From Hydrurus foetidus (lineage: Eukaryota), in NCBI GenBank assembly GCA_900617105.1, contig UYFQ01000001.1, positions 1,736,001 through 1,800,000 of the forward strand: 64,000 nucleotides of DNA. The letters run 5' to 3'. Below the pieces are notes generated by a model that saw only the letters and a list, made by a program, of their open reading frames with translations, made no database searches and was not told the origin of the DNA. Both the position numbers and the translations under genes were made by a program. Position 1 is the stretch's first letter. The number at the start of each line of letters is the position of its first letter. Below are positions 1 through 64,000 of this stretch, one piece after another.

Positions 1-1
1 G

Positions 2-421
2 CAAGACAAACTGGTTGAGCGCAAATCACCGCTGCCCATCGTGTTTATCACCGGCCACGGTGACGTGCCGATGGCCGTGACCACCATGAAAAAAGGTGCG
101 ATGGACTTTATTCAAAAGCCGTTCCAGGAAGAAGCGCTGGTGAATTTGGTCGAGCGCATGCTGGAGCAAGCCAGAGTCGCCTTTGCGGGCCACCAGCAGT
201 CGGCCAGCCGCGACGCCCTGCTGGCCAAACTGACCACGCGCGAAACCCAGGTGCTGGAGCGCATTGTGGCGGGCCGCTTGAACAAACAAATTGCCGACGA
301 CCTCGGCATCAGTATTAAAACGGTGGAGGCGCACCGCGCCAACATCATGGAAAAACTCAACGCCAACACCGTTGCCGACCTGTTGAAAATTGCATTGGGT
401 TCGACCACAGCCAAGGCCTGA
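2..421 (+). CDS. FixJ/LuxR-family response regulator (5'-truncated by window)
   Basis: Open frame from base 2. Receiver C-terminal half (FITGHGDVPMAV..GAMDFIQKPF) and LuxR-type HTH (LTTRETQVL..GRLNKQIADDLGISIKTVEAHRANIMEKL). Confidence 0.9.
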   Translation, partial: QDKLVERKSPLPIVFITGHGDVPMAVTTMKKGAMDFIQKPFQEEALVNLVERMLEQARVAFAGHQQSASRDALLAKLTTRETQVLERIVAGRLNKQIADDLGISIKTVEAHRANIMEKLNANTVADLLKIALGSTTAKA

Positions 422-447
422 CAAGGCAATTCAACCATTGCTTTTGG

Positions 448-495
448 GCTATTAATTCAGTAGCAACTCGCGCCCGTACCCATTAGGCTGACGGG
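448..495 (+). repeat. 48-bp dispersed motif copy 1 (intergenic)
   Basis: GCTAT-taattca-GTAGC-AACTCGCGCCCG-tacccat-TAGGCTGACGGG. Confidence 0.8.
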
Positions 496-503
496 CGTTT
501 TTG
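471..503 (+). terminator. Probable intrinsic terminator of the response regulator gene, overlapping motif copy 1
   Basis: CGCCCGT-N13-ACGGGCG stem followed by TTTTTG, about 50 nt after the stop codon. Confidence 0.5.
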
Positions 504-526
504 TTGCCCAATCAGCCTCGAAACTG

Positions 527-565
527 CTCAAAATCACTCAAAATCACTCAGGATCATTCAAAGCA
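527..565 (+). repeat. 10-bp tandem repeat upstream of folD
   Basis: CTCAAAATCA CTCAAAATCA CTCAGGATCA TTCAAAGCA. Confidence 0.6.
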
Positions 566-567
566 CC

Positions 568-1413
568 ATGACGGCTCAACTCATTGACGGCAACGCCCTG
601 TCCAAGCAACTGCGCCTTGACGTAGCCAGACGCGCGACTGCGTTGCGCGCACGCGGCATCACGCCGGGCCTGGCAGTGGTGCTGGTGGGCGATAACCCGG
701 CCAGCCAGGTGTATGTGCGCAACAAAGTCAAAGCCTGCGAAGACAACGGCTTGTATTCAGTATTAGACAAACACCCCGCTACCTTGAGCGAAGCCGACTT
801 ATTGGCACGGGTGGACGCGCTGAACCATGACCCGGCCATTCACGGCATATTGGTTCAGTTGCCGTTGCCTTCACACATCGATGCACATAAGGTCATTGAA
901 GCGATTGCTCCGGCTAAGGACGTGGACGGCTTTCACGTGGCCAGCGCAGGCGCATTACTGGTCGGCCAGCCGGGTTTTTGGCCCTGCACGCCCTACGGCT
1001 GCATGAAGATGCTGGAAAGTGTTGGTTACGAGCTGCGCGGCAAGCACGCAGTGGTCATTGGCCGCAGCAACATCGTCGGCAAACCCATGGCGCTGATGCT
1101 GCTGCAAAAAAATGCCACGGTCACCATTTGCCACAGCGCCACGGTTGATTTGAAAGCCATGACGCTGCAAGCCGACGTGATTGTCGCTGCAGTGGGCAAG
1201 CGCAACGTGTTGACCGCCGACATGGTCAAACCCGGTGCCGTGGTGATTGACGTGGGTATGAACCGCGACGACATCGGCAAGCTGTGTGGCGACGTTGATT
1301 TTGAAGGCGTGAACCAGGTTGCGGGCTACATCACGCCTGTGCCGGGTGGTGTGGGGCCGATGACGATCACTATGCTGCTGGTGAATACACTTGAGGCTGC
1401 AGAGCGCTTGTAA
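568..1413 (+). CDS. folD: Bifunctional methylenetetrahydrofolate dehydrogenase/cyclohydrolase
   Basis: Motifs [52 protein letters not shown]. Confidence 0.98.
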
Positions 1414-1419
1414 GCCGCG

Positions 1420-1842
1420 CTATTTTTCCCGACTCAATGTCCAAAGCGCAAAACCAGCGCACAGCCACTGCCCAAAATACATCGCACTGCCTAGGCCGTG
1501 CAGTAGCTTTAAATTGCCACCGTCAGCCCGGGCGCTGATGATTCGAGGGGACAGGCCGAACTCAACAAGCACTGCCAGCAGCAATCCAGCTACTACAAAT
1601 TTAATAGCTGCTCGCGCCCGTATATCTTGGTCTACAGGGTCTTTTTGATTGAAAATAAGCAATAAAAACAGGGCGCAGGCAATGCTGAGCCAGGTTTGCG
1701 CGGTGAACAACTTGGCGGCCATTTGCCCTGCGGCTGCTGGGCTCGGCAGGTTGGTAAAAAGCATCGGCACCACTACAAAACCCAGTAATGTCAGGCTGCC
1801 CCACCACAGGGCGGCTAGCATCAAGCCAAAACGGTAGCGCAT
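1420..1842 (-). CDS. DUF4149-like membrane protein
   Basis: 140 aa with four hydrophobic segments; GFVVVPMLF..AGQMAAKLF and terminal HGLGSAMY. Lies directly after greA. Confidence 0.75.
   Translation of the reverse strand: MRYRFGLMLAALWWGSLTLLGFVVVPMLFTNLPSPAAAGQMAAKLFTAQTWLSIACALFLLLIFNQKDPVDQDIRARAAIKFVVAGLLLAVLVEFGLSPRIISARADGGNLKLLHGLGSAMYFGQWLCAGFALWTLSREK
1592..1639 (+). repeat. 48-bp motif copy 2 (inside DUF4149-like gene, encodes PVDQDIRARAAIKFVV)
   Basis: ACTAC-aaattta-ATAGC-TGCTCGCGCCCG-tatatct-TGGTCTACAGGG. Confidence 0.9.
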
Positions 1843-1845
1843 GGG

Positions 1846-2322
1846 TTAGATGTACATCACCGCAATGATCTCGTAGCGCTTGAGCCCGCCAGGGGCTTGA
1901 AATTCGACCGAGTCACCTTCGTCTTTCCCAATCAGCGCTCTTGCAATCGGCGAATTGATATTGACCCGGCCAAACTTGATATCGGCTTCGTCTTCCCCCA
2001 CGATTTGATAGGTGACTTTGCTACCGGAGTCCTCGTCTTCGAGCTCAATGGTGGAGCCAAAAACCACCTTGCCGCCCGCGTCGATTTCAGACGGGTCAAT
2101 GATTTGCGCGACAGACAGCTTGCCTTCAACCTCTTGTATGCGGCCTTCAACAAAGCCTTGCCGGTCTTTGGCGGCTTCGTATTCGGCGTTTTCGCTCAGG
2201 TCGCCTTGGGCGCGTGCCTCAGAAATCGCGTTGATGACCCACGGACGGTGAACCGTCTTCAGCTCATGCAACTCGGCTTTGAGTTTTTCAGCGCCGATTT
2301 TGGTGATTGGGATAGTGGCCAT
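1846..2322 (-). CDS. greA: Transcription elongation factor GreA
   Basis: [17 protein letters not shown] and [21 protein letters not shown] motifs; downstream of carB. Confidence 0.98.
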
Positions 2323-2336
2323 GGTGTGTCTTCAGT

Positions 2337-2371
2337 AAAAGCGAAACCGCCACGGGTTTCCCTGTGGCGGT
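2337..2371 (-). terminator. Terminator-like hairpin immediately upstream of greA
   Basis: Minus strand ACCGCCACAGG-GAAA-CCCGTGGCGGT followed by TTCGCTTTT, ending 15 nt before the greA ATG. Confidence 0.65.
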
Positions 2372-2437
2372 GTATTAAGAACTGAATCTAGTTTAATGCA
2401 AACCGCGTCGTAAATTGACAAAGGCTATACCCGGATC

Positions 2438-2533
2438 GTTCAAACTCGAGACGCGGAACTGGCTTTGCCAGGCCGCAGGCGGGCGGCCCCCTCGGGGGGC
2501 AGGAAGCTACACGAAGTGAGCGACCGTGGGGGC
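2438..2533. repeat. Putative GC-rich multi-hairpin repeat element overlapping the carB 3' end
   Basis: Hairpins TGGC-TTT-GCCA and GCCCCC-TCG-GGGGGC. Only one copy is in this window; the repeat call rests on my recollection of similar LPPEGA-encoding elements in Comamonadaceae. Confidence 0.4.
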
Positions 2534-5500
2534 AAGTTGCTCATGCATTTCTTGGATGGATATCACGCCTAGGTTGTCCAAATGCTTCATGCCTTCAACC
2601 GCTGCTTCAGCGCCTGCGATCGTCGTGAAAGTGGTTACCCGGGCCAAAAGCGCAGACGTGCGGATTTGCCTTGAATCAGCAATCGCGTTGCGACGCTCTT
2701 CAACCGTATTGATCACCAGCGCGATTTCGTTGTTTTTGATCATATCGACCACATTGGGCCGACCCTCTGCCACCTTGCTCACCACCTTGCAAGCTACCCC
2801 CACCGCTTGAATAGCTACAGCCGTGCCCTTGGTGGCCACAATATCAAATTTCATAGCGGCCAGCACCCGTGCTACCTCGACTGCACGTGGTTTGTCGTTG
2901 TTTTTAACCGTCAAGAATACCGTGCCAGCCGTCGGCAATTTGGTGCCTGCGCCAAGCTGCGATTTAACAAATGCTTCGCCGAAAGTTTTGCCCACGCCCA
3001 TCACCTCGCCAGTCGACTTCATCTCTGGTCCCAGAATCGTGTCGACACCAGGGAATTTAACGAATGGGAATACCGCTTCTTTCACGCTGAAATACGGGGG
3101 CGTCACTTCTTTCGTGATGCCTTGCGAAGCCAACGACTGCCCCACCATGCAACGAGCCGCCACTTTGGCCAGCTGGGTGCCCGTGGCCTTGCTGACAAAT
3201 GGCACAGTGCGAGACGCACGCGGGTTGACTTCCAGCACGTAAATCACGTCTTTGTCGTCTACATGCTGAATGGCGAATTGCACGTTCATCAGTCCGACAA
3301 CGTTAAGCGCAGTGGCCATGGCGGCGGTTTGGCATTTGATTTCAAGCACTGTCTCAGCGCTGAGGGAATACGGCGGTAGCGAGCACGCCGAGTCCCCGCT
3401 GTGCACGCCTGCTTGCTCGATATGCTCCATCACGCCGCCGATAAAGGTTGCACCCGTGTCGTCGCGAATGCAATCGACATCGCATTCGATGGCGTCGTTC
3501 AGAAAGCGGTCGAGCAGCACGGGCGAGTCGTGGCTGACCTTGACGGCTTCACGCATGTAGCGCTCGAGGTCGCGCTGCTCGTGCACGATTTCCATCGCGC
3601 GGCCGCCCAGCACGTAGCTGGGGCGCACGACCAGCGGGTAGCCTAGTGCCAGCGCTTTTTCAAGAGCTTCAGGCTCAGTACGGGCGGTGGCATTGGGCGG
3701 CTGTTTCAGACCCAACTCATGCAGCAACTTGGAAAACCGCTCGCGGTCTTCAGCGGCATCAATCATGTCCGGCGAGGTGCCGATGATGGGCACGCCGTTG
3801 GCTTCTAAATCAAGCGCCAATTTCAAAGGCGTCTGGCCGCCGTACTGCACGATAACGCCAAATGGCTTTTCTTTGTCGACGATTTCGAGTACGTCTTCAA
3901 GTGTTAACGGCTCAAAATATAAGCGGTCAGAGGTGTCGTAGTCAGTCGATACGGTCTCAGGGTTGCAGTTGACCATGATGGTTTCATAGCCGTCTTCACG
4001 CATGGCCAGCGCCGCATGCACACAACAGTAGTCAAACTCAATGCCCTGGCCGATGCGGTTCGGCCCGCCACCCAGCACCATGATTTTTTTCTTGGTAGTT
4101 GGCTCGGCCTCGCACTCAGCGCCTTCGGCCTCATAAGTTGAGTAAAGGTAAGCCGTGTTGGTCGCAAACTCGGCTGCGCAGGTGTCGACACGCTTGTAGA
4201 CTGGGCGAACGCCGAGTTCTCGGCGGGCCGCACGTATGGCGGTGTCGGTGGTTTTAAGCTGGCGCGCCAAGCGGCGGTCTGAAAAGCCTTTTTGCTTGAG
4301 CGCCCGCAAAGTGGCAGCGTCTATTTGCTCTAGTGACTTGGTTTCTAGTTCCAGTTCGATCTTGACGATTTGCTCAATCTGCACCAAAAACCAGCGGTCG
4401 ATTTTAGTCAGCGCAAACACCTCATCCACACTCATGCCCATCGCAAACGCATCGCCCACATACCAAATACGCTCAGGCCCTGGAGTGCCCAGTTCTTTTT
4501 CAAGCACTTCACGGTCTTGGGTTTTTTCGTTCATGCCGTCAACGCCGACTTCCAGCCCACGCAGCGCTTTTTGAAACGACTCTTGAAAGGTGCGGCCCAT
4601 CGCCATGACTTCACCGACCGACTTCATTTGTGTGGTCAGGCGCGCGTCGGCAGTTGGGAATTTTTCAAAAGCAAAGCGTGGGATTTTGGTCACCACGTAA
4701 TCGATGCTTGGCTCAAAACTGGCTGGCGTTGCACCGCCCGTGATCTCGTTGCGCAGCTCGTCCAGCGTGTAGCCAATGGCCAGCTTGGCGGCGACTTTAG
4801 CAATCGGGAAACCTGTGGCTTTGGACGCCAGTGCGGACGAACGGGACACTCGCGGATTCATCTCAATAACCACCATGCGGCCGTCGTCGGGGTTGATGGC
4901 GAACTGCACGTTTGAGCCGCCTGTATCTACGCCAATCTCACGCAGCACGGCCAGTGAGGCGTTGCGCAAAATCTGGTATTCCTTGTCGCTCAAAGTTTGC
5001 GCAGGCGCGACGGTAATCGAATCGCCGGTATGCACGCCCATTGGGTCGAGGTTTTCAATCGAGCAAACAATGATGCAGTTGTCCGCCGTGTCACGCACCA
5101 CTTCCATCTCGTATTCTTTCCAGCCAAGCAGCGACTCTTCAATCAACAGCTCGCTGGTGGGTGACGCTTCAATACCGCGCTTGCAAATCGTCTCGAACTC
5201 CTCTGAGTTGTAAGCGATGCCGCCGCCCGTGCCGCCCAGCGTAAAACTGGGGCGAATCACGGTTGGGAAGCCCAGCGTTTTTTGCACTGTCCAGGCTTCT
5301 TCAAGCGTATGGGCAATACCGGAGCGGGCTGAACCGAGGCCGATTTTGGTCATCGCGTCTTTGAACTTCAAGCGGTCTTCGGCTTTGTCAATCGCCTCGG
5401 GCTTGGCGCCGATGAGTTCGACCTTGTACTTTTCCAGCACGCCGTTATGCCATAAGTCCAGCGCGCAGTTCAGCGCGGTTTGCCCACCCATGGTCGGCAA

Positions 5501-5758
5501 AATCGCATCGGGCTTTTCTTTGGCAATGATTTTTTCAACCGTCTGCCAGTTGATCGGCTCGATGTAAGTCACGTCCGCCGTCGCTGGGTCGGTCATGATG
5601 GTGGCGGGGTTGCTGTTGATCAAAATGACCTTGTAACCCTCTTCCCGCAGCGCCTTGCAGGCCTGCACGCCAGAGTAGTCAAACTCACAAGCCTGACCAA
5701 TGATGATGGGGCCCGCGCCGATGATGAGGACGGATTTGATGTCGGTGCGTTTAGGCAT
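2507..5758 (-). CDS. carB: Carbamoyl-phosphate synthase large subunit
   Basis: [30 protein letters not shown] start, duplicated ATP-grasp domains, C-terminal MGS domain; 1083 aa. Confidence 0.99.
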
Positions 5759-5769
5759 CTTGCTTCACT

Positions 5770-5849
5770 TTGAAATCACGATTGGTGATGTTGAAAACAT
5801 ATAAAAATCAATAACTTACCATCTTGAAATCACAATTTGTGATCTCAAG
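5770..5849. promoter_or_regulatory. Two direct copies of a palindromic site flanking an IHF-consensus site in the carA-carB gap
   Basis: TTGAAATCACGATTGGTGATGTTGA (5770-5794) and CTTGAAATCACAATTTGTGATCTCAAG (5823-5849). AATCAA-TAAC-TTA at 5806-5818 fits WATCAANNNNTTR. Confidence 0.5.
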
Positions 5850-7035
5850 CGGCCTTCCCCATCAGAGCCATAAAACGGTCGAAAAGATAGGAAATGTCAT
5901 GCGGCCCCGGCGATGCCTCGGGGTGGCCCTGAAAGCAGAAAGCTGGCTTGTCCGTCCAGGCCAAGCCTTGCAGCGTGCCGTCAAACAAACTGATGTGGGT
6001 TGCGCGCAAATTTGACGGCAAGCTTTTGTCGTCAACTGCAAAGCCGTGGTTTTGGCTGGTGATACTGACACGGCCGTTGTCGAGGTCTTTGACCGGGTGA
6101 TTTGCGCCGTGGTGGCTTTGCTGCATTTTGAAGGTTTTGGCACCTGCCGCCAAAGCCATGATTTGGTGGCCCAGGCAAATGCCGAAGGTAGGGATGCCGG
6201 TTTCAATCAACTCGCGCACCGCGGTGATGGCGTAGTCGCACGGCTGAGGGTCGCCGGGGCCGTTAGACAAAAAGATGCCGTCGGGTTTGAGTTTGAGCAC
6301 ATCTGCAGCCGGCGTTTGCGCTGGTACGACCGTGATGCGCGCACCGCGCTCGGCCAGCATGCGCAAGATGTTTTTCTTCACGCCAAAGTCGTACGCAACA
6401 ACGTGGAACTTGGGGGTGATTTGCATGCCGTAGCCCGGCTTGCCTTCCAAGTTATCCAGCTTCCATTCAGTTTGCGTCCACTCATAGGTTTGCTGGCACG
6501 ACACGACTTTGGCCAAGTCAAGCCCGGCCATGTTGGGTGCGGCTTTGGCTTGGGCAATGGCTTTGTCAATCGCTGCCTGCGAGACGGCTTCGCCTTCATT
6601 CAGCGCCATGATGCAGCCGTTTTGCGCACCTTTGCTTCGAAGGTGGCGGGTCAATTGGCGAGTGTCGATATTGGCAATTGCTACCGTGCCTTCTTTAACC
6701 AAATACTCAGCCAAAGTCATCGACATGCGAAAGTTGGAAGCGAGCAGCGGCAAATCTTTAATGATCAAGCCTGCGGCATAGACTTTTTCAGACTCGACAT
6801 CCTCGGCATTAACGCCGTAATTGCCGATGTGCGGATAAGTCAGCGTGACCAATTGCTGACAGTAGCTGGGGTCGGTCAAAATTTCTTGGTAGCCGGTCAT
6901 GGCGGTGTTAAAAACCACCTCGCCGACGGTATGACCGGCAGCACCTATGGAGTTGCCAACAAAGACTGTGCCGTCTGCCAGCGCCAAAATGGCGTGAGGG
7001 TTGGTAAGGGACGATTCCTGTAAAGACAAAAGCAC
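5845..7035 (-). CDS. carA: Carbamoyl-phosphate synthase small subunit
   Basis: [51 protein letters not shown] at 7035 chosen because GGAGA precedes it. Confidence 0.98.
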
Positions 7036-7182
7036 GGGAATTCTCCGAATGGATGCCATCTAGCCCAAGCGTGAATTCGCGGTTAGCGGATTAGCTGCTT
7101 TTATGAGGAATTTTGCTTCTTTGCGCTTGGGGCTAGCTGTGATTTGAAAAGCCCACAATTATAGCCTTTTCACCATGCCGAA

Positions 7183-7956
7183 CTAGCGCTGCATAGAGGA
7201 GAAATGCAGGCAAATAGCTGCAGCGGCCGCCACGTTCAATGACTCTTCACCGCCCGGCTGGGCGATGCGAACTTTGACGGCTGCCTTGGCCATGAGGTGA
7301 TCGGTAACCCCCTGCCCTTCATGCCCCAGCACCCAGGCGCATGGCGCGGGCAGCTTGGTTTGACCCAGAACACCCCCCTCATGTGAGCTGGTCACAACTA
7401 TTGGCACGGCAAGCGCTTCCAGCTCGTCAGGCTCAACACCTTCAAGCAACTGCAAGCCAAAATGCGCGCCCATTCCGGCGCGCAGCACCTTGGGCGACCA
7501 CAAGGCCGCCGTGCCTTTGAGTGCAATGACTTGGCAAAAACCAAACGCCGCTGCGCTGCGCACAATAGAGCCGACATTGCCAGCGTCTTGCACGCGGTCA
7601 AGAATAACGCTCGCGCTCGATGGCACCAAAGCGGGTTGCGGCGGTAAATCCATCACAAAACCCATGCTGGCAGCAGACTCTAAACCGCTGATGTCAGTAA
7701 ATAACGCATCAGAAATCACTATGTTTTTAATAGCTTCTCGCGCCCATATTAATTGGGCTTCAGGCCAAAAAGACTCTGAAAACAGGCCTAAAACAGGCTT
7801 GAAACCGCGTAAAAGCGCTGCACGGCATAAGTGATCGCCTTCCAGCCAGATACGGCCTTGCTTGCGGTAAGCGGTGTTATCGGCCTGCAGCTTGCGCAGC
7901 TCTTTGATCAGCGGGTTATTCGCTGACGTAATTCGCTCAGCAGCTGACGTCATCAC
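7183..7956 (-). CDS. TrmH/SpoU-family RNA methyltransferase
   Basis: [54 protein letters not shown] (SPOUT motifs). Confidence 0.93.
7718..7765 (+). repeat. 48-bp motif copy 3 (inside TrmH-family gene, encodes [16 protein letters not shown])
   Basis: ACTAT-gttttta-ATAGC-TTCTCGCGCCCA-tattaat-TGGGCTTCAGGC, followed by phased A-tracts to about 7804. Confidence 0.88.
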
Positions 7957-8567
7957 AACACCGCCGCTACAGGCGCAAACGTTTTACGGTGCTGCGGGCA
8001 GGCACCGTGCTCTTGAAGGGCCAGCAAATGCGCTGCTGTGCCGTAGCCTTTGTGCCCGGCAAAGCCGTACTGCGGGTACTGCAAGTCGTAGTCAGCGCAC
8101 CACCGGTCACGCGTGACTTTGGCCAATATTGACGCGGCAGAAATAGCCGGAACCAGCGCATCGCCTTTGACAATCGCTTCAGCCAGCATGCTGAGCAACG
8201 GCAACCGATTGCCGTCAACCAGCGCCTTGTGCGGCTTCAGGCGCAAACCCTCTACGGCCCGCTTCATGGCCAACATCGTGGCTTGCAGAATGTTCAGCTC
8301 GTCAATTTCTTCAACCGTGGCCATGGCAATAGAGCAGCACAGCGCCTTGGCGCGAATTTCGTCGTACAGCCTTTCCCTTTGCAGCGCGGTGAGCTTTTTC
8401 GAGTCAGCCAAGCCTTTGATCGGCTGGAGGTCATCCAAAATCACCGCTGCAGCGACGACCGGGCCCATCAGCGGGCCGCGCCCGGCCTCGTCCACGCCAG
8501 CGGTCAAGCCCGGCGCGTCCCACGACAGCGCAACTTGCTCAGCTTTTAAGAATTTTTTCGATCGCAT
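7953..8567 (-). CDS. rnhB: Ribonuclease HII
   Basis: [39 protein letters not shown] motifs. Confidence 0.97.
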
Positions 8568-9690
8568 CAGTGGCTAGCTTGGAGGTGTCACGCTGCAGCT
8601 CGGCGTGCAGGCGGGTGAAGCGTTGTTCAAGAGCCGCTATTTTGGCAGGCTCATGAGCCTTGGTATCGACCCATTGCAAAACGGCATTGGCCAAGGCTTG
8701 CGGGGTGGCAGCATCTTGCAGTAACTCAGGGACGACGAACTCTTCGCACAAGATGTTTGGCAGGCCGACCCAAGGTTGCAGTTTTTTGCGCTGCATGATG
8801 CGCCACGACAACCAGTTCATGTTGTACGCAATCACCATCGGGCGTTTGAACAGCGCAGCTTCTAGCGTGGCAGTACCGCTGGCGATCAGCGTCACATCGC
8901 AGGCAGCCAAAGCTGTGTGCGACTGGCCACTGAGTATTTGCAGGTTTTGCACGCCCGCTTGTTTAGCAATGCGCTCGATCTCAAGCTTTAGCGCAGGGAT
9001 GGCGGGTACTACAAATTTAATAGCTGCTTGCGCCCGATTAATAAGGGCTGCAGCCTGAAAAAATCTCCGGGCAAGGTATTGAATTTCAGATTTTCGGCTG
9101 CCTGGCAGGATGGCAATAACCGTGTCGGCCTCCTTCAAACCCAACTTGGCACGTGCGGCTGCGCGGTCTGGCTGCAGGGGTATACGGTTGGCCAGCGGGT
9201 GGCCGACGTAGGTGGCAGCAATCCCATGCTGGGCCAACAAATCCACTTCAAACGGGAAAATACACAGCACGTGATCAACACTGCGGCGGATTTTTTCAAC
9301 CCTGTCCGCGCGCCAAGCCCATATCGCCGGGCTGACGAAATGCACGGTTTTGATGCCTTTGGCTTTAAGCGCGGCTTCTAGGTCAAGATTAAAGTCGGGC
9401 GCATCTACACCAATGAAAATATCGGGTGGATTGGCCAGCAACCGAGTCTTGAGCTGCTCGCGGATGCCGACGATTTCGCGGTAGTGACGCAGCACCTCGA
9501 CATAGCCGCGCACAGCCAGCTTATCGCTCGGCCACCATGCATCAAAACCAATAGTCGCCATTTGCGGCCCACCTATGCCAAATGATGGCAAATCAGGCCA
9601 GCGTTGCTTCAAGCCGCCCAATAAAAGCCCTGCCAATAAATCGCCAGAAGTCTCGCCAGCGACCATCGCCACTGTTGGCGCCTTGTGCAT
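8539..9690 (-). CDS. lpxB: Lipid-A-disaccharide synthase
   Basis: [37 protein letters not shown] motifs; between lpxA and rnhB. Confidence 0.97.
9008..9055 (+). repeat. 48-bp motif copy 4 (inside lpxB, encodes [16 protein letters not shown])
   Basis: ACTAC-aaattta-ATAGC-TGCTTGCGCCCG-attaata-AGGGCTGCAGCC. Confidence 0.9.
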
Positions 9691-9697
9691 CGAAAAC

Positions 9698-10501
9698 TTA
9701 CCGAACGATACCGCGCTGCGGCGAGGTGTGCTCTAAAAAAGAGAGCATCATGCGCACATCGGGCGCTGACTCGGGATACTTTTCGCTCAGGCTGGCGATC
9801 TGCAGCTGCGCTGCGCCAAGCGTCAAGTCCTCACGGTACAAAGCCTTGTGCATAGCCTTGACACTGGCGATTCGGTCTGGTGAAAAACCTCGTCTGCGCA
9901 AGCCTTCAAAGTTCATGGTGCGAGCCTCGGCAGGCTGGCCTTGGCCCATGACAAACGGCGGCAAATCGGCAAACAGCAGTGAGCACATGGCCGTCATGCT
10001 GTGCGCACCGAGCCGCACAAACTGATGCACCACGGTAAAGCCACCCAAGATCACCCAGTCGCCGACCTGCACGTGCCCGGCTAACTGAGAATTGTTGGCA
10101 AAAATAGTGTGGTTGCCCACCTGGCAGTCGTGCGCCAAATGCACGTACGCCATGATCCAGTTGTCATTGCCCACGCGCGTCACACCCACGTCGCCTGGGG
10201 AGCCAATATTGAAAGTACAAAACTCACGGACGGTATTGCGGTCGCCAATGATCAACTCGCAAGGCTCGCCCGCGTACTTTTTGTCTTGCGGAATGGCGCC
10301 GAGTGAATTGAACTGGAAAATGCGGTTGTCTGCGCCAATGGTGGTGTGGCCCTCAATCACGCAGTGGGCGCCCACAGTGGTGCCGGCGCCAATTTTGACG
10401 TTTGGCCCGATGACGGTGTACGGTCCGACGCTTGCGGTGCTGTCGATCTCGGCTTGCGGGTCAACAATAGCGGTGGAGTGAATGCCCATTTTTACTGTCA
10501 T
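9698..10501 (-). CDS. lpxA: UDP-N-acetylglucosamine O-acyltransferase
   Basis: Hexapeptide repeats, [24 protein letters not shown]. Start is 10501 or 10489. Confidence 0.97.
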
Positions 10502-10506
10502 GTCAC

Positions 10507-10947
10507 TCAGGCAATCGTTCGCATGGTGCACATCAGCTCCGCCTCGCAGGCGATTGCTTCCCCGACCCGCGTCGTGCCTTTGAATTTGAAAATACCAGCC
10601 TTCATTCGCTCTAGCGACACATCCATGATCAACTGGTCACCAGGCTCCACCGGCCGCTTGAATCGCGCTGCATCGATACCCGCAAAGTAATACACAGTTT
10701 TGTCGTCAGGCGCTTGGCCCAGCATGTCAAACGCCAGCAGCGCAGCAGCTTGCGCCATGGCTTCCAGCATCAACACACCTGGCATGACTGGGCGGTGCGG
10801 GAAATGCCCCATAAAAAATGGCTCGTTGATGGTGACGTTTTTAAGCGCTTTGATGCGCTTGCCTTTTTCAATTTCCAGCACGCGGTCGACCAACAATATG
10901 GGGTAACGGTGCGGCAGCTGCTTCAAAATTTGGTGAATGTCCATCAT
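10507..10947 (-). CDS. fabZ: 3-hydroxyacyl-ACP dehydratase
   Basis: [37 protein letters not shown]. Confidence 0.98.
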
Positions 10948-10997
10948 GATTTTTTCTTTGGTTTTTTTCTGCGGCTTGCAATTGGGCAAGTGGTGCG

Positions 10998-12053
10998 CTA
11001 CGAGTCTGCCTTCAGCACAATCGCTTTTTCAAGTTGTTTGATTCGGTCGCGCAACACCGAAAGCTGCTTGACACTGGCTGCATTTTTTTCCCACGTCGCA
11101 TTGTCGTCGAGCGGGAAAAATCCGGTGTAGTTGCCCGCCTGCGTAATAGAACGGGTAACAACTGAGGCCGCTGAAATATGAACATGGTCGGCGATGGCCA
11201 AGTGCCCCAGCACCACAGCACCGCCACCCACCGTGCAGTGCGCGCCAATCACCGCGCTGCCCGCAACGCCCACACAGCCGGCCATGGCGGTATGCGCACC
11301 AACGCGCACGTTGTGCCCAATCTGGATGAGGTTGTCCAGCTTTACACCGTTTTCAATCACGGTGTCTTCAAGGGCGCCGCGGTCAATGCAGGTGTTGGCA
11401 CCAATTTCAACGTCATCACCGATTTTTACCGCGCCTAGCTGTTCAATTTTTATCCACTTGCCTTTGTGCGGCGCAAAGCCAAAGCCGTCGGCGCCAATGA
11501 CCACGCCCGAATGCACAATGCCGCGCTGGCCAATGCTGCAGCCTGCGGCCAGTGTGACGCGCGGCGCAAAGCGGGTGTGCGTGCCAACGCTGGAGCCTGC
11601 GCCCAACACGCAATGCTCAGAAATTTCAGCACCCGCGCCCACAATCGCGCCTGGGCCAATGACGGTGAAGGCACCGACTCTCGCGTGCGCACCAATCTGT
11701 GCGCCGGGGTCGATGCTGGCCGTTGGGTTAATAGCAGGGCCGGTCGGCGGCACAACGTGGCGCTGCTTCCAGAATTGGGTAACGCGCGCAAAGTAATGAT
11801 ACGGATCGTCAACCACAATGCAGCTCCCGCGCTGAACAGCGGCTTGCTCCGCCCACGGCGCCGCAATTACGCAAGCTGCTTTGGCAGCAGCAAGTTTGCT
11901 GGTGTATTTTTTATTGTTGAGAAAAGACAGGTCTTGCTCTCCAGCCTGCTCTAGTCCGGCAAGGCGAACAATGGGTACAGACCCATCACCGATCAGCCGG
12001 GCATTGAACTCGCCCGCCAGGGCGTCGACTATTTCTTGAAGTTTGAGCGTCAC
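10998..12053 (-). CDS. lpxD: UDP-3-O-(3-hydroxyacyl)glucosamine N-acyltransferase
   Basis: [31 protein letters not shown] and hexapeptide repeats. Confidence 0.97.
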
Positions 12054-12104
12054 AAGTCACTCAAGGCGGCGCTGCCGCCAATTACACCGAAGCTAACGCT
12101 GAAG

Positions 12105-12617
12105 TTACTTGGCGCCTGCGGCATTCAGCGACTTGAGCACTTTGTCGGTGATGTCGTGCTTGGGGTTCACGTACACGGCTTCTTGAACGATCAAGTCGTA
12201 CTTTTCCGACTCAGCCAGCGTTTTTACCACGCGGTTTGCCCGCTCAATGACTTGCTGCAGTTCTTCGTTTTTGCGGGTGGTCAGGTCTTCTTGAAACTCG
12301 CGGCGCTTGCGCTGGAAATCTCGTTCTTGGTCAGCCAGCTGCTTTTGCCGTGCAACGCGCTGGCTCTCGGCCATGGTCGGGGCTTCGCGTTCAAACTTGT
12401 CAGCTGCGGCTTTTAGGGTGCCGCCTGAATCGTTAATGTCTTTTTCGCGCTTGTTAAACTCTTGCTCAAGTTTGGCCTGAGCAGTCTTGGCAGAATTGGC
12501 TTCTCTGAAGATGCGGTCCAGGTTGACGATGCCTACCTTGAACTCTTGAGCGCCAGCAAACGCTGAGGCGGTTGCAAGCAAAGATGCCAACAACAATTGG
12601 TGTGAAATTTTGATCAT
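12105..12617 (-). CDS. skp: Periplasmic chaperone Skp/OmpH
   Basis: Signal peptide, KVGIVN, long coiled coil, DITDKVLK; between bamA and lpxD. Confidence 0.93.
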   Translation of the reverse strand: MIKISHQLLLASLLATASAFAGAQEFKVGIVNLDRIFREANSAKTAQAKLEQEFNKREKDINDSGGTLKAAADKFEREAPTMAESQRVARQKQLADQERDFQRKRREFQEDLTTRKNEELQQVIERANRVVKTLAESEKYDLIVQEAVYVNPKHDITDKVLKSLNAAGAK

Positions 12618-14917
12618 TAGAAGGACGTGCCGATCTGAAATTGGAATCGCTCTATTTTATCCCCTTCTTTTTTACGCAGCGGCTGGGCGATGGCAAAGCG
12701 CAGCGGCCCCACCGGCGATATCCAGCTAATGCCCACGCCATAAGAGGCCCTGAGTTCTGCAAATTTATAGGGGTCGTTTTCGCCGAACGCATTGCCCATG
12801 TCGACAAATGCGTAGGTGCGCAGGGTGCGGTCGTTACCGGTACCGGGGAAAGGCGCAATCAGCTCTGCGTTAAGCGTGATCTTTTTTGGCCCACCCACTG
12901 CCAGCCCCAAAACGTCACGAGGGCCTAACGAGCCCTGCTGAAAGCCGCGTACAGAGCCCAGGCCGCCAGACGACGAGTTTTTAAACACCGAAAACGGCTT
13001 GCCGCCTAGGCCTTTGCCCCAGCCAAACTCGCCGTTAAAGGCCAATGTGAACTGTTTGTTCAGCGGAATATATTCCTGGCGCTGGAACGTGGTGCGCAAA
13101 TAACGCGCGTTGCCTGCAATTCCCCACTCGCCATAGGCGCGTTGGTAACTGCCCATGGTCGGCACAATCGAGCTGTCGCGGCTGTCGCGTACCCAACCCA
13201 CCGTCAGCGGGAACGACGTGGTGGTGGCGCCAAAATCATTGATGTAATTTTGGTAAGTAACTGGCAGAGCGTTAGCGCCTTTTCTGATACTCAGCCGCTC
13301 CACACCAGCGCCAAAAAATACGGTGTCAACCTCGTTGAACGGCACACCAAACCGAATGCTACCGCCCGTGGTTCTCAAGCCGTAGTCGCCGCCCTGCCCG
13401 TCCAGGGGCCGGCTGGTACGCACGTACAAGTCAAGTGCGCGTGAAACGCCGTCGGCGGTGAAGTACGGATCAACCGTGCTGAGCACCAGCGAGCGGTTGG
13501 CTTTGCTGGTGTTAAATTCCAGCCCAAGATAATTGCCTGAGCCAAAAATATTTTCTTGCTTGATACCAAAGCTAAGCGACAGCTTGTCGCTGCTCGAAAA
13601 CCCGGCGCCCAATTGCAAGTTGCCAGTGGGTTTTTCCACCACGGTAACGGTCAAATCGACCTGATCAGCCGTGCCGGCGACTTCTTGAGTTTCAACATTA
13701 ACGTCGGTGAAAAACCCGAGCCGGTCGGCGCGGTCTCGTGACAATTTAATTTTGTCGCCGTCGTACCACGAAGACTCGAATTGGCGAAATTCCCTGCGCA
13801 CCACCTCGTCGCGGGTGCGCGTGTTTCCGGCCACGCTGATGCGCCTGACGTAAGCGCGGCGTGCTGGTTCGGCTTGAATCACCAACGCCACTTGGTTGTT
13901 CGCACGATCAATTTCGGACACCAGCTCCACCTTGGCAAAAGCAAAGCCAAAAGTACCGAAATAATCCGTAATGGCTTTGGTCGTTTGCGCTACCGAGTCA
14001 GCGTTGTAGGCCTGGCCAGGTTTGATGCTGACCAACGCCTTGAACTCGTCGTCGCGGTTTAAGAAGTTGCCTTCGAGCTTGACGCTTGAGACAACAAATC
14101 GCTCGCCTTCATTGATGTTGAGCGTGATGCTGACGTCTTGTTTGTCTGGCGAAATAGCAACTTGCGTGGAGTCGACTTTAAATTCAAGGTAGCCGCGCGT
14201 CAGGTAGTACGAGCGCATCGACTCAATGTCGGCGTTTAATTTGGTTCGCGAATATTGGTCAGACTTGGTGTACCAGCTCATCCAGCCGCCGGTGTCCAGG
14301 TCAAACAAATTGCGCAGCGTAGAGCTGCTAAAGGCCTTGTTGCCGACGATGCGGATGTCCTTGATTCGGGCAACGTCGCCCTCAATAACGTTAAAAGACA
14401 AGTTAACGCGATTGCGCTCAATGGGCGTAACCGTAGTGATAATTTCGGCGCTGTAGCGGCTGCGGTTGATGTACTGGCGCTTGAGCTCTTGCTCGGCTTT
14501 GTCAGCCAAAGCTTTATCAAAGGCTTGGCCCTCTGCCAGACCGATTTCACGCAGCGCTTTTTTTAGCGCTTCTTTGTCGAATTCTTTGATGCCAACAAAA
14601 CTCACCTCAGAAACCGTGGGGCGCTCTTCAACGATCACTACCAGCACATCGCCGTTGACTTCCAGGCGAACATCTTTGAACAAGCCCAAGCCGAACAGCG
14701 CCTGAATGGCTGACGAGCCCTTGTCGTCGTTGTAGGTCTCGCCTACGCGAAAAGGCAACGACGCAAAAACGGTTCCAGGCTCGATGCGCTGCAAGCCTTC
14801 AACCCGAATATCACGCACGGTGAAGGGATCAACAGCAAACGCCGACTGGGCCATGAACAGGCTGACTGCGACTGCGCACACAGCGTTGCGCTTAAAGCTA
14901 TTGAATTTTTTTTGCAT
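12617..14917 (-). CDS. bamA: Outer membrane protein assembly factor BamA
   Basis: POTRA repeats (DIRVEGLQRI, GNTRTRDEVVRRE), VRGF loop, terminal FQFQIGTSF. Confidence 0.98.
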   Translation of the reverse strand: MQKKFNSFKRNAVCAVAVSLFMAQSAFAVDPFTVRDIRVEGLQRIEPGTVFASLPFRVGETYNDDKGSSAIQALFGLGLFKDVRLEVNGDVLVVIVEERPTVSEVSFVGIKEFDKEALKKALREIGLAEGQAFDKALADKAEQELKRQYINRSRYSAEIITTVTPIERNRVNLSFNVIEGDVARIKDIRIVGNKAFSSSTLRNLFDLDTGGWMSWYTKSDQYSRTKLNADIESMRSYYLTRGYLEFKVDSTQVAISPDKQDVSITLNINEGERFVVSSVKLEGNFLNRDDEFKALVSIKPGQAYNADSVAQTTKAITDYFGTFGFAFAKVELVSEIDRANNQVALVIQAEPARRAYVRRISVAGNTRTRDEVVRREFRQFESSWYDGDKIKLSRDRADRLGFFTDVNVETQEVAGTADQVDLTVTVVEKPTGNLQLGAGFSSSDKLSLSFGIKQENIFGSGNYLGLEFNTSKANRSLVLSTVDPYFTADGVSRALDLYVRTSRPLDGQGGDYGLRTTGGSIRFGVPFNEVDTVFFGAGVERLSIRKGANALPVTYQNYINDFGATTTSFPLTVGWVRDSRDSSIVPTMGSYQRAYGEWGIAGNARYLRTTFQRQEYIPLNKQFTLAFNGEFGWGKGLGGKPFSVFKNSSSGGLGSVRGFQQGSLGPRDVLGLAVGGPKKITLNAELIAPFPGTGNDRTLRTYAFVDMGNAFGENDPYKFAELRASYGVGISWISPVGPLRFAIAQPLRKKEGDKIERFQFQIGTSF

Positions 14918-14993
14918 GGGCTAGAGGGTTCAGAAGACGTCGAAAACGTTGTGCGATTTGCTTGCTACACCGCAAGCGCATCGGCGATTGAAT

Positions 14994-16412
14994 TTAAAAA
15001 CCACCCAAAAGCCGGGTGACATCGTTAAAAAGCGCTACCGACATCATGGCCAGCAAAGCTGCCACACCGCCACGCTGCAAGAGTTCCATCGAAGCTGTTG
15101 ACACTGCTTTGCCAGTGACTGCCTCCCAAAGATAATACATCAGGTGCCCACCGTCCAATACGGGGAGCGGGAGCAAGTTCAGCACGCCCAGGCTGACGCT
15201 GATTGCAGCCAAAAACAGCAGGTATGCCGACACACCCAAGCTGGCCGATTTGCCCGCATAGTCGGCAATCGTCAGCGGGCCGCTCAGGTTTTTCAGGGAC
15301 GCTTCGCCAATCAGCATCTTGCCCATCATTTTGAGCGTTAACACCGATGAGTCCCAGGTGCGCCTGATGCCTTGCCACAGCCCTTCAAATACGCCGTAGC
15401 GCACGGTGACAAACTCGGGCGGGCCGCCCACAGCCGCATCGATTCTAGAAACCGTTAACTTGCCATCAACCGCCAACCGCGGCGTGACCTGCACATCCAG
15501 CGTGGCGCCATCGCGCCGCACTGTCCAGGTTTGGGAAGCGGGGCTTGCGGTTTCTACGGTTTGGGCGCTTTGGGCAGCTGGGTTTCGAATCGCTTGGCGC
15601 AGTTGCTGACCATCCACAATCGGCGTGCTGCCAAGCCGCAGCACCACGTCGCCCGCGCGCAGCCCGGCCTTGTCTGCCGGGCCACCGGCCAGCAAATTGC
15701 CCAGCAACGGCTGTGTCCACGGCCCGAGTATGCCGATGCGCCTGAAAAGTTGCGCATCTACTTCGCTGACATCAAAGTTCTTGAAGTTCAAAACGACTTC
15801 TTTGGTTGGCGCGTCGGCTGTGTTCTCAGCAGTTCGTGCACGAACATTGCCGTCGCTTACCACCAGCCGCACGCTGCGCCCGTTCAGCGCACCTTGCATG
15901 AGGCGCCAGCGCAAGTCCTCAAACGACCGCACTGGCTCCAGCGCTTCACCGTCAAAACCAGCGCGCTCCACCAGCTCTTGCCCGCGGATACCAGCGCGCT
16001 CAGCTAACGAGCCGGCAATTGGGCTGGCCAACACTGCTTTAGGCTCTTGCAAGCCTGTCCAGTTAAGAGCGCTGTAAATCAGTATGGCCAGCAGCAAGTT
16101 GGCTACCGGCCCGGCTGCCACCACAGCCGCCCTGGACTTCAACGGTTGGGTATTAAAAGCCAAATGCTTTTCAAGCAGGTCTACCGGGCCTTCGCGCTCG
16201 TCAAGCATTTTCACAAAGCCGCCCAACGGCAACATGCCGATAGAAAACTCAGTCGGCTTGCCCTTCAAGCGCCACGTGTAAAGCGGCTTGCCAAAGCCAA
16301 TCGAGAACTTGAGCACCTTGATACCGCAAGCCACGGCCACGCGGTAGTGCCCGTATTCATGAATGGCAATCAGTGCGCCTAGCGCAACTAAAAAAGCGAT
16401 CACAGTCAACAT
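14994..16412 (-). CDS. rseP: RIP metalloprotease RseP
   Basis: HEYGH, FSIGFG, GPVAN, PDZ domains, NLLPLPVLDGGH. Confidence 0.97.
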   Translation of the reverse strand: MLTVIAFLVALGALIAIHEYGHYRVAVACGIKVLKFSIGFGKPLYTWRLKGKPTEFSIGMLPLGGFVKMLDEREGPVDLLEKHLAFNTQPLKSRAAVVAAGPVANLLLAILIYSALNWTGLQEPKAVLASPIAGSLAERAGIRGQELVERAGFDGEALEPVRSFEDLRWRLMQGALNGRSVRLVVSDGNVRARTAENTADAPTKEVVLNFKNFDVSEVDAQLFRRIGILGPWTQPLLGNLLAGGPADKAGLRAGDVVLRLGSTPIVDGQQLRQAIRNPAAQSAQTVETASPASQTWTVRRDGATLDVQVTPRLAVDGKLTVSRIDAAVGGPPEFVTVRYGVFEGLWQGIRRTWDSSVLTLKMMGKMLIGEASLKNLSGPLTIADYAGKSASLGVSAYLLFLAAISVSLGVLNLLPLPVLDGGHLMYYLWEAVTGKAVSTASMELLQRGGVAALLAMMSVALFNDVTRLLGGF

Positions 16413-16413
16413 G

Positions 16414-17613
16414 TCAATGTCCCATTTTGTGCGCTAAACCCAGCGCAATGCTGCTCGCCATCGCACGCGCTTCAGCGTCTAAGGCCAATAAATCATCTAT
16501 ACCGCTGACCTGAGACAGCACCAGGCGGTCTAAAGTTTCGCGGTTAACGGTGTGAATGTGATCAAACCTGATTTTTCGATCTAAAAACGCCGCCACAGCA
16601 ATTTCGTTGGCTGCGTTTAGCACCGCCGTTGCGCCCACGGGCGCTGCCAGCACTTCCCAAGCCAGTTGCATGCACGGAAACCGGTGCGGGTCCATTGCTT
16701 CAAATGTCATGGCGCTAAGCGTTTTAAAGTCCAACGGCTTTGCACCCGACGCAATTCTGCCCGGCCAGGCCAAGCCGTACGCAATGGGCACCCGCATGTC
16801 GGGCGTGCCCATTTGCGCCACCACTGATGCATCGAGGTACTGCACCATCGAATGCACCGTGCTTTGCGGATGAATCACCACCTCGATTTGAGCAGGAGTC
16901 ACGCCAAACAGGTATTTGGCTTCAATGACTTCCAGCGCCTTGTTCATCATGGTGGCAGAGTCGACTGAAATTTTGCGACCCATCACCCAGTTGGGGTGGG
17001 CGCAGGCTTCGTCTGGCGTGACGTCGCGCAGCGTCGCCAGGTCGCGGGTACGAAAAGGACCGCCCGACGCCGTGAGGATGATTTTTTCAATCCGCGATGA
17101 CCAGGTAGCAGGGTCTTCTGGCAATGACTGAAAAATGGCCGAATGCTCGCTGTCAATCGGCAGCAATTGCGCACCACCCGAACGCACCGCCTGCATAAAT
17201 ACCTCGCCGCCGACCACCAGCGCTTCTTTGTTCGCCAGCAGCAAGCGCTTGCCCGCCTTGGCTGCAGCCATGCAAGCCCCCAAGCCAGCCGCACCCACAA
17301 TGGCCGCCATGACAGCGTCAACGTCGTCATGAGATGCTATGAATTCAAGAGCTGCTCGCGCCCGTATTACTTCAGTTTTAAGGCCTTCTTCTTTAAATTT
17401 AAGGCTTAAAACGTGGGCTTGGTCGTCGTTAGCCATCACGGCAAAGCGCGGCTTGAACTTGGCGCACTGCGCAAATAGCAAGTCGGTTTGCGTCGCCGCC
17501 GACAGCGCAAACACTTCAAATTTGTCGGCATGCGCCGCAATCACGTCCAGCGTGTTGACCCCGACTGAACCAGTCGAGCCTAAAACCGTGATGCGTTGCC
17601 GGGAGGTTGTCAT
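16414..17613 (-). CDS. dxr: 1-deoxy-D-xylulose 5-phosphate reductoisomerase
   Basis: LGSTGSVG, LANKE, PIDSEHSAIFQ, TASGGPF, HPNWVMGRKISVDSATMMNK. Confidence 0.98.
   Translation of the reverse strand: MTTSRQRITVLGSTGSVGVNTLDVIAAHADKFEVFALSAATQTDLLFAQCAKFKPRFAVMANDDQAHVLSLKFKEEGLKTEVIRARAALEFIASHDDVDAVMAAIVGAAGLGACMAAAKAGKRLLLANKEALVVGGEVFMQAVRSGGAQLLPIDSEHSAIFQSLPEDPATWSSRIEKIILTASGGPFRTRDLATLRDVTPDEACAHPNWVMGRKISVDSATMMNKALEVIEAKYLFGVTPAQIEVVIHPQSTVHSMVQYLDASVVAQMGTPDMRVPIAYGLAWPGRIASGAKPLDFKTLSAMTFEAMDPHRFPCMQLAWEVLAAPVGATAVLNAANEIAVAAFLDRKIRFDHIHTVNRETLDRLVLSQVSGIDDLLALDAEARAMASSIALGLAHKMGH
17336..17383 (+). repeat. 48-bp motif copy 5 (inside dxr, encodes LKTEVIRARAALEFIA)
   Basis: GCTAT-gaattca-AGAGC-TGCTCGCGCCCG-tattact-TCAGTTTTAAGG. 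Confidence 0.8.
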
Positions 17614-17641
17614 TGAACGATCGTTTAACTGATTTTAAAAT

Positions 17642-18514
17642 CTATATGCTGACCAGCATCATGGCCAGCGGCAGCGCGGGCAACAGCGCGTCTACGCGGT
17701 CAAGCACGCCGCCGTGGCCGGGTAGCAAGTTGCTGGAATCTTTTGCGCCACTGGATCGTTTTACCAGTGATTCGACTAGGTCACCCACCACGCTCATGGC
17801 CACTAAAAACAAAACTGCAAGGCCTAAAAACAAAGCCCCGTGGCGCATTTGTAGCTGCGCGTACAAGCTGCTTGCAGGGGCTGCCGCATCGGTCACGCCG
17901 CCCATACCCGACAGTGTTGGCCAGCTTGCCCAAACAAATGCCATCACCAGTACGCCCAGCATCGCGCCCCACACCCCTTCCCATGTTTTACCGGGGCTGA
18001 TGCTGACTGCCAGCTTGCTTCGCGTGAAGCGCCCGCCAAACGTGCGCCCCGCAAAGTAAGCACCGATGTCAGCTACCCAAACCAGCAGCAAAACAGACAA
18101 TAAAAACTCAATACCCCGTTCGCGCGCCTGGGCCAGCGCCAGCCAAGCCGCGCACAAAGCCAGTACACCGACCAAAAGGCGAATGAACTTTGGCACACGG
18201 CCCCAACCAGTTGGCCCGCGCGCCAGCAGCCAGCCGCCAACCAGCACCCACGCCGCACCCACCGCAATCCACAGGCCGCGCGTTTGCATGCCAGAAAACC
18301 CTGAATACCAGGCTGTAGCGCATATAAATAGGGCGCAAGCAGCTATTAAAATAGAAGCAGACTGGCTACAGCCATTGAGTTTTCCCCACTCCCAGGCAGC
18401 CGCGCCAATCAACACCCAAGCGACCGCGTTAAACGCAACCGGCAACGGATAGAACAATGCAGGCAGCAAAATAGCCAACAACACGATAGCGGTGATGATG
18501 CGGGTTTTAAGCAT
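17642..18514 (-). CDS. cdsA: Phosphatidate cytidylyltransferase
   Basis: MLKTRIITA, DIGAYFAG, SPGKTWEG, GDLVES..KDS..LPGHGGVLDRVD. Confidence 0.97.
   Translation of the reverse strand: MLKTRIITAIVLLAILLPALFYPLPVAFNAVAWVLIGAAAWEWGKLNGCSQSASILIAACALFICATAWYSGFSGMQTRGLWIAVGAAWVLVGGWLLARGPTGWGRVPKFIRLLVGVLALCAAWLALAQARERGIEFLLSVLLLVWVADIGAYFAGRTFGGRFTRSKLAVSISPGKTWEGVWGAMLGVLVMAFVWASWPTLSGMGGVTDAAAPASSLYAQLQMRHGALFLGLAVLFLVAMSVVGDLVESLVKRSSGAKDSSNLLPGHGGVLDRVDALLPALPLAMMLVSI
18311..18358 (-). repeat. 48-bp motif copy 6 (inside cdsA, encodes ASILIAACALFICATA)
   Basis: Minus strand GCTTC-tatttta-ATAGC-TGCTTGCGCCCT-atttata-TGCGCTACAGCC. Confidence 0.88.
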
Positions 18515-19272
18515 CAGGCAGCTTTGCTGTGCGCGGCTTTGGCGGACGCCGCCTGGGCCGGTTCGTCGAGCTGAGCAGACGTCAACCCAAAACGCCGTTC
18601 GCGGGTTTTGAAGACGTCAATCGCCTCGTCGAGTGCTGCAGCATCAAAATCTGGCCACAGCTTTTTTGAAAAATGCAGCTCTGAATACGCCGCCTGCCAG
18701 AGCAGAAAATTACTGATGCGCAATTCACCGCCTGTTCGAATCAGCAAATCTGGGTCGGGTACGTGGGCCAGCGCCATGGCCCGGTCAAGTGACACTTCAG
18801 TGATTGCCTGGCCACTGGCCGCCAGCTTTTGAGCTGCTTGCGCAATGTCCCAGCGACCGCCGTAGTTAAAACACACGTTCAATATCAGGCGCTGGTTGAC
18901 AGATGTGTCGAGTTCAGCTTTGGCCAAGCCCGCTTGCACCTTGGCTGATAACTGTTGGCGGTTGCCAATGAAGTGCATTCGCACGCCGTTGGTTTGCAGG
19001 CGCGGCACTTCGCGCGACAAAGCGATGGCCAGCAGCTCCATGAGGCCAGACACCTCAGACTCAGGCCGACGCCAATTTTCAGACGAAAAAGCAAACACCG
19101 TGAGCACGCCAATGCCGCGGTCAACGCAGGCCTGAACGCAGGCCTTCAAGGCGTCTACGCCCTGCCGATGCCCGGCAATGCGCGGTAAAAACCGTTTGGA
19201 TGCCCAGCGGCCATTGCCGTCCATGACGATGGCGACGTGGTACGGAACAGCGCTAGAAATGGGCATTGACAT
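18514..19272 (-). CDS. uppS: Undecaprenyl diphosphate synthase
   Basis: HVAIVMDGNGRWA, FAFSSENWRRP, NYGGR, DLLIRTGGELRISNFLLWQ. Confidence 0.98.
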   Translation of the reverse strand: MSMPISSAVPYHVAIVMDGNGRWASKRFLPRIAGHRQGVDALKACVQACVDRGIGVLTVFAFSSENWRRPESEVSGLMELLAIALSREVPRLQTNGVRMHFIGNRQQLSAKVQAGLAKAELDTSVNQRLILNVCFNYGGRWDIAQAAQKLAASGQAITEVSLDRAMALAHVPDPDLLIRTGGELRISNFLLWQAAYSELHFSKKLWPDFDAAALDEAIDVFKTRERRFGLTSAQLDEPAQAASAKAAHSKAA

Positions 19273-19406
19273 TTTCGGCTTCGCTCTTTTCCGTTCAGCT
19301 ACTTAACTGTTCAAGCGGTAGGCCACCAACAGCTGCGTTGCTGGGGACTGACTGGACTGCGGTGTTATCTGCAACTGAGTCAAAACAGGTGGTTGTGAAT
19401 CAAGGC

Positions 19407-19967
19407 CTACACCGCCATGATGTCGGCCTCTTTGCCGGACACTAGCTTGTCTACATCCACAATGTAGCGGTCGGTAAACTTTTGCACTTCGTCTTGCGAC
19501 CGGCGCTCGTCGTCCTCCGAGGCCAGTTTGTCTTTGACGAGTTTTTTCACATTGTCATTGGCGTCGCGGCGCAGGTTGCGAATCGACACCTTGGCGTGTT
19601 CGCCCTCAGACCGAACGATTTTGGTGAGTTCTTTGCGGCGCTCTTCAGTCATGGCGGGCATGGGTACGCGAATCAAGTCGCCTTGTGAAGCCGGGTTCAA
19701 ACCCAGGTCTGAATCGCGAATGGCTTTTTCAATTTTCGCGCCCATGCCTTTTTCCCACGGCGACACGCTGATGGTGCGAGCATCTAGCAGCGCAACGTTG
19801 GCCACCTGGCTGATGGGCACCATTGAGCCGTAGTAGTCGACCTGCACAGTATCGAGCAGGCCCGGGTTAGCGCGGCCGGTGCGGATTTTGGTCAAACTGC
19901 TTTTGAACGATTCCAGCGACTGCTGCATTTTTTGCTCTGCAGTCTGTTTGATCTCAGCGATGCTCAT
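19407..19967 (-). CDS. frr: Ribosome recycling factor
   Basis: [34 protein letters not shown]. Confidence 0.98.
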
Positions 19968-20058
19968 GAATAAATCTCCGAATGTCTGTACTGGCCCTGG
20001 CTTGGCCAGTCGCCGTTTGATAGTTTAGAGGTTTGTTGACCCGACGATCAAGGCTTGC

Positions 20059-20769
20059 TTACACATGCACCAATGTGCCTTCGTCTTCGCCCATCACAAC
20101 GCGCTTGAGTGCGCCTAGTTTAAAAATGCTGAATACCTTCAGCGGCAACTTCTGGTCGCGGCACAGCGCAAAGGCGGTCGCGTCCATCACTTCGAGGTTT
20201 TTGCCCATCGCCTCATCAAAGGTGATGCTGGTGTAGCGCGTGGCATTGGGGTCTTTTTTCGGGTCGGCCGAATACACGCCGTCTACTTTGGTGGCTTTGA
20301 GCACAATTTCAGCACCCATTTCAGCGCCTCGCAGTGCTGCGGCGGTGTCGGTTGTAAAAAACGGATTGCCCGTGCCCGCTGCAAAAATAACGACTTTGCC
20401 TTCTTCCAGATACTGAAGCGCTTTGGGCCTCACATACGGCTCCACCACTCGCTCAATAGCAATGGCCGACATGACACGGGCAGTCAGGCCGGCCTTGTCC
20501 ATGGTGTCGCCCAGCGCCAGGGCATTCATGACTGTAGCCAGCATACCCATGTAGTCGGCGGTGGCGCGGTCCATACCGACCGATCCACCCGCCACACCGC
20601 GAAAAATATTGCCGCCGCCAATAACGACGGCTACCTGCACGCCCATACGCGTGATTTCGGCGATTTCTTCGACCATGCGCACAATGGTGGCGCGGTTGAT
20701 GCCGAAGGCGTCATCACCCATTAAAGCCTCACCTGACAGTTTTAACAAGATTCGCTTGTAGGCTGGCAT
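20059..20769 (-). CDS. pyrH: UMP kinase
   Basis: [43 protein letters not shown]. Confidence 0.99.
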
Positions 20770-20891
20770 GAAAGGCTTTCTTTTAGGTTGAAACTAACAT
20801 AAATTTAAAGGCCCGACCAGGGCTCGATTTCGGTGGCTTACAGTGCGTGCGCCGTGCGAGCGCCACGCAGGCACATCGCACTTGGTCGCAC

Positions 20892-21806
20892 TTAGCCCGC
20901 TTTGGCAGCTGCGATTTGAGCAGCCACTTCTGCTGCAAAGTCGTCGACCTTCTTTTCAATGCCTTCGCCCACCACGTAAAGGGTGAACGCTTTAACAGTA
21001 GTGGCTTTTTCCTTAAGCATTTGCTCAACCGTTTGTTTGTCGTTTTTAACAAACGACTGGTTAAACAAGCTGACCTCTTTAAGGTATTTTTGAACGCCGC
21101 CGTCGATACGCTTGGCAACAATTTCAGCTGACTGAACGGGCTTGCCAGCCGCAGTAGCCACGGCTGCGTCTTCTGCGGCTTTGGCGGCAGCAACCGAGCG
21201 CTCGCGCGCGACCAGCTCAACGGGCACCTGATCGCTAGACAATGACACCGGCTTCATGGCGGCGACGTGCATGGCAACGTCTTTGGCAGCGGACTCGTCG
21301 CCTTCGAACTCAACTACCACGCCAATGCGCGTGCCATGCAGATAAGCCGCTGACTTGCCAGCAGCGAACCTTTTAAAACGGCGCACCGACATGTTCTCGC
21401 CGATTTTGCCAATCAAGCCTTTGCGAACGTCTTCTACCGTCGGGCCAAAGCCGTCCAGGCTCATTGGCATGGCGCCAATGGCAGCCATATCTGCCGGGTT
21501 ATGAAGCGCAATACCGCTGGCTACGCCGTTGGTGAAGGCCAAAAAGCTGTCGTTTTTAGTGACAAAGTCGGTTTCGCAGTTAATTTCAACCAAGGCGCTG
21601 ACGCCGTCAGCACTGTGGTGAGCAACAACGCCCTCAGCGGTAACGCGGGACGATGCTTTGCCCGCCTTGTTGCCGAGCTTGACGCGCAAAATTTCTTCGG
21701 CTTTTTCAAAGTTGCCGTCGGCTTCGGTCAGGGCTTTTTTGCACTCCATCATGGGGGCATCGGTTTTGGCGCGCAACTCGGCGACCATGCTTGCTGTAAT
21801 TGCCAT
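20892..21806 (-). CDS. tsf: Elongation factor Ts
   Basis: [40 protein letters not shown]. Confidence 0.99.
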
Positions 21807-21904
21807 TTTTGAGTCTCTTTAAGGTTTCAATTTGAACGGTTGTACGGGTAGCTGAAGGGGAGGTTCAAGGCAGCTGTCAGCTGTGTTTATTCTGTTTAAC
21901 TTGT

Positions 21905-21933
21905 GAAAAAGGGGCTACCTGAGCCCCTTTTTC
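21905..21933 (-). terminator. rpsB-tsf intercistronic terminator/attenuator
   Basis: GAAAAAGGGGCT-acctg-AGCCCCTTTTTC perfect hairpin with A/T tails. Confidence 0.8.
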
Positions 21934-21959
21934 GCTAGTAGCGTCTTACGCCAAGGGGC

Positions 21960-22709
21960 TTACGCGGCGTTTTGCACTTCCACGAATTCGTCTGAGCTTT
22001 CAGGCTGAACCATCTTGACAACTTCTTGAGTCGCATTGGCACGGCCTTCAATGATTGCGTCAGCAATGCCGCGTGCGTACAGCGCCACGGCTTTAGATGA
22101 GTCATCGTTACCTGGAATCACGTAATCGATGCCGATAGGCGAGTGGTTCGAATCGACCACACCAATCAATGGAATGCCGAGCTTTTTGGCTTCCAGAATC
22201 GCGATTTTGTGGAAACCCACGTCAATCACGAAAATAGCGTCTGGCAACGCGGCCATGTCTTGAATGCCGCCGATGTCTTTTTCGAGCTTTTCGATTTCAC
22301 GCTTGAAGGTGAGTTGCTCTTTTTTGCTGATGGTGTCGAGGCCAGCTTCTTGCTGAGCTTTCATTTCCTTCAGGCGCTTGATCGATGTTTTGACGGTTTT
22401 AAAGTTCGTCAACATACCGCCCAACCAGCGCTGGTCAACAAACGGCACACCGGCGCGCCTCGCTTCCATGGCGACAGTTTCGCGGGCCTGGCGCTTGGTG
22501 CCGACCATCAAAATCGTGCCGCGGTTAGCCGACAACTGCTTGGCGAATTTCATCGCGTCGTTGTACATCGGCAACGACTTTTCCAGGTTAATGATGTGAA
22601 TACGGTTGCGGTGACCAAAAATGTACGGTGCCATTTTTGGGTCCCAGAAACGGGTTTGGTGCCCAAAGTGGACGCCGGCTTCCAGCATTTCGCGCATGGT
22701 GGTTGACAT
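21960..22709 (-). CDS. rpsB: 30S ribosomal protein S2
   Basis: [31 protein letters not shown]. Confidence 0.99.
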
Positions 22710-22711
22710 GT

Positions 22712-22800
22712 AAATACTCCAAAAGGTTATGTCTAAAATCAGTGCTTATCGCCAGAAGAATTCCGCTGGCAACACCTTGGTGAACTGATTTGCGATTTGC
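22712..22800 (-). promoter_or_regulatory. rpsB 5' leader (S2 autoregulatory, t44-like structure)
   Basis: Nested stems AATCAG..CTGATT, GTGTT..AGCAC, GCCAG..CTGGC, then GACATAACC and a GGAG RBS upstream of rpsB. Position matches the known S2 leader. Confidence 0.55.
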
Positions 22801-23108
22801 TCTGCAGATTGGGCAATATGCCTGCCGCAAAGCCTATCGAGTGTAGCACGACAAGAGGCAAGCTTGTCCAAATCTCTCCTGCCAAGCAACTTAACGCCAC
22901 GCGGTTTGGCTTGCGTGGGAAGGGCCAAGACGGCGCGCTTAGGTCATGCGCTTTTAGAGTCAATGACTTACCACCGCGCCGCTTGACGCTTGTTAACATA
23001 CCAGCAAGCTTAAGTATTATTTGCTACGCGAAGTTTTTTTCGTCTGCTTTGACCGGGCTTAAACGGGCAAAGACGCTGCAACAATCAGTCAAAAATGGCC
23101 ACGCAAAC

Positions 23109-23156
23109 ACTATATAAACAATAGCTGCTCGCGCCCGAATTTATTGGGCTACAGCC
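23109..23156 (+). repeat. 48-bp motif copy 7 (intergenic, near-consensus)
   Basis: ACTAT-ataaaca-ATAGC-TGCTCGCGCCCG-aatttat-TGGGCTACAGCC, then A6 tracts at 23170 and 23180. Confidence 0.92.
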
Positions 23157-23231
23157 CTATTTGATACCTAAAAAAGCTGAAAAAAGCATGCATTTGGCCA
23201 TATTTCCCGTTTTTCACCGAAACCAAACCGC

Positions 23232-24500
23232 ATGAAAGTTGCCGTTATTGGTGCGGGCATTATTGGCATCACCACGGCTTACGAGCTGGCTATTGATGGC
23301 CATGACGTCACGGTATTTGAACGCCGGGGCGCCGCCGCCGAAGAAGCCAGTTTTGCCAACGCCGGCGTCGTGGCACCGGGCTCGGTGACGCCTTGGGCAG
23401 CCCCGGGCATGCCGGGCAAGGTGCTGGGCAACCTGCTCGGCCGCCACTCGGCGGTCAAGCTCAGTTTGCCAATTTCAGGCGCTGACTTGGCGTGGATGTG
23501 GAAATGGTGGCGTGCCTGCAAACTAGAGATTTACCTTGCCAATCGCGCACGCTTGCAACGCCTGGCTTTTTACAGCCGGGAGCGTTTACACCAGATTACT
23601 GCCGACCTGCAGTTGGACTACGACCGCGCCGAAGGCTACACCGTGCTGCTGCGCAGCGAAAAAGACAACCGACTGGTGCAGCCCGGTTTGCAGGTACTGC
23701 GTGAGGCAGGCGTGACCTTCAGCGAAATCAATGCCGAAGGCGCTCGCAAGCTGGAGCCCGCCTTGAACCCTGACACTGAATTTTTCGGCGGTATTCACCT
23801 GCCGAACGACGAAGTGGCGAACTGCCGCCAGTTTGCCTTGCTGCTCAAGGATGTGGCGCGCGGTTTAGGCGTTAATTTTGAGTTTAATACGGCTGTAGCC
23901 CAATTAAATCTAGCGCAAGCAGCTAGTATTTTAATAGCGGGTGAAAGTACGCCCCGGCAGTTTGACCAAGTGGTGATGTGCGCCGGGCTGGCGTCTGCAG
24001 CGCTTTTAAAACCGCTGGGCTTGAAGATCCCGATGGCCGCGGTTTATGGCTACTCCATCAGCGCGCCGATTCGCGAGCCGTTAAACGCACCGCGCAGCGC
24101 TTTGATGGACGAGCACTACAAAGTCGCTATTTCACGCTTGGGCAATCGGGTGCGGGTGGCGGGCGGCGCAGAGTTGGGCGGCTCGCTCAGCGCGCACAAA
24201 GCGTCGTCGATTCAAACACTTTACAAAGTTTTGCAAGACTGGTTTCCCGGCGCTGCCCAGCATGCCAATACGGGCGCCAGCGTGCAGGTGTGGAAGGGCG
24301 CACGCCCCATGCTGCCCGATGGCCCGCCCATCATCGGCACCAGTGGCCTACCCGGCGTGTGGCTTAACTTGGGGCACGGCTCCAGCGGCTGGGCATTGAG
24401 CTGCGGCAGCGCGCGGGCGCTGGCCGATTTAATGAGCGGCAAACCCTCAGAAATCGATATGGACGGCTTGAACACAGCCAGACTTAAACGGGGTGTGTAG
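23232..24500 (+). CDS. dadA: D-amino acid dehydrogenase (DadA family)
   Basis: MKVAVIGAGIIG FAD motif, ASFANAG, GYSIS, GARPMLPDGPPIIG, NLGHGSSGW. Confidence 0.85.
   Translation: MKVAVIGAGIIGITTAYELAIDGHDVTVFERRGAAAEEASFANAGVVAPGSVTPWAAPGMPGKVLGNLLGRHSAVKLSLPISGADLAWMWKWWRACKLEIYLANRARLQRLAFYSRERLHQITADLQLDYDRAEGYTVLLRSEKDNRLVQPGLQVLREAGVTFSEINAEGARKLEPALNPDTEFFGGIHLPNDEVANCRQFALLLKDVARGLGVNFEFNTAVAQLNLAQAASILIAGESTPRQFDQVVMCAGLASAALLKPLGLKIPMAAVYGYSISAPIREPLNAPRSALMDEHYKVAISRLGNRVRVAGGAELGGSLSAHKASSIQTLYKVLQDWFPGAAQHANTGASVQVWKGARPMLPDGPPIIGTSGLPGVWLNLGHGSSGWALSCGSARALADLMSGKPSEIDMDGLNTARLKRGV
23891..23938 (-). repeat. 48-bp motif copy 8 (inside dadA, encodes AVAQLNLAQAASILIA)
   Basis: Plus strand GGCTGTAGCCCA-attaaat-CTAGCGCAAGCA-GCTAG-tatttta-ATAGC. 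Confidence 0.88.
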
Positions 24501-24629
24501 GCCGACGCCTATGCCAAGCGAGATAAATACACAAAGTTTTGCAAGCGTTGTTACAACCGTCGTTTCTGCCAGTTAAAGTGGCAGCAGCCTGGCATGTTGC
24601 CTGGCACATTTGTGTAGATTGGAATCATC

Positions 24630-25133
24630 ATGGGCATGTTCAGTTTTATTAAAGAAGCCGGGGAAAAGCTGTTTGGTCATGGCGAAGCAAAGGCAGCGCA
24701 AGTCGCCGTCGCCGCTGCACCCACCCCAGAGAACATCGCCGCCATGAGCAAAGCGGCAGGCGATGCCATAGCAACCTACATCGGCACGATGAACCTCGAC
24801 GTAGAAGGTCTTGACATTGCTTTTGATGCGGCCAGCGGCGCTGTGACGGTAGCCGGCGTGGCACCTGACCAGGAAACCAAAGAAAAAGTGCTGCTGTGCT
24901 GCGGCAACGTGGCGTCGGTGTCGTCGGTCAATGACATGATGACGGTGTCCGCCGAAGAGCCGGAGTCACAGATGTACATCGTGGTGAGTGGCGACAACCT
25001 GTCCAAAATCAGCAAAGAGTTTTACGGCACGCCGAATAAATACCCGCAGATTTTCGAAGCCAACAAGCCCATGCTGACCCACCCTGACAAAATTTACCCA
25101 GGTCAGGTGTTGCGCATCCCCGCCGACGCCTAA
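24630..25133 (+). CDS. kbp: BON-LysM protein (Kbp/YgaU family)
   Basis: MGMFSFIKEAGEKLFG, BON domain, LysM YIVVSGDNLSKISKEFYG..IFEANKPMLTHPDKIYPGQVLRIP. Confidence 0.9.
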   Translation: MGMFSFIKEAGEKLFGHGEAKAAQVAVAAAPTPENIAAMSKAAGDAIATYIGTMNLDVEGLDIAFDAASGAVTVAGVAPDQETKEKVLLCCGNVASVSSVNDMMTVSAEEPESQMYIVVSGDNLSKISKEFYGTPNKYPQIFEANKPMLTHPDKIYPGQVLRIPADA

Positions 25134-26681
25134 ATGTCGACGCAGGCTGTGATGCAAAAAATAACCACTGCACACAGCCAGAGCCTTTTTGATGTGGCCG
25201 CCACCCGCCGCATTGAACAAACAGCCACCAGTACCCTGCCCGCCCACACGCTGATGCAGCGCGCGGGCTTGGCAGTGGCCCGTTTAAGCCTGGCGCTTGC
25301 GCCCAACGCCCGATGCATCTGGGTAGCCTGCGGGCCGGGCAACAACGGCGGTGATGGGTTTGAAGCGGCCAGGCACCTGCACCATTGGGGCAAACGCGTG
25401 GTGGTGACTTGGACAGGTGCTGGCAAAAATGGTTTGCCACCAGACGCCCAAGCCGCACGCAAGCAAGCCTTGGAAGCAGGTGTAGCCGTAGCTGATGAAC
25501 CTCCGCCAGAATTTGATTTTTGTATTGACGCGTTGCTGGGAATCGGGGGCGATCTTGACCCAGCGCGCAGCGGTACCGCGCTTATGCTGCGCTGGTTGCA
25601 AGTCATGGCGACCAGCACTGCACCAACGCTTGCGGTGGACTTGCCCAGCGGACTGAACGCAGACACGGGCGAGTCAAGCGCTATTTATTCAGGAGCTGCT
25701 CGCGCCCGAATTCATTCGGTTAAACAAAGTTTTACTCTCTCATTATTGACGCTAAAGCCCGGATTATTCACTTTTGAAGGCCGCGACAGCGCGGGCGAAG
25801 TCTGGTTTGACGACTTGGGCGTTAACACACCCGCCACAGAGCTACCCAGCGCCATGCTGTTGGGCGCCGACGGCGTCGCACTTCCGAAACGTTTGTACAG
25901 CCTTCATGCGCTACATAAAGGCAGCTTTGGCGACGTGGCCGCAATTGGCGGGCAATCTTCTGCCAGCAGCCACATGGCAGGCGCCGTGCTGCTAGCGGCG
26001 CGGGCGGCGCTGCATGCGGGCGCAGGCCGGGTATTTGTGGCTTTGCTGGGCAACACGCCGTCAAGCGGCTTGACCGTCGATACCCACCAGCCCGAGTTGA
26101 TGTTTCGCAGCCCCGAGGCGCTAGATTTGCTTAACCAAGTTATCGTCTGCGGCTGCGGCGGCGGCGAGGCGATTAAAGCAGTGCTGGCCAAACTGCTCGC
26201 TGAAGCCCCCCGCCTGGTGCTAGACGCGGACGCGCTGAACGCTATTGCCCAAGACACCCAACTTCAAATTTTGCTAACCGCGCGAGCGGCACGCGGCTTT
26301 GCCACGGTGCTTACACCGCACCCGCTAGAGGCCGCGCGCCTGCTGCAAACCACGACCGCGCTCATTCAGTCTGACCGCCTGAAAGCCGCTGCGCGATTGG
26401 CAGAGCGGTATCAAGCGGTGGTGGTTTTAAAGGGGTCGGGCAGCGTGATAGCCGCAGGCGGTGAAATCAGCCGCATTAATTCCAGCGGCAATGCGTTGCT
26501 GGCGACCGCTGGCACTGGGGACGTGCTGGCAGGTGCGCTGGGCGCTGCAATCGCGAACGGGCTGAGCGCATTTGAGGCTGCCTGCAGCGCGGTGTTCCAG
26601 CACGGTCTGGTTGCAGACAGTTGGGAGCAATTCCATCCCCGGGAAGCATTGACGGCTTCCAAGCTCGCCGCTTTGATTTAA
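25134..26681 (+). CDS. nnr: Bifunctional NAD(P)H-hydrate epimerase/dehydratase
   Basis: LMQRAG, GPGNNGGDG, DLPSG (YjeF_N); HKGSFG, LDADALN, LTPHPLEAARL, LATAGTGDVLAG (YjeF_C). Confidence 0.95.
   Translation: MSTQAVMQKITTAHSQSLFDVAATRRIEQTATSTLPAHTLMQRAGLAVARLSLALAPNARCIWVACGPGNNGGDGFEAARHLHHWGKRVVVTWTGAGKNGLPPDAQAARKQALEAGVAVADEPPPEFDFCIDALLGIGGDLDPARSGTALMLRWLQVMATSTAPTLAVDLPSGLNADTGESSAIYSGAARARIHSVKQSFTLSLLTLKPGLFTFEGRDSAGEVWFDDLGVNTPATELPSAMLLGADGVALPKRLYSLHALHKGSFGDVAAIGGQSSASSHMAGAVLLAARAALHAGAGRVFVALLGNTPSSGLTVDTHQPELMFRSPEALDLLNQVIVCGCGGGEAIKAVLAKLLAEAPRLVLDADALNAIAQDTQLQILLTARAARGFATVLTPHPLEAARLLQTTTALIQSDRLKAAARLAERYQAVVVLKGSGSVIAAGGEISRINSSGNALLATAGTGDVLAGALGAAIANGLSAFEAACSAVFQHGLVADSWEQFHPREALTASKLAALI
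25680..25727 (+). repeat. 48-bp motif copy 9 (inside nnr, encodes AIYSGAARARIHSVKQ)
   Basis: GCTAT-ttattca-GGAGC-TGCTCGCGCCCG-aattcat-TCGGTTAAACAA. Confidence 0.82.
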
Positions 26682-27244
26682 GCCAGCACCATCAGCCCAA
26701 TTTGGAGCGCCACAATCAGCACAATCGCCGACAAATCAATGCCGCCCACCGACGGAATGATTCGCCTAAGCGGCGCCAGCAGCGGATCAGTTAAACGCCC
26801 CAGCAAACTGTAGGCCGGTGAGCCGGGTTGCACCCAAGACAAAATCGCGAAGCCAATGACCAAAATCATCAGGCTTTGCAGCGCTACCCGCAGCAACAGT
26901 TTGAATGCCAGCGTAAACAAAGAAAGCAGCATCACGGGCTCAAGCGCGGCCAGCCCCAGACCGCCCAAGACGATGGTGAACAACACCAACCAGATCACCG
27001 CGTAGCTGAGTGCAAAAATCAGCGCCGTCAGCAAGCTTGCCCAGTCGATTTTTGACTGGGCAACAGCTTTGGGCAATGCCAGCCGCAGCGGCTTGACGCA
27101 CCAGTCTGTGACCGCCATCACAAATATGCCGGGCTGCCCGCGCATGTTCACGCGCGTCCAGTTCATCCACGCACGCAGCAGCGCTGCGGCGATCAGCACG
27201 AAAAAAATGCTCTCAAGCAAAAAAGAAAGAATACGAATCAACAT
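26678..27244 (-). CDS. yggT: YggT family membrane protein
   Basis: Two YGGT repeats; ILSWV..LTDPLLAPLRRIIPSVGGIDLS. Confidence 0.92.
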   Translation of the reverse strand: MLIRILSFLLESIFFVLIAAALLRAWMNWTRVNMRGQPGIFVMAVTDWCVKPLRLALPKAVAQSKIDWASLLTALIFALSYAVIWLVLFTIVLGGLGLAALEPVMLLSLFTLAFKLLLRVALQSLMILVIGFAILSWVQPGSPAYSLLGRLTDPLLAPLRRIIPSVGGIDLSAIVLIVALQIGLMVLA

Positions 27245-27288
27245 GTTTTATTGCGCTTAAAAAGGCTGTAAATGGCTACCAACGGAGC

Positions 27289-29655
27289 TCACCGGCGCGG
27301 TTTTTTGCCCTGCTTGCGGCCGGTCTTGGAGCCTGTCTTTGAAGCGGCTTTGGCGGCCGCTTTTTTCACTGATGCTTTAAGCGCCTGAATCGGCGAAGGC
27401 AGCAGGCCGCCAGAGCCGCGCTCAGTACGGCTAGACGACGAGGAAGCCGCGCCACCTGACCCACGGGCGGGCCGGGTAGCAGCGCCGCCCGCACCTGCGC
27501 GCCGGTTGCCTTTACTGTCGCGCGCCACGCCGCGCTCTTTTGCTGGACCGTCCCCTGAATTGCTGCCCGCATGGCCGCCGGTTTTGTCTTTCATGGCCCG
27601 GTTGGTCAGCGCCAGCAGCGACTCACCCTCGTGAATCAATCTAAAGTCAATTTTGCGGCCGTCCAGGTCAACCCGACTGACCTGCACCCGCACCCGCGTG
27701 CCAATGGCGTAGCGAATGCCGGTGCGCTCGCCACGCAGCTCTTGCTTGGCTTCATCAAAACGGAAATACTCGCCGCCCAACTCGGTGATGTGCACCAAGC
27801 CTTCAACGTACATGGCATCGAGCGTAACGAAGATGCCAAAGCTGGTGGCAGCCGACACCACGCCGCCAAACTCCTCGCCCAAATGCTCGCGCATGTACTT
27901 GCATTTGAGCCAGGCTTCTACATCGCGGCTGGCTTCGTCAGCACGGCGCTCGTTGGCGCTGCAATGCAGGCCAGCGGCTTGCCAGGCAAGCTCGTCAACA
28001 CTGGCTTTTTTCGGCTTTTGTTCTGGGTCCCTGACGCTTGCGTCAGTTCGTAATTTATCTCTCGAAGCTAAACGTTTGGAAAGTTTTGCTTCGGCTTCAC
28101 CCGGCGTGGGCAAGCTGGGCAATTGGTACTTGGCCTTGTTCAGCACTGCTTTAATCACGCGGTGCACCAGCAAGTCTGGATAGCGGCGAATCGGGCTGGT
28201 GAAGTGCGTGTACGCCTCATACGCCAAGCCAAAGTGGCCACTGTTCATCGGCGTGTAAATCGCCTGCTGCATCGAGCGAAGCAGCATGGTGTGAATTTGC
28301 TGCGCGTCAGGCCGGTCTTTGGTGGCTTGGGCGATTTGCTGAAACTCGCCCGGGGTCGGGTCGTCGCTGATCGTCATGCCGATGCCTGCGGCTTTGAGGT
28401 AATTGCGCAGCATGTCCTTTTTCTCAGGCGTCGGGCCTTCATGCACGCGAAACAAACCGACGTGTTTGCTGCTGGCAACAAAGTCTGCCGAGCACACGTT
28501 GGCGGCCAGCATGGCCTCTTCAATCAGGCGGTGGGCCACGTTGCGGGTGCGGGGAATGATTTTTTCAATTCGCCCTGCTTCATCGCACACAATCTGCGTT
28601 TCGGTGGTTTCAAAATCAACCGCGCCGCGCACGCCGCGTTCTTTCAACAGCGCTTGGTACACGTCATGCAAATCAAGCAAATGCGGCACCAGGGCTTTAC
28701 GCTGGGCGGCTTCTGGCCCGCGCGTGTTGGCCAAAATAGCCGCGACTTCGGTGTAGGTAAACCGCGCTTTGCTGAACATCACTGCCGGGTAAAACTGGTA
28801 GGCGTGTACGTCGCCTTTGGCGGTAACCAACATGTCACACACCATGCACAGGCGCTCAACATTGGGGTTAAGTGAGCACAGCCCGTTCGACAACTTTTCA
28901 GGCAGCATGGGTATCACGCGGCGCGGAAAGTACACGCTGGTGGCGCGGTCGTAAGCGTCAATGTCAATGGCGCTGCCAGTTTCTACATAGTGACTCACAT
29001 CGGCAATGGCCACTAACAGCCGCCAACCCTTGCCCCGCCCTACTTTGGCAGGCTCGCAATACACCGCATCGTCAAAATCACGGGCGTCTTCGCCATCAAT
29101 CGTGACCAGCGCGATGTCGGTTAAGTCGACCCGGTTCTTTTTGTCTTGCGGGCGCACGGCATCAGGCAGGGTGCGCGCCAGGGCCATGGCCTCATCAGAA
29201 AATTCATGCGGCACACCATATTTGCGCACGGCAATTTCAATTTCCATGCCGGGGTCATCTATCTCACCCAGCACTTCTTTCACGCGGCCCACCGGTTGGC
29301 CAAACAGCGCGGGCGGCTCGGTGAGTTGCACCACCACCACCTGGCCTGCTTTGGCCGAGCCCGTGGCGCCCTTTGGAATCAGCACATCTTGCCCGTAGCG
29401 CTTGTCTTCTGGCGCTACCAGCCATACGCCGCTTTCTTGTAGCAAGCGGCCAATAATGGGGTTAGGTGAGCGTTCGATGATCTCAGTGACGCGGCCTTCA
29501 GGCCGGTTTTTTCGGTCGTGGCGCACGATGCGCGCTTTGACGCGGTCTTTGTGCAGCACGGCACGCATTTCGTTCGGCGGCAAATAGATGTCGGCCTCGC
29601 CATCGTCACGCTGCACAAAACCGTGGCCATCGCGGTGGCCAGAAACCGTGCCCAT
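27289..29655 (-). CDS. rnr: Ribonuclease R
   Basis: GHRDGHGFV, TIDGEDARDFDDA, AIADVSHYV, YTHFTSPIRRYPDL, S1 domain and basic C-terminal tail. Start uncertain. Confidence 0.96.
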   Translation of the reverse strand: MGTVSGHRDGHGFVQRDDGEADIYLPPNEMRAVLHKDRVKARIVRHDRKNRPEGRVTEIIERSPNPIIGRLLQESGVWLVAPEDKRYGQDVLIPKGATGSAKAGQVVVVQLTEPPALFGQPVGRVKEVLGEIDDPGMEIEIAVRKYGVPHEFSDEAMALARTLPDAVRPQDKKNRVDLTDIALVTIDGEDARDFDDAVYCEPAKVGRGKGWRLLVAIADVSHYVETGSAIDIDAYDRATSVYFPRRVIPMLPEKLSNGLCSLNPNVERLCMVCDMLVTAKGDVHAYQFYPAVMFSKARFTYTEVAAILANTRGPEAAQRKALVPHLLDLHDVYQALLKERGVRGAVDFETTETQIVCDEAGRIEKIIPRTRNVAHRLIEEAMLAANVCSADFVASSKHVGLFRVHEGPTPEKKDMLRNYLKAAGIGMTISDDPTPGEFQQIAQATKDRPDAQQIHTMLLRSMQQAIYTPMNSGHFGLAYEAYTHFTSPIRRYPDLLVHRVIKAVLNKAKYQLPSLPTPGEAEAKLSKRLASRDKLRTDASVRDPEQKPKKASVDELAWQAAGLHCSANERRADEASRDVEAWLKCKYMREHLGEEFGGVVSAATSFGIFVTLDAMYVEGLVHITELGGEYFRFDEAKQELRGERTGIRYAIGTRVRVQVSRVDLDGRKIDFRLIHEGESLLALTNRAMKDKTGGHAGSNSGDGPAKERGVARDSKGNRRAGAGGAATRPARGSGGAASSSSSRTERGSGGLLPSPIQALKASVKKAAAKAASKTGSKTGRKQGKKPRR

Positions 29656-29837
29656 GAATTCGGCAAGAAGGCCAGCACTGGCGCCGGCGTTGGTATGTAT
29701 TGTTTTGATAAAAATCTCTTTAAATAAAATTGGCAGCTATTCATCTGGCCATGCGTTGCTGCTGCCCAGTATGCTGCGGAAATGTTTCACTTCGCCTGCC
29801 CCAAACCATGATCGGCTAATGGTACACTTGAAGGCTT

Positions 29838-29922
29838 GCCCGGGTGGCGGAATTGGTAGACGCGCACGGTTCAGGTCCGTGTATCGCAAGATGTGGAGAT
29901 TCGAGTTCTCTCCCGGGCACCA
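29838..29922 (+). tRNA. tRNA-Leu(CAG)
   Basis: GCCCGGG acceptor stem, anticodon arm CACGG-TTCAGGT-CCGTG, long variable arm, TTCGAG T-loop, 3' CCA; 85 nt. Confidence 0.97.
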
Positions 29923-29964
29923 AGATACTATTCAGGAAACTGAAGTCATCAAAAAAATTGCAAT

Positions 29965-30000
29965 AAGCCGCTGAAAATACCAATTTTCAGCGGCTTTTTT
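29965..30000 (+). terminator. Intrinsic terminator after tRNA-Leu (possibly bidirectional with rimO)
   Basis: AAGCCGCTGAAAAT-acca-ATTTTCAGCGGCTT followed by T run. Confidence 0.85.
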
Positions 30001-30030
30001 GTTGCCAAAAATGCTTTGAAGTCTTTGAAA

Positions 30031-31443
30031 TCAGAACGGCGCGGCAATCAAGTCGTGGCCCTGAACGCCCACAATACGCGCTTTAGTGAACTCACCCACT
30101 TTAAGGGTTTTGCTGATTTTTTCTGGCGCAAGCAGCTTGACCACACCATCAATCTCAGGCGCATCGGCATACGAGCGCCCCACGCCGCCTTTGCGGCCCA
30201 GTGCAGGCGCTGAATCGACCAACACCTGCATCGTCGCACCGATGCGGCTTTGCAGCTTTTGACTTGACACCGCTTCAGCCACGGCCATGAAGCGTGCTCG
30301 GCGCTCTTCTCGCAATTCAATCGGCAACATGCCGGGAATATCGTTGGCGGTTGCACCTGCCACAGCGCTGTAAGCAAAGCAGCCTGCGCGGTCGATTTTG
30401 GCCTCTTGCATGAAGTCCAGCAGATGCGCAAACTCAGCCTCCGTCTCGCCCGGAAAACCCGCAATAAAGGTGCTGCGAATCACAATTTCAGGACAAATCT
30501 CGCGCCAGCGCGCAATACGCTCCAGGTTCTTTTCGCCACTGGCGGGGCGCTTCATGCGTTTTAGAACATCCGGGTGGCTGTGTTGCAAAGGCACATCCAG
30601 ATACGGCAGCACTTTGCCGGTTGCCATCAGCGGCAAAATTTCATCCACACTCGGATACGGGTACACATAATGCAAACGCACCCAGGCGCCGTAGGGTTCT
30701 GCAATCTCACCGAGCGCCTGTACGAGCTCCAGCATGCGGGTTTTGATGGGCTTTCCCTCGTAGAACCCGGTGCGGTATTTAACGTCAACACCGTAGGCCG
30801 ACGTGTCCTGGCTGATGACGAGTAGTTCCTTTACGCCACCTTCAAACAAGGCACGGGCTTCAACCAGCACATCACCAATCGGGCGCGACACCAAGTCCCC
30901 GCGCATCGACGGGATGATGCAAAACGTGCAGCGGTGGTTGCAACCTTCACTGATCTTCAAATACGCATAGTGGCGCGGCGTTAATTTAATGCCAGCGATT
31001 CCAAAACTGTTGGGGACGAGGTCCACAAACGGGTCATGCGGCTTGGGCAGGTTCAAATGCACCGCGTCCATGACTTCTTGCGTCGCGTGCGGGCCTGTCA
31101 CGGCCAATACGCTGGGGTGCATTTGCCGCACCATGTTGCCGCCGCCTTCGCCTGCTTTTGCGCCCAGGCATCCCGTCACAATCACTCGCCCGTTGGCGGC
31201 TAATGCTTCGCCAATCGTGTCCAGGCTTTCTTTCACGGCATCATCAATAAACCCGCAGGTATTGACGATCACCAAGTCAGCGCCTTCGAAAGTTTTGGAG
31301 GTTTGGTAGCCCTCGGCATTGAGTTGCGTCAAGATCAACTCAGAATCGGTCAGTGCCTTGGGGCAACCCAGGCTGACAAAGCCTACGCGCGGCGCTCGGC
31401 TGGCTGCAGTCACAGCGGCGGGGGGGAAGATCACTTCAGTCAT
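30031..31443 (-). CDS. rimO: Ribosomal protein S12 methylthiotransferase
   Basis: [20 protein letters not shown], radical [15 protein letters not shown] domain (DAPEIDG). Confidence 0.97.
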
Positions 31444-31447
31444 GGGG

Positions 31448-32059
31448 TTACTTTTTTAGGCCAAAGGCAGACAACATCTGTTCGCTTTGCTTTTGCATTT
31501 GTTCTTGCATCTGGGCAAAAACATCTTTCGATTGCTCGACGTAATTGCCCATCATGCCCTTCATCACGGGTGACTGAACATTCATGAACTGCGCCCACTT
31601 TTCCGGGCTGAGGCCTTGAGACTGCTCAGTCATTTTGCTCTGCAAATCCATGAAGCTCTGCACGTTTTTTTCCAGATATGCACCCATAAAGCCTTGCATC
31701 GCGTTTCCGTAAAAGCGAATGATATTTGCCAGCACGGCTTCAGTGAACATGGGCGCGCCGCCCGACTCTTCTTCCAAGATGATTTGCAGCAAAATACTTC
31801 GGGTCAGGTCGTCGCTGGTTTTTGCGTCAAGCACTTCAAACGGCACGTTGCCCATGACCAGTTGCCGCACATCGCTCAATGTGATGTAGGTCGACGTTTG
31901 CGTGTCGTACAGCCGCCGATTTGGGTATTTTTTAATCACCCGGCTGGGTGACGGAGCATCGCGTGGCTCGGTTTGCCCTCCAGCAGATGCTGCATTAAGT
32001 GCCTTGGGCGCCTTGGACACGGAAGCCGGTTTCACGTTTATGGTTTTGCTGGTTGCCAC
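31448..32059 (-). CDS. phaR: Polyhydroxyalkanoate synthesis repressor PhaR
   Basis: [42 protein letters not shown]. Start uncertain. Confidence 0.95.
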
Positions 32060-32216
32060 TCGACATTCCTGACGTTGACCCCGATCATTCGCGCTGGGGC
32101 GTTAACGCATTCTAGGAAATTTACGGCGATGTGTTGATTTGGGTTTTCCCGCCAGCCGCACAAAGAATTGCCCGACAGGGCCCGTGAGCCGAAAAATGCA
32201 GAAAAACCAGAAAATT

Positions 32217-32293
32217 TGGTAGGCGCAATTGGACTCGAACCAACGACCCCCACCATGTCAAGGTGGTGCTCTAACCAGCTGAGCTATGCGCCT
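32217..32293 (-). tRNA. tRNA-Val(GAC)
   Basis: AGGCGCATAGCTCAGCTGGTTAGAGCACCACCTTGACATGGTGGGGGTCGTTGGTTCGAGTCCAATTGCGCCTACCA. Confidence 0.98.
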
Positions 32294-32371
32294 AAAGTCG
32301 AAGCATAGTGTAGCAGAGCCATCGAGACACCCCGCACAGAGGCCGCGTTACGGCGGCGTATGCAGCCCTTT

Positions 32372-34624
32372 TTATCGGCGCCGAGCTGAGCGGACGCCCG
32401 CCACCTCAGCCACCACCGCAAGCACCTGCTTGAGTCGGGTAGCGTCGGCCACTTCAACAGTAAATGTCATCCACGCCGTGCCGCCGTCAGTACCTTTTTT
32501 GTCATTGACTGACTGCGTTTGCACGCCAATCACGTTCATTTTTTCCTTGGTGAAGGCCTCTGACACATCGCGCAGCAAACCCTGCCGATCTGACGCTTCA
32601 ATCGCCACGTCTACCGGGTAAAAAGCGCCGTTTGCAGCGGTGCCGGGCTTGTCTGGCGCATTCCACTGAACGTCAATCACGCGGTCAGGGCTGCCGCTGG
32701 CCATGTTGCGAAAATTACTGCAGTCGCTGCGGTGCACGCTAACGCCTTTGCCTTTGGTGACAAAGCCCACGATTTCATCAGGCGGTGCGGGCTTGCAGCA
32801 GTTGGCAAGTTGGGTCAGCAGAGAACCCATGCCCACCACCAATACGCCGCCCTTGCCTTTCGCGTTTTGCGCGCTCGATCGGCTTTTTTTAGTGGGTACA
32901 AATTCATCTTGCGCGGGTTCAGGTTCGGGCGGGCGCAGCAAATTTTCAATCGTGCGCAGGCTCAACTCGTCTTTGCCCACCACCTCAAACAAATCGTCGG
33001 CGGATTTAAAGCCCAGCTGCCCAGCCAGGTCGTCCAGCTTCATGGCGGTTTTGCCCTCGCGCTGCAGCAGCTTTTCAACCGCTTCACGGCCCTTGGCGAC
33101 GGTTTGCGCCATTTCTTGGGCGTTGAACCAGGCACGCACTTTAGACCTGGCCCGGTGGCTTGATAAAAAGCCCAACTCAACGTTTAACCAATCACGCGAA
33201 GGCCCCCCTTCCTTGGCGGTGATGATCTCCACCGTTTGCCCGTTGGCCAGTGGCGTGTTCAGCGGCATCATGGCACCGTCTATTCGCGCGCCCCGGCAGC
33301 GGTGACCCACGTTGGTATGCACGCTGTAGGCAAAGTCAACACTGGTTGCACCCTGGGGCAGCTCAATAATGGCCGCTTCTGGGGTCAGCACATAAATGCG
33401 GTCTTCAAACAGGCCTTGCCCCTCGGCTGAAGCGCGTTGAATTGACGAGCCCGACAACTCACGCTCCCACGCCAGCAACTGGCGCAGCACCGCAATTTTC
33501 GCGTCGTATTCGCCGCTGGCCGACACACCCGCATAGCCTTTTACGCCCGCTTCTTTGTACGCCCAGTGCGCCGCCACGCCGTGCTCAGCATGGTCATGCA
33601 TGGCCTGGGTGCGGATTTGAATCTCAAGCGGTTTGCCGGACTCATCGCGCACCACGGTGTGCAGCGACTGGTAGCCGTTCGATTTCGGTTTGGCAATGTA
33701 GTCATCAAACTCCCCATCAATTGGTGCAAATTGCGTATGCACAAAGCTAAGCGCGGCGTAGCAACCCGGGACGTCAGCAGAAATGACACGCAGCGCCCGA
33801 ATGTCAAACACCTGGTCAAACGCCAGTGCTTTGCCGCGCATTTTTTTAACAATGCTGTAGATGTGCTTGGGTCGGCCGTATACCAACGCCGCCACGCCGC
33901 CACGGTTCAGGTTTTGCTCCAATTGCGCGCGCAGCGCTTCCATAAACTGTTCGCGTCCGGCGCGTTTTTCGTCCAGCAGCTGCGCAGTTTTTTTGTACGT
34001 TTCGGGCTCCAGAAAACGAAAAGCAAGGTCTTCCATTTCCCATTTAATTTGCCAAATACCCAGCCGATTTGCCAGCGGCGCAAATACGTGCAGCGACTCA
34101 TTAGCCAGCGCATACGGCGCGTTTACTTTGTTCGCGGCAAAGTAGCGCAGCTTTTGCAGGCGCGACGCCAATCGCAGCATGACAACGCGCAAATCACGCG
34201 AAAACGCCAGCAGCATTTTGCGAACGTTTTCAGTTTGCGCGGCGGCGTCATCGGCCAGTTGCGCTTTGCTGCCAGCGCCTCTGGCTTGGCGCTGAACATT
34301 GGCGAGCTTGGTGGTTTCAAGCGCCAGCGCGGCGTAGTTTGCGCCAAAAGCCTTGGTGATCACCTCTTGCGGCCGGGTTAAATGCTGGCAAGCATGCACC
34401 AGGTAAATGGCAGTTTGCAGCGCTGCTGAGCCGCCAATTGACTTCAAAATAGCCACCACTGCATCGGCGTGGGCCAGCGTGTTTTCACCCGTGTCAAGCA
34501 ACTCGTAGGCAATCAATGGCTCAGCGAACGCGCGTGCCCTCAGCAAATCTTGAGCCATGCTTGCGCCATCGTCAGCGGTGGCGGCCACGATGGGCGCCCC
34601 AGCGCTTGCCAACTTATTCTTCAT
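32372..34624 (-). CDS. relA: (p)ppGpp synthetase, RelA-type
   Basis: APLANRLGIWQIKWEMED, GRPKHIYSI, EFDDY (ExDD), NGYQSLHT, TGS and ACT domains; no intact HD motif in the hydrolase region. Confidence 0.9.
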   Translation of the reverse strand: MKNKLASAGAPIVAATADDGASMAQDLLRARAFAEPLIAYELLDTGENTLAHADAVVAILKSIGGSAALQTAIYLVHACQHLTRPQEVITKAFGANYAALALETTKLANVQRQARGAGSKAQLADDAAAQTENVRKMLLAFSRDLRVVMLRLASRLQKLRYFAANKVNAPYALANESLHVFAPLANRLGIWQIKWEMEDLAFRFLEPETYKKTAQLLDEKRAGREQFMEALRAQLEQNLNRGGVAALVYGRPKHIYSIVKKMRGKALAFDQVFDIRALRVISADVPGCYAALSFVHTQFAPIDGEFDDYIAKPKSNGYQSLHTVVRDESGKPLEIQIRTQAMHDHAEHGVAAHWAYKEAGVKGYAGVSASGEYDAKIAVLRQLLAWERELSGSSIQRASAEGQGLFEDRIYVLTPEAAIIELPQGATSVDFAYSVHTNVGHRCRGARIDGAMMPLNTPLANGQTVEIITAKEGGPSRDWLNVELGFLSSHRARSKVRAWFNAQEMAQTVAKGREAVEKLLQREGKTAMKLDDLAGQLGFKSADDLFEVVGKDELSLRTIENLLRPPEPEPAQDEFVPTKKSRSSAQNAKGKGGVLVVGMGSLLTQLANCCKPAPPDEIVGFVTKGKGVSVHRSDCSNFRNMASGSPDRVIDVQWNAPDKPGTAANGAFYPVDVAIEASDRQGLLRDVSEAFTKEKMNVIGVQTQSVNDKKGTDGGTAWMTFTVEVADATRLKQVLAVVAEVAGVRSARRR

Positions 34625-34646
34625 GGCGGGTCAGTTTCATAAGAGC

Positions 34647-35573
34647 TCATAACCGAGCATTGAGCCCTAAAAACGAAACCACAGCTGCTACCTGGTCGGG
34701 GGCCATCAGCGTAGGCGCGTGGCCCACCCCCGCAAACTCGACCAGCTTGGCTCGTGGGCCGCGCTGGGTCATCTCAAGCGCCGTGGCCGGGCTAAGCAAG
34801 TCAGACTCGGCACCGCGCAGCAGGAGCGTCTGGGCTGTGATGTTGTCATACAGCTGCCACAGCGTTTTTTCGCTTTGCAGGGTTGACGCTTCGGTTGCCT
34901 GTTTGAAAGGCGCGGCTATTGCCGGGTCGCAGTGCAGGCGATATTGCGTGTTGGGTGCAGACGAGATGGGCCGCGTCATCGGTGTTGACAAGGCCAGCCA
35001 CTGCGCGGGGGTATGCGGGCCAAACCCGGTTGAAATTGCCCACATTGCGTCGGCTGCTGCTTGGACTGAATCAAATAGCCCAGCCTTGCCCAAGTACGTG
35101 CCAATTCGCACAATCGCTTCCCACTGTAGTGCCGGGCCGACATCGTTTAGCACCAAGCTGCGCACTGGCGCAGGAAGTGGCAAACCCGGCTGACCACACA
35201 CCACCAAGCCAATCAAGCCGCCCATGCTGGTGCCAATCCAGTCCAGCTCAGTGATGGGCGATTGCACGTGCAATTGCGCCAGCAGCGCCAGCATGTCTGC
35301 GGCGTATTGCGGCACCTGGTAGCCCGATGGGTCTTTCAGCCAGCCGCTTTCGCCCCGGCCCACCACATCAACACACACCACGCGAATGTCGCCCGCCGGT
35401 GCGGCTCGCACCAGTGCCTGCGCAAGAGTGTCAAAGTCACGCCCCTGCCGAGACAGGCCGTGCACGCACGCGACCACGTGGCTGCTTTTCGGGTTGCCCC
35501 ATTGCCAATATGCCATCAAGTGGCCCTCGCTGCTGTCGGTGCATTGAACGTAATTCAGGTTGGGCTCTTGCAT
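34647..35573 (-). CDS. Alpha/beta hydrolase, probable 3-hydroxybutyrate-oligomer hydrolase
   Basis: CVHGLSRQGRDFD, GTSMGG nucleophile elbow, GVGHAP; divergent from bdhA. The specific function is inferred from context. Confidence 0.75.
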   Translation of the reverse strand: MQEPNLNYVQCTDSSEGHLMAYWQWGNPKSSHVVACVHGLSRQGRDFDTLAQALVRAAPAGDIRVVCVDVVGRGESGWLKDPSGYQVPQYAADMLALLAQLHVQSPITELDWIGTSMGGLIGLVVCGQPGLPLPAPVRSLVLNDVGPALQWEAIVRIGTYLGKAGLFDSVQAAADAMWAISTGFGPHTPAQWLALSTPMTRPISSAPNTQYRLHCDPAIAAPFKQATEASTLQSEKTLWQLYDNITAQTLLLRGAESDLLSPATALEMTQRGPRAKLVEFAGVGHAPTLMAPDQVAAVVSFLGLNARL

Positions 35574-35651
35574 GTTGGTCTGACGTATCTTGTAGTGAAA
35601 GCTGGATAATAAAAAATCGACTCCAGTTCATCATACGAAGAAAGTTTCATC

Positions 35652-36434
35652 ATGCTCAAAGGCAAAACCGCGTTAGTAACAGGCTCAACCAGCGGCATTG
35701 GCTTGGGTATTGCCAAAGCGCTGGCCGCGCAAGGCGCAAATATCGTGATGAATGGTTTTGGCGATGTTGCGGGCCCGAAGGCCGAGATTGAAGCTTTTGG
35801 CACAAGCGTAGTGCACCACAACGCTGACATGAGCAAGCCAGCCGAGATTGCCGACATGATGGCCTTTGCCGCAGCGCAATTTGGCCTGGTCGATATTTTG
35901 GTCAACAACGCCGGCATTCAACACGTTGCCCGCATCGAGAACTTCCCCGTCGAAAAATGGGATGCCATCATTGCCATCAATTTGTCCAGCGCCTTTCACG
36001 CCACCCGCCTGGCGCTGCCCGCCATGCAAGCCGCCAACGGCGGCAAAGGCTGGGGCCGCATCATCAACATCGCGTCCGCCCACGGCCTGGTGGCGTCAGC
36101 TGAAAAGTCAGCGTACGTCGCCTCCAAACACGCCATCGTTGGCCTGACCAAAGTCACCGCACTGGAAAACGCCAAAAGCGGCGTGACCTGCAACGCAATT
36201 TGCCCTGGCTGGGTGCTGACACCGCTGGTGCAAAAGCAGCTAGACGACCGCGCAAAAGCAGGCGGCATGACGATGGAAGCGGCAACTGCCCAGCTGTTGG
36301 GTGAAAAAGAGCCATCGTTACAGTTCACCACGCCAGAAGAGCTGGGAGCGCTGGCGGTGTTCTTCTGCTCGCCTGCAGGCAACAACGTGCGCGGGGTGGC
36401 TTGGAATATGGATGGTGGGTGGGTGGCGCAGTGA
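35652..36434 (+). CDS. bdhA: D-3-hydroxybutyrate dehydrogenase
   Basis: TGSTSGIG, NNAGIQHVA, SAHGLVAS, YVASKH, CPGWVLTPLV. Confidence 0.93.
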   Translation: MLKGKTALVTGSTSGIGLGIAKALAAQGANIVMNGFGDVAGPKAEIEAFGTSVVHHNADMSKPAEIADMMAFAAAQFGLVDILVNNAGIQHVARIENFPVEKWDAIIAINLSSAFHATRLALPAMQAANGGKGWGRIINIASAHGLVASAEKSAYVASKHAIVGLTKVTALENAKSGVTCNAICPGWVLTPLVQKQLDDRAKAGGMTMEAATAQLLGEKEPSLQFTTPEELGALAVFFCSPAGNNVRGVAWNMDGGWVAQ

Positions 36435-36451
36435 GGTTTGTGAGGCCGAAT

Positions 36452-36499
36452 GCTATTTAATTTGTAGCTGCTTGCGCCCGTATTGATTAGGCTGCACTC
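36452..36499 (+). repeat. 48-bp motif copy 10 (intergenic)
   Basis: GCTAT-ttaattt-GTAGC-TGCTTGCGCCCG-tattgat-TAGGCTGCACTC. Confidence 0.9.
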
Positions 36500-36682
36500 A
36501 TTATTGATTGGTGAAGATGGGGCGATTCCTTGTTTTTGAAGCGCTGCGGCCCCTGTTTGGAGCGCAACGAGCCTTTAAACAGCGGTATTGCAAACTGCCA
36601 GTGGTGTTGCGAGGCCTCGCACTTGCGGGCTAGACCCGTCATCAAGTTGCTTCAGCAAACTCACGCCGAAGCACGTAGCCTC

Positions 36683-37165
36683 TTAGTGCGTACACCATTG
36701 CTCCTCGCACGGAATGCCGTCCCTGTCGCCGTCCATTTTTACGCCGGGGCAGTTGGCTAAAAAGTACTTCGCTTCGGCACACGACGTCATCTGTGAACAG
36801 TACTTGCGCTTGTCGCATCCAAATTTTCCTGGGACGGGCGCAACAACCTCAGTCGACGCTTTTCGCTCGTCCGCGCGACCGGATGGCGGAATCGCTGCCA
36901 CTGTAGGGCTGGTCGACGTTGCAGCGTCAGCAGCGGGCGCTGTTTGAGTGCTTCGCGTAACGCCAGCCGTCTCGGCACGTTTTTTCTGTTTCCGATTCAG
37001 TTGCTCTGCCGTGGGCGCTGGCTTGACTTGCCCGGTTGGGCAAGGATCGCGCTGATAAGTCGTGGTGCCATTAACGACACATTTGTTCACTTGGGTCGCA
37101 CCAACCGCTGAAAAAGAAATCAACAGACAGAAAAGTACAAGGGTGGTGTTGCGGGGTTTAAACAT
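36683..37165 (-). CDS. Secreted Excalibur calcium-binding domain protein
   Basis: Signal peptide, CVVNGTTTYQRDPCP N-domain, Ala/Thr linker, C-terminal CSQMTSCAEA..MDGDRDGIPCE (DxDxDG). Confidence 0.85.
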   Translation of the reverse strand: MFKPRNTTLVLFCLLISFSAVGATQVNKCVVNGTTTYQRDPCPTGQVKPAPTAEQLNRKQKKRAETAGVTRSTQTAPAADAATSTSPTVAAIPPSGRADERKASTEVVAPVPGKFGCDKRKYCSQMTSCAEAKYFLANCPGVKMDGDRDGIPCEEQWCTH

Positions 37166-37391
37166 GATAAGTGTGTGAAAAAGAATAAGCGAAAGGTTTC
37201 TGCCCAGCCAAACAAACTGGTTACGGGTGCGACGTGACTTACTGTACTTCTTGAAACTCACAAAACGAAAAGGTTGGGTGGCCAATCGTTGTCGCCGCCC
37301 CCTGCGGCTGCCGACTTGCTGACTTTTACTTAGTTAGCCTGCTGGACTTCATGCGGACGCTGATTCCGAATAAACTTCAGCAGATTATTTT

Positions 37392-37439
37392 GCTATTTAT
37401 TTAGCAGCTGCTCCCACCCGTATTTATTGGCGTAAACGC
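37392..37439 (+). repeat. 48-bp motif copy 11 (intergenic, diverged)
   Basis: GCTAT-ttattta-GCAGC-TGCTCCCACCCG-tatttat-TGGCGTAAACGC. Confidence 0.8.
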
Positions 37440-37593
37440 CAAAAACCCACTCAAATTAGCCGTCATTTGCACCCACTGCCGCTTTGTTCGACTGATCGGC
37501 ACGCCCCCCAATTTGTAACGCTTAGAAAGCACCACGTTGTGCACGCGCGCCGCCGGTGTCACAATTTTTAGCACAACAAAAAAGGTGAGCAAC

Positions 37594-39168
37594 ATGCAAC
37601 GACTCGGGCCGGTACTTCAGTTTTTAGGCAATCAAGGCAACACTTGGGGCGTCAGCGTTCTGGTTGTGACGGACGAGTCAGATGCTGCACCTACTTTGAT
37701 ATTTTCAAGAGCTGCGGCAACTGTCAATCAAGTGTCGTGCCCCGTGCCCGGCCATGCCATAACGGCTTGGCGCTTTGACTTTGCTGTGCCGCAAACGGCG
37801 AAAAACCAGGTGGTCGCGTACACCGTGGGTGGACAAAACCTGAGCTTTAATGTGCCCGCGCTTGGTGCTATGCCCAGCATGGCCTACGCGTCGTGTAACG
37901 GCTTTTCCAGCCTGAGTGCGATGAAGTCGACGCCCGTGCCTAACGCACTTTGGGCGCGGCTGCAGCGCCTGCACTCGCTCCAAGACAAGGTCGACACGCA
38001 AACCTTTGGGCCGTACCATTTGCTGCTGCTCGGCGGTGACCAGGTCTACAGCGACGCCATGTGGGCCGTATTGCCTGACTTGCAAGCCTGGTCTCAGCTT
38101 GACCGCCCTGCCCGCGTGGCGGCACCTTTTACGCCTGCCATGCAGGCTGCGCTGACTGCTTACTTTTCAAAAATGTACTTGGAGCGCTGGTCGCAGCCCG
38201 AGGTGGCGGCGGCGCTTGCCAGCGTGCCCTCTGTGATGATGTGGGACGACCACGACATCATGGACGGCTGGGGCTCGCACCCAGCTGATCTGCACGAATG
38301 CCCGGTGTTTCAAGGCATTTTTAAAGTCGCCCGGGCCGCGTTTGAATTGTTCCAGCGGCAGATCATGCAAACGGGCGCGCCCGCGCCCGCCACCCTGCCT
38401 GGCCAAAGCGCGCACAGCAGCGGCTACCGCATGGGTGCGGCAGGGCTACTCACACTAGACATGCGCAGCGAGCGCAGCCCGCGCTCGGGCGATGTCAACG
38501 CCGTGGGCGGCGTGCTGCACGCCGAGCAAGTCATAAGCGAGGCCAGCTGGCGCTCGGTTTACCAGTGGCTTGACGAGCAAGAAGCCACCGGCGATATGAA
38601 GCACCTGTTTGTGATGAGCAGCATTCCGGTAGTGCACCCCAGTTTTGAACTGCTTGAAAAACTGCTGGGCATATTCCCCGGCCAGCAGACGCTGGAAGAC
38701 GACCTGCGTGACCACTGGACCAGCCCACCGCACAAGGCCGAGCGCCTTCGCCTGATTCACCGGCTGCTGGCCGCCAGCGCCAAGGGCATTCGCGTCACGC
38801 TGCTGTCTGGCGACGTGCATGTGGCAGCCATCGGCGTGATTGAGTCTGACCGCAGCAGCGCCGCAAGCAACGGGCGAGTGATCAATCAGTTGACTTCAAG
38901 CGGAATCGTGCACCCGCCACCACCGGGTGTGGCGCTCTTCTTTTTAGAGCAAGCCTGCCAGCGGGTTGACCAAATTGATCGCGGCATCACGGGCACGATG
39001 CATGAGTTTCCGACCACCAGCCACCGCATGATTGGCGCGCGCAATTTTTTAACGCTGCAGCCTGACACCCCCAACCCGCTGGCGTTAACCCAGCAGCGCT
39101 ACTGGGCGAATTGGTGGGCTGAGGGTGAGCCGCATCCGTACACCAAGGTTATTCACCCGGTGGGGTAA
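37594..39168 (+). CDS. PhoD-like metallophosphatase
   Basis: YASCNG, GGDQVYSD, WDDHDI, DMRSER, SGDVH metal-binding motifs. Confidence 0.85.
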   Translation: MQRLGPVLQFLGNQGNTWGVSVLVVTDESDAAPTLIFSRAAATVNQVSCPVPGHAITAWRFDFAVPQTAKNQVVAYTVGGQNLSFNVPALGAMPSMAYASCNGFSSLSAMKSTPVPNALWARLQRLHSLQDKVDTQTFGPYHLLLLGGDQVYSDAMWAVLPDLQAWSQLDRPARVAAPFTPAMQAALTAYFSKMYLERWSQPEVAAALASVPSVMMWDDHDIMDGWGSHPADLHECPVFQGIFKVARAAFELFQRQIMQTGAPAPATLPGQSAHSSGYRMGAAGLLTLDMRSERSPRSGDVNAVGGVLHAEQVISEASWRSVYQWLDEQEATGDMKHLFVMSSIPVVHPSFELLEKLLGIFPGQQTLEDDLRDHWTSPPHKAERLRLIHRLLAASAKGIRVTLLSGDVHVAAIGVIESDRSSAASNGRVINQLTSSGIVHPPPPGVALFFLEQACQRVDQIDRGITGTMHEFPTTSHRMIGARNFLTLQPDTPNPLALTQQRYWANWWAEGEPHPYTKVIHPVG

Positions 39169-39205
39169 ATTAGTCTGAAAAAGGCTGCTTTTGGGCATAT
39201 TTTAG

Positions 39206-39253
39206 GGCTTTAGCCCAATAAATACGGGCGCGAGCAGCTCTTATTTATATAGC
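39206..39253 (-). repeat. 48-bp motif copy 12 (intergenic, between convergent genes)
   Basis: Plus strand GGCTTTAGCCCA-ataaata-CGGGCGCGAGCA-GCTCT-tatttat-ATAGC. Confidence 0.92.
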
Positions 39254-39270
39254 AACTTTGCAAGCAGATT

Positions 39271-40689
39271 TTAAAACCAGCGCTTGAGCAAGCCCATGAT
39301 CTGGTCAAACCGCTTGCCGTACGGCGGGTAAAACAAATCGCCGCGCGCCCACCTCGATTGCACCAGCACGGGCTTTTGCATGGTGAGCCTTAAAAACCCG
39401 GCCTCGCCGTGGTAGCTGCCCCAGCCGCTTTCGCCAATGCCGCCAAACGGCAGGTTTTCATGCGCAATGTGCATCAGCGTGTCGTTGATGCTGACGCCGC
39501 CGCTCACGGTGCGGGCAAGCACGGTGTCGCGCACGGCGTTGTCTTGCCCAAACCAGTACAGCGCCAGCGGGCGTGGCCTGGCATTGATGTAGTTAATCGC
39601 CTGGTCAACCGAATCGTACGGCACCACCGGCAGCACCGGGCCAAAGATTTCTTCGTGCATTAATTGGGCGTCCGCCGGTACGTCAAACACCAACACCGGG
39701 GCCATTTGGCGGTGCGTTGTGGGAACGCCGCCTGTGTCGATTTTTTGCAGCCTCGCGCCGCTTGCTTCAGCGGCAGCCAGCATGGCTTGCAGGCGCTCTT
39801 GGTGGCGCGGGCTGATGATGGCAGCGTAGTCTGGGTTACCCGCAATGGTGGGGAAAAGCTGCGCCACCGCTTGGGCAAACGCGTGACTAAAAGCGGCCTC
39901 TTGTCCTTTGGGCAGCAGCACGTAATCGGGCGCAATGCAGGTCTGCCCTGCGTTGAGCAACTTGCCGTGGGCAATTTTGAGCGAAGCGCTTTTCATGTCG
40001 CAGCTGGCATCAATGATGCACGGCGATTTGCCGCCCAACTCAAGCGTCGTCGGCGTTAAATTGGCAGCGGCAGCCTTGGCCACGATGCGGCCAACGGCGG
40101 TCGAGCCGGTAAAAAACAAATGGTCAAACGGAAGGCTGGAAAATTCCGCCGCCAATTGCCCATCGCCTTCCACCAGGCACACTTCATCAGGCGCGAAGGT
40201 TTTGCCAATCAGCTCAGCCAGCAGCGCTGATGTTTTAGGCGTCAGTTCGCTGGGCTTGAGCATCACGCGGTTGCCCGCACTCAATGCCGTGATGATGGGG
40301 CTGAGGGCAAGCTGCACCGGATAGTTCCACGGCGACACCACACCGACCACACCCAGCGGCTGGCGCTGCAAAAAGGCGCGCGCGGGCTGCAGGTAAATGG
40401 GTGTCGACACCTTCACGGGTTTGACCCACCCTGCTAGGTGCTTGAGCGTGTGCGACATCAAGCTGCGCAGCACCAACAGGTCAGCTACCTCAGTGAGCTG
40501 CGCGCTGCGCACACCAAAGTCAGCTTGCACAGCCTGTGCAAGTGCTGCGCTGTTGTCTTCAATCAACGCCTTCATGCGCAGCAGGCGGTCACGCCGCACA
40601 CTGAGCGGCACGACTACATCGCGGCGGCTGGCGGCGTACTGGTTGTCAAAAAGCTGGCGTAAATTTGTTGGAGCTGCTGGTGAAGTCAT
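39271..40689 (-). CDS. Aldehyde dehydrogenase (coniferyl-aldehyde dehydrogenase/ALDH3-like)
   Basis: PWNYP, KPSE, FTGST, LELGGKSP, NAGQTCIAPDY, EEIFGP, PFGGIGESGWGSYHG. Confidence 0.9.
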   Translation of the reverse strand: MTSPAAPTNLRQLFDNQYAASRRDVVVPLSVRRDRLLRMKALIEDNSAALAQAVQADFGVRSAQLTEVADLLVLRSLMSHTLKHLAGWVKPVKVSTPIYLQPARAFLQRQPLGVVGVVSPWNYPVQLALSPIITALSAGNRVMLKPSELTPKTSALLAELIGKTFAPDEVCLVEGDGQLAAEFSSLPFDHLFFTGSTAVGRIVAKAAAANLTPTTLELGGKSPCIIDASCDMKSASLKIAHGKLLNAGQTCIAPDYVLLPKGQEAAFSHAFAQAVAQLFPTIAGNPDYAAIISPRHQERLQAMLAAAEASGARLQKIDTGGVPTTHRQMAPVLVFDVPADAQLMHEEIFGPVLPVVPYDSVDQAINYINARPRPLALYWFGQDNAVRDTVLARTVSGGVSINDTLMHIAHENLPFGGIGESGWGSYHGEAGFLRLTMQKPVLVQSRWARGDLFYPPYGKRFDQIMGLLKRWF

Positions 40690-40747
40690 GCAGCATCATA
40701 GGCGGCGGGTTTGTCCATATCGAGTCCAAAGCGCAAAGTCTGCAGTG

Positions 40748-41830
40748 CTAGCGCAATACCGCTACGCCCTTAACCTGCGCAAACACGGCTTTGCCGGGCG
40801 CCAACGCCAGCGCGTCTGCTGATTTTTGAGTCAACCGGGCCAGCAGCGTAGCGCCGCCCACATTCAGCGCCACCATGACTTGACCCGGCCCGTCTTCAAC
40901 CAGGTTGATGACGACGGCCGGCAGAATGTTTTGCACGCTGGTTTGCACTGGCTGCACGAGGCTGATGCTGACATCACGCGCCTGCACCCTAACGCGCACC
41001 GCTTGCCCAACGCTCAATCGCGAGTTAACCAGGCTGATTTGCCCGCCTGAAAATTGGGCATAGCTCAGGTGGTAATGCGGCTCGGTGTGGCTGACCACGG
41101 CGTCAATCACCGCCGCCGCCGCATCGCCGTGGGCCAGCGGTAAGTCAAGCCGCGTCATCAAGTCAAGCGCGGGGCCTGCCGCAATTGCGCGGCCAGCGCT
41201 AAGCAGCACCACATGATCAGCCAGCCGGGCCACTTCGTCGAGCGCGTGGCTGACATACACAATCGGCACGTTTTGCCGGGCCAATGTCTCCAGGTACGGC
41301 AGCACTTCAGCCTTGCGCTGGGCGTCGAGCGAGGCCAGCGGCTCGTCCATTAACAGCAGGCGCGGGCTGGTGGCCAGTGCGCGTGCAATGCCTACCCGCT
41401 GGCGTTCACCGCCCGACAACGCTGTCGTTGTTCGGCTGAGCAATTGCTCCAGGCCCAGAAGTTCAATCGCCTGGCTGAGCGACAGCTTTCGTTCATGCGC
41501 TGGCAAGCGGCTAAGACCGTAAGTCAGGTTTTGCGCCACGGTTAAATGCGCAAACAAATTGGCGTCTTGAAACACCACGCCAATTGGCCGCTGATGCACT
41601 GGCTTGAAGATGTTCAGAGACTCGTCTTGCCACACCTCGCCCCCCACCTGCATGCGCCCGGCCTTGCTGCGGTGCAGCCCCGCCAGGCAGCGCAGCAGCG
41701 TGGTTTTGCCTGAGCCCGATGCGCCAAACACGGCACTAACACCTTGCCCGGCAAAGGTCACATCAACATCAAGCGTGAAGGCGCCAAACGCCTGCTGAAA
41801 GCTTGCTGAAATACCTGAGTCGCCGGTCAT
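40748..41830 (-). CDS. modC: Molybdate ABC transporter ATPase
   Basis: [22 protein letters not shown] and C-terminal TOBE domains. Confidence 0.95.
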
Positions 41831-42498
41831 GACCGCAGCGCCCGGCGGTTAAGCCACTGCAGCGCCAGCAGCACGGCAAATGAAAACACCACCAGCCCGA
41901 ATGCCAGCGTGTGCGCCTGCGGATACTGCAAGGCTTCTACGTGGTCATAAATTTGCACCGACAACACCCGCGTGGCACCGGGTATGTTGCCGCCAATCAT
42001 CAGCACAATGCCAAACTCGCCCACCGTGTGCGCAAAGCCCATGACTGCCGCCGTGGCGTAAGCCGGCCTGGCCAGCGGCAACACTACGCTAAAAAATGCA
42101 TCAAGCGGTGACGCCCGCAGCGTGGCTGCGGCTTCCAGCGGCTTGGTGCCAATCGCCTCAAATGCGTTTTGCAGCGGCTGCACCACAAACGGCAGTGAGT
42201 AAAAAACCGAGCCCACCACCAGCGCTGAAAACGTGAACGGCAGCAGCCCCAGCCCAAGGGCTTGCGTAAGCTGCCCCACCGGCCCGTTGGGCCCCATCAG
42301 CAGCAGTAAATAAAAACCAATGACTACCGGCGGCAGCACCAGCGGCAGCGCCACCAATGCGGCCACTACACCTTTGGCACGCGACGACGTGCGCGCCAAC
42401 CACCAGGCCAGCGGCGTGCCGACCAGCAGCAGCACCGCCGTGGTCACGCTGGCCAGCTTAAAGGTGAGCCAAATGGCTTGCAGTGCGGAGGCGTCCAA
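41827..42498 (-). CDS. modB: Molybdate ABC transporter permease
   Basis: [39 protein letters not shown] start. Confidence 0.95.
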
Positions 42499-42550
42499 GT
42501 GCAGGTGCTTTTATAAAAGTTGAACGCGTTTTTGCCGCAACACAGGCGAT

Positions 42551-43324
42551 CTACTGCCGGCCAGGTGCTTCATACCCAAACGACGCCATCACGGCTTTGG
42601 CCGCGTCGCCTTGTAGGTACGCCAGTAACGCTGCTGCCGCCGGATTCAATTTGCCTTTGTTCAGCAGTACGGCGTCCTGCCGAATGGGGCTGTGCAGGTC
42701 TGCCGGCACCAGCCAGGCCGAACCGCTTTTAAGCTGGCCGTTTTCAAACACCTGCGACGCCGCCACAAAGCCCAGTTGCGCATTGCCGGTAGCCACCATG
42801 CTGAACGCCTGACCAATGCTTTCGCCGGTGACCCATTTAGGCTGCGTGGCGGCGCGCAAGCCCAAGCGCTCTAGCGTTTGCACCGCCGCCGCACCATACG
42901 GGGCCAGCAAGGGCGCGGCAATCGCCAGCCGCGTGAAATCACCGCGTCGCAGCACATCGCCCTGGCTGTCGACCGTGCCAGTTGCGGCTGACCACAGCAC
43001 CAAACGACCCACTGCATAAGTAAAGCGGCTGCCGGTAACAGCAAGGCCATCTTGCTCCAGCTTGGTGGGCGTCGTTGAATCGGCGGCCAGCAGCACATCA
43101 AACGGAGCGCCGTTGCTGATTTGCGCAAAAAACCGGCCGGTGGCACCGGTGGTCAACTGCGCTTTATGGCCAGTTGATTTTTCAAAGCCCAAGGCTATTT
43201 GCGTCATTGGCGCGATGAAATTGGCGGCTACCGCCACCCTGACTTCTGCTGCGCGCGAAGCGCTTGCCACCACCGCAAGGCAATACGCCAGCGCGACTGC
43301 CGCAAATTTAGTCAGCACTCGCAT
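42551..43324 (-). CDS. modA: Molybdate ABC transporter substrate-binding protein
   Basis: Signal peptide, VAVAANF, QISNGAPFDV, APYGAAA, HSPIRQD. Confidence 0.95.
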   Translation of the reverse strand: MRVLTKFAAVALAYCLAVVASASRAAEVRVAVAANFIAPMTQIALGFEKSTGHKAQLTTGATGRFFAQISNGAPFDVLLAADSTTPTKLEQDGLAVTGSRFTYAVGRLVLWSAATGTVDSQGDVLRRGDFTRLAIAAPLLAPYGAAAVQTLERLGLRAATQPKWVTGESIGQAFSMVATGNAQLGFVAASQVFENGQLKSGSAWLVPADLHSPIRQDAVLLNKGKLNPAAAALLAYLQGDAAKAVMASFGYEAPGRQ

Positions 43325-43365
43325 ATTGCCTGTTTTGCCGCCTGTTATGCGCCGCGCTGATTGGC

Positions 43366-43773
43366 TTACAGCCCGAGCGCCGCAATGCCAGCCCGGGCAA
43401 TTTGCGCGTCTTCGCTAGACTTCACACCGCTGACGCCCACTGCACCTAAACACTGGCCGTCTTTCATGATGGGCACGCCGCCCTCGAGCATGCCTGCAAT
43501 GGCAGGGGCGCTTAAGAACGAAGCGCGGCCGCCGTTGATCATGTCTTCATACACCTTCGACTCGCGGCGGCCCACCGCAGCCGTGTGCGCTTTGGCAGGT
43601 GCAATGTGACTAGAAACCGGCGCGGCGCCGTCGAGCCGCTGCAAATGCAGCAAATGCCCGCCGTCGTCGACGATGGCAATCGTCACGGCCCAGTTGTTTT
43701 GGGTCGCTTCAAGCTCGGCGGCTGCGGCAATGCTTTTAACTTCGGCAAATTCAAGCGTAACTTTTGATTTCAT
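43366..43773 (-). CDS. GlcG/HbpS-family heme-binding protein
   Basis: IAIVDDGGHL, KAHTA, GGVPI..GAVGVSG..EDAQIA. Confidence 0.9.
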   Translation of the reverse strand: MKSKVTLEFAEVKSIAAAAELEATQNNWAVTIAIVDDGGHLLHLQRLDGAAPVSSHIAPAKAHTAAVGRRESKVYEDMINGGRASFLSAPAIAGMLEGGVPIMKDGQCLGAVGVSGVKSSEDAQIARAGIAALGL

Positions 43774-44002
43774 GGGGCTTTTAGATTAGGTAACAAATTA
43801 ATGTCGGTTAAGAAACAGCTTTAGCATACTGAATTTTCAAAGCGCGCCTTCATTTCACTTTTATGAAAGCACGAAACTTAAACTTGGCGTTAGCTTAAAG
43901 AAACCTTACAAAAAATAGGGAGTGCGGCGGTTCTTGAAATTTTCCACTCCATCCGTAAAATACCAAGGGTCAGCATTTGCTGGGTTAACGGAGAGCATCT
44001 TC

Positions 44003-44689
44003 ATGACTGAAAACACACAAACCATTGGCTACGGCACCACGTCGCCTGCCGAGCGCAACAAAGTTTTGCGCAACACCTACTGGCTGCTGGCCCTGAGCCT
44101 GCTGCCCACAGTGCTGGGTGCCTACATCGGCGTGAGCACCGGTATCACCGCAGGCTTGACTGGCTTCATCGGCCTGATCGTCTTCATGGCCGGCGCGTTT
44201 GGTTTTATTTACGCGATTGAAAAAACCAAAAATTCAGCGCTGGGCGTTCCGGTGTTGCTGGGCTTTACGTTCTTTATGGGGCTGATGCTGTCGCGCATGC
44301 TGGCCTCGGTGCTGGGTTTTAGCAACGGCGCATCGCTGGTCATGACGGCATTTGCCGGTACGGCCGGTGTGATGGTCGTGATGGCAACGCTGGCCAGCGT
44401 GATCAAACGCGATTTGAGCGGCATGAGCAAATGGCTGTTTGCAGGCGCTTTAGTCATCATGGTGGCAGCAGTCATCAACGTGTTTGTTGGCTCCACCTTG
44501 CTCATGGCAGTCATCAGCACGCTGGCCATCGCCGTGTTCAGCGCCTATTTGCTGTATGACTTGAAGCAGGTCATTGACGGCGGCGAGACCAATTACATCA
44601 GCGCCACGTTGTCGATTTACCTCGACTTGTTCAACATCTTCCAGAGCATGTTGGCACTGCTAGGCATTTTTGGTGGTGAGCGCGACTAA
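44003..44689 (+). CDS. yccA: Bax inhibitor-1/YccA family membrane protein
   Basis: NKVLRNTYWLL, seven TM segments, GGETNYISATLSIYLDLFNIF. Confidence 0.92.
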   Translation: MTENTQTIGYGTTSPAERNKVLRNTYWLLALSLLPTVLGAYIGVSTGITAGLTGFIGLIVFMAGAFGFIYAIEKTKNSALGVPVLLGFTFFMGLMLSRMLASVLGFSNGASLVMTAFAGTAGVMVVMATLASVIKRDLSGMSKWLFAGALVIMVAAVINVFVGSTLLMAVISTLAIAVFSAYLLYDLKQVIDGGETNYISATLSIYLDLFNIFQSMLALLGIFGGERD

Positions 44690-44714
44690 GACTTCACGAT
44701 CTTTACCGTTTTAT

Positions 44715-44740
44715 AAAAAAGAGCCTTCGGGCTCTTTTTT
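44715..44740. terminator. Bidirectional terminator between yccA and rlmD
   Basis: AAAAAAGAGCC-TTCG-GGCTCTTTTTT. Confidence 0.9.
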
Positions 44741-44761
44741 AATTTTCGGCGCAGCTATCTC

Positions 44762-46237
44762 CTATGCAATCAAGTCAAACACCGCAATTGACTCCACATG
44801 CGCGGTGTGCGGAAACATGTTGACTACGCCTGCCTGCGTGCAGCGGTAGGCGCCACTGGCAACCAGCACACCAGCGTCGCGCGCCAGCGTTGCCGGGTTG
44901 CAGCTGACATACACAATCCGCTTCGGCAACGCCCAGTCGCCCAACTGCAAGCTTTGCTGATGAACGCCGTCGTCGCACGGCACGCCCGTGACGATTTGCA
45001 GGTAGAGGGTAGCCAGCGCTTTGAACAACTCAAACGCGCCTTCGCGCGGCGGATCAACCAGCCATTTTTCTGCTGCACCGTCTTTTACCAGCATGGCGGG
45101 TGTCATTTCAAACAAATTTCGCGCTATAAATTGAGTAGCTGCTCGCGCCCGTATTTGTTTATTAACAGCACTGTTTGATTCGTAATTTTCACGCGCACGG
45201 GCCACCAGCACCTCGCTTCCCTCTACGCCCAGCACGCTGCGCGCGCGCGTGCTAAGGGGCAGCGTGAAGTTGCCCAAGCCGCAAAACCAGTCAATCACGC
45301 GCTCATGGAGCTGCACGTCGAGCAATCGCAAAGCACGGGACACCAGCACCTGGTTGATATGCGGGTTGACCTGCGTGAAGTCAGTTGGCTTGAACGGCAT
45401 GACCACACCGAACTCAGGCAGCGCGTAATTTAGCTGCGGCACGTCTTCATCCAGCAGCGCCACCGTGTCTAACCCGCCCGGCTGCAGCCACCACTGCAGG
45501 CCCGGGTGCAGCGCAGCAAAGTCACGCAGACGCTCGCGGTCGGCTTCGCTCAAGTCTTGCATGTGGCGGAGCACCAGCGCAGTGATCGTGTCGCCGCAGG
45601 CCAGCTCTATTTGTGGAACGGTCTCTTTTGCGTCCAGGCTGGCAATCAATGCGCGCAGCGGCATAAGCAAGTTGCTGACATGCAGCGGCAGCACGGCGCA
45701 ACTTTTCATGTCGGTCACGTAGCTGCTTTTACGCTCGTGAAAGCCCACCAGCACTTCGCCCTTTTTACGGACAAAACGCACCGACAACCGAGCCCGGTAG
45801 CGGTAACCCCAAGCCGGGCCTTCAATCGGCCGCAACAAGTTGTCGGGTTTGAGTTTGCCAATGTGGCCAAGCGCGTCTTCAAGCACTCGCTGCTTGACGG
45901 CGACTTGCGCGCCGATGTGCAAATGCTGCATTTTGCAGCCGCCGCACGCCCCGGTATGCAGCCCATAGTAGGCGCAGCCGGGCGTAACACGCTGCGACGA
46001 TTCACGGTGAATTTGCATCACCATGGCTTTTTCAAACGACGGCTTTTTGCGGTACACATTGGCCGTGACGACCTCGTAAGGCAGCGCACCTTCAATGAAC
46101 ACCACCTTACCATCAGCGCGGTGGGCAATGCCTTGGGCGTCCATGTCGAGCGACTCGACAGTCAGCAAATCTGGCCCATGTGCGGCGTTGGCGAGCGCAG
46201 CGCTGGCAAGTTCGGGCGGGGGCTCGGGTCGGGACAT
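44762..46237 (-). CDS. rlmD: 23S rRNA (uracil-1939-C5)-methyltransferase
   Basis: TRAM domain, [50 protein letters not shown]. Confidence 0.93.
45123..45170 (+). repeat. 48-bp motif copy 13 (inside rlmD, encodes [16 protein letters not shown])
   Basis: GCTAT-aaattga-GTAGC-TGCTCGCGCCCG-tatttgt-TTATTAACAGCA. Confidence 0.88.
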
Positions 46238-46253
46238 GTGGGTCAATCAGTAT

Positions 46254-46301
46254 GCTATGCAATCAGAAGCTGCTCGCGCCCATATTTAGTGGATAAAACA
46301 G
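46254..46301 (+). repeat. 48-bp motif copy 14 (intergenic, just upstream of rlmD)
   Basis: GCTAT-gcaatca-GAAGC-TGCTCGCGCCCA-tatttag-TGGATAAAACAG, then phased A-tracts to 46340. Confidence 0.82.
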
Positions 46302-46348
46302 CTTTTTTGTTTGTAAAACAGCTTTAAAACTGCCTCAAAATAGCGATG

Positions 46349-46376
46349 AAAAAGCCCCAGCGCGTGGGGCTTTTTT
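46349..46376 (-). terminator. Intrinsic terminator after nlpD
   Basis: AAAAAGCCCCA-gcgcg-TGGGGCTTTTTT. Confidence 0.85.
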
Positions 46377-46393
46377 ACCGGCGGCATCTCACC

Positions 46394-47323
46394 TTATTTG
46401 GCTGGCAAGTACCTGGCCGGGTCAACAGGTTTGCCTTGGCGCCTGATTTCAAAATGCAGCTTGACCCGGTCAGCATCGCTGTTGCCCATTTCAGCAATTT
46501 TTTGACCTTTTTTAACCGACTGGTCTTCTTTGACCAGCAGGGTCTGGTTGTGCGCATACGCGGTTAAAAACGTGTTGTTGTGCTTCAAAATAATCAGGTT
46601 GCCGTAGCCGCGCAGGCCAGCGCCGGAATACACCACGCGGCCATCGGCCGACGCTACAACTGCATCGCCGGCCTTGCCTGCAATGTCATAGCCCTTGTTT
46701 TTGGCTTCGTCAAAGCCGGCAATCAAGCTGCCTTGTGCGGGCCAGATCCAGGCGATGTCGTCTTCGCCCGCCGAGGCGGCTGGCGCCGGGCCCGGTACAG
46801 CAACTGCAGTGGTCGCGGTGGTGCCAACGGGGGCAGAACCCGGGCGCGCAGGCGCAGCCGCTGTGGTGGTGGTAGCCGTGCCTGAAGCCACTGGCCGGGT
46901 CACCACGCCAATGTCGGCCAGCGGCGGCACAACGCGCAGCACCTGGCCCACTTCAATCAGGTTCGGGTTTTCAAGGTTGTTCCAGCGCACGATATCGCGA
47001 AAATTTTGCCCCGTGTCCAGCCCAATGCGTATCAGCGTGTCGCCGGGTTTAACCGTGTAGTAACCGGCCTTGCCAGCGTTCTCGTACCCAGGCAATTGCT
47101 TGGGGTCGACCGCGGCTGGCACAGCGGGCGCGGTGCTGGCTGGGCGAGCCGAGCTGGTGCCGCGCTCTTCCACCGGTGCGTTGGTGAGGGCGCGTGAGCC
47201 GCAGCCCGCTGCCAGCAGCACGCTGATCATTAAAAGGCTTGAGCCAGCCAGGCGGCGGGCGCGCAGGCTGAGTGTGGATGGCGCGACTTGAAGGGTGTAA
47301 TGCATGGTGTCCTTTGTCGTCAT
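46394..47323 (-). CDS. nlpD: LysM/M23 lipoprotein NlpD
   Basis: Lipobox LAAGC, LysM YTVKPGDTL, M23 domain GYGNLIILKH..YAHN..LHFEIR; after surE-pcm. Start uncertain. Confidence 0.92.
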   Translation of the reverse strand: MTTKDTMHYTLQVAPSTLSLRARRLAGSSLLMISVLLAAGCGSRALTNAPVEERGTSSARPASTAPAVPAAVDPKQLPGYENAGKAGYYTVKPGDTLIRIGLDTGQNFRDIVRWNNLENPNLIEVGQVLRVVPPLADIGVVTRPVASGTATTTTAAAPARPGSAPVGTTATTAVAVPGPAPAASAGEDDIAWIWPAQGSLIAGFDEAKNKGYDIAGKAGDAVVASADGRVVYSGAGLRGYGNLIILKHNNTFLTAYAHNQTLLVKEDQSVKKGQKIAEMGNSDADRVKLHFEIRRQGKPVDPARYLPAK

Positions 47324-47330
47324 TGTGTAG

Positions 47331-48188
47331 CTAATTCGTTCCTGATTTTAAAGGCACAAAGTGAACGGCCTCCAGCACAGTGTGTGTAACGCCCTGAGCG
47401 GTCTTGTCGACCACCACCAGCGCTTGGCTGCCGTTGGCGTTTTGCACTGGCGCTACCAAGCGCCCACCTACGGCCAACTGGTCTATCCACGCTGGCGGCA
47501 GGGCGTCGCCACCCGCCGCCGCAATAATCGCGGCATACGGCGCGCCTTTGGGGTAGCCGGGCATGCCGTCGCCAAAAATCAGGTGCAAATTGGCCACCCG
47601 CAGCGGCCGCAAGTTGTCGCGCGCTTTGTCGTGCAGGCCGCGCAGCCGCTCAATGCTGTAAACCTCGGTGGCCAGCTGGGCTAAAAGCGCCGCCTGGTAG
47701 CCGCAGCCGGTGCCAATTTCAAGCACGCGGCCCAGCTTGCCCAAGCGCCCTTCCACCAGCAGCTCGAGCATGCGGGCCACCACGTTGGGCTTGCTGATGG
47801 TTTGCCCCAAACCGATCGGCAGGCTGGTGTCTTCGTAAGCCTGGTTGACCAGCGCGCTGTCAACAAAGCGGTGGCGCTCAACCTGGCCCACGGCGGCCAG
47901 TACGCGTGAATCAGCCAGGCCTTGTGCTTTGAGTTTTTGCACCATGCGGGCGCGCACAGCTAAAAAGTTCAGCCCTGCGCTCTGCGCGATAGGGGTGTGT
48001 TTGATGATTGTTTTTGCAGCAGAAGATGGCTGAACCGGCGCTGGGGGCTCTGTTTTGATGCTTTTTAGGGCTGTAGCGCTTATTTCTTGGGCGCGAGCAG
48101 CTACTTTTTTAGTAGCAAATGCAACGCCAGCAGTAGCCTTCAATTGCACCGGAAACCCCGGTCTGCGCGGGCTGGAGGGCAGCGTCAT
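47331..48188 (-). CDS. pcm: Protein-L-isoaspartate O-methyltransferase (with N-terminal extension)
   Basis: RHRFV, AYEDTSLPIGLGQTISKP, VLEIGTGCGYQAA, GGRLVAP, FVPL. Confidence 0.95.
   Translation of the reverse strand: MTLPSSPRRPGFPVQLKATAGVAFATKKVAARAQEISATALKSIKTEPPAPVQPSSAAKTIIKHTPIAQSAGLNFLAVRARMVQKLKAQGLADSRVLAAVGQVERHRFVDSALVNQAYEDTSLPIGLGQTISKPNVVARMLELLVEGRLGKLGRVLEIGTGCGYQAALLAQLATEVYSIERLRGLHDKARDNLRPLRVANLHLIFGDGMPGYPKGAPYAAIIAAAGGDALPPAWIDQLAVGGRLVAPVQNANGSQALVVVDKTAQGVTHTVLEAVHFVPLKSGTN
48069..48116 (-). repeat. 48-bp motif copy 15 (inside pcm N-terminal extension, encodes ATKKVAARAQEISATA)
   Basis: Minus strand GCTAC-taaaaaa-GTAGC-TGCTCGCGCCCA-agaaata-AGCGCTACAGCC. Confidence 0.9.
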
Positions 48189-48197
48189 CGCTTCAGC

Positions 48198-48986
48198 TTA
48201 CGGCGCAGGCTGCTCAAGCGCTGCGATGGTGTCCATCCAGTGCGGCAAACCTGAATGGTCGGTCAAGTCCACATGCAGCGGCGTGATGCAAATATGCCCC
48301 TGCTTGGCGGCATTAAAGTCGGTGCCTTCGCCTTCGTCTTTGGCTGGCCCCGCGCCGCCAATCCAGTACATGACCTCGCCGCGCGGGCTGGTTTGGGTGA
48401 TGACTTTTTCAGCCGAATGGCGGCGGCCCAAGCGCACTACTTTTGTGCTTTTAATGTCGGCGTCTGGCAGGTTGGGAATATTGACGTTGAGCAGCCACGG
48501 CGCAAGCTTGGGCGCAGCACCTGCGGTCACCACTTCCAGCATGGGCGCGAGTTGCAACACCAGTTGCCGAGCGCGCTGGGCCGCTACATCAATATGTGCC
48601 CAGCCTTTTTCAGTTTGTGAAAATGCAATCGCCGGAATGCCGAACAAAAACCCTTCCATTGCCGCGCCCACGGTGCCCGAGTAAATCGTGTCGTCACCCA
48701 TATTGGCGCCGTTGTTGATGCCTGACACCACCAAATCGGGCCGGTAACCCAGCAGGCCAGTTAGCGCAATGTGTACGCAGTCAGCCGGCGTGCCGTTGAT
48801 GTAACGAAACCCGTTGGCGGCCGTTTGCAAATACATCGGCGTGTGCAGTGTCAATGCATTAGATTTGGCGCTGTTGTTTTGCTCTGGCGCCACCACCTCG
48901 ACCTCAGCGATGTCTTTTAAGGCTTCGTACAAAGCCACAATGCCGGTGGCTTGGTAGCCGTCGTCGTTACATATCAAAATTTTCAT
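48198..48986 (-). CDS. surE: 5'/3'-nucleotidase SurE
   Basis: ILICNDDG, GTPADCV, SGINNGANMG..YSGTVGAA, NVNIP. Confidence 0.97.
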   Translation of the reverse strand: MKILICNDDGYQATGIVALYEALKDIAEVEVVAPEQNNSAKSNALTLHTPMYLQTAANGFRYINGTPADCVHIALTGLLGYRPDLVVSGINNGANMGDDTIYSGTVGAAMEGFLFGIPAIAFSQTEKGWAHIDVAAQRARQLVLQLAPMLEVVTAGAAPKLAPWLLNVNIPNLPDADIKSTKVVRLGRRHSAEKVITQTSPRGEVMYWIGGAGPAKDEGEGTDFNAAKQGHICITPLHVDLTDHSGLPHWMDTIAALEQPAP

Positions 48987-49091
48987 GATTTCATTTTAGG
49001 TCACAGGTGTGACAAGGCAGTTTTATTTGCAACTTATTTCCGCATTAAGCTGCCTATTATGAATAACCCAATTTTTTGAACGGAGCACCTC

Positions 49092-50066
49092 ATGCACGCT
49101 TGGCTTTGCACCAACCCAACGGGCGTCGACGCCTTGACCTGGCAAGAACTCCCCACCCCCGCACCAAAAGCAGGCGAAGTGCTGATCGCCATCAAGGCCG
49201 CATCGCTGAATTTCCCAGACCTGCTGATTGTTCAAAACAAGTACCAAATGAAGCCGCCGCTGCCTTTTGTGCCGGGTTCTGAATACGCCGGCGTGATTGA
49301 AGCCGTGGGCGAAGGTGTTAAGCATTTAGCGGTGGGCCAGCACGTGGCGTGCTTATCAGGCACCGGCGGCTTTGCTACGCACACAATAGCCCCTGCCGCC
49401 CTGTGTATGCCGCTGCCGGCTGGTTTCCCGTTTGTCGACGCCGCCGCTTTCATCATGATTTACGCCACCTCGCACCATGCGCTGATAGACCGCGCGCAAC
49501 TAAAGGGGGGCGAAACCGTACTGGTACTGGGCGCTGCAGGCGGCGTGGGCACGGCTGCGATTCAAATTGCAAAAATTGCAGGTGCGCGCGTGATTGCCGC
49601 TGCATCCACCGACGAAAAATGCGCGCTGTGTAAATCGATTGGCGCTGACGACACCATCAACTACACCACTGAAAACCTGCGCGAGCGAATCAAAGAGCTT
49701 ACCGGCGGCAAAGGTCCAGACGTGATTTACGACCCGGTAGGCGGTGACATGAGCGAGCAGGCTTTTCGCTCAATTGCCTGGCGCGGCCGGCACTTAGTGG
49801 TGGGTTTTGCGTCAGGCCCCACGCCGTCGCTGCCGCTTAATTTGCCGCTGCTAAAAGGCGCGTCAATCGTCGGTGTATTTTGGGGCGGCTTTGCTAAGGC
49901 CGAACCCAAAGCCAATGCCGCCATGATGGCTGAGCTGGCCAGCTGGTACGCAGCGGGCAAGATCAAACCTGTCATCGACAGCACCATGCCGATGGCCGAA
50001 CTCAAAGCCGCGTATGCCCACATGGGCTCGCGCGGGGTGAAGGGCAAGTTGGTGATGGTGAATTGA
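49092..50066 (+). CDS. NADPH:quinone oxidoreductase (zeta-crystallin/MDR family)
   Basis: LNFPD, PFVPGSE, LVLGAAGGVG, YDPVGG, VGFASG. Confidence 0.9.
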   Translation: MHAWLCTNPTGVDALTWQELPTPAPKAGEVLIAIKAASLNFPDLLIVQNKYQMKPPLPFVPGSEYAGVIEAVGEGVKHLAVGQHVACLSGTGGFATHTIAPAALCMPLPAGFPFVDAAAFIMIYATSHHALIDRAQLKGGETVLVLGAAGGVGTAAIQIAKIAGARVIAAASTDEKCALCKSIGADDTINYTTENLRERIKELTGGKGPDVIYDPVGGDMSEQAFRSIAWRGRHLVVGFASGPTPSLPLNLPLLKGASIVGVFWGGFAKAEPKANAAMMAELASWYAAGKIKPVIDSTMPMAELKAAYAHMGSRGVKGKLVMVN

Positions 50067-50138
50067 CACGTCACCCAAAGCGATTGAGTCCGCAGCGATC
50101 AAATAGCCGAAAAGCAGGCTATTTTTAGCACTGAAATT

Positions 50139-50186
50139 GTCTGTAGCCCAATAAATACAGGCACGAGAAGCTCCTAACTATATAGC
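50139..50186 (-). repeat. 48-bp motif copy 16 (intergenic, between convergent genes)
   Basis: Plus strand GTCTGTAGCCCA-ataaata-CAGGCACGAGAA-GCTCC-taactat-ATAGC. Confidence 0.82.
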
Positions 50187-50190
50187 AGCT

Positions 50191-51270
50191 TTACTCGCTC
50201 AACGCCCAATCAATATGCTCAGCCACCAGCGCAGTGACGTGTGGGCGCTGCGCGGTAAGCGCGCTTCGAATGCCGGCATCTATCCCCGCCCTGAGTGCAT
50301 TGCCCATTGCCACCGCTATGTTGCGCTGCCAGCGCTCGTAGCCGATTCGCCTGATAGCACTGCCTTCTGTATATTTCAAAAACTCGGCTTCGGTCCAAGC
50401 AAACAGGGTGACCAATTGCTGACCCGTTAAACCGGCGCGTTCATCAAAATCGGGCAGTGCGCTGCGCTGGGCGTATTTGTTCCACGGGCAAGCCAGCTGG
50501 CAGTCGTCGCAGCCGTAAATGCGGTTGCCGATCAATGGCCGCAGTTCTAGCGGAATGGGTCCGGCGTGTTCAATCGTTAAATACGAAATGCAGCGCCGCG
50601 CATCCAGCGTGTGCGGCGCAATGATGGCCTGTGTGGGGCACACGTCAATGCAGGCGCTGCAAGTGCCGCAGTGGGCGGGCACGGCTTGGGTAGGCGGCAA
50701 GGCAATGTCTACGTATATTTCGCCTAAAAAAAACATCGAACCTGCTTCGCGGTTCAGCACCAGCGTGTGTTTGCCGCGCCAGCCTTGACCGCTGCGTACC
50801 GCCAGCTCTGCCTCCAGTACCGGCGCTGAATCAGTAAACGCGCGGTGGCCGAGCGCACCGACATGCACGACAATTTTTTCACTCAGTTTTTGCAAACGGT
50901 TGCGCATGACCTTGTGATAGTCCCGGCCACGCGCATAGCTTGAAACCACCGCTTCTTGCGGTCGTGCCAGGCGGCTGAATTCCACCGCCTGCCAGTCGCT
51001 GGGCGTGGCTCGCGGCAAGTAGTCCATTCGTGCGGTGATCACACTGACTGTGCCCGGTACAAGCTCGGCTGGCCGGGCTCGTTTGAGCCCGTGCTTGGCC
51101 ATGTAGTGCATGTCGCCATGAAAACCGGCCGCCAACCACGCCGATAATCCGGGTTCGGCCGATGACAGATCAACACCGGTCACCCCGATTTGCGAGAATC
51201 CCAACTCAAGCGCCCACCCACTTAGGTGCGCCATCAAGGAATCCCCAGCCGAATGAATGTTTTGTTGCAC
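50191..51270 (-). CDS. queG: Epoxyqueuosine reductase
   Basis: YARGRDYH, DSAPVLE, CGTCSACIDVCPT, RCISYLTIE, YGCDDCQLACPWN. Start is GTG 51270 or ATG 51234. Confidence 0.96.
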   Translation of the reverse strand: MQQNIHSAGDSLMAHLSGWALELGFSQIGVTGVDLSSAEPGLSAWLAAGFHGDMHYMAKHGLKRARPAELVPGTVSVITARMDYLPRATPSDWQAVEFSRLARPQEAVVSSYARGRDYHKVMRNRLQKLSEKIVVHVGALGHRAFTDSAPVLEAELAVRSGQGWRGKHTLVLNREAGSMFFLGEIYVDIALPPTQAVPAHCGTCSACIDVCPTQAIIAPHTLDARRCISYLTIEHAGPIPLELRPLIGNRIYGCDDCQLACPWNKYAQRSALPDFDERAGLTGQQLVTLFAWTEAEFLKYTEGSAIRRIGYERWQRNIAVAMGNALRAGIDAGIRSALTAQRPHVTALVAEHIDWALSE

Positions 51271-51756
51271 CCGCCGATTGTAAAAAAGATTGTTTGGCCA
51301 GACGAAGCCGCCACTCATGCCTTTGCGCAGGCCTTGGCTGCCCGCCCGGCTGTGGCAAACGCCCTGATTGAATTGCGAGGCGACTTGGGTGCCGGTAAAA
51401 CCACGTTTGCCCGCTACTTGCTGGCAGCGCTGGGCGTTACGGGTCGCATTAAAAGCCCGACTTACGCGGTTGTTGAGTCGTACACACTGCAAGCAGCAGA
51501 GCAGCCGCGCTTTGCGGACGGCCTGAACATTTGCCATTTTGATTTTTACCGCTTTAACGACCCCCGCGAATGGGAAGAAGCTGGATTTAGAGACGCGTTT
51601 GCCAGCCCCGGCTTGAAGCTGGTGGAGTGGGCAGAAAAAGCGGGCGAGTATTTACCGCCCCGCGATTTAATTGTGTCAATTGATATGCTGCCAGATGAGA
51701 CGCGGGCAGTTGAAATTACGGCCTTGACAGCGCTGGGCGCGGAGTTACTGGCATGA
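51253..51756 (+). CDS. tsaE: tRNA t6A biosynthesis ATPase TsaE
   Basis: GDLGAGKTT, KSPTY, HFDFYRF, LVEW. Confidence 0.96.
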   Translation: MNVLLHPPIVKKIVWPDEAATHAFAQALAARPAVANALIELRGDLGAGKTTFARYLLAALGVTGRIKSPTYAVVESYTLQAAEQPRFADGLNICHFDFYRFNDPREWEEAGFRDAFASPGLKLVEWAEKAGEYLPPRDLIVSIDMLPDETRAVEITALTALGAELLA

Positions 51757-53135
51757 CAGCGGGCAAGGCGGCGGGCATCAACCGGCGCAGTGCCTTGCAG
51801 CTGGGCGCGGTGGTGTTGCTGCTGGGCAAGCAGCACATTGCGCGCGGCGCAAGCATTGTGGCGGTGCGCGCTTGGCCATCCAAAGACTACACCCGCCTGA
51901 CGATTGAGTCTGACGGCGAGATTAAAGCGCGCCAGTTTTTACTGGCCGACCCGCCGCGCGTTGCAGTGGACATTGAAGGCATTGACCTGATTCCCGCGCT
52001 GCGTGAGCTGGTGGCCAAAGTCAACGCCGACGACCCGAACATTGCGGGTATTCGGGTGGGGCAAAACGCGCCGAACGTCGTGCGCCTGGTCATTGACCTG
52101 AAGCGGGCCATTTCGCCGCAGGTGTTTAGCCTGACGCCGGTGGCGGCCTACCAATACCGCCTGGTGCTGGACTTGTACCCTACCCAAACCGCTGACCCGC
52201 TTGAAGCGCTGATTGCAGAGCGCCTGGCTGACAAGGGCACAGCCAAGAGCACAGCACCGCCCACTGCAACGCCCGACCCATTGGGCGATTTGATGGCGCG
52301 CCAATCGGGCCAACCCGCCAAGCCAGCCAGCGCAGCAGCCCCAAAAACCAAGCCAGCTACTACGCCCAACGATGTAGCCACCGCCCCCGCCGCTGTGCAG
52401 CCAGCGCCGGGCAAAGGCAAAACCGATCGCTTGATCATCGTGGCATTAGACCCCGGCCACGGCGGCGAAGACCCTGGTGCAGTTGGCCCGGGCGGTACGC
52501 GGGAAAAAGAGGTGGTGCTGCAAATTGCGTTGCGCCTGCGTGACCGCATTAACCAGCAACCGAACATGCGGGCATATTTGACCCGTGACGCCGATTTTTT
52601 TGTACCGCTGAACGTCAGGGTGCAAAAAGCGCGGCGCGTGCAGGCCGATTTGTTCATCAGCATTCATGCCGATGCGTTTTTTACCGCGCGCCCGCAAGGC
52701 GCCAGCGTGTTCGCGCTAAGCGACAAAGGCGCGTCGAGCAGCGCCGCGCGCTGGATGGCCAACAAAGAAAACTCAGCCGACCTGGTAGGCGGCGTTAATG
52801 TCAAGGTCAAAGACGCGCAGGTGCAAAAAGCTATTTTGGACATGAGCACCACGGCACAAATAAGTGACAGTTTGAAACTGGGCAGTGCCATGCTGGGCGA
52901 GATTGGCGCGGTCGGCAAACTGCACAAGCCGAAAGTAGAGCAAGCCGGTTTTGCTGTGCTGAAAGCGCCTGATATTCCGAGTGTGCTGATTGAAACCGCG
53001 TTCATCAGCAACCCCGACGAAGAGGCCAAGCTGGGCAGCGAGGCCTACCAAGTGCAATTGGCCGATGCAGTTATGCGCGGTATTACGCGTTACTTTGCCC
53101 GAAACCCATCGCTGGCCAGAAACCGGCCGCTTTGA
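51753..53135 (+). CDS. amiC: N-acetylmuramoyl-L-alanine amidase (AMIN + Amidase_3, Tat signal)
   Basis: NRRSAL twin-arginine signal, AMIN domain, LDPGHGGEDPGA, FISIHAD, LIETAFISN. Confidence 0.93.
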   Translation: MTAGKAAGINRRSALQLGAVVLLLGKQHIARGASIVAVRAWPSKDYTRLTIESDGEIKARQFLLADPPRVAVDIEGIDLIPALRELVAKVNADDPNIAGIRVGQNAPNVVRLVIDLKRAISPQVFSLTPVAAYQYRLVLDLYPTQTADPLEALIAERLADKGTAKSTAPPTATPDPLGDLMARQSGQPAKPASAAAPKTKPATTPNDVATAPAAVQPAPGKGKTDRLIIVALDPGHGGEDPGAVGPGGTREKEVVLQIALRLRDRINQQPNMRAYLTRDADFFVPLNVRVQKARRVQADLFISIHADAFFTARPQGASVFALSDKGASSSAARWMANKENSADLVGGVNVKVKDAQVQKAILDMSTTAQISDSLKLGSAMLGEIGAVGKLHKPKVEQAGFAVLKAPDIPSVLIETAFISNPDEEAKLGSEAYQVQLADAVMRGITRYFARNPSLARNRPL

Positions 53136-53137
53136 GT

Positions 53138-53158
53138 TTGCTATTGCGCTGATAGCAA
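53138..53158. repeat. Half-site of the 48-bp motif (palindrome only)
   Basis: TTGCTAT-tgcgctg-ATAGCAA directly after the amiC stop; the rest of the motif is not recognisable. Confidence 0.45.
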
Positions 53159-53322
53159 GCGAGCTAATCGTTACAAGTAGCGCCAATTCACACGTGTAGT
53201 AGTGGCGTTCTCCTACGCACGCGCTACCGTCGTGGCTGTAAATTGAAAGTCCAGTCCCATTCGAGCCGCAGCCCTGGTTGCGCCTCGCATTGGCCAAGCT
53301 ACCTTTTTTGAAAGAACACATC

Positions 53323-53559
53323 ATGACTAAATACACCACGACACAAACAGCCAAGACAGTTTTATTGGCATCAGCCGCCGCCGCGATGATGGCGCTAACC
53401 GGTTGCGGTACCAGCCCGACCAATCAGCAAATCGGCACGGGCGTTGGCGCGGTAGTCGGCGGCGTGGCGGGCAACGCTGTGTTCGGCGGCGTGCTGGGCA
53501 CGGTAGGCGGCGCTGCTGCTGGCGCCGTCATTGGCAATGAAGTGGGCAAGAAAAAATAA
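53323..53559 (+). CDS. Glycine-zipper 2TM lipoprotein (OsmB-like)
   Basis: Lipobox LTGC, then GTGVGAVVGGVAG..GTVGGAAAGAVIG. Confidence 0.85.
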   Translation: MTKYTTTQTAKTVLLASAAAAMMALTGCGTSPTNQQIGTGVGAVVGGVAGNAVFGGVLGTVGGAAAGAVIGNEVGKKK

Positions 53560-53761
53560 TGCCATTGATTGAGAGAAACTGGCTGCAAGTTGTTTTTTAG
53601 GACGCTTGCGTCGACAAAGTCGCCGTCAAGCGCAATCTATCGCTGCCCACCCCGTTTGGCGTAGTCCGAACGGACACAGCGGACCTCATCCCCGTCTACA
53701 GAGGTTTATCGATTTTGAATTGCGACGGACAAAACTATCGGGAAGCTTGACCAGTCGTGGG

Positions 53762-54280
53762 TCAAATTGGATAAATCACAGAATTAAGCACCGTCTCGCT
53801 GTCGTACACGCAGCACCTGCTCTGCAGCTTCAATCCGCTCGGGGTCTGAATCAAACTGTCGATGTAGCGCCCCACACTCATCACCTCGCTCACACCTGCG
53901 CCCGCGCCACCTGGCTTGGTGCGAAACACCGCGTAATTGGCAGTGGCGAGAATCACGCCCTCAGCGAAGCTTGAAACACTGGCTTGCCCCACCAGATGGC
54001 GCGTATAGTACGGCCCGTGGTAAATCGTCTGCGTAATGCCGTAAACGCGGTCTTTCATCATGGCGCGGCTTTCCAGGTCCATTAGCGCCAGCGGAAGATT
54101 ACGTTCGTGGTTTTCTCGCGCCTGCAATGTGTAGCGACCGTCCTCAGTAAAAAACAGCGGCCATTCCTCAAACCGCTTGCTGTCGAGCGCGTCGGCATAC
54201 GCGGCGTTGAACTGGTTGATTTGGTGGTGCAACAGCACCGCTTGAGTCGAGTCTGGCGTGTAGTTCATGGCGTCACTCAT
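53762..54280 (-). CDS. nagH: Ring-hydroxylating oxygenase beta subunit (salicylate 5-hydroxylase NagH-like)
   Basis: RENHERNLPLA, MMKDRVYGITQTIYH, ANYAVFRTK, CVYDSE..NSVIYPI; ATGA overlap with the alpha-subunit stop. Confidence 0.8.
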   Translation of the reverse strand: MSDAMNYTPDSTQAVLLHHQINQFNAAYADALDSKRFEEWPLFFTEDGRYTLQARENHERNLPLALMDLESRAMMKDRVYGITQTIYHGPYYTRHLVGQASVSSFAEGVILATANYAVFRTKPGGAGAGVSEVMSVGRYIDSLIQTPSGLKLQSRCCVYDSETVLNSVIYPI

Positions 54281-55614
54281 AGCCCCACAACCTTGCGCCA
54301 ATAGCTGTACATACTTCTGATCAAAGTTTCAGTCACCATGTGCTCAGTGCCCTCGGTGCCGGTGCCGCCCAGCTCACACAGGGTGCTGCCTGCACTGCCC
54401 GCCTGTTTGAAGCCCCCTTGACTGAATTCAATCACCTCACCGTCGTCGGCGCTGACAAAACCCGCGGGGCCAAATAAGTTGGCTTGGCGCAAGCGGCGTT
54501 GGGTCATCTCAGGGGTGTCGTCAGCAAAACCAAAATGCGTCCACACAAAGTCAAACTCGCCAGTACCGCGCGGCACGATGTGGCGTGTGCTGAGCGAATT
54601 GACTTGCTGCTGAATGATCAGGCTGGGGAAAAGCGTGATCATCGTCACCGTTGGTGTGATCGGCGTGCCCGGGTGCGCCGGGTCGTCAATCGTCCACCAG
54701 GCCTCAGGCATGACGTCTAGCAGACGGTCATCGTGCAACGTCATGTTGGCTTTAAAACTGGTGACGTTTTCAGTCACTGCAGCGCTTGCTGCCGCTTCAT
54801 TGCGACGCGACAGCATGACCGCATGCCTGCCGTGCTCATCCATCACCATGCGGCTTTTTTGGTCGGCGCGCCACAAGCCAAACGTCACAAACCAGGTGTG
54901 CAGCAGCCCCGGGTGATAGGGGTCTTTGATGTTTTCCATCATTAACTTCCAGTTGCCCGGTATGCGCTGGCGGTTAATGCCCAGCAGGGTCAAGGGCCGC
55001 GCACTACCGTCGGCCGCTTTGAAAATACGGTTAACCCACGGCATGATGCTGGGGCCCAGGTACTCTTCAATCGGCGGCGGCGCTTGACTAAACGTAGCAA
55101 ACACCAAGCCGTGCAACACGGCTACCCGCAGTTTGGTCAGGCCGTGGTTTTTGACATCAAAGTCAGCCGGCATGCCGCCGTGAATCGTCTCTCCATCTTT
55201 AACGCCGTCTTCGAACGGCAGCCCGGCCAAGTCGCCATTGAGCTTGTATGTCCACTGGTGGTACGGGCACACAAAGCTGCGTGCATTGCCATGCGGCGTT
55301 TGGCAAAACCGCACACCGCGATGCGCGCAGCGGTTTTCAACAACCCGAATGCCGGTATCAACTGCACGGTCTTTGGGCGCCACCCGGTCGCGCACCATCA
55401 GCACTTGGCGCTCGCCTACGTGGCTAAGTTTGTAGTCACCCGTGTTGGGGATTTCAACTTCAAGCCCAACGTAACACCAATGGTCGCCGTAAAAAATGGC
55501 GTCCAGCTCCTTTTGGTACAGCTGGGCATCGGTATACGCCCAAAACGGCACGCGACTGGTTCCAGAGCCTTGCCATTGCGGCGTTTCAATGCTTGACGTG
55601 GTGGATACGTCCAT
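54277..55614 (-). CDS. nagG: Rieske oxygenase alpha subunit (salicylate 5-hydroxylase NagG-like)
   Basis: Rieske CAH..CPYH; SRVPFWAYT, HWCYVGLE, GNWKLMMENIKDPYHPGLLHTWF..FGLWRAD match NagG as I recall it. Confidence 0.82.
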   Translation of the reverse strand: MDVSTTSSIETPQWQGSGTSRVPFWAYTDAQLYQKELDAIFYGDHWCYVGLEVEIPNTGDYKLSHVGERQVLMVRDRVAPKDRAVDTGIRVVENRCAHRGVRFCQTPHGNARSFVCPYHQWTYKLNGDLAGLPFEDGVKDGETIHGGMPADFDVKNHGLTKLRVAVLHGLVFATFSQAPPPIEEYLGPSIMPWVNRIFKAADGSARPLTLLGINRQRIPGNWKLMMENIKDPYHPGLLHTWFVTFGLWRADQKSRMVMDEHGRHAVMLSRRNEAAASAAVTENVTSFKANMTLHDDRLLDVMPEAWWTIDDPAHPGTPITPTVTMITLFPSLIIQQQVNSLSTRHIVPRGTGEFDFVWTHFGFADDTPEMTQRRLRQANLFGPAGFVSADDGEVIEFSQGGFKQAGSAGSTLCELGGTGTEGTEHMVTETLIRSMYSYWRKVVGL

Positions 55615-55686
55615 ACTTTTTAGAAACCTTTAAAACCGGTGAAAACTGCAAATTGAATCCTAAGTATGCTTACCAGTTTTGTCAAA

Positions 55687-56337
55687 TTAAACTTTAGCCA
55701 CCGTCTTGCGCCCCGCCTTCCAGGCGCCGTAGATCACCACCAGGCCGGGTATCAAAATCATCGCCCAAATGATTTTTTCAAGGTTGGCTTTCACAATCGG
55801 GATATTGCCAAAAAAGTAACCTGCAGTAATGATGCCGCCCACCCACAGCGCGCCACCCACCACATTGAAAAAACTGAACTTGCCGCGGTTCATTTCAGAC
55901 ACACCCGCCACAAAAGGTGCAAAGGTACGCAAGAACGGCGCAAACCTGGCCAGCACCACAGTTATGCCGCCATAGCGCTCGTAAAACGCGTGCGACTTGT
56001 CAAACGCGTTTTTGTTAAACCACTTTGAATTGGGCCAGCCGAATACCTTGGGCCCAAAGTGCCGGCCTATGCTGTAGTTGCACTGGTCGCCAAGCACAGC
56101 GGCGGCAAACATCACGCCTATGGCTAACGGGTAGCTCATCAAGCCAACCCCGCATAGGGTGCCGACCACAAACAGCAGCGAGTCGCCGGGTAAAAATGGC
56201 ATCACCACCACGCCTGTTTCCACAAAAATAATCAAAAACAGCAGCGCGTAGACCCACGCGCCGTAGCTGGCGACGAAGGCTTCCAGGTATTTGTCGACAT
56301 GGACAATAAAGTCCAATAAAAACGTGATGACTTCCAT
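55687..56337 (-). CDS. dedA: DedA family membrane protein
   Basis: FVETGVVVMPFLPGDSLLF, GDQCNY, ARFAPFLRTFAPFVAG. Start MEVITFLLDF. Confidence 0.93.
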   Translation of the reverse strand: MEVITFLLDFIVHVDKYLEAFVASYGAWVYALLFLIIFVETGVVVMPFLPGDSLLFVVGTLCGVGLMSYPLAIGVMFAAAVLGDQCNYSIGRHFGPKVFGWPNSKWFNKNAFDKSHAFYERYGGITVVLARFAPFLRTFAPFVAGVSEMNRGKFSFFNVVGGALWVGGIITAGYFFGNIPIVKANLEKIIWAMILIPGLVVIYGAWKAGRKTVAKV

Positions 56338-56389
56338 GAACGCATTTTGACAGCAGTTACCCGCAGCGCAGCCTTTAAAATCTGCATCA

Positions 56390-58207
56390 GTGACCATACC
56401 GCCTCGCCGCCCTATTTGTGAACTGCCCGACGATCTGATCAGCCAGATTGCTGCTGGCGAGGTGGTCGAGCGCCCAGCATCGGTGGTGCGCGAGCTGGTC
56501 GACAACGCGCTGGACGCGGGTGCTACGCAGATTACTGTTCGCTTGCTGGCGGGCGGCGTGCGGCTCATTTCAGTTGAAGACGACGGCGGCGGTATTCCCA
56601 GAGCCGAACTGCCGGTGGCCCTGCGCCGCCACGCCACCAGCAAAATCAGCTCACTGGTTGACCTTGAATCTGTAGCCACTATGGGCTTTAGGGGCGAGGC
56701 GCTGGCCGCCATCAATTCGATTGCCGACATGAGCGTAACGTCGCGCACGCCTGGCAGCGACCACGCCTGGCAGCTTGATGGCCGAACCGGCGAGCTCCAT
56801 GCTGCCGCCCGCAGCCTAGGTACGACAGTGGAAGTGCGTGAGCTGTTTTACGCAACGCCCGCGCGCCGCAAATTTCTAAAAACCGATGCCACCGAGCTGG
56901 CGCATTGCATTGAGGCAGTACGCCGCCACGCGCTGGTGCGGCCCGATGTCGGCTTTGCTGTGTGGCACGAAGGCAGGCTGGCCGAGCAGTGGCGTGCCTG
57001 CTTAGGAGATGAAAGGCACAGTCAGCGCCTGGCCGACGTGCTGGGGCAAGATTTTGTGGCGCAGTCGGTGCTGGTTGACTACCAAAGCACGGCTATTCGG
57101 GCAGACGGTACGCCGCTGGTGCGGGTGCGTGGCCGCGCGGGCATGCCTGGCGCGGCTCGCTCGCGCCCGGACCAGCAATTTGCATACGTCAATGGCCGTT
57201 ACGTGCGCGACAAGGTCATCACGCACGCGGCACGCTCAGCTTATGAAGACGTGCTGCATGGCCATCGCCAGCCGGTGTATGCGCTGTATATTGATATTGA
57301 CCCCAGCCGAGTTGATGTGAACGTGCACCCGACAAAAATCGAAGTGCGATTCAGGGACAGTCGCGAAGTACACAGTGCGGTGCGCCACGCGGCTGACAAC
57401 GCGCTGGCGCTGCCTCGGTCAGCGCAGGCGCAAAGCCCGGTATTGGCCGTAAATCAAGTGGCAAATGCAGGTTTTACCCAATCAATACGGGCGCAAGCAG
57501 CTATTCCTTTTATAGCTAATACGCCGGGCTATGTAGCCGACATTGAAGCGACCTGGCCCGTTTTCGCATCGTTTGCACCGTCCCCAACGCTAGCCCCCAA
57601 CCCTGCGCCCGCGCCGGTAACCGACTGGCCATTGGGCCGGGCCATTGCGCAGCTGCAAGGCATTTATATACTGGCTGAAAACACGCAAGGCCTTGTTGTG
57701 GTCGACATGCACGCCGCACACGAACGTATCGTGTACGAGCACCTTAAAACGCAAATGGACACCGCCCGCATTGCGAGCCAGCCGCTGCTCATACCGGCTA
57801 CCTTTGCCGCGAGTGCGCAAGAAGTTGCCACTGCCGAAGCCAACCAGGACGTGCTGGCAACGCTGGGGCTAGACATTGCGCCGTTTTCACCCAAAACACT
57901 GGCCGTAAGAGCCGTGCCCACGTCGCTGGCGCGTGGCGATGCAACCGAGCTGGCGCGCAGCGTGCTCGCCGAGTTGGCTCAGCATGACGCCAGCACGGTG
58001 GTGCAACGCGCACAAAACGAATTGCTGTCCAGCATGGCTTGTCATGGCGCAGTGCGGGCCAACCGCAAGCTGACTATTGAAGAAATGAACGCCCTGCTTC
58101 GGCAAATGGAAGCCACTGACCGGTCGGACCAGTGCAACCACGGCCGCCCAACGTGGCGGCAAATCAGCGTGAAAGAGCTTGATGCACTTTTCATGCGCGG
58201 CCGCTGA
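56390..58207 (+). CDS. mutL: DNA mismatch repair protein MutL
   Basis: QIAAGEVVERPASVVRELVDNALDAG, GFRGEAL, DVNVHPTK, endonuclease DMHAAHERIVYE, CNHGRPT. Confidence 0.98.
   Translation: MTIPPRRPICELPDDLISQIAAGEVVERPASVVRELVDNALDAGATQITVRLLAGGVRLISVEDDGGGIPRAELPVALRRHATSKISSLVDLESVATMGFRGEALAAINSIADMSVTSRTPGSDHAWQLDGRTGELHAAARSLGTTVEVRELFYATPARRKFLKTDATELAHCIEAVRRHALVRPDVGFAVWHEGRLAEQWRACLGDERHSQRLADVLGQDFVAQSVLVDYQSTAIRADGTPLVRVRGRAGMPGAARSRPDQQFAYVNGRYVRDKVITHAARSAYEDVLHGHRQPVYALYIDIDPSRVDVNVHPTKIEVRFRDSREVHSAVRHAADNALALPRSAQAQSPVLAVNQVANAGFTQSIRAQAAIPFIANTPGYVADIEATWPVFASFAPSPTLAPNPAPAPVTDWPLGRAIAQLQGIYILAENTQGLVVVDMHAAHERIVYEHLKTQMDTARIASQPLLIPATFAASAQEVATAEANQDVLATLGLDIAPFSPKTLAVRAVPTSLARGDATELARSVLAELAQHDASTVVQRAQNELLSSMACHGAVRANRKLTIEEMNALLRQMEATDRSDQCNHGRPTWRQISVKELDALFMRGR
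57469..57516 (-). repeat. 48-bp motif copy 17 (inside the mutL linker, encodes GFTQSIRAQAAIPFIA)
   Basis: Plus strand AGGTTTTACCCA-atcaata-CGGGCGCAAGCA-GCTAT-tcctttt-ATAGC. Confidence 0.88.
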
Positions 58208-58240
58208 ACTTTTACGGCCCGCACCGGCTCTATTGGCGTC

Positions 58241-59104
58241 ATGAAAAAACTACCCCTGATCACTGCAGCGCTGATAATGGCCGCGCTTTTTGCTGGCTGC
58301 ACCACACTCGACGAAAAGCAGCGCACCTGGATTTTTCAGCCCAGCGACCGCTCTTGGGGCGGTGGCCTGGCCGCGGCTGAGGGTATGCAGGAAGTGTGGA
58401 TTCCTTTGGCAGCATCGGCAACCTCCACCGAACCCGCAAAAGCCGCCGAGCCAGCCGATGCCAAACTTCACGGCCTGTGGCTGCCGTCTGTTAAGCCCAA
58501 CGCACCTGTGCTGCTGTATTTGCACGGCGCACGCTACAACGTAACCGGCTCGGCGCCGCGCATTCGCCGCATGCAAGAGCTCGGCTTTTCAGTGCTGGCC
58601 ATCGATTACCGGGGCTTTGGTAAAAGCAGCCCCGGTTTGCCATCAGAAGCGACTGCCTACGAAGACGCCCGAGCCGCGTGGAACTGGCTTGGCCAGCAGT
58701 ACCCCGAGCAAAAGCGCTTCATTTTTGGCCATTCGCTGGGCGGCCCGATTGCAATTCATCTGGCAGCAGAAGTCAACGACGAAAGCGGTACGCTGGTTGA
58801 AGGTACTTTCACATCGATTGCCGATATCGTCAGCACGTCTAAATGGGGTTGGGTGCCGGTGTCTTTCTTAATCACGCAGCGGTTTGAGGCAGTTAAAAGA
58901 GTTGCGCAAACCGGCTCGCCTTTACTGGTGGTGCACGGCGCTGACGACCAGCTGATTGCCCCCGCGCTGGGCCGCAAACTGTTCGACGCTGCGGCAGAAC
59001 CGAAAATGTTTGTGCTGGTGGAAGGGGGCTCGCATCACAACACCAACCTGGTCGGCCTGCCGCAGTACCGCGACGCTCTAGCCAAGCTTTTCGCGCTCAA
59101 GTAG
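58241..59104 (+). CDS. Alpha/beta hydrolase lipoprotein (ABHD13/Bem46-like)
   Basis: Lipobox FAGC, LYLHG, IDYRGFGKS, GHSLGG, VHGADD, GGSHH. Confidence 0.88.
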   Translation: MKKLPLITAALIMAALFAGCTTLDEKQRTWIFQPSDRSWGGGLAAAEGMQEVWIPLAASATSTEPAKAAEPADAKLHGLWLPSVKPNAPVLLYLHGARYNVTGSAPRIRRMQELGFSVLAIDYRGFGKSSPGLPSEATAYEDARAAWNWLGQQYPEQKRFIFGHSLGGPIAIHLAAEVNDESGTLVEGTFTSIADIVSTSKWGWVPVSFLITQRFEAVKRVAQTGSPLLVVHGADDQLIAPALGRKLFDAAAEPKMFVLVEGGSHHNTNLVGLPQYRDALAKLFALK

Positions 59105-59250
59105 GCGCGGCTACTGCGCTCAGTTTCCAAGGCCACTCAAAAGGCCGGCGGTGGGCAGCCGGTTGGCCGGGTTAAGCTTCCTTCTTCTCGCCTCTTTTGC
59201 TCTGCCCGACTTTGTCACACTCCCCCATCGAATCAACGCCCAGCCAGCCC

Positions 59251-60468
59251 ATGCCGCAAAGTCTGGTGGTGCTCATGCTCGCTTTGCTGCTGGGTATTCA
59301 GCCCGTCACCACCGACTTGTACCTGCCCGCCCTGCCCGCTTTAACTGCCGGTTTCGGCGCCAGCATGGCCCAAGCACAGCTCACCCTCAGCGCGCTGCTG
59401 CTGGCGTTTGGTTGCTCGCAATTGGTGTGGGGCCCGCTGTCTGACCGCTTTGGCAGGCGGCCGGTTTTGCTGGTCGGCCTGGCCGCTTACGTAGCGGCAT
59501 CAAGCGGGGCCACTTTTGCCGCCACGATGGATTTACTGGTTACCTGGCGCATTGTGCAAGGCGTAGCCATGGGCGCTGTCGTGGTGTGCGCACGCGCCAT
59601 TGTTCGTGACTTGTATGAACCTGTTGAAGGGGCCAGGGTCATGTCCAAAGGCCTTACGGGTTTGGGCGTGTTGGCCTGCTTCAGCGCGCCAGTGGGCGGT
59701 GTAATCGCAGCGTTTTTTGGCTGGCGTTATGCGCTGTTTGCACTAGCCGTGTTTGGCTGCGTTGCGTTGGGCATGGTTGCCTTACGCTTTAAAGAAACGC
59801 TGGCTCACAAAAACCCGACTGCCTTGCGGCCTGCTACGCTGGTTAGCGTTTGGCGCAGCATATTGGGCAGCCGGACTTTTCTTGCTTATTCGGCTTTGTC
59901 GGCAAGCTCTTACGGCGGCTTGTTCACGTTTTTGGCTACTTCGTCATTTATATTTATTCAGGTGCTGGGCCTTAGCAATACGGCCTATGGCGGGTTGATG
60001 TTTATCAACTCGCTTTTTTATATATTCGGTACTGTTTTATGCCGCCGCTTGCTACCGCGGTTTGGCGTACAAAAATCGGTGGCGCTAGCGGGCGTGTTGA
60101 CATTGGCAGGGGGCTCATCCATGGGGTTGTTGGCGCAATTTGGCGTGAGCAACGTGTGGGCCATCATGGTGCCGCAAGCTATTTTCATGGTCGGCCACGG
60201 CATTCATCAGCCTTGCAGCCAAAGCGGCGCCATTGGTCCCTTTCCAAACGCCGCAGGCGCAGCGTCTGCCGTGAATGGTTTTGGCATGATGCTGGTCGCG
60301 TTTGCAGTCGGCGCGTACCTGGGCACGCACATGGACGGCACAGTCAAGCCGCTAACGCACGGTATCTGGTTTTGGAGCGTCGCTATCGCACTGGTGGCGT
60401 GGACGCTGGTGCGCCAGTTTGGCGGGCAAAGCAGTACCGCTACAACCGCTGCGTTGGTCAAGCCATGA
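59251..60468 (+). CDS. Bcr/CflA-family MFS efflux transporter
   Basis: [30 protein letters not shown], about 12 TM segments. Start uncertain. Confidence 0.92.
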
Positions 60469-61433
60469 CTGTGGCGGCGCACCTGCGTGTGATCTGCCTG
60501 GCGGGGCCAACCGCTGCAGGTAAAACCGCAGCGGCCCTCGCCATAGCTGCGCACCATGACGTTGAAATCATCAGCGTTGACTCCGCTCTGGTCTACCGCG
60601 GAATGGACATTGGAACCGCCAAGCCCACCGCTGCAGAGCTAAGCGCTGCACCGCACCACCTGATCAACATTCGTGACCCTTTGAATGCTTACAGCGCTGC
60701 AGAATTTGTCAACGACGCCGAGCGTTTGATTGACGACATAACAGCACGCGGCAAACTGCCTTTGCTGGTAGGCGGCACCATGCTGTATTTCAAGGCGTTG
60801 TTTGACGGGCTAGACGACATGCCCAAGGCTGATGCAAGCGTGCGTGAAGAAATCGCATTGCAAGCCGCGCAAAAAGGATGGCCAGCGCTGCATGCCGAGC
60901 TGGCGCTGATCGACGCTGTAACGGCTGCGCGCTTGTCGCCCAATGACTCCCAGCGTATTGCACGGGCGCTGGAGATATACAAAATTTCAGGCCAGCCGAT
61001 GTCGAGCTTTCATCGCCAAAACGCTACTGAAAATATAGCAGCTTGCGCTCGTAAAATAAGCGCTGCAGACCTTATTAGCCTGGAACCCGACGCTAGAAGC
61101 TGGCTGCATGACCGCATTGCCCAGCGCTTTGATGCAATGCTGGCTGGCGGATTTATGGATGAAGTCAAGGCGCTGTATGCCAGATTTTCCAGAGGCGACT
61201 TGCATGCCGATTTGCCGTCCATGCGCTGCGTGGGCTACCGCCAGGCGATTGACGTGCTGCGCGGCTTGTCACCTGCGTCAGAGCTGCGCGACAAAGGTAT
61301 TTTTGCGACGCGCCAGTTAGCCAAGCGGCAAATCACCTGGCTGCGTTCGATGCCAGCGCGCAGCGTGGTCGCCTGCGACGCGCCCGATGCCATTGCGCGC
61401 GTCCTAGAGCTCGTAAAAGAAAAACTTCAATGA
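60465..61433 (+). CDS. miaA: tRNA dimethylallyltransferase
   Basis: [56 protein letters not shown] overlap with the MFS gene stop. Confidence 0.97.
61023..61070 (+). repeat. 48-bp motif copy 18 (inside miaA, encodes [16 protein letters not shown])
   Basis: GCTAC-tgaaaat-ATAGC-AGCTTGCGCTCG-taaaata-AGCGCTGCAGAC. Confidence 0.88.
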
Positions 61434-62089
61434 CTTTGCAAATCAAAAACTTGAGTAAACGCTACGGCAGCACTGCTGTGTTTTCAAACGTCACCTTGAG
61501 CGTGGCGCCGGGCGAATTTGTGGCAATTGTGGGGGAGTCAGGAGTGGGCAAATCGACCCTGCTGAACTGCATGGCCGGGCTGGACACCTGGGACGAGGGC
61601 AGCGTGGCGCTGCAAGGCGTTGACCTTGGCACCCTGAACGACGACGCGCGCGCCCTGCTGCGCAGGCATCATGTGGGTTTTGTGTTTCAGGCGTTTCACG
61701 TGCTGCCGCATCTGGATGTGGCGCAAAACGTGGGTCTGCCGTTGATGCTGCTTGGCAAAGCTGATGGGAATGCGGTGGCCAGCATGCTTGCGTCAGTTGG
61801 GCTGGAAGGTTTGGGCGGGCGGCTGCCGCAGCAGCTAAGTGGTGGGCAATTGCAGCGGGTGGCCATTGCGCGCGCGCTCATTCACCGCCCTGGCCTGCTT
61901 CTGGCTGACGAGCCTACCGGCAACCTTGACCCCACCACCGCCGCCAAAGTGCTGGATGCGCTGGTGGCGCAAACCCGCCAGCACGGCGCGGCGCTGGTGC
62001 TGGTTACTCATTCTGAAGCTGCAGCCGCCCGGGCTGACCGCGTGCTGCATTTAAGCAGCGATGGTATTCATGATGGCGCCAGCAGCTAG
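61430..62089 (+). CDS. ABC transporter ATPase (LolD/MacB-like)
   Basis: [41 protein letters not shown]. Confidence 0.93.
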
Positions 62090-64000
62090 CCAACGGGTCA
62101 AGCCTGCCGCGTTGCTTGGCCAACTGCTGCGGCAGCTGTCATGGCGTGAGCTGCTCCACCACCCGTGGCGCAACGCGGCAGCAGCTGTTGCCGTGATGCT
62201 GGGCGTGGCGTTGGCGTTTTCTACGCATTTGATCAATGCGTCAGCGCTGAGTGAATTTTCAAGCGCTACCCGCGCCATCAATGGCCAAAGCGATCTTGAA
62301 CTCCGCGCGGTGCGCAGCACTTTCGATGAAGCTTTTTTTGAGCGTGTGGCCAATTTACCGGGCGTATTGGTCGCCAGTCCCGTGCTCGAATTGTCCAGCA
62401 CCGCTATCACTGCAGGCGGTAAGCGTGTGGCGCTGCGCATTGTGGGTGTCGATGCTTTGGTGGTCGCGCAAATTGCCCCCAGCCTGATGCCCGTGCCGGC
62501 CAAGCAAACTGACGGCAACCGCTTTGCCTTGTTTGCCCCGGGTACGGTATTTTTAAACCCGGCTGCCAGAGCCGCCTTGGGCATTGATTCAGGCAGCGAA
62601 AAATTCAAGCTGCAAAGCGGGCTGCAATTGATAGACGTGACTGCTGCAGGCAGCGTGGCGGCGGGCGGCGGTGCGCTGGCGGTGATGGACATTGGCGCCG
62701 CGCAAGAGCTGTTTGACAAGCGCGGGCAGCTTTCGCGCATTGACCTTCGTTTTGACCCAGGCGCCGACCGTGCGGCGTTGATGAAAACGCTTAACTTGCC
62801 GACAGACATTACCGCTGCCGAGCCGCAAGACGCGGCCGAGCGGGTCAGCAACCTGTCACGGGCTTACCGCGTTAACTTGACCGTGCTGGCGCTAGTGGCA
62901 CTTTTTACGGGCGCTTTTTTGGTGTTTTCAGTGTTGTCGCTGAGTGTCACCAAACGTGCGCAGCAGTTTGCGCTGCTGGGTGTACTGGGCTTGACTGGGC
63001 GTGAGCGGCTGGCGCTGGTGATGGCCGAATCAGCCTTGCTCGGCGTGGTGGGCAGCGCTCTGGGTGTGGTGCTGGGCACCGCACTGGCTGCGCTGGCCCT
63101 GCGGGTGCTGGGCGGCGACTTGGGCGGTGGCTATTTTGCGGGCGTGGCGCCTACGCTTCAATTTAGCGCAGGCGCGGCGCTGGCGTATGGTGCGTTAGGT
63201 GTGGCAGCAGCTTGCGTGGGTGGCTGGTGGCCAGCACGGGCTGCGCAAAAGCTGGCCCCCGCCCAAACACTCAAAGGTTTGGGCGCCGCCACCAGTCAAA
63301 GCAAAGGCCATTGGCTCAGCTTTACGCTTATCGCCACGGGTAGCTTGCTGGCCTATGCGCCGCCCATAGCGGGCGTGCCACTGGCCGCGTACGTGTCGGT
63401 GGCGCTGCTGCTGGTCGGCGGCATTACCGCGCTGCCGTATTTGATTGCTTTGCTGTACGACCGCGCCAGCCCCTATGTTGCGCACGCGCTGCTGCCCATG
63501 CTGGCCGTGGAGCGGGCCCGGCGCGTGCGGGAGAGCGCAGCGGTAGCCGTGAGCGGTGTGGTGGCTTCGCTGAGTTTGGCAGTGGCGCTGACGGTCATGG
63601 TCGCCAGCTTTCGCACATCGGTCACGCAGTGGCTGGACGTGATTTTGCCCGCGGACCTGTATGCGCGTACTGCGTCAGCCTCTACCACCGGCGGCGCTGG
63701 TGAGGCGATTTTTCTGACGCCCGAATTCGTTGCGGCGGTTACTGCTGTGCCGGGCATTGAACGTGTCAGTACGCTGCGCACAACCCAAGTGCTGCTCGAC
63801 CCCAAGGCACCCGCCGTGGCGCTGATTGCACGCGACATAGGCGAGCCTGCCAAAACTTTCCCGATGGTGGGCGACGCACTGCCCGTGCCAGCAGGCTACA
63901 TCGGCATTTATGTGAGCGAGGCGATGGTAGATTTATATGGCGCGCGGCTAGGGGCTGTTTTTGTGCCTTTTTCAAAGCCTTTTAGTGCTGTAGCCTACGA
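62070..64000 (+). CDS. FtsX/MacB-like ABC permease (3'-truncated by window; absent from ORF track)
   Basis: Manual translation from ATG 62070 gives [59 protein letters not shown]; later LSRAYRVNLTVLALVALFTGAFLVFSV. The frame appears to continue to the end. Confidence 0.85.
   Translation, partial: MMAPAASQRVKPAALLGQLLRQLSWRELLHHPWRNAAAAVAVMLGVALAFSTHLINASALSEFSSATRAINGQSDLELRAVRSTFDEAFFERVANLPGVLVASPVLELSSTAITAGGKRVALRIVGVDALVVAQIAPSLMPVPAKQTDGNRFALFAPGTVFLNPAARAALGIDSGSEKFKLQSGLQLIDVTAAGSVAAGGGALAVMDIGAAQELFDKRGQLSRIDLRFDPGADRAALMKTLNLPTDITAAEPQDAAERVSNLSRAYRVNLTVLALVALFTGAFLVFSVLSLSVTKRAQQFALLGVLGLTGRERLALVMAESALLGVVGSALGVVLGTALAALALRVLGGDLGGGYFAGVAPTLQFSAGAALAYGALGVAAACVGGWWPARAAQKLAPAQTLKGLGAATSQSKGHWLSFTLIATGSLLAYAPPIAGVPLAAYVSVALLLVGGITALPYLIALLYDRASPYVAHALLPMLAVERARRVRESAAVAVSGVVASLSLAVALTVMVASFRTSVTQWLDVILPADLYARTASASTTGGAGEAIFLTPEFVAAVTAVPGIERVSTLRTTQVLLDPKAPAVALIARDIGEPAKTFPMVGDALPVPAGYIGIYVSEAMVDLYGARLGAVFVPFSKPFSAVAY
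63986..64000 (-). repeat. Probable start of another 48-bp motif copy, cut by the window end
   Basis: T-tracts then TTTTAGTGCTGTAGCCTA, compared with TTTTTAGGGCTGTAGCGC at copy 15 and GGCTGTAGCCCA at copy 8. Confidence 0.5.

Follow-up and report, generated by a model that had tools for sequence, protein, structure and literature searches.

Sequence-specific DNA uptake is, to our knowledge, established in just two bacterial families. The species-specific transformation of Acidovorax and Verminephrobacter is unexplained. The uptake sequences of Pasteurellaceae (USS) and Neisseriaceae (DUS) are dispersed in hundreds of copies on both strands and originate by point mutation (PMC2817400, PMC7811141, PMC3630211, PMC1939737), and this origin, together with frame bias and dialects, is among their published marks (PMC2817400, PMC7811141, PMC3630211). 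Here we describe a motif of Comamonadaceae, analyzed in a 64,000-nucleotide stretch of contig UYFQ01000001.1 (the window) and in related genomes, that shares these features, including a strong frame bias, enrichment of related peptides in the proteome, dialects and no replication polarity. Like USS, it has helically phased A/T tracts, but it is two to five times longer and occurs at lower density. Unlike USS and DUS, it lacks hairpin-forming inverted pairs acting as terminators, and one of its lineages has a second module and evenly spaced copies. Its frame bias opposes the preferred codons, whereas the bias described in PMC2817400 followed them. A role in uptake is proposed here by analogy.

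Strong gyrase sites and BIME-2 of E. coli resemble the motif in being long, with A/T tracts at a period of ~10.7 bases, in lying intergenically after gene ends and in numbering tens to hundreds per chromosome (PMC6379681). As described there, gyrase sites are symmetric and degenerate, whereas the motif is one-sided, has a sharp consensus and no REP hairpin, and has one third of its copies in genes in motif-rich genomes. Rickettsia palindromic elements (RPE) are likewise dispersed repeats translated into related peptides in unrelated metabolic proteins, but they are described as in-frame insertions of ~150 bases (PMC10969869), while the motif brings no full-length gain and has ancestral residues inside it. 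BRE (PMC3110155) and VeiPR1 (PMC3975124) are also dispersed repeats of Comamonadaceae genomes, some of them in genes. BRE is not the same element, being GC-rich, 90 bases long, tandem-prone and unrelated by inspection (PMC3110155 supplement); VeiPR1, called unique to V. eiseniae (PMC3975124), was compared by description and may be the same repeat. No published description of the motif was found in the literature searched, which excluded subscription papers and the thesis on VeiPR1.

Motif copies in the window

A matrix scan identified exactly 18 copies in the window, with scores of 31–87 bits (Table 1), while a reversed-sequence control using 1.19 Mb of the relative G031 gave no match of 5 bits or more. 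Eleven copies lie in genes, seven in the antisense frame A1 and four in the sense frame S0, and seven are intergenic. Host genes were assigned by Pfam and PDB matches. Genome-wide counts were obtained from relatives, covering 1.19 Mb of G031 (60 tiles, about one third of the genome) and 0.4 Mb each of G030 and G016, with genes called by a simple caller that gives 58 genes in the window. This caller placed the starts of pcm and nnr late, and coding at the motif in these genes is based on congener comparison and Pfam.

Table 1. The 18 motif copies in the window, their hosts and the evidence for each.
Position	Strand	Location	Host gene	Frame	Evidence or remark
448..512	+	intergenic, response regulator gene to folD			39.8 bits
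1592..1656	+	DUF4149 gene	1420–1842, −	A1	Pfam, congener alignment
7718..7782	+	trmH-family gene	7183–7956, −	A1	gapless, 21 congeners
9008..9072	+	lpxB	8539–9690, −	A1	gapless vs congeners, PDB 5w8n
17336..17400	+	dxr	16414–17613, −	A1	gapless vs congeners, PDB 3iie
18294..18358	−	cdsA	17642–18514, −	S0	recent in-place origin
23109..23173	+	intergenic, rpsB/dadA			86.8 bits; copy at same place in G031
23874..23938	−	dadA-family gene	23232–24500, +	A1	gapless, 5 congeners
25680..25744	+	nnr	25134–26681, +	S0	0 residues vs G002, +5 vs G016
36452..36516	+	intergenic, directly 3′ of dehydrogenase gene			matrix scan
37392..37456	+	intergenic			matrix scan
39189..39253	−	intergenic, convergent genes either side			84.4 bits
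45123..45187	+	rlmD	44762–46246, −	A1	gapless vs G016, G019; +8 residues vs E. coli RumA
46254..46318	+	intergenic, 3′ of nlpD terminator			matrix scan
48052..48116	−	pcm, N-terminal extension	47331–48188, −	S0	Pfam
50122..50186	−	intergenic, convergent genes either side			matrix scan
57452..57516	−	mutL, linker	56390–58207, +	A1	Pfam, congener comparison
61023..61087	+	miaA	60465–61433, +	S0	0 residues vs G002, +4 vs G016, +7 vs PDB 2zm5

Origin of the copies in genes

Compared with congener orthologues and PDB structures, none of the eleven in-gene sites contains a full-length (22-codon) insertion, and the length change is zero in seven rigid proteins. Apart from single small indels, the DUF4149 gene has the same length in 12 of 13 aligned congeners, and the mutL linker carrying the motif is no longer than that of motif-free congeners. 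In 23 further orthologue pairs with one partner lacking the motif (in most of them the G016 protein), the net change was zero in 11 and at most seven residues in 21, the other two showing +12 and +18 residues and none +22. An insertion origin of the in-gene copies is thus contradicted by orthologue lengths. In the cdsA copy, confined to the window and G001, 28 of 48 bases depart from the congener majority. Of these changes 22 go toward the motif consensus and none away from it (P ~1e-6), and seven of the 13 non-consensus bases in the copy are ancestral. This copy arose recently in place. Since the motif has been written base by base into genes rather than inserted, the peptides shared among the hosts are a by-product.

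Reading frames, stops and codons

The initial annotation had described the motif as translated within eleven unrelated proteins in only two of six frames. All eleven peptides and their frames were reproduced in the window, the quoted peptides falling short of a motif that extends over ~65 bases, but two-frame use is not a rule in relatives. Tallied over their in-gene copies, usage is non-random, yet A2, S2 and A0 also occur: 77 copies in G031 comprise 42 in A1, 26 in S0, three each in A2, S2 and A0 and none in S1, and 24 copies in G030 comprise 19 in A1, four in S0 and one in A2. A1 and S0 together account for 91 of these 101 copies, a strict G031 subset giving 42 of 45. The bias is thus strong, not absolute; in one S2 and one A2 case the orthologues align with 0 and +1 residue.

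A TAG had been thought to block two frames. A0 is indeed nearly always closed (open in just four of 138 intergenic copies), but the TAG of S2 is often absent, being found in 78 of 138 copies, and S2 is open in the window copy at 25680. As proposed, all seven intergenic window copies carry a TAA in A1, although at two places (motif bases 32–34 in five and 35–37 in two), and the consensus A1 stop is present in 93 of 138 intergenic copies. Stops do not account for the exclusion of the other frames, since usage departs from the open-frame expectation with a chi-square P of ~6e-28; the bias is explained by residue tolerance and a shared wobble register, not by stops alone.

The proposal that codons adjust around a maintained DNA motif was borne out. 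The motif makes use of rare codons (ATA accounts for 64% of Ile codons versus 8%, GTA 72% versus 8%, TTA 47% versus 4%), the A1 stop is replaced in coding copies mostly by its one-step neighbours TCA or CAA (23 of 42), and the host genes are intact. In four DNA contig sets the dxr–cdsA allele was likewise intact, with no joint removing a motif, at a DNA level that is silent on transcripts. The suggestion that the motif supplies a new, inserted or meaningful peptide, by contrast, found no support in the absence of any 22-codon gain, in the folds or in conservation: the LpxB model shows the peptide as helix-loop-strand, whereas the Dxr model shows it as strand-loop-helix, and motif columns are less conserved than the remainder of LpxB (0.74 vs. 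0.83) and Dxr (0.70 vs. 0.85). In three partial proteomes, 33 of 33 matches to a peptide pattern akin to that proposed initially coincided with the DNA motif. The selected unit is not the peptide.

DNA architecture and chromosomal distribution

The motif consists of a conserved left palindromic core of 17 bases and A/T tracts repeated every ~10.6–10.7 bases. The tracts occur on the right side only, where they run to about +95, the power on the left being ~30-fold lower. In G016 and G019 there is a second palindromic module from +131 to +176, centred at +135/136 in seven of 17 copies, and copies in G016 are extended to 150 bases or more. Among 138 copies, nearest neighbours differ by at least seven of 68 bases, and this distance is slightly below that of column-permuted sets (14.9 vs. 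16.9); local correlations were seen in the A-or-T tracts. Intermediate-strength matches are few. No base-pair covariation was found in either palindrome, the observed pairing equalling independence, and no shared RNA fold, as three of ten foldings had z < −2 but their structures differed. Rfam holds no family for the motif, a tRNA being the sole match. Parts of the motif may also resemble LysR, Fis, IHF, Xer and ArcA boxes.

Three complete chromosomes showed no ori/ter or strand polarity, and the polarity or ori/ter restriction of Chi, KOPS, matS and SlmA-type sites was absent from these and from G031, where 103 copies lie on the G-rich strand and 130 on the other. Both strands are used in every eighth of G216 and G110, the sparse G071 being irregular. 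One G218 contig is strand-skewed. The ~174 copies of G016 are evenly spaced (mean gap of 24.6 kb with a CV of 0.65, and a CV of 0.68 at P 0.002 in held-out contigs), gaps below 8 kb are scarce, and 16 of 17 copies read were intergenic, the other lying over a stop. Such spacing is absent from G031 (CV 0.95), G030 (1.03), pattern-thinned G110 (0.91) and G071 (1.08). In G016 and elsewhere most copies are extragenic and follow gene ends, about one third lying in genes in G031; 39 of 72 convergent gaps were occupied versus 15 of 126 divergent ones (P 4e-10). Inverted pairs lie close together in four of 216 gaps, 171–210 bases apart. With five of 60 tiles annotated, the two longest empty stretches of G031 correspond to a polysaccharide cluster and a RuBisCO/sulfur-oxidation region, and another to a type VI cluster. 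Motif density is flat across quintiles of codon typicality (39, 46, 55, 50, 37). The ends of several IS abut the motif at constant positions.

Spread, dialects and loss

The motif spans the Comamonadaceae, including Acidovorax temperans, with hundreds of copies per related freshwater bacterial genome. Among 41 congeners, 31 have 101–721 copies of the left palindrome, one has 36 and nine are close to the control level; genomes are called motif-free when at background in this left-palindrome count only. A rough tree indicates at least three separate losses, all-or-none in each case. At least 45 of 151 family genomes carry the motif, a lower bound because the strict pattern misses dialects. Density ranges from 40 to 240 per Mb, with a ~six-fold spread between congeners, and the position of the nlpD-spacer copy is matched in about one third of 29 congeners. 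Dialects are genome-specific around an invariant core. Of eight coding sites shared with G031, five differ at motif base 21, four of them as Arg/Gln changes, and all five follow the intergenic copies of the respective genome (C in six of seven in the window, in 16 of 138 in G031). In a viral collection 70 stretches matched the strict pattern, nearly all singly, and 48 had a full-length score; blastn of one copy against plasmids, insensitive for so degenerate a motif, gave no match.

Possible readers of the motif

In-place origin, maintenance at the DNA level, two-frame bias, dialects and all-or-none loss are established observations. By analogy, we tentatively favour the reading that the motif is a DNA recognition signal accumulating as DNA uptake sequences do, although its probability falls a little short of even. 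The reader is likely a DNA-binding protein and possibly a DNA-uptake receptor. The mutual dissimilarity of the copies, with its local tract correlations, and the lack of ori/ter or strand polarity likewise agree with published marks of USS and DUS (PMC2817400, PMC7811141, PMC3630211), and the long empty stretches of G031 may do so. The motif has a fixed length and has been written by point changes into codons and spacers already present, and a trans-acting protein would read the left palindrome together with the helically phased A/T tracts. Uptake and recombination would favour better-matching alleles, while purifying selection on the protein would confine the drive mainly to two antiparallel frames, which may place GC pairs in Ala codons and the conserved A/T bases at a shared wobble position. 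The peptides would be the footprint of this drive.

The reader may belong to the type IV pilus uptake machinery. ComEC, DprA and the ComP_DUS family are present in 38, 39 and 38 of 41 congeners, respectively, but are also kept in motif-free genomes and do not distinguish these from motif-rich ones. PilY1 scores above cut-off in all 19 motif-rich genomes at least 90% complete and in 126 of 151 family genomes, and is missing from most motif-free genomes, namely G002, G028 and G032 (Fisher P 0.002 without G032, kin not being independent). It does not separate the two groups, as it is present in G029 and a 1211-residue gene occupies the pilY1 position in G008. No reader protein emerged from ComEC, DprA and PilY1 in congeners or from the pilin loci of 11 genomes. 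Acidovorax temperans, which carries the motif, is transformed only by DNA of its own species (PMC4212676), in favour of uptake. Acidovorax species are not transformed by each other's DNA (PMC4212676), yet the left core is common to the whole family. This latter point counts against uptake, as do the few intermediate matches, the flat profile over codon typicality, the persistence of ComEC, DprA and ComP-family genes in motif-free genomes, the length of 65 bases plus phased arm and second module, far beyond the 10–12-base DUS or the 31-base USS, and the density, reported for DUS as thousands per genome (PMC3630211) and thus above that of the motif. Even spacing is the expectation for a compaction role (PMC1939737), and that of G016 also counts against uptake.

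Close behind uptake stands a chromosome-wrapping site, in which an intracellular protein complex would bend or wrap 65–150 bases for topology or architecture, as at gyrase sites and BIME, each site being selected; we regard it as plausible but doubtful. The one-sided A/T arm has nearly the period reported for gyrase wings (10.75 bases; PMC6379681), and the fixed distance of the second module, inverted pairs 170–280 bases apart, the even and nearly all intergenic copies of G016, the preference for convergent over divergent gaps and the abutting IS ends all fit such a complex. However, convergent gaps are in any case under the least constraint, even spacing is limited to G016 among the genomes compared, the motif has a sharp consensus and no left wing, and density differs about six-fold among congeners and drops to background level in three or more lineages. 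In addition, selection per site able to alter about ten CdsA residues would be hard to expect.

Terminase small subunits wrap phased A-tracts, and a pac-like packaging start or Chi-like protection signal, favouring transfer through a phage, a gene transfer agent or a recombination nuclease, would fit in-place drive, the long one-sided bent arm and the few short gaps of G016. Such a signal is improbable, given the lack of Chi's replication polarity and the scattered single matches in the viral collection. Slightly less probable still is a mobile miniature element (RPE, MITE or REP-like) inserting in frame, with deletions restoring length and the intergenic copies representing insertions. Some spacers with the motif are ~55 bases longer (the nlpD spacer), loops of RlmD and MiaA exceed those of E. 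coli by 7–8 residues, two orthologue pairs gain 12 and 18 residues, genome-specific consensuses are typical of element subfamilies, and the nearest-neighbour distance is somewhat below permuted; against this, seven rigid proteins are unchanged in length, ancestral residues stand in register within the new cdsA copy, near-identical copies, covariation, a common fold and an Rfam family are absent, and old orthologous sites adopt each genome's dialect. Selection on the Ala/Ile/Arg-rich peptide itself, as a shared tag, linker or interaction site, would account for similar peptides in unrelated proteins but is most improbable, as opposite strands yield two unrelated peptides, rare synonymous codons are maintained, 60% of copies are intergenic and mostly contain stops, the structural setting differs between hosts, and loss of the motif is accompanied by decay of the peptide.

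Significance

Frame bias on its own is a known consequence of uptake signals. Under a bolder form of the uptake reading, somewhat less probable than the general one, Comamonadaceae would have evolved, independently, a third system for recognising self-DNA, with a long wrapped signal, residue switching and an IS landing site. The signal would be several times as long as any known uptake sequence, its reader wrapping a 17-base palindromic core and phased arm; the drive would be strong enough to have rewritten, in a single branch, a transmembrane helix in an essential enzyme, dialect shifts would change residues of unrelated proteins together, and IS of several families would land there. An uptake signal would represent a third, family-wide origin in common bacteria of freshwater, soil and wastewater, and would allow the species-specific transformation of Acidovorax and Verminephrobacter to be tested directly. 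If read by an intracellular protein, the motif would be an undescribed chromosome-organising site. On either reading, the motif would be useful in practice for transforming these bacteria, and a non-coding constraint replaces residues in essential enzymes and can mislead phylogeny and selection tests.

Occurrence and structure of the motif

In the window (57% G+C), we identified 18 copies of one dispersed motif. Eleven lie within genes, seven in antisense frame A1 and four in sense frame S0 (frames across the motif are numbered A0 to A2 and S0 to S2), which reproduces the in-gene copies, frames and peptides of the initial annotation. The TAA reported from the antisense frame of the intergenic copies was likewise recovered, in A1 of all seven and at two different positions. 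The closest relative of the window among the genomes compared is the congener G001 (36% of sampled words in common). Named motif records, among those listed (80 of 124 motif loci), belong to Polaromonas, Rhodoferax, Acidovorax, Simplicispira, Curvibacter, Variovorax, Ottowia, and Giesbergeria; the window itself is probably Polaromonas-like.

We derived a matrix from the 232 copies found across 1.19 Mb of the congener G031 (control 0). It describes a motif without gaps, about 65 bases long, in which a left palindrome (GCTAY-N7-RKAGC) is followed by a GC-rich block and a second, imperfect palindrome. A/T tracts occur near bases 8, 30, 51, and 62, and fainter ones, recurring at a period of 10.6-10.7, reach as far as about +95; no such periodic tracts were found in the left flank. 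The tracts are runs of either A or T and are correlated only locally. Base-pair covariation was absent from both palindromes, RNA folding gave no fold common to the copies, and an Rfam search returned no match to the motif, which together point to reading as duplex DNA, partly by shape.

Placement, spacing and insertion sequences

The motif is distributed throughout the complete chromosomes examined, on both strands; the contig G218:C2 (Acidovorax temperans) differs from the other chromosomes examined in being strongly one-sided, with 37 plus-strand and nine minus-strand matches among those listed. Density is 76 per Mb within genes versus 739 per Mb outside, and intergenic copies prefer convergent gaps (39/72 vs. 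15/126 divergent). In about 10 congeners the order nlpD, terminator-like hairpin, motif is found regardless of the next gene.

In the congener G016 the motif is sparse (174 pattern matches, control 1), and all 17 strong copies examined lie outside coding sequence except one across a stop. The G016 matches are evenly spaced (mean 24.6 kb over 78 gaps, CV 0.65; P 0.002 on held-out contigs); dense genomes show near-random spacing, apart from a shortage of gaps below 1 kb. The G016 element is 150-230 bases long and includes a second palindromic module, rich in A/T, whose centre lies at +135/136 in seven of the 17 copies and which was not found in G031, the congener G030 or the window. Beginning the count at the first motif base, this module occupies positions 130-176 and consists of arrays of A/T-rich palindromes of 20-26 bases, of several types and about 30 bases apart; motif pairs in inverted orientation, separated by 242-282 bases, enclose it.

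Of 16 contig starts inspected in G031, eight were insertion sequence (IS) ends fused to the motif at recurring positions, and two further cases were found. The joints, at about bases 19, 33, 47-56, and 68, involve no fewer than four distinct IS ends, which are probably IS30-like, IS1595-like, and IS110-like. The reading frame following the joint at the second-palindrome centre presumably begins like an IS110-family transposase, and the motif may thus be a bridge-RNA target.

Coordinates of features at, near or lacking the motif
Feature	Genome	Location	Details
IS-motif joints	G031	Contig starts L211, L213, L214, L173, L205, L208, L178, L202, L422, L423	First 230 bases
3'-end copies providing a stop	G031	L159, L166, L187, L202, L210, L211, L173, L191, L194, L195	Sense orientation; six in S2, four in S0
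Genes with two or three copies	G031	L189 (gene 14808-17811), L211 (gene 4912-7561)	Different frames; A1, A2 and S0 together in one
Motif-free stretches	G031	L163, L185, L191-L192	cbb3 oxidase/sulfide dehydrogenase/RuBisCO region; type VI secretion cluster; long polysaccharide cluster
Second module	G016	C23 and C26 (L396-L415)	
Second module		L416-L428	
Second module	G019	L226	
Intrinsic-terminator-like hairpin	Window	46335-46375	3' of nlpD; motif copy directly beyond
tRNA gene (Rfam RF00005)	Window	32220-32293 (-)	No adjoining motif
fimT-pilV-pilW-pilX-pilE operon without pilY1	G002, G011, G028 (motif-free)	L434, L435, L437	Flanked by ribD, nrdR

Reading frames and codons

The 77 in-gene copies of G031 fall into A1 (42), S0 (26), A2, S2, and A0 (three each), and S1 (none), and the 24 of G030 into A1 (19), S0 (4), and A2 (1). 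Frame usage in these relatives is strongly biased, A1 and S0 accounting for 68/77 and 23/24 copies. The earlier claim that only two of six frames are used describes the window (11/11) but is too strict for G031, where A2, S2, and A0 also appear, and for G030, where A2 does. In 138 intergenic copies, S0 is open in 99, S1 in 54, A2 in 44, A1 and S2 in 34 each, and A0 in four; the proposal that two frames are blocked by TAG applies almost always to A0 and only in part to S2. From these counts, a stop filter predicts 10 copies in A1 and 15 in S1, whereas 42 and none were observed (P 6e-28). Scored for how well the encoded residues suit the proteome, the frames rank A1 (2.6), S2 (1.6), S0 (1.5), A0 (-2.9), A2 (-3.1), and S1 (-6.3); in S2, stops occur at several positions.

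A1 and S0 have a common wobble position, at which the motif has 73% A/T and its highest information content and the coding copies best match the consensus. The codons used are rare ones: in coding copies, ATA makes up 85/133 Ile codons (8% in the genome), GTA 38/53 Val codons (8%), and TTA 26/55 Leu codons (4%). Another 17 copies in G031 overlap gene ends, 10 of them providing a sense-strand stop.

Insertion or rewriting

The in-gene copies are not insertions. LpxB, Dxr, TrmH, CdsA, DadA, and DUF4149 keep constant length through the motif across 5 to 35 congeners, as do Dxr and LpxB relative to solved enterobacterial structures. The RlmD site shows no gap versus G016 and G019 and eight extra residues versus E. 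coli, MiaA varies by 0 to +7 residues and Nnr by 0 to +5, and in MutL and Pcm the site is a variable linker with no gain of motif size. Among 23 scorable ortholog pairs with a motif-free partner, drawn from the 101 copies within genes in G031 and G030 (several from the same gene; two pairs without anchors excluded), the net difference was 0 in 11, within 7 in 21, and +12 and +18 in two.

Only the window and G001 carry the cdsA copy; it is missing in 22 congeners, among them G031, G027, and G017, which are motif-rich sisters. Compared with the congener majority, 28/48 bases are changed, against 31% elsewhere in the gene; 22 of the 28 go toward the motif consensus and none away. Seven of the 13 non-consensus bases are ancestral, and Ser, Cys, Trp, Tyr, and Gly stay in register. 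The consensus-ward changes and retained ancestral residues amount to stepwise rewriting under protein constraint.

Loss and dialects

Of 41 congeners, 31 contain the left palindrome in 101-721 copies, nine (including the unpublished G032) have it at control level, and G029 has 36 copies. On a rough six-gene tree, in which the position of G028 is uncertain and G014 is not placed, the losses fall into three or more lineages: the G002 clade, G029 with G032, and G008.

Dialects were observed in G016 (CAC at bases 21-23) and G030 (looser middle). Coding copies fit the intergenic matrix of their own genome better in G031 (50/72) and G030 (19/21). At eight coding sites common to the window and G031, base 21 differs at five, each following its own intergenic copies, and four of these five are Arg versus Gln. 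Such changing in step of old sites implies a trans-acting reader.

Candidate functions and readers

The motif is gained in place, maintained at the DNA level, diverges into dialects and is lost all or none; we infer that a protein reads the site. Tentatively, we favour an uptake signal spread by molecular drive, as uptake-driven drive would best account for runaway gain inside essential genes. DNA uptake sequences of Pasteurellaceae (USS) and Neisseriaceae (DUS) are marked, in the portions of the sources available, by origin through point mutation and rarity in newly acquired DNA (PMC7811141), reading-frame bias (PMC2817400), and dialects (PMC3630211). The motif matches them in origin, frame bias and dialects, and may share the rarity in new DNA. 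A. temperans, which has the motif, was transformed solely by DNA of its own species, and in V. eiseniae salmon DNA competed only in part (both from available sections of PMC4212676). The motif would work like USS and DUS but fails their length and inverted-pair features and, on sequence evidence, is not classed with either.

It is possible, with somewhat lower probability, that an intracellular chromosome-wrapping protein binds the motif; length, second module, and even spacing fit such a protein and count against uptake (cf. the accessible parts of PMC6379681 and PMC1939737). Spread by another transfer drive is unlikely, and a mobile element slightly more so. A function of the peptide is highly improbable; AlphaFold models the A1 peptide as helix-loop-strand in LpxB (pLDDT 88.5) and strand-loop-helix in Dxr (pLDDT 78.4).

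No reader was found among ComEC, DprA, and ComP-family pilin, each of which persists in motif-free genomes. Each of the 19 motif-rich genomes with completeness of 90% or more has PilY1, as does every one of the 26 genera with at least five strict matches, one of them weakly (G210, unpublished), and the operon lacks it in the motif-free G002, G011, and G028. G008 and G029, however, retain it despite motif loss, and 126/151 family genomes have it. G032 is one PilY1-negative case; the conclusions are independent of G032 and G210.

Relation to known repeats

Compared with the available parts of the respective descriptions, the motif is not an RPE (PMC10969869) or a BRE (PMC3110155), nor is it a REP; VeiPR1 (PMC3975124) lies outside that comparison. 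A literature search found no description of the motif, although genome-paper supplements may contain one. New here are a quantitative treatment of how frames are chosen, the polarised case of cdsA, and the tracking of dialects at residue level, together with the long, evenly spaced form of the motif and its targeting by insertion sequences.
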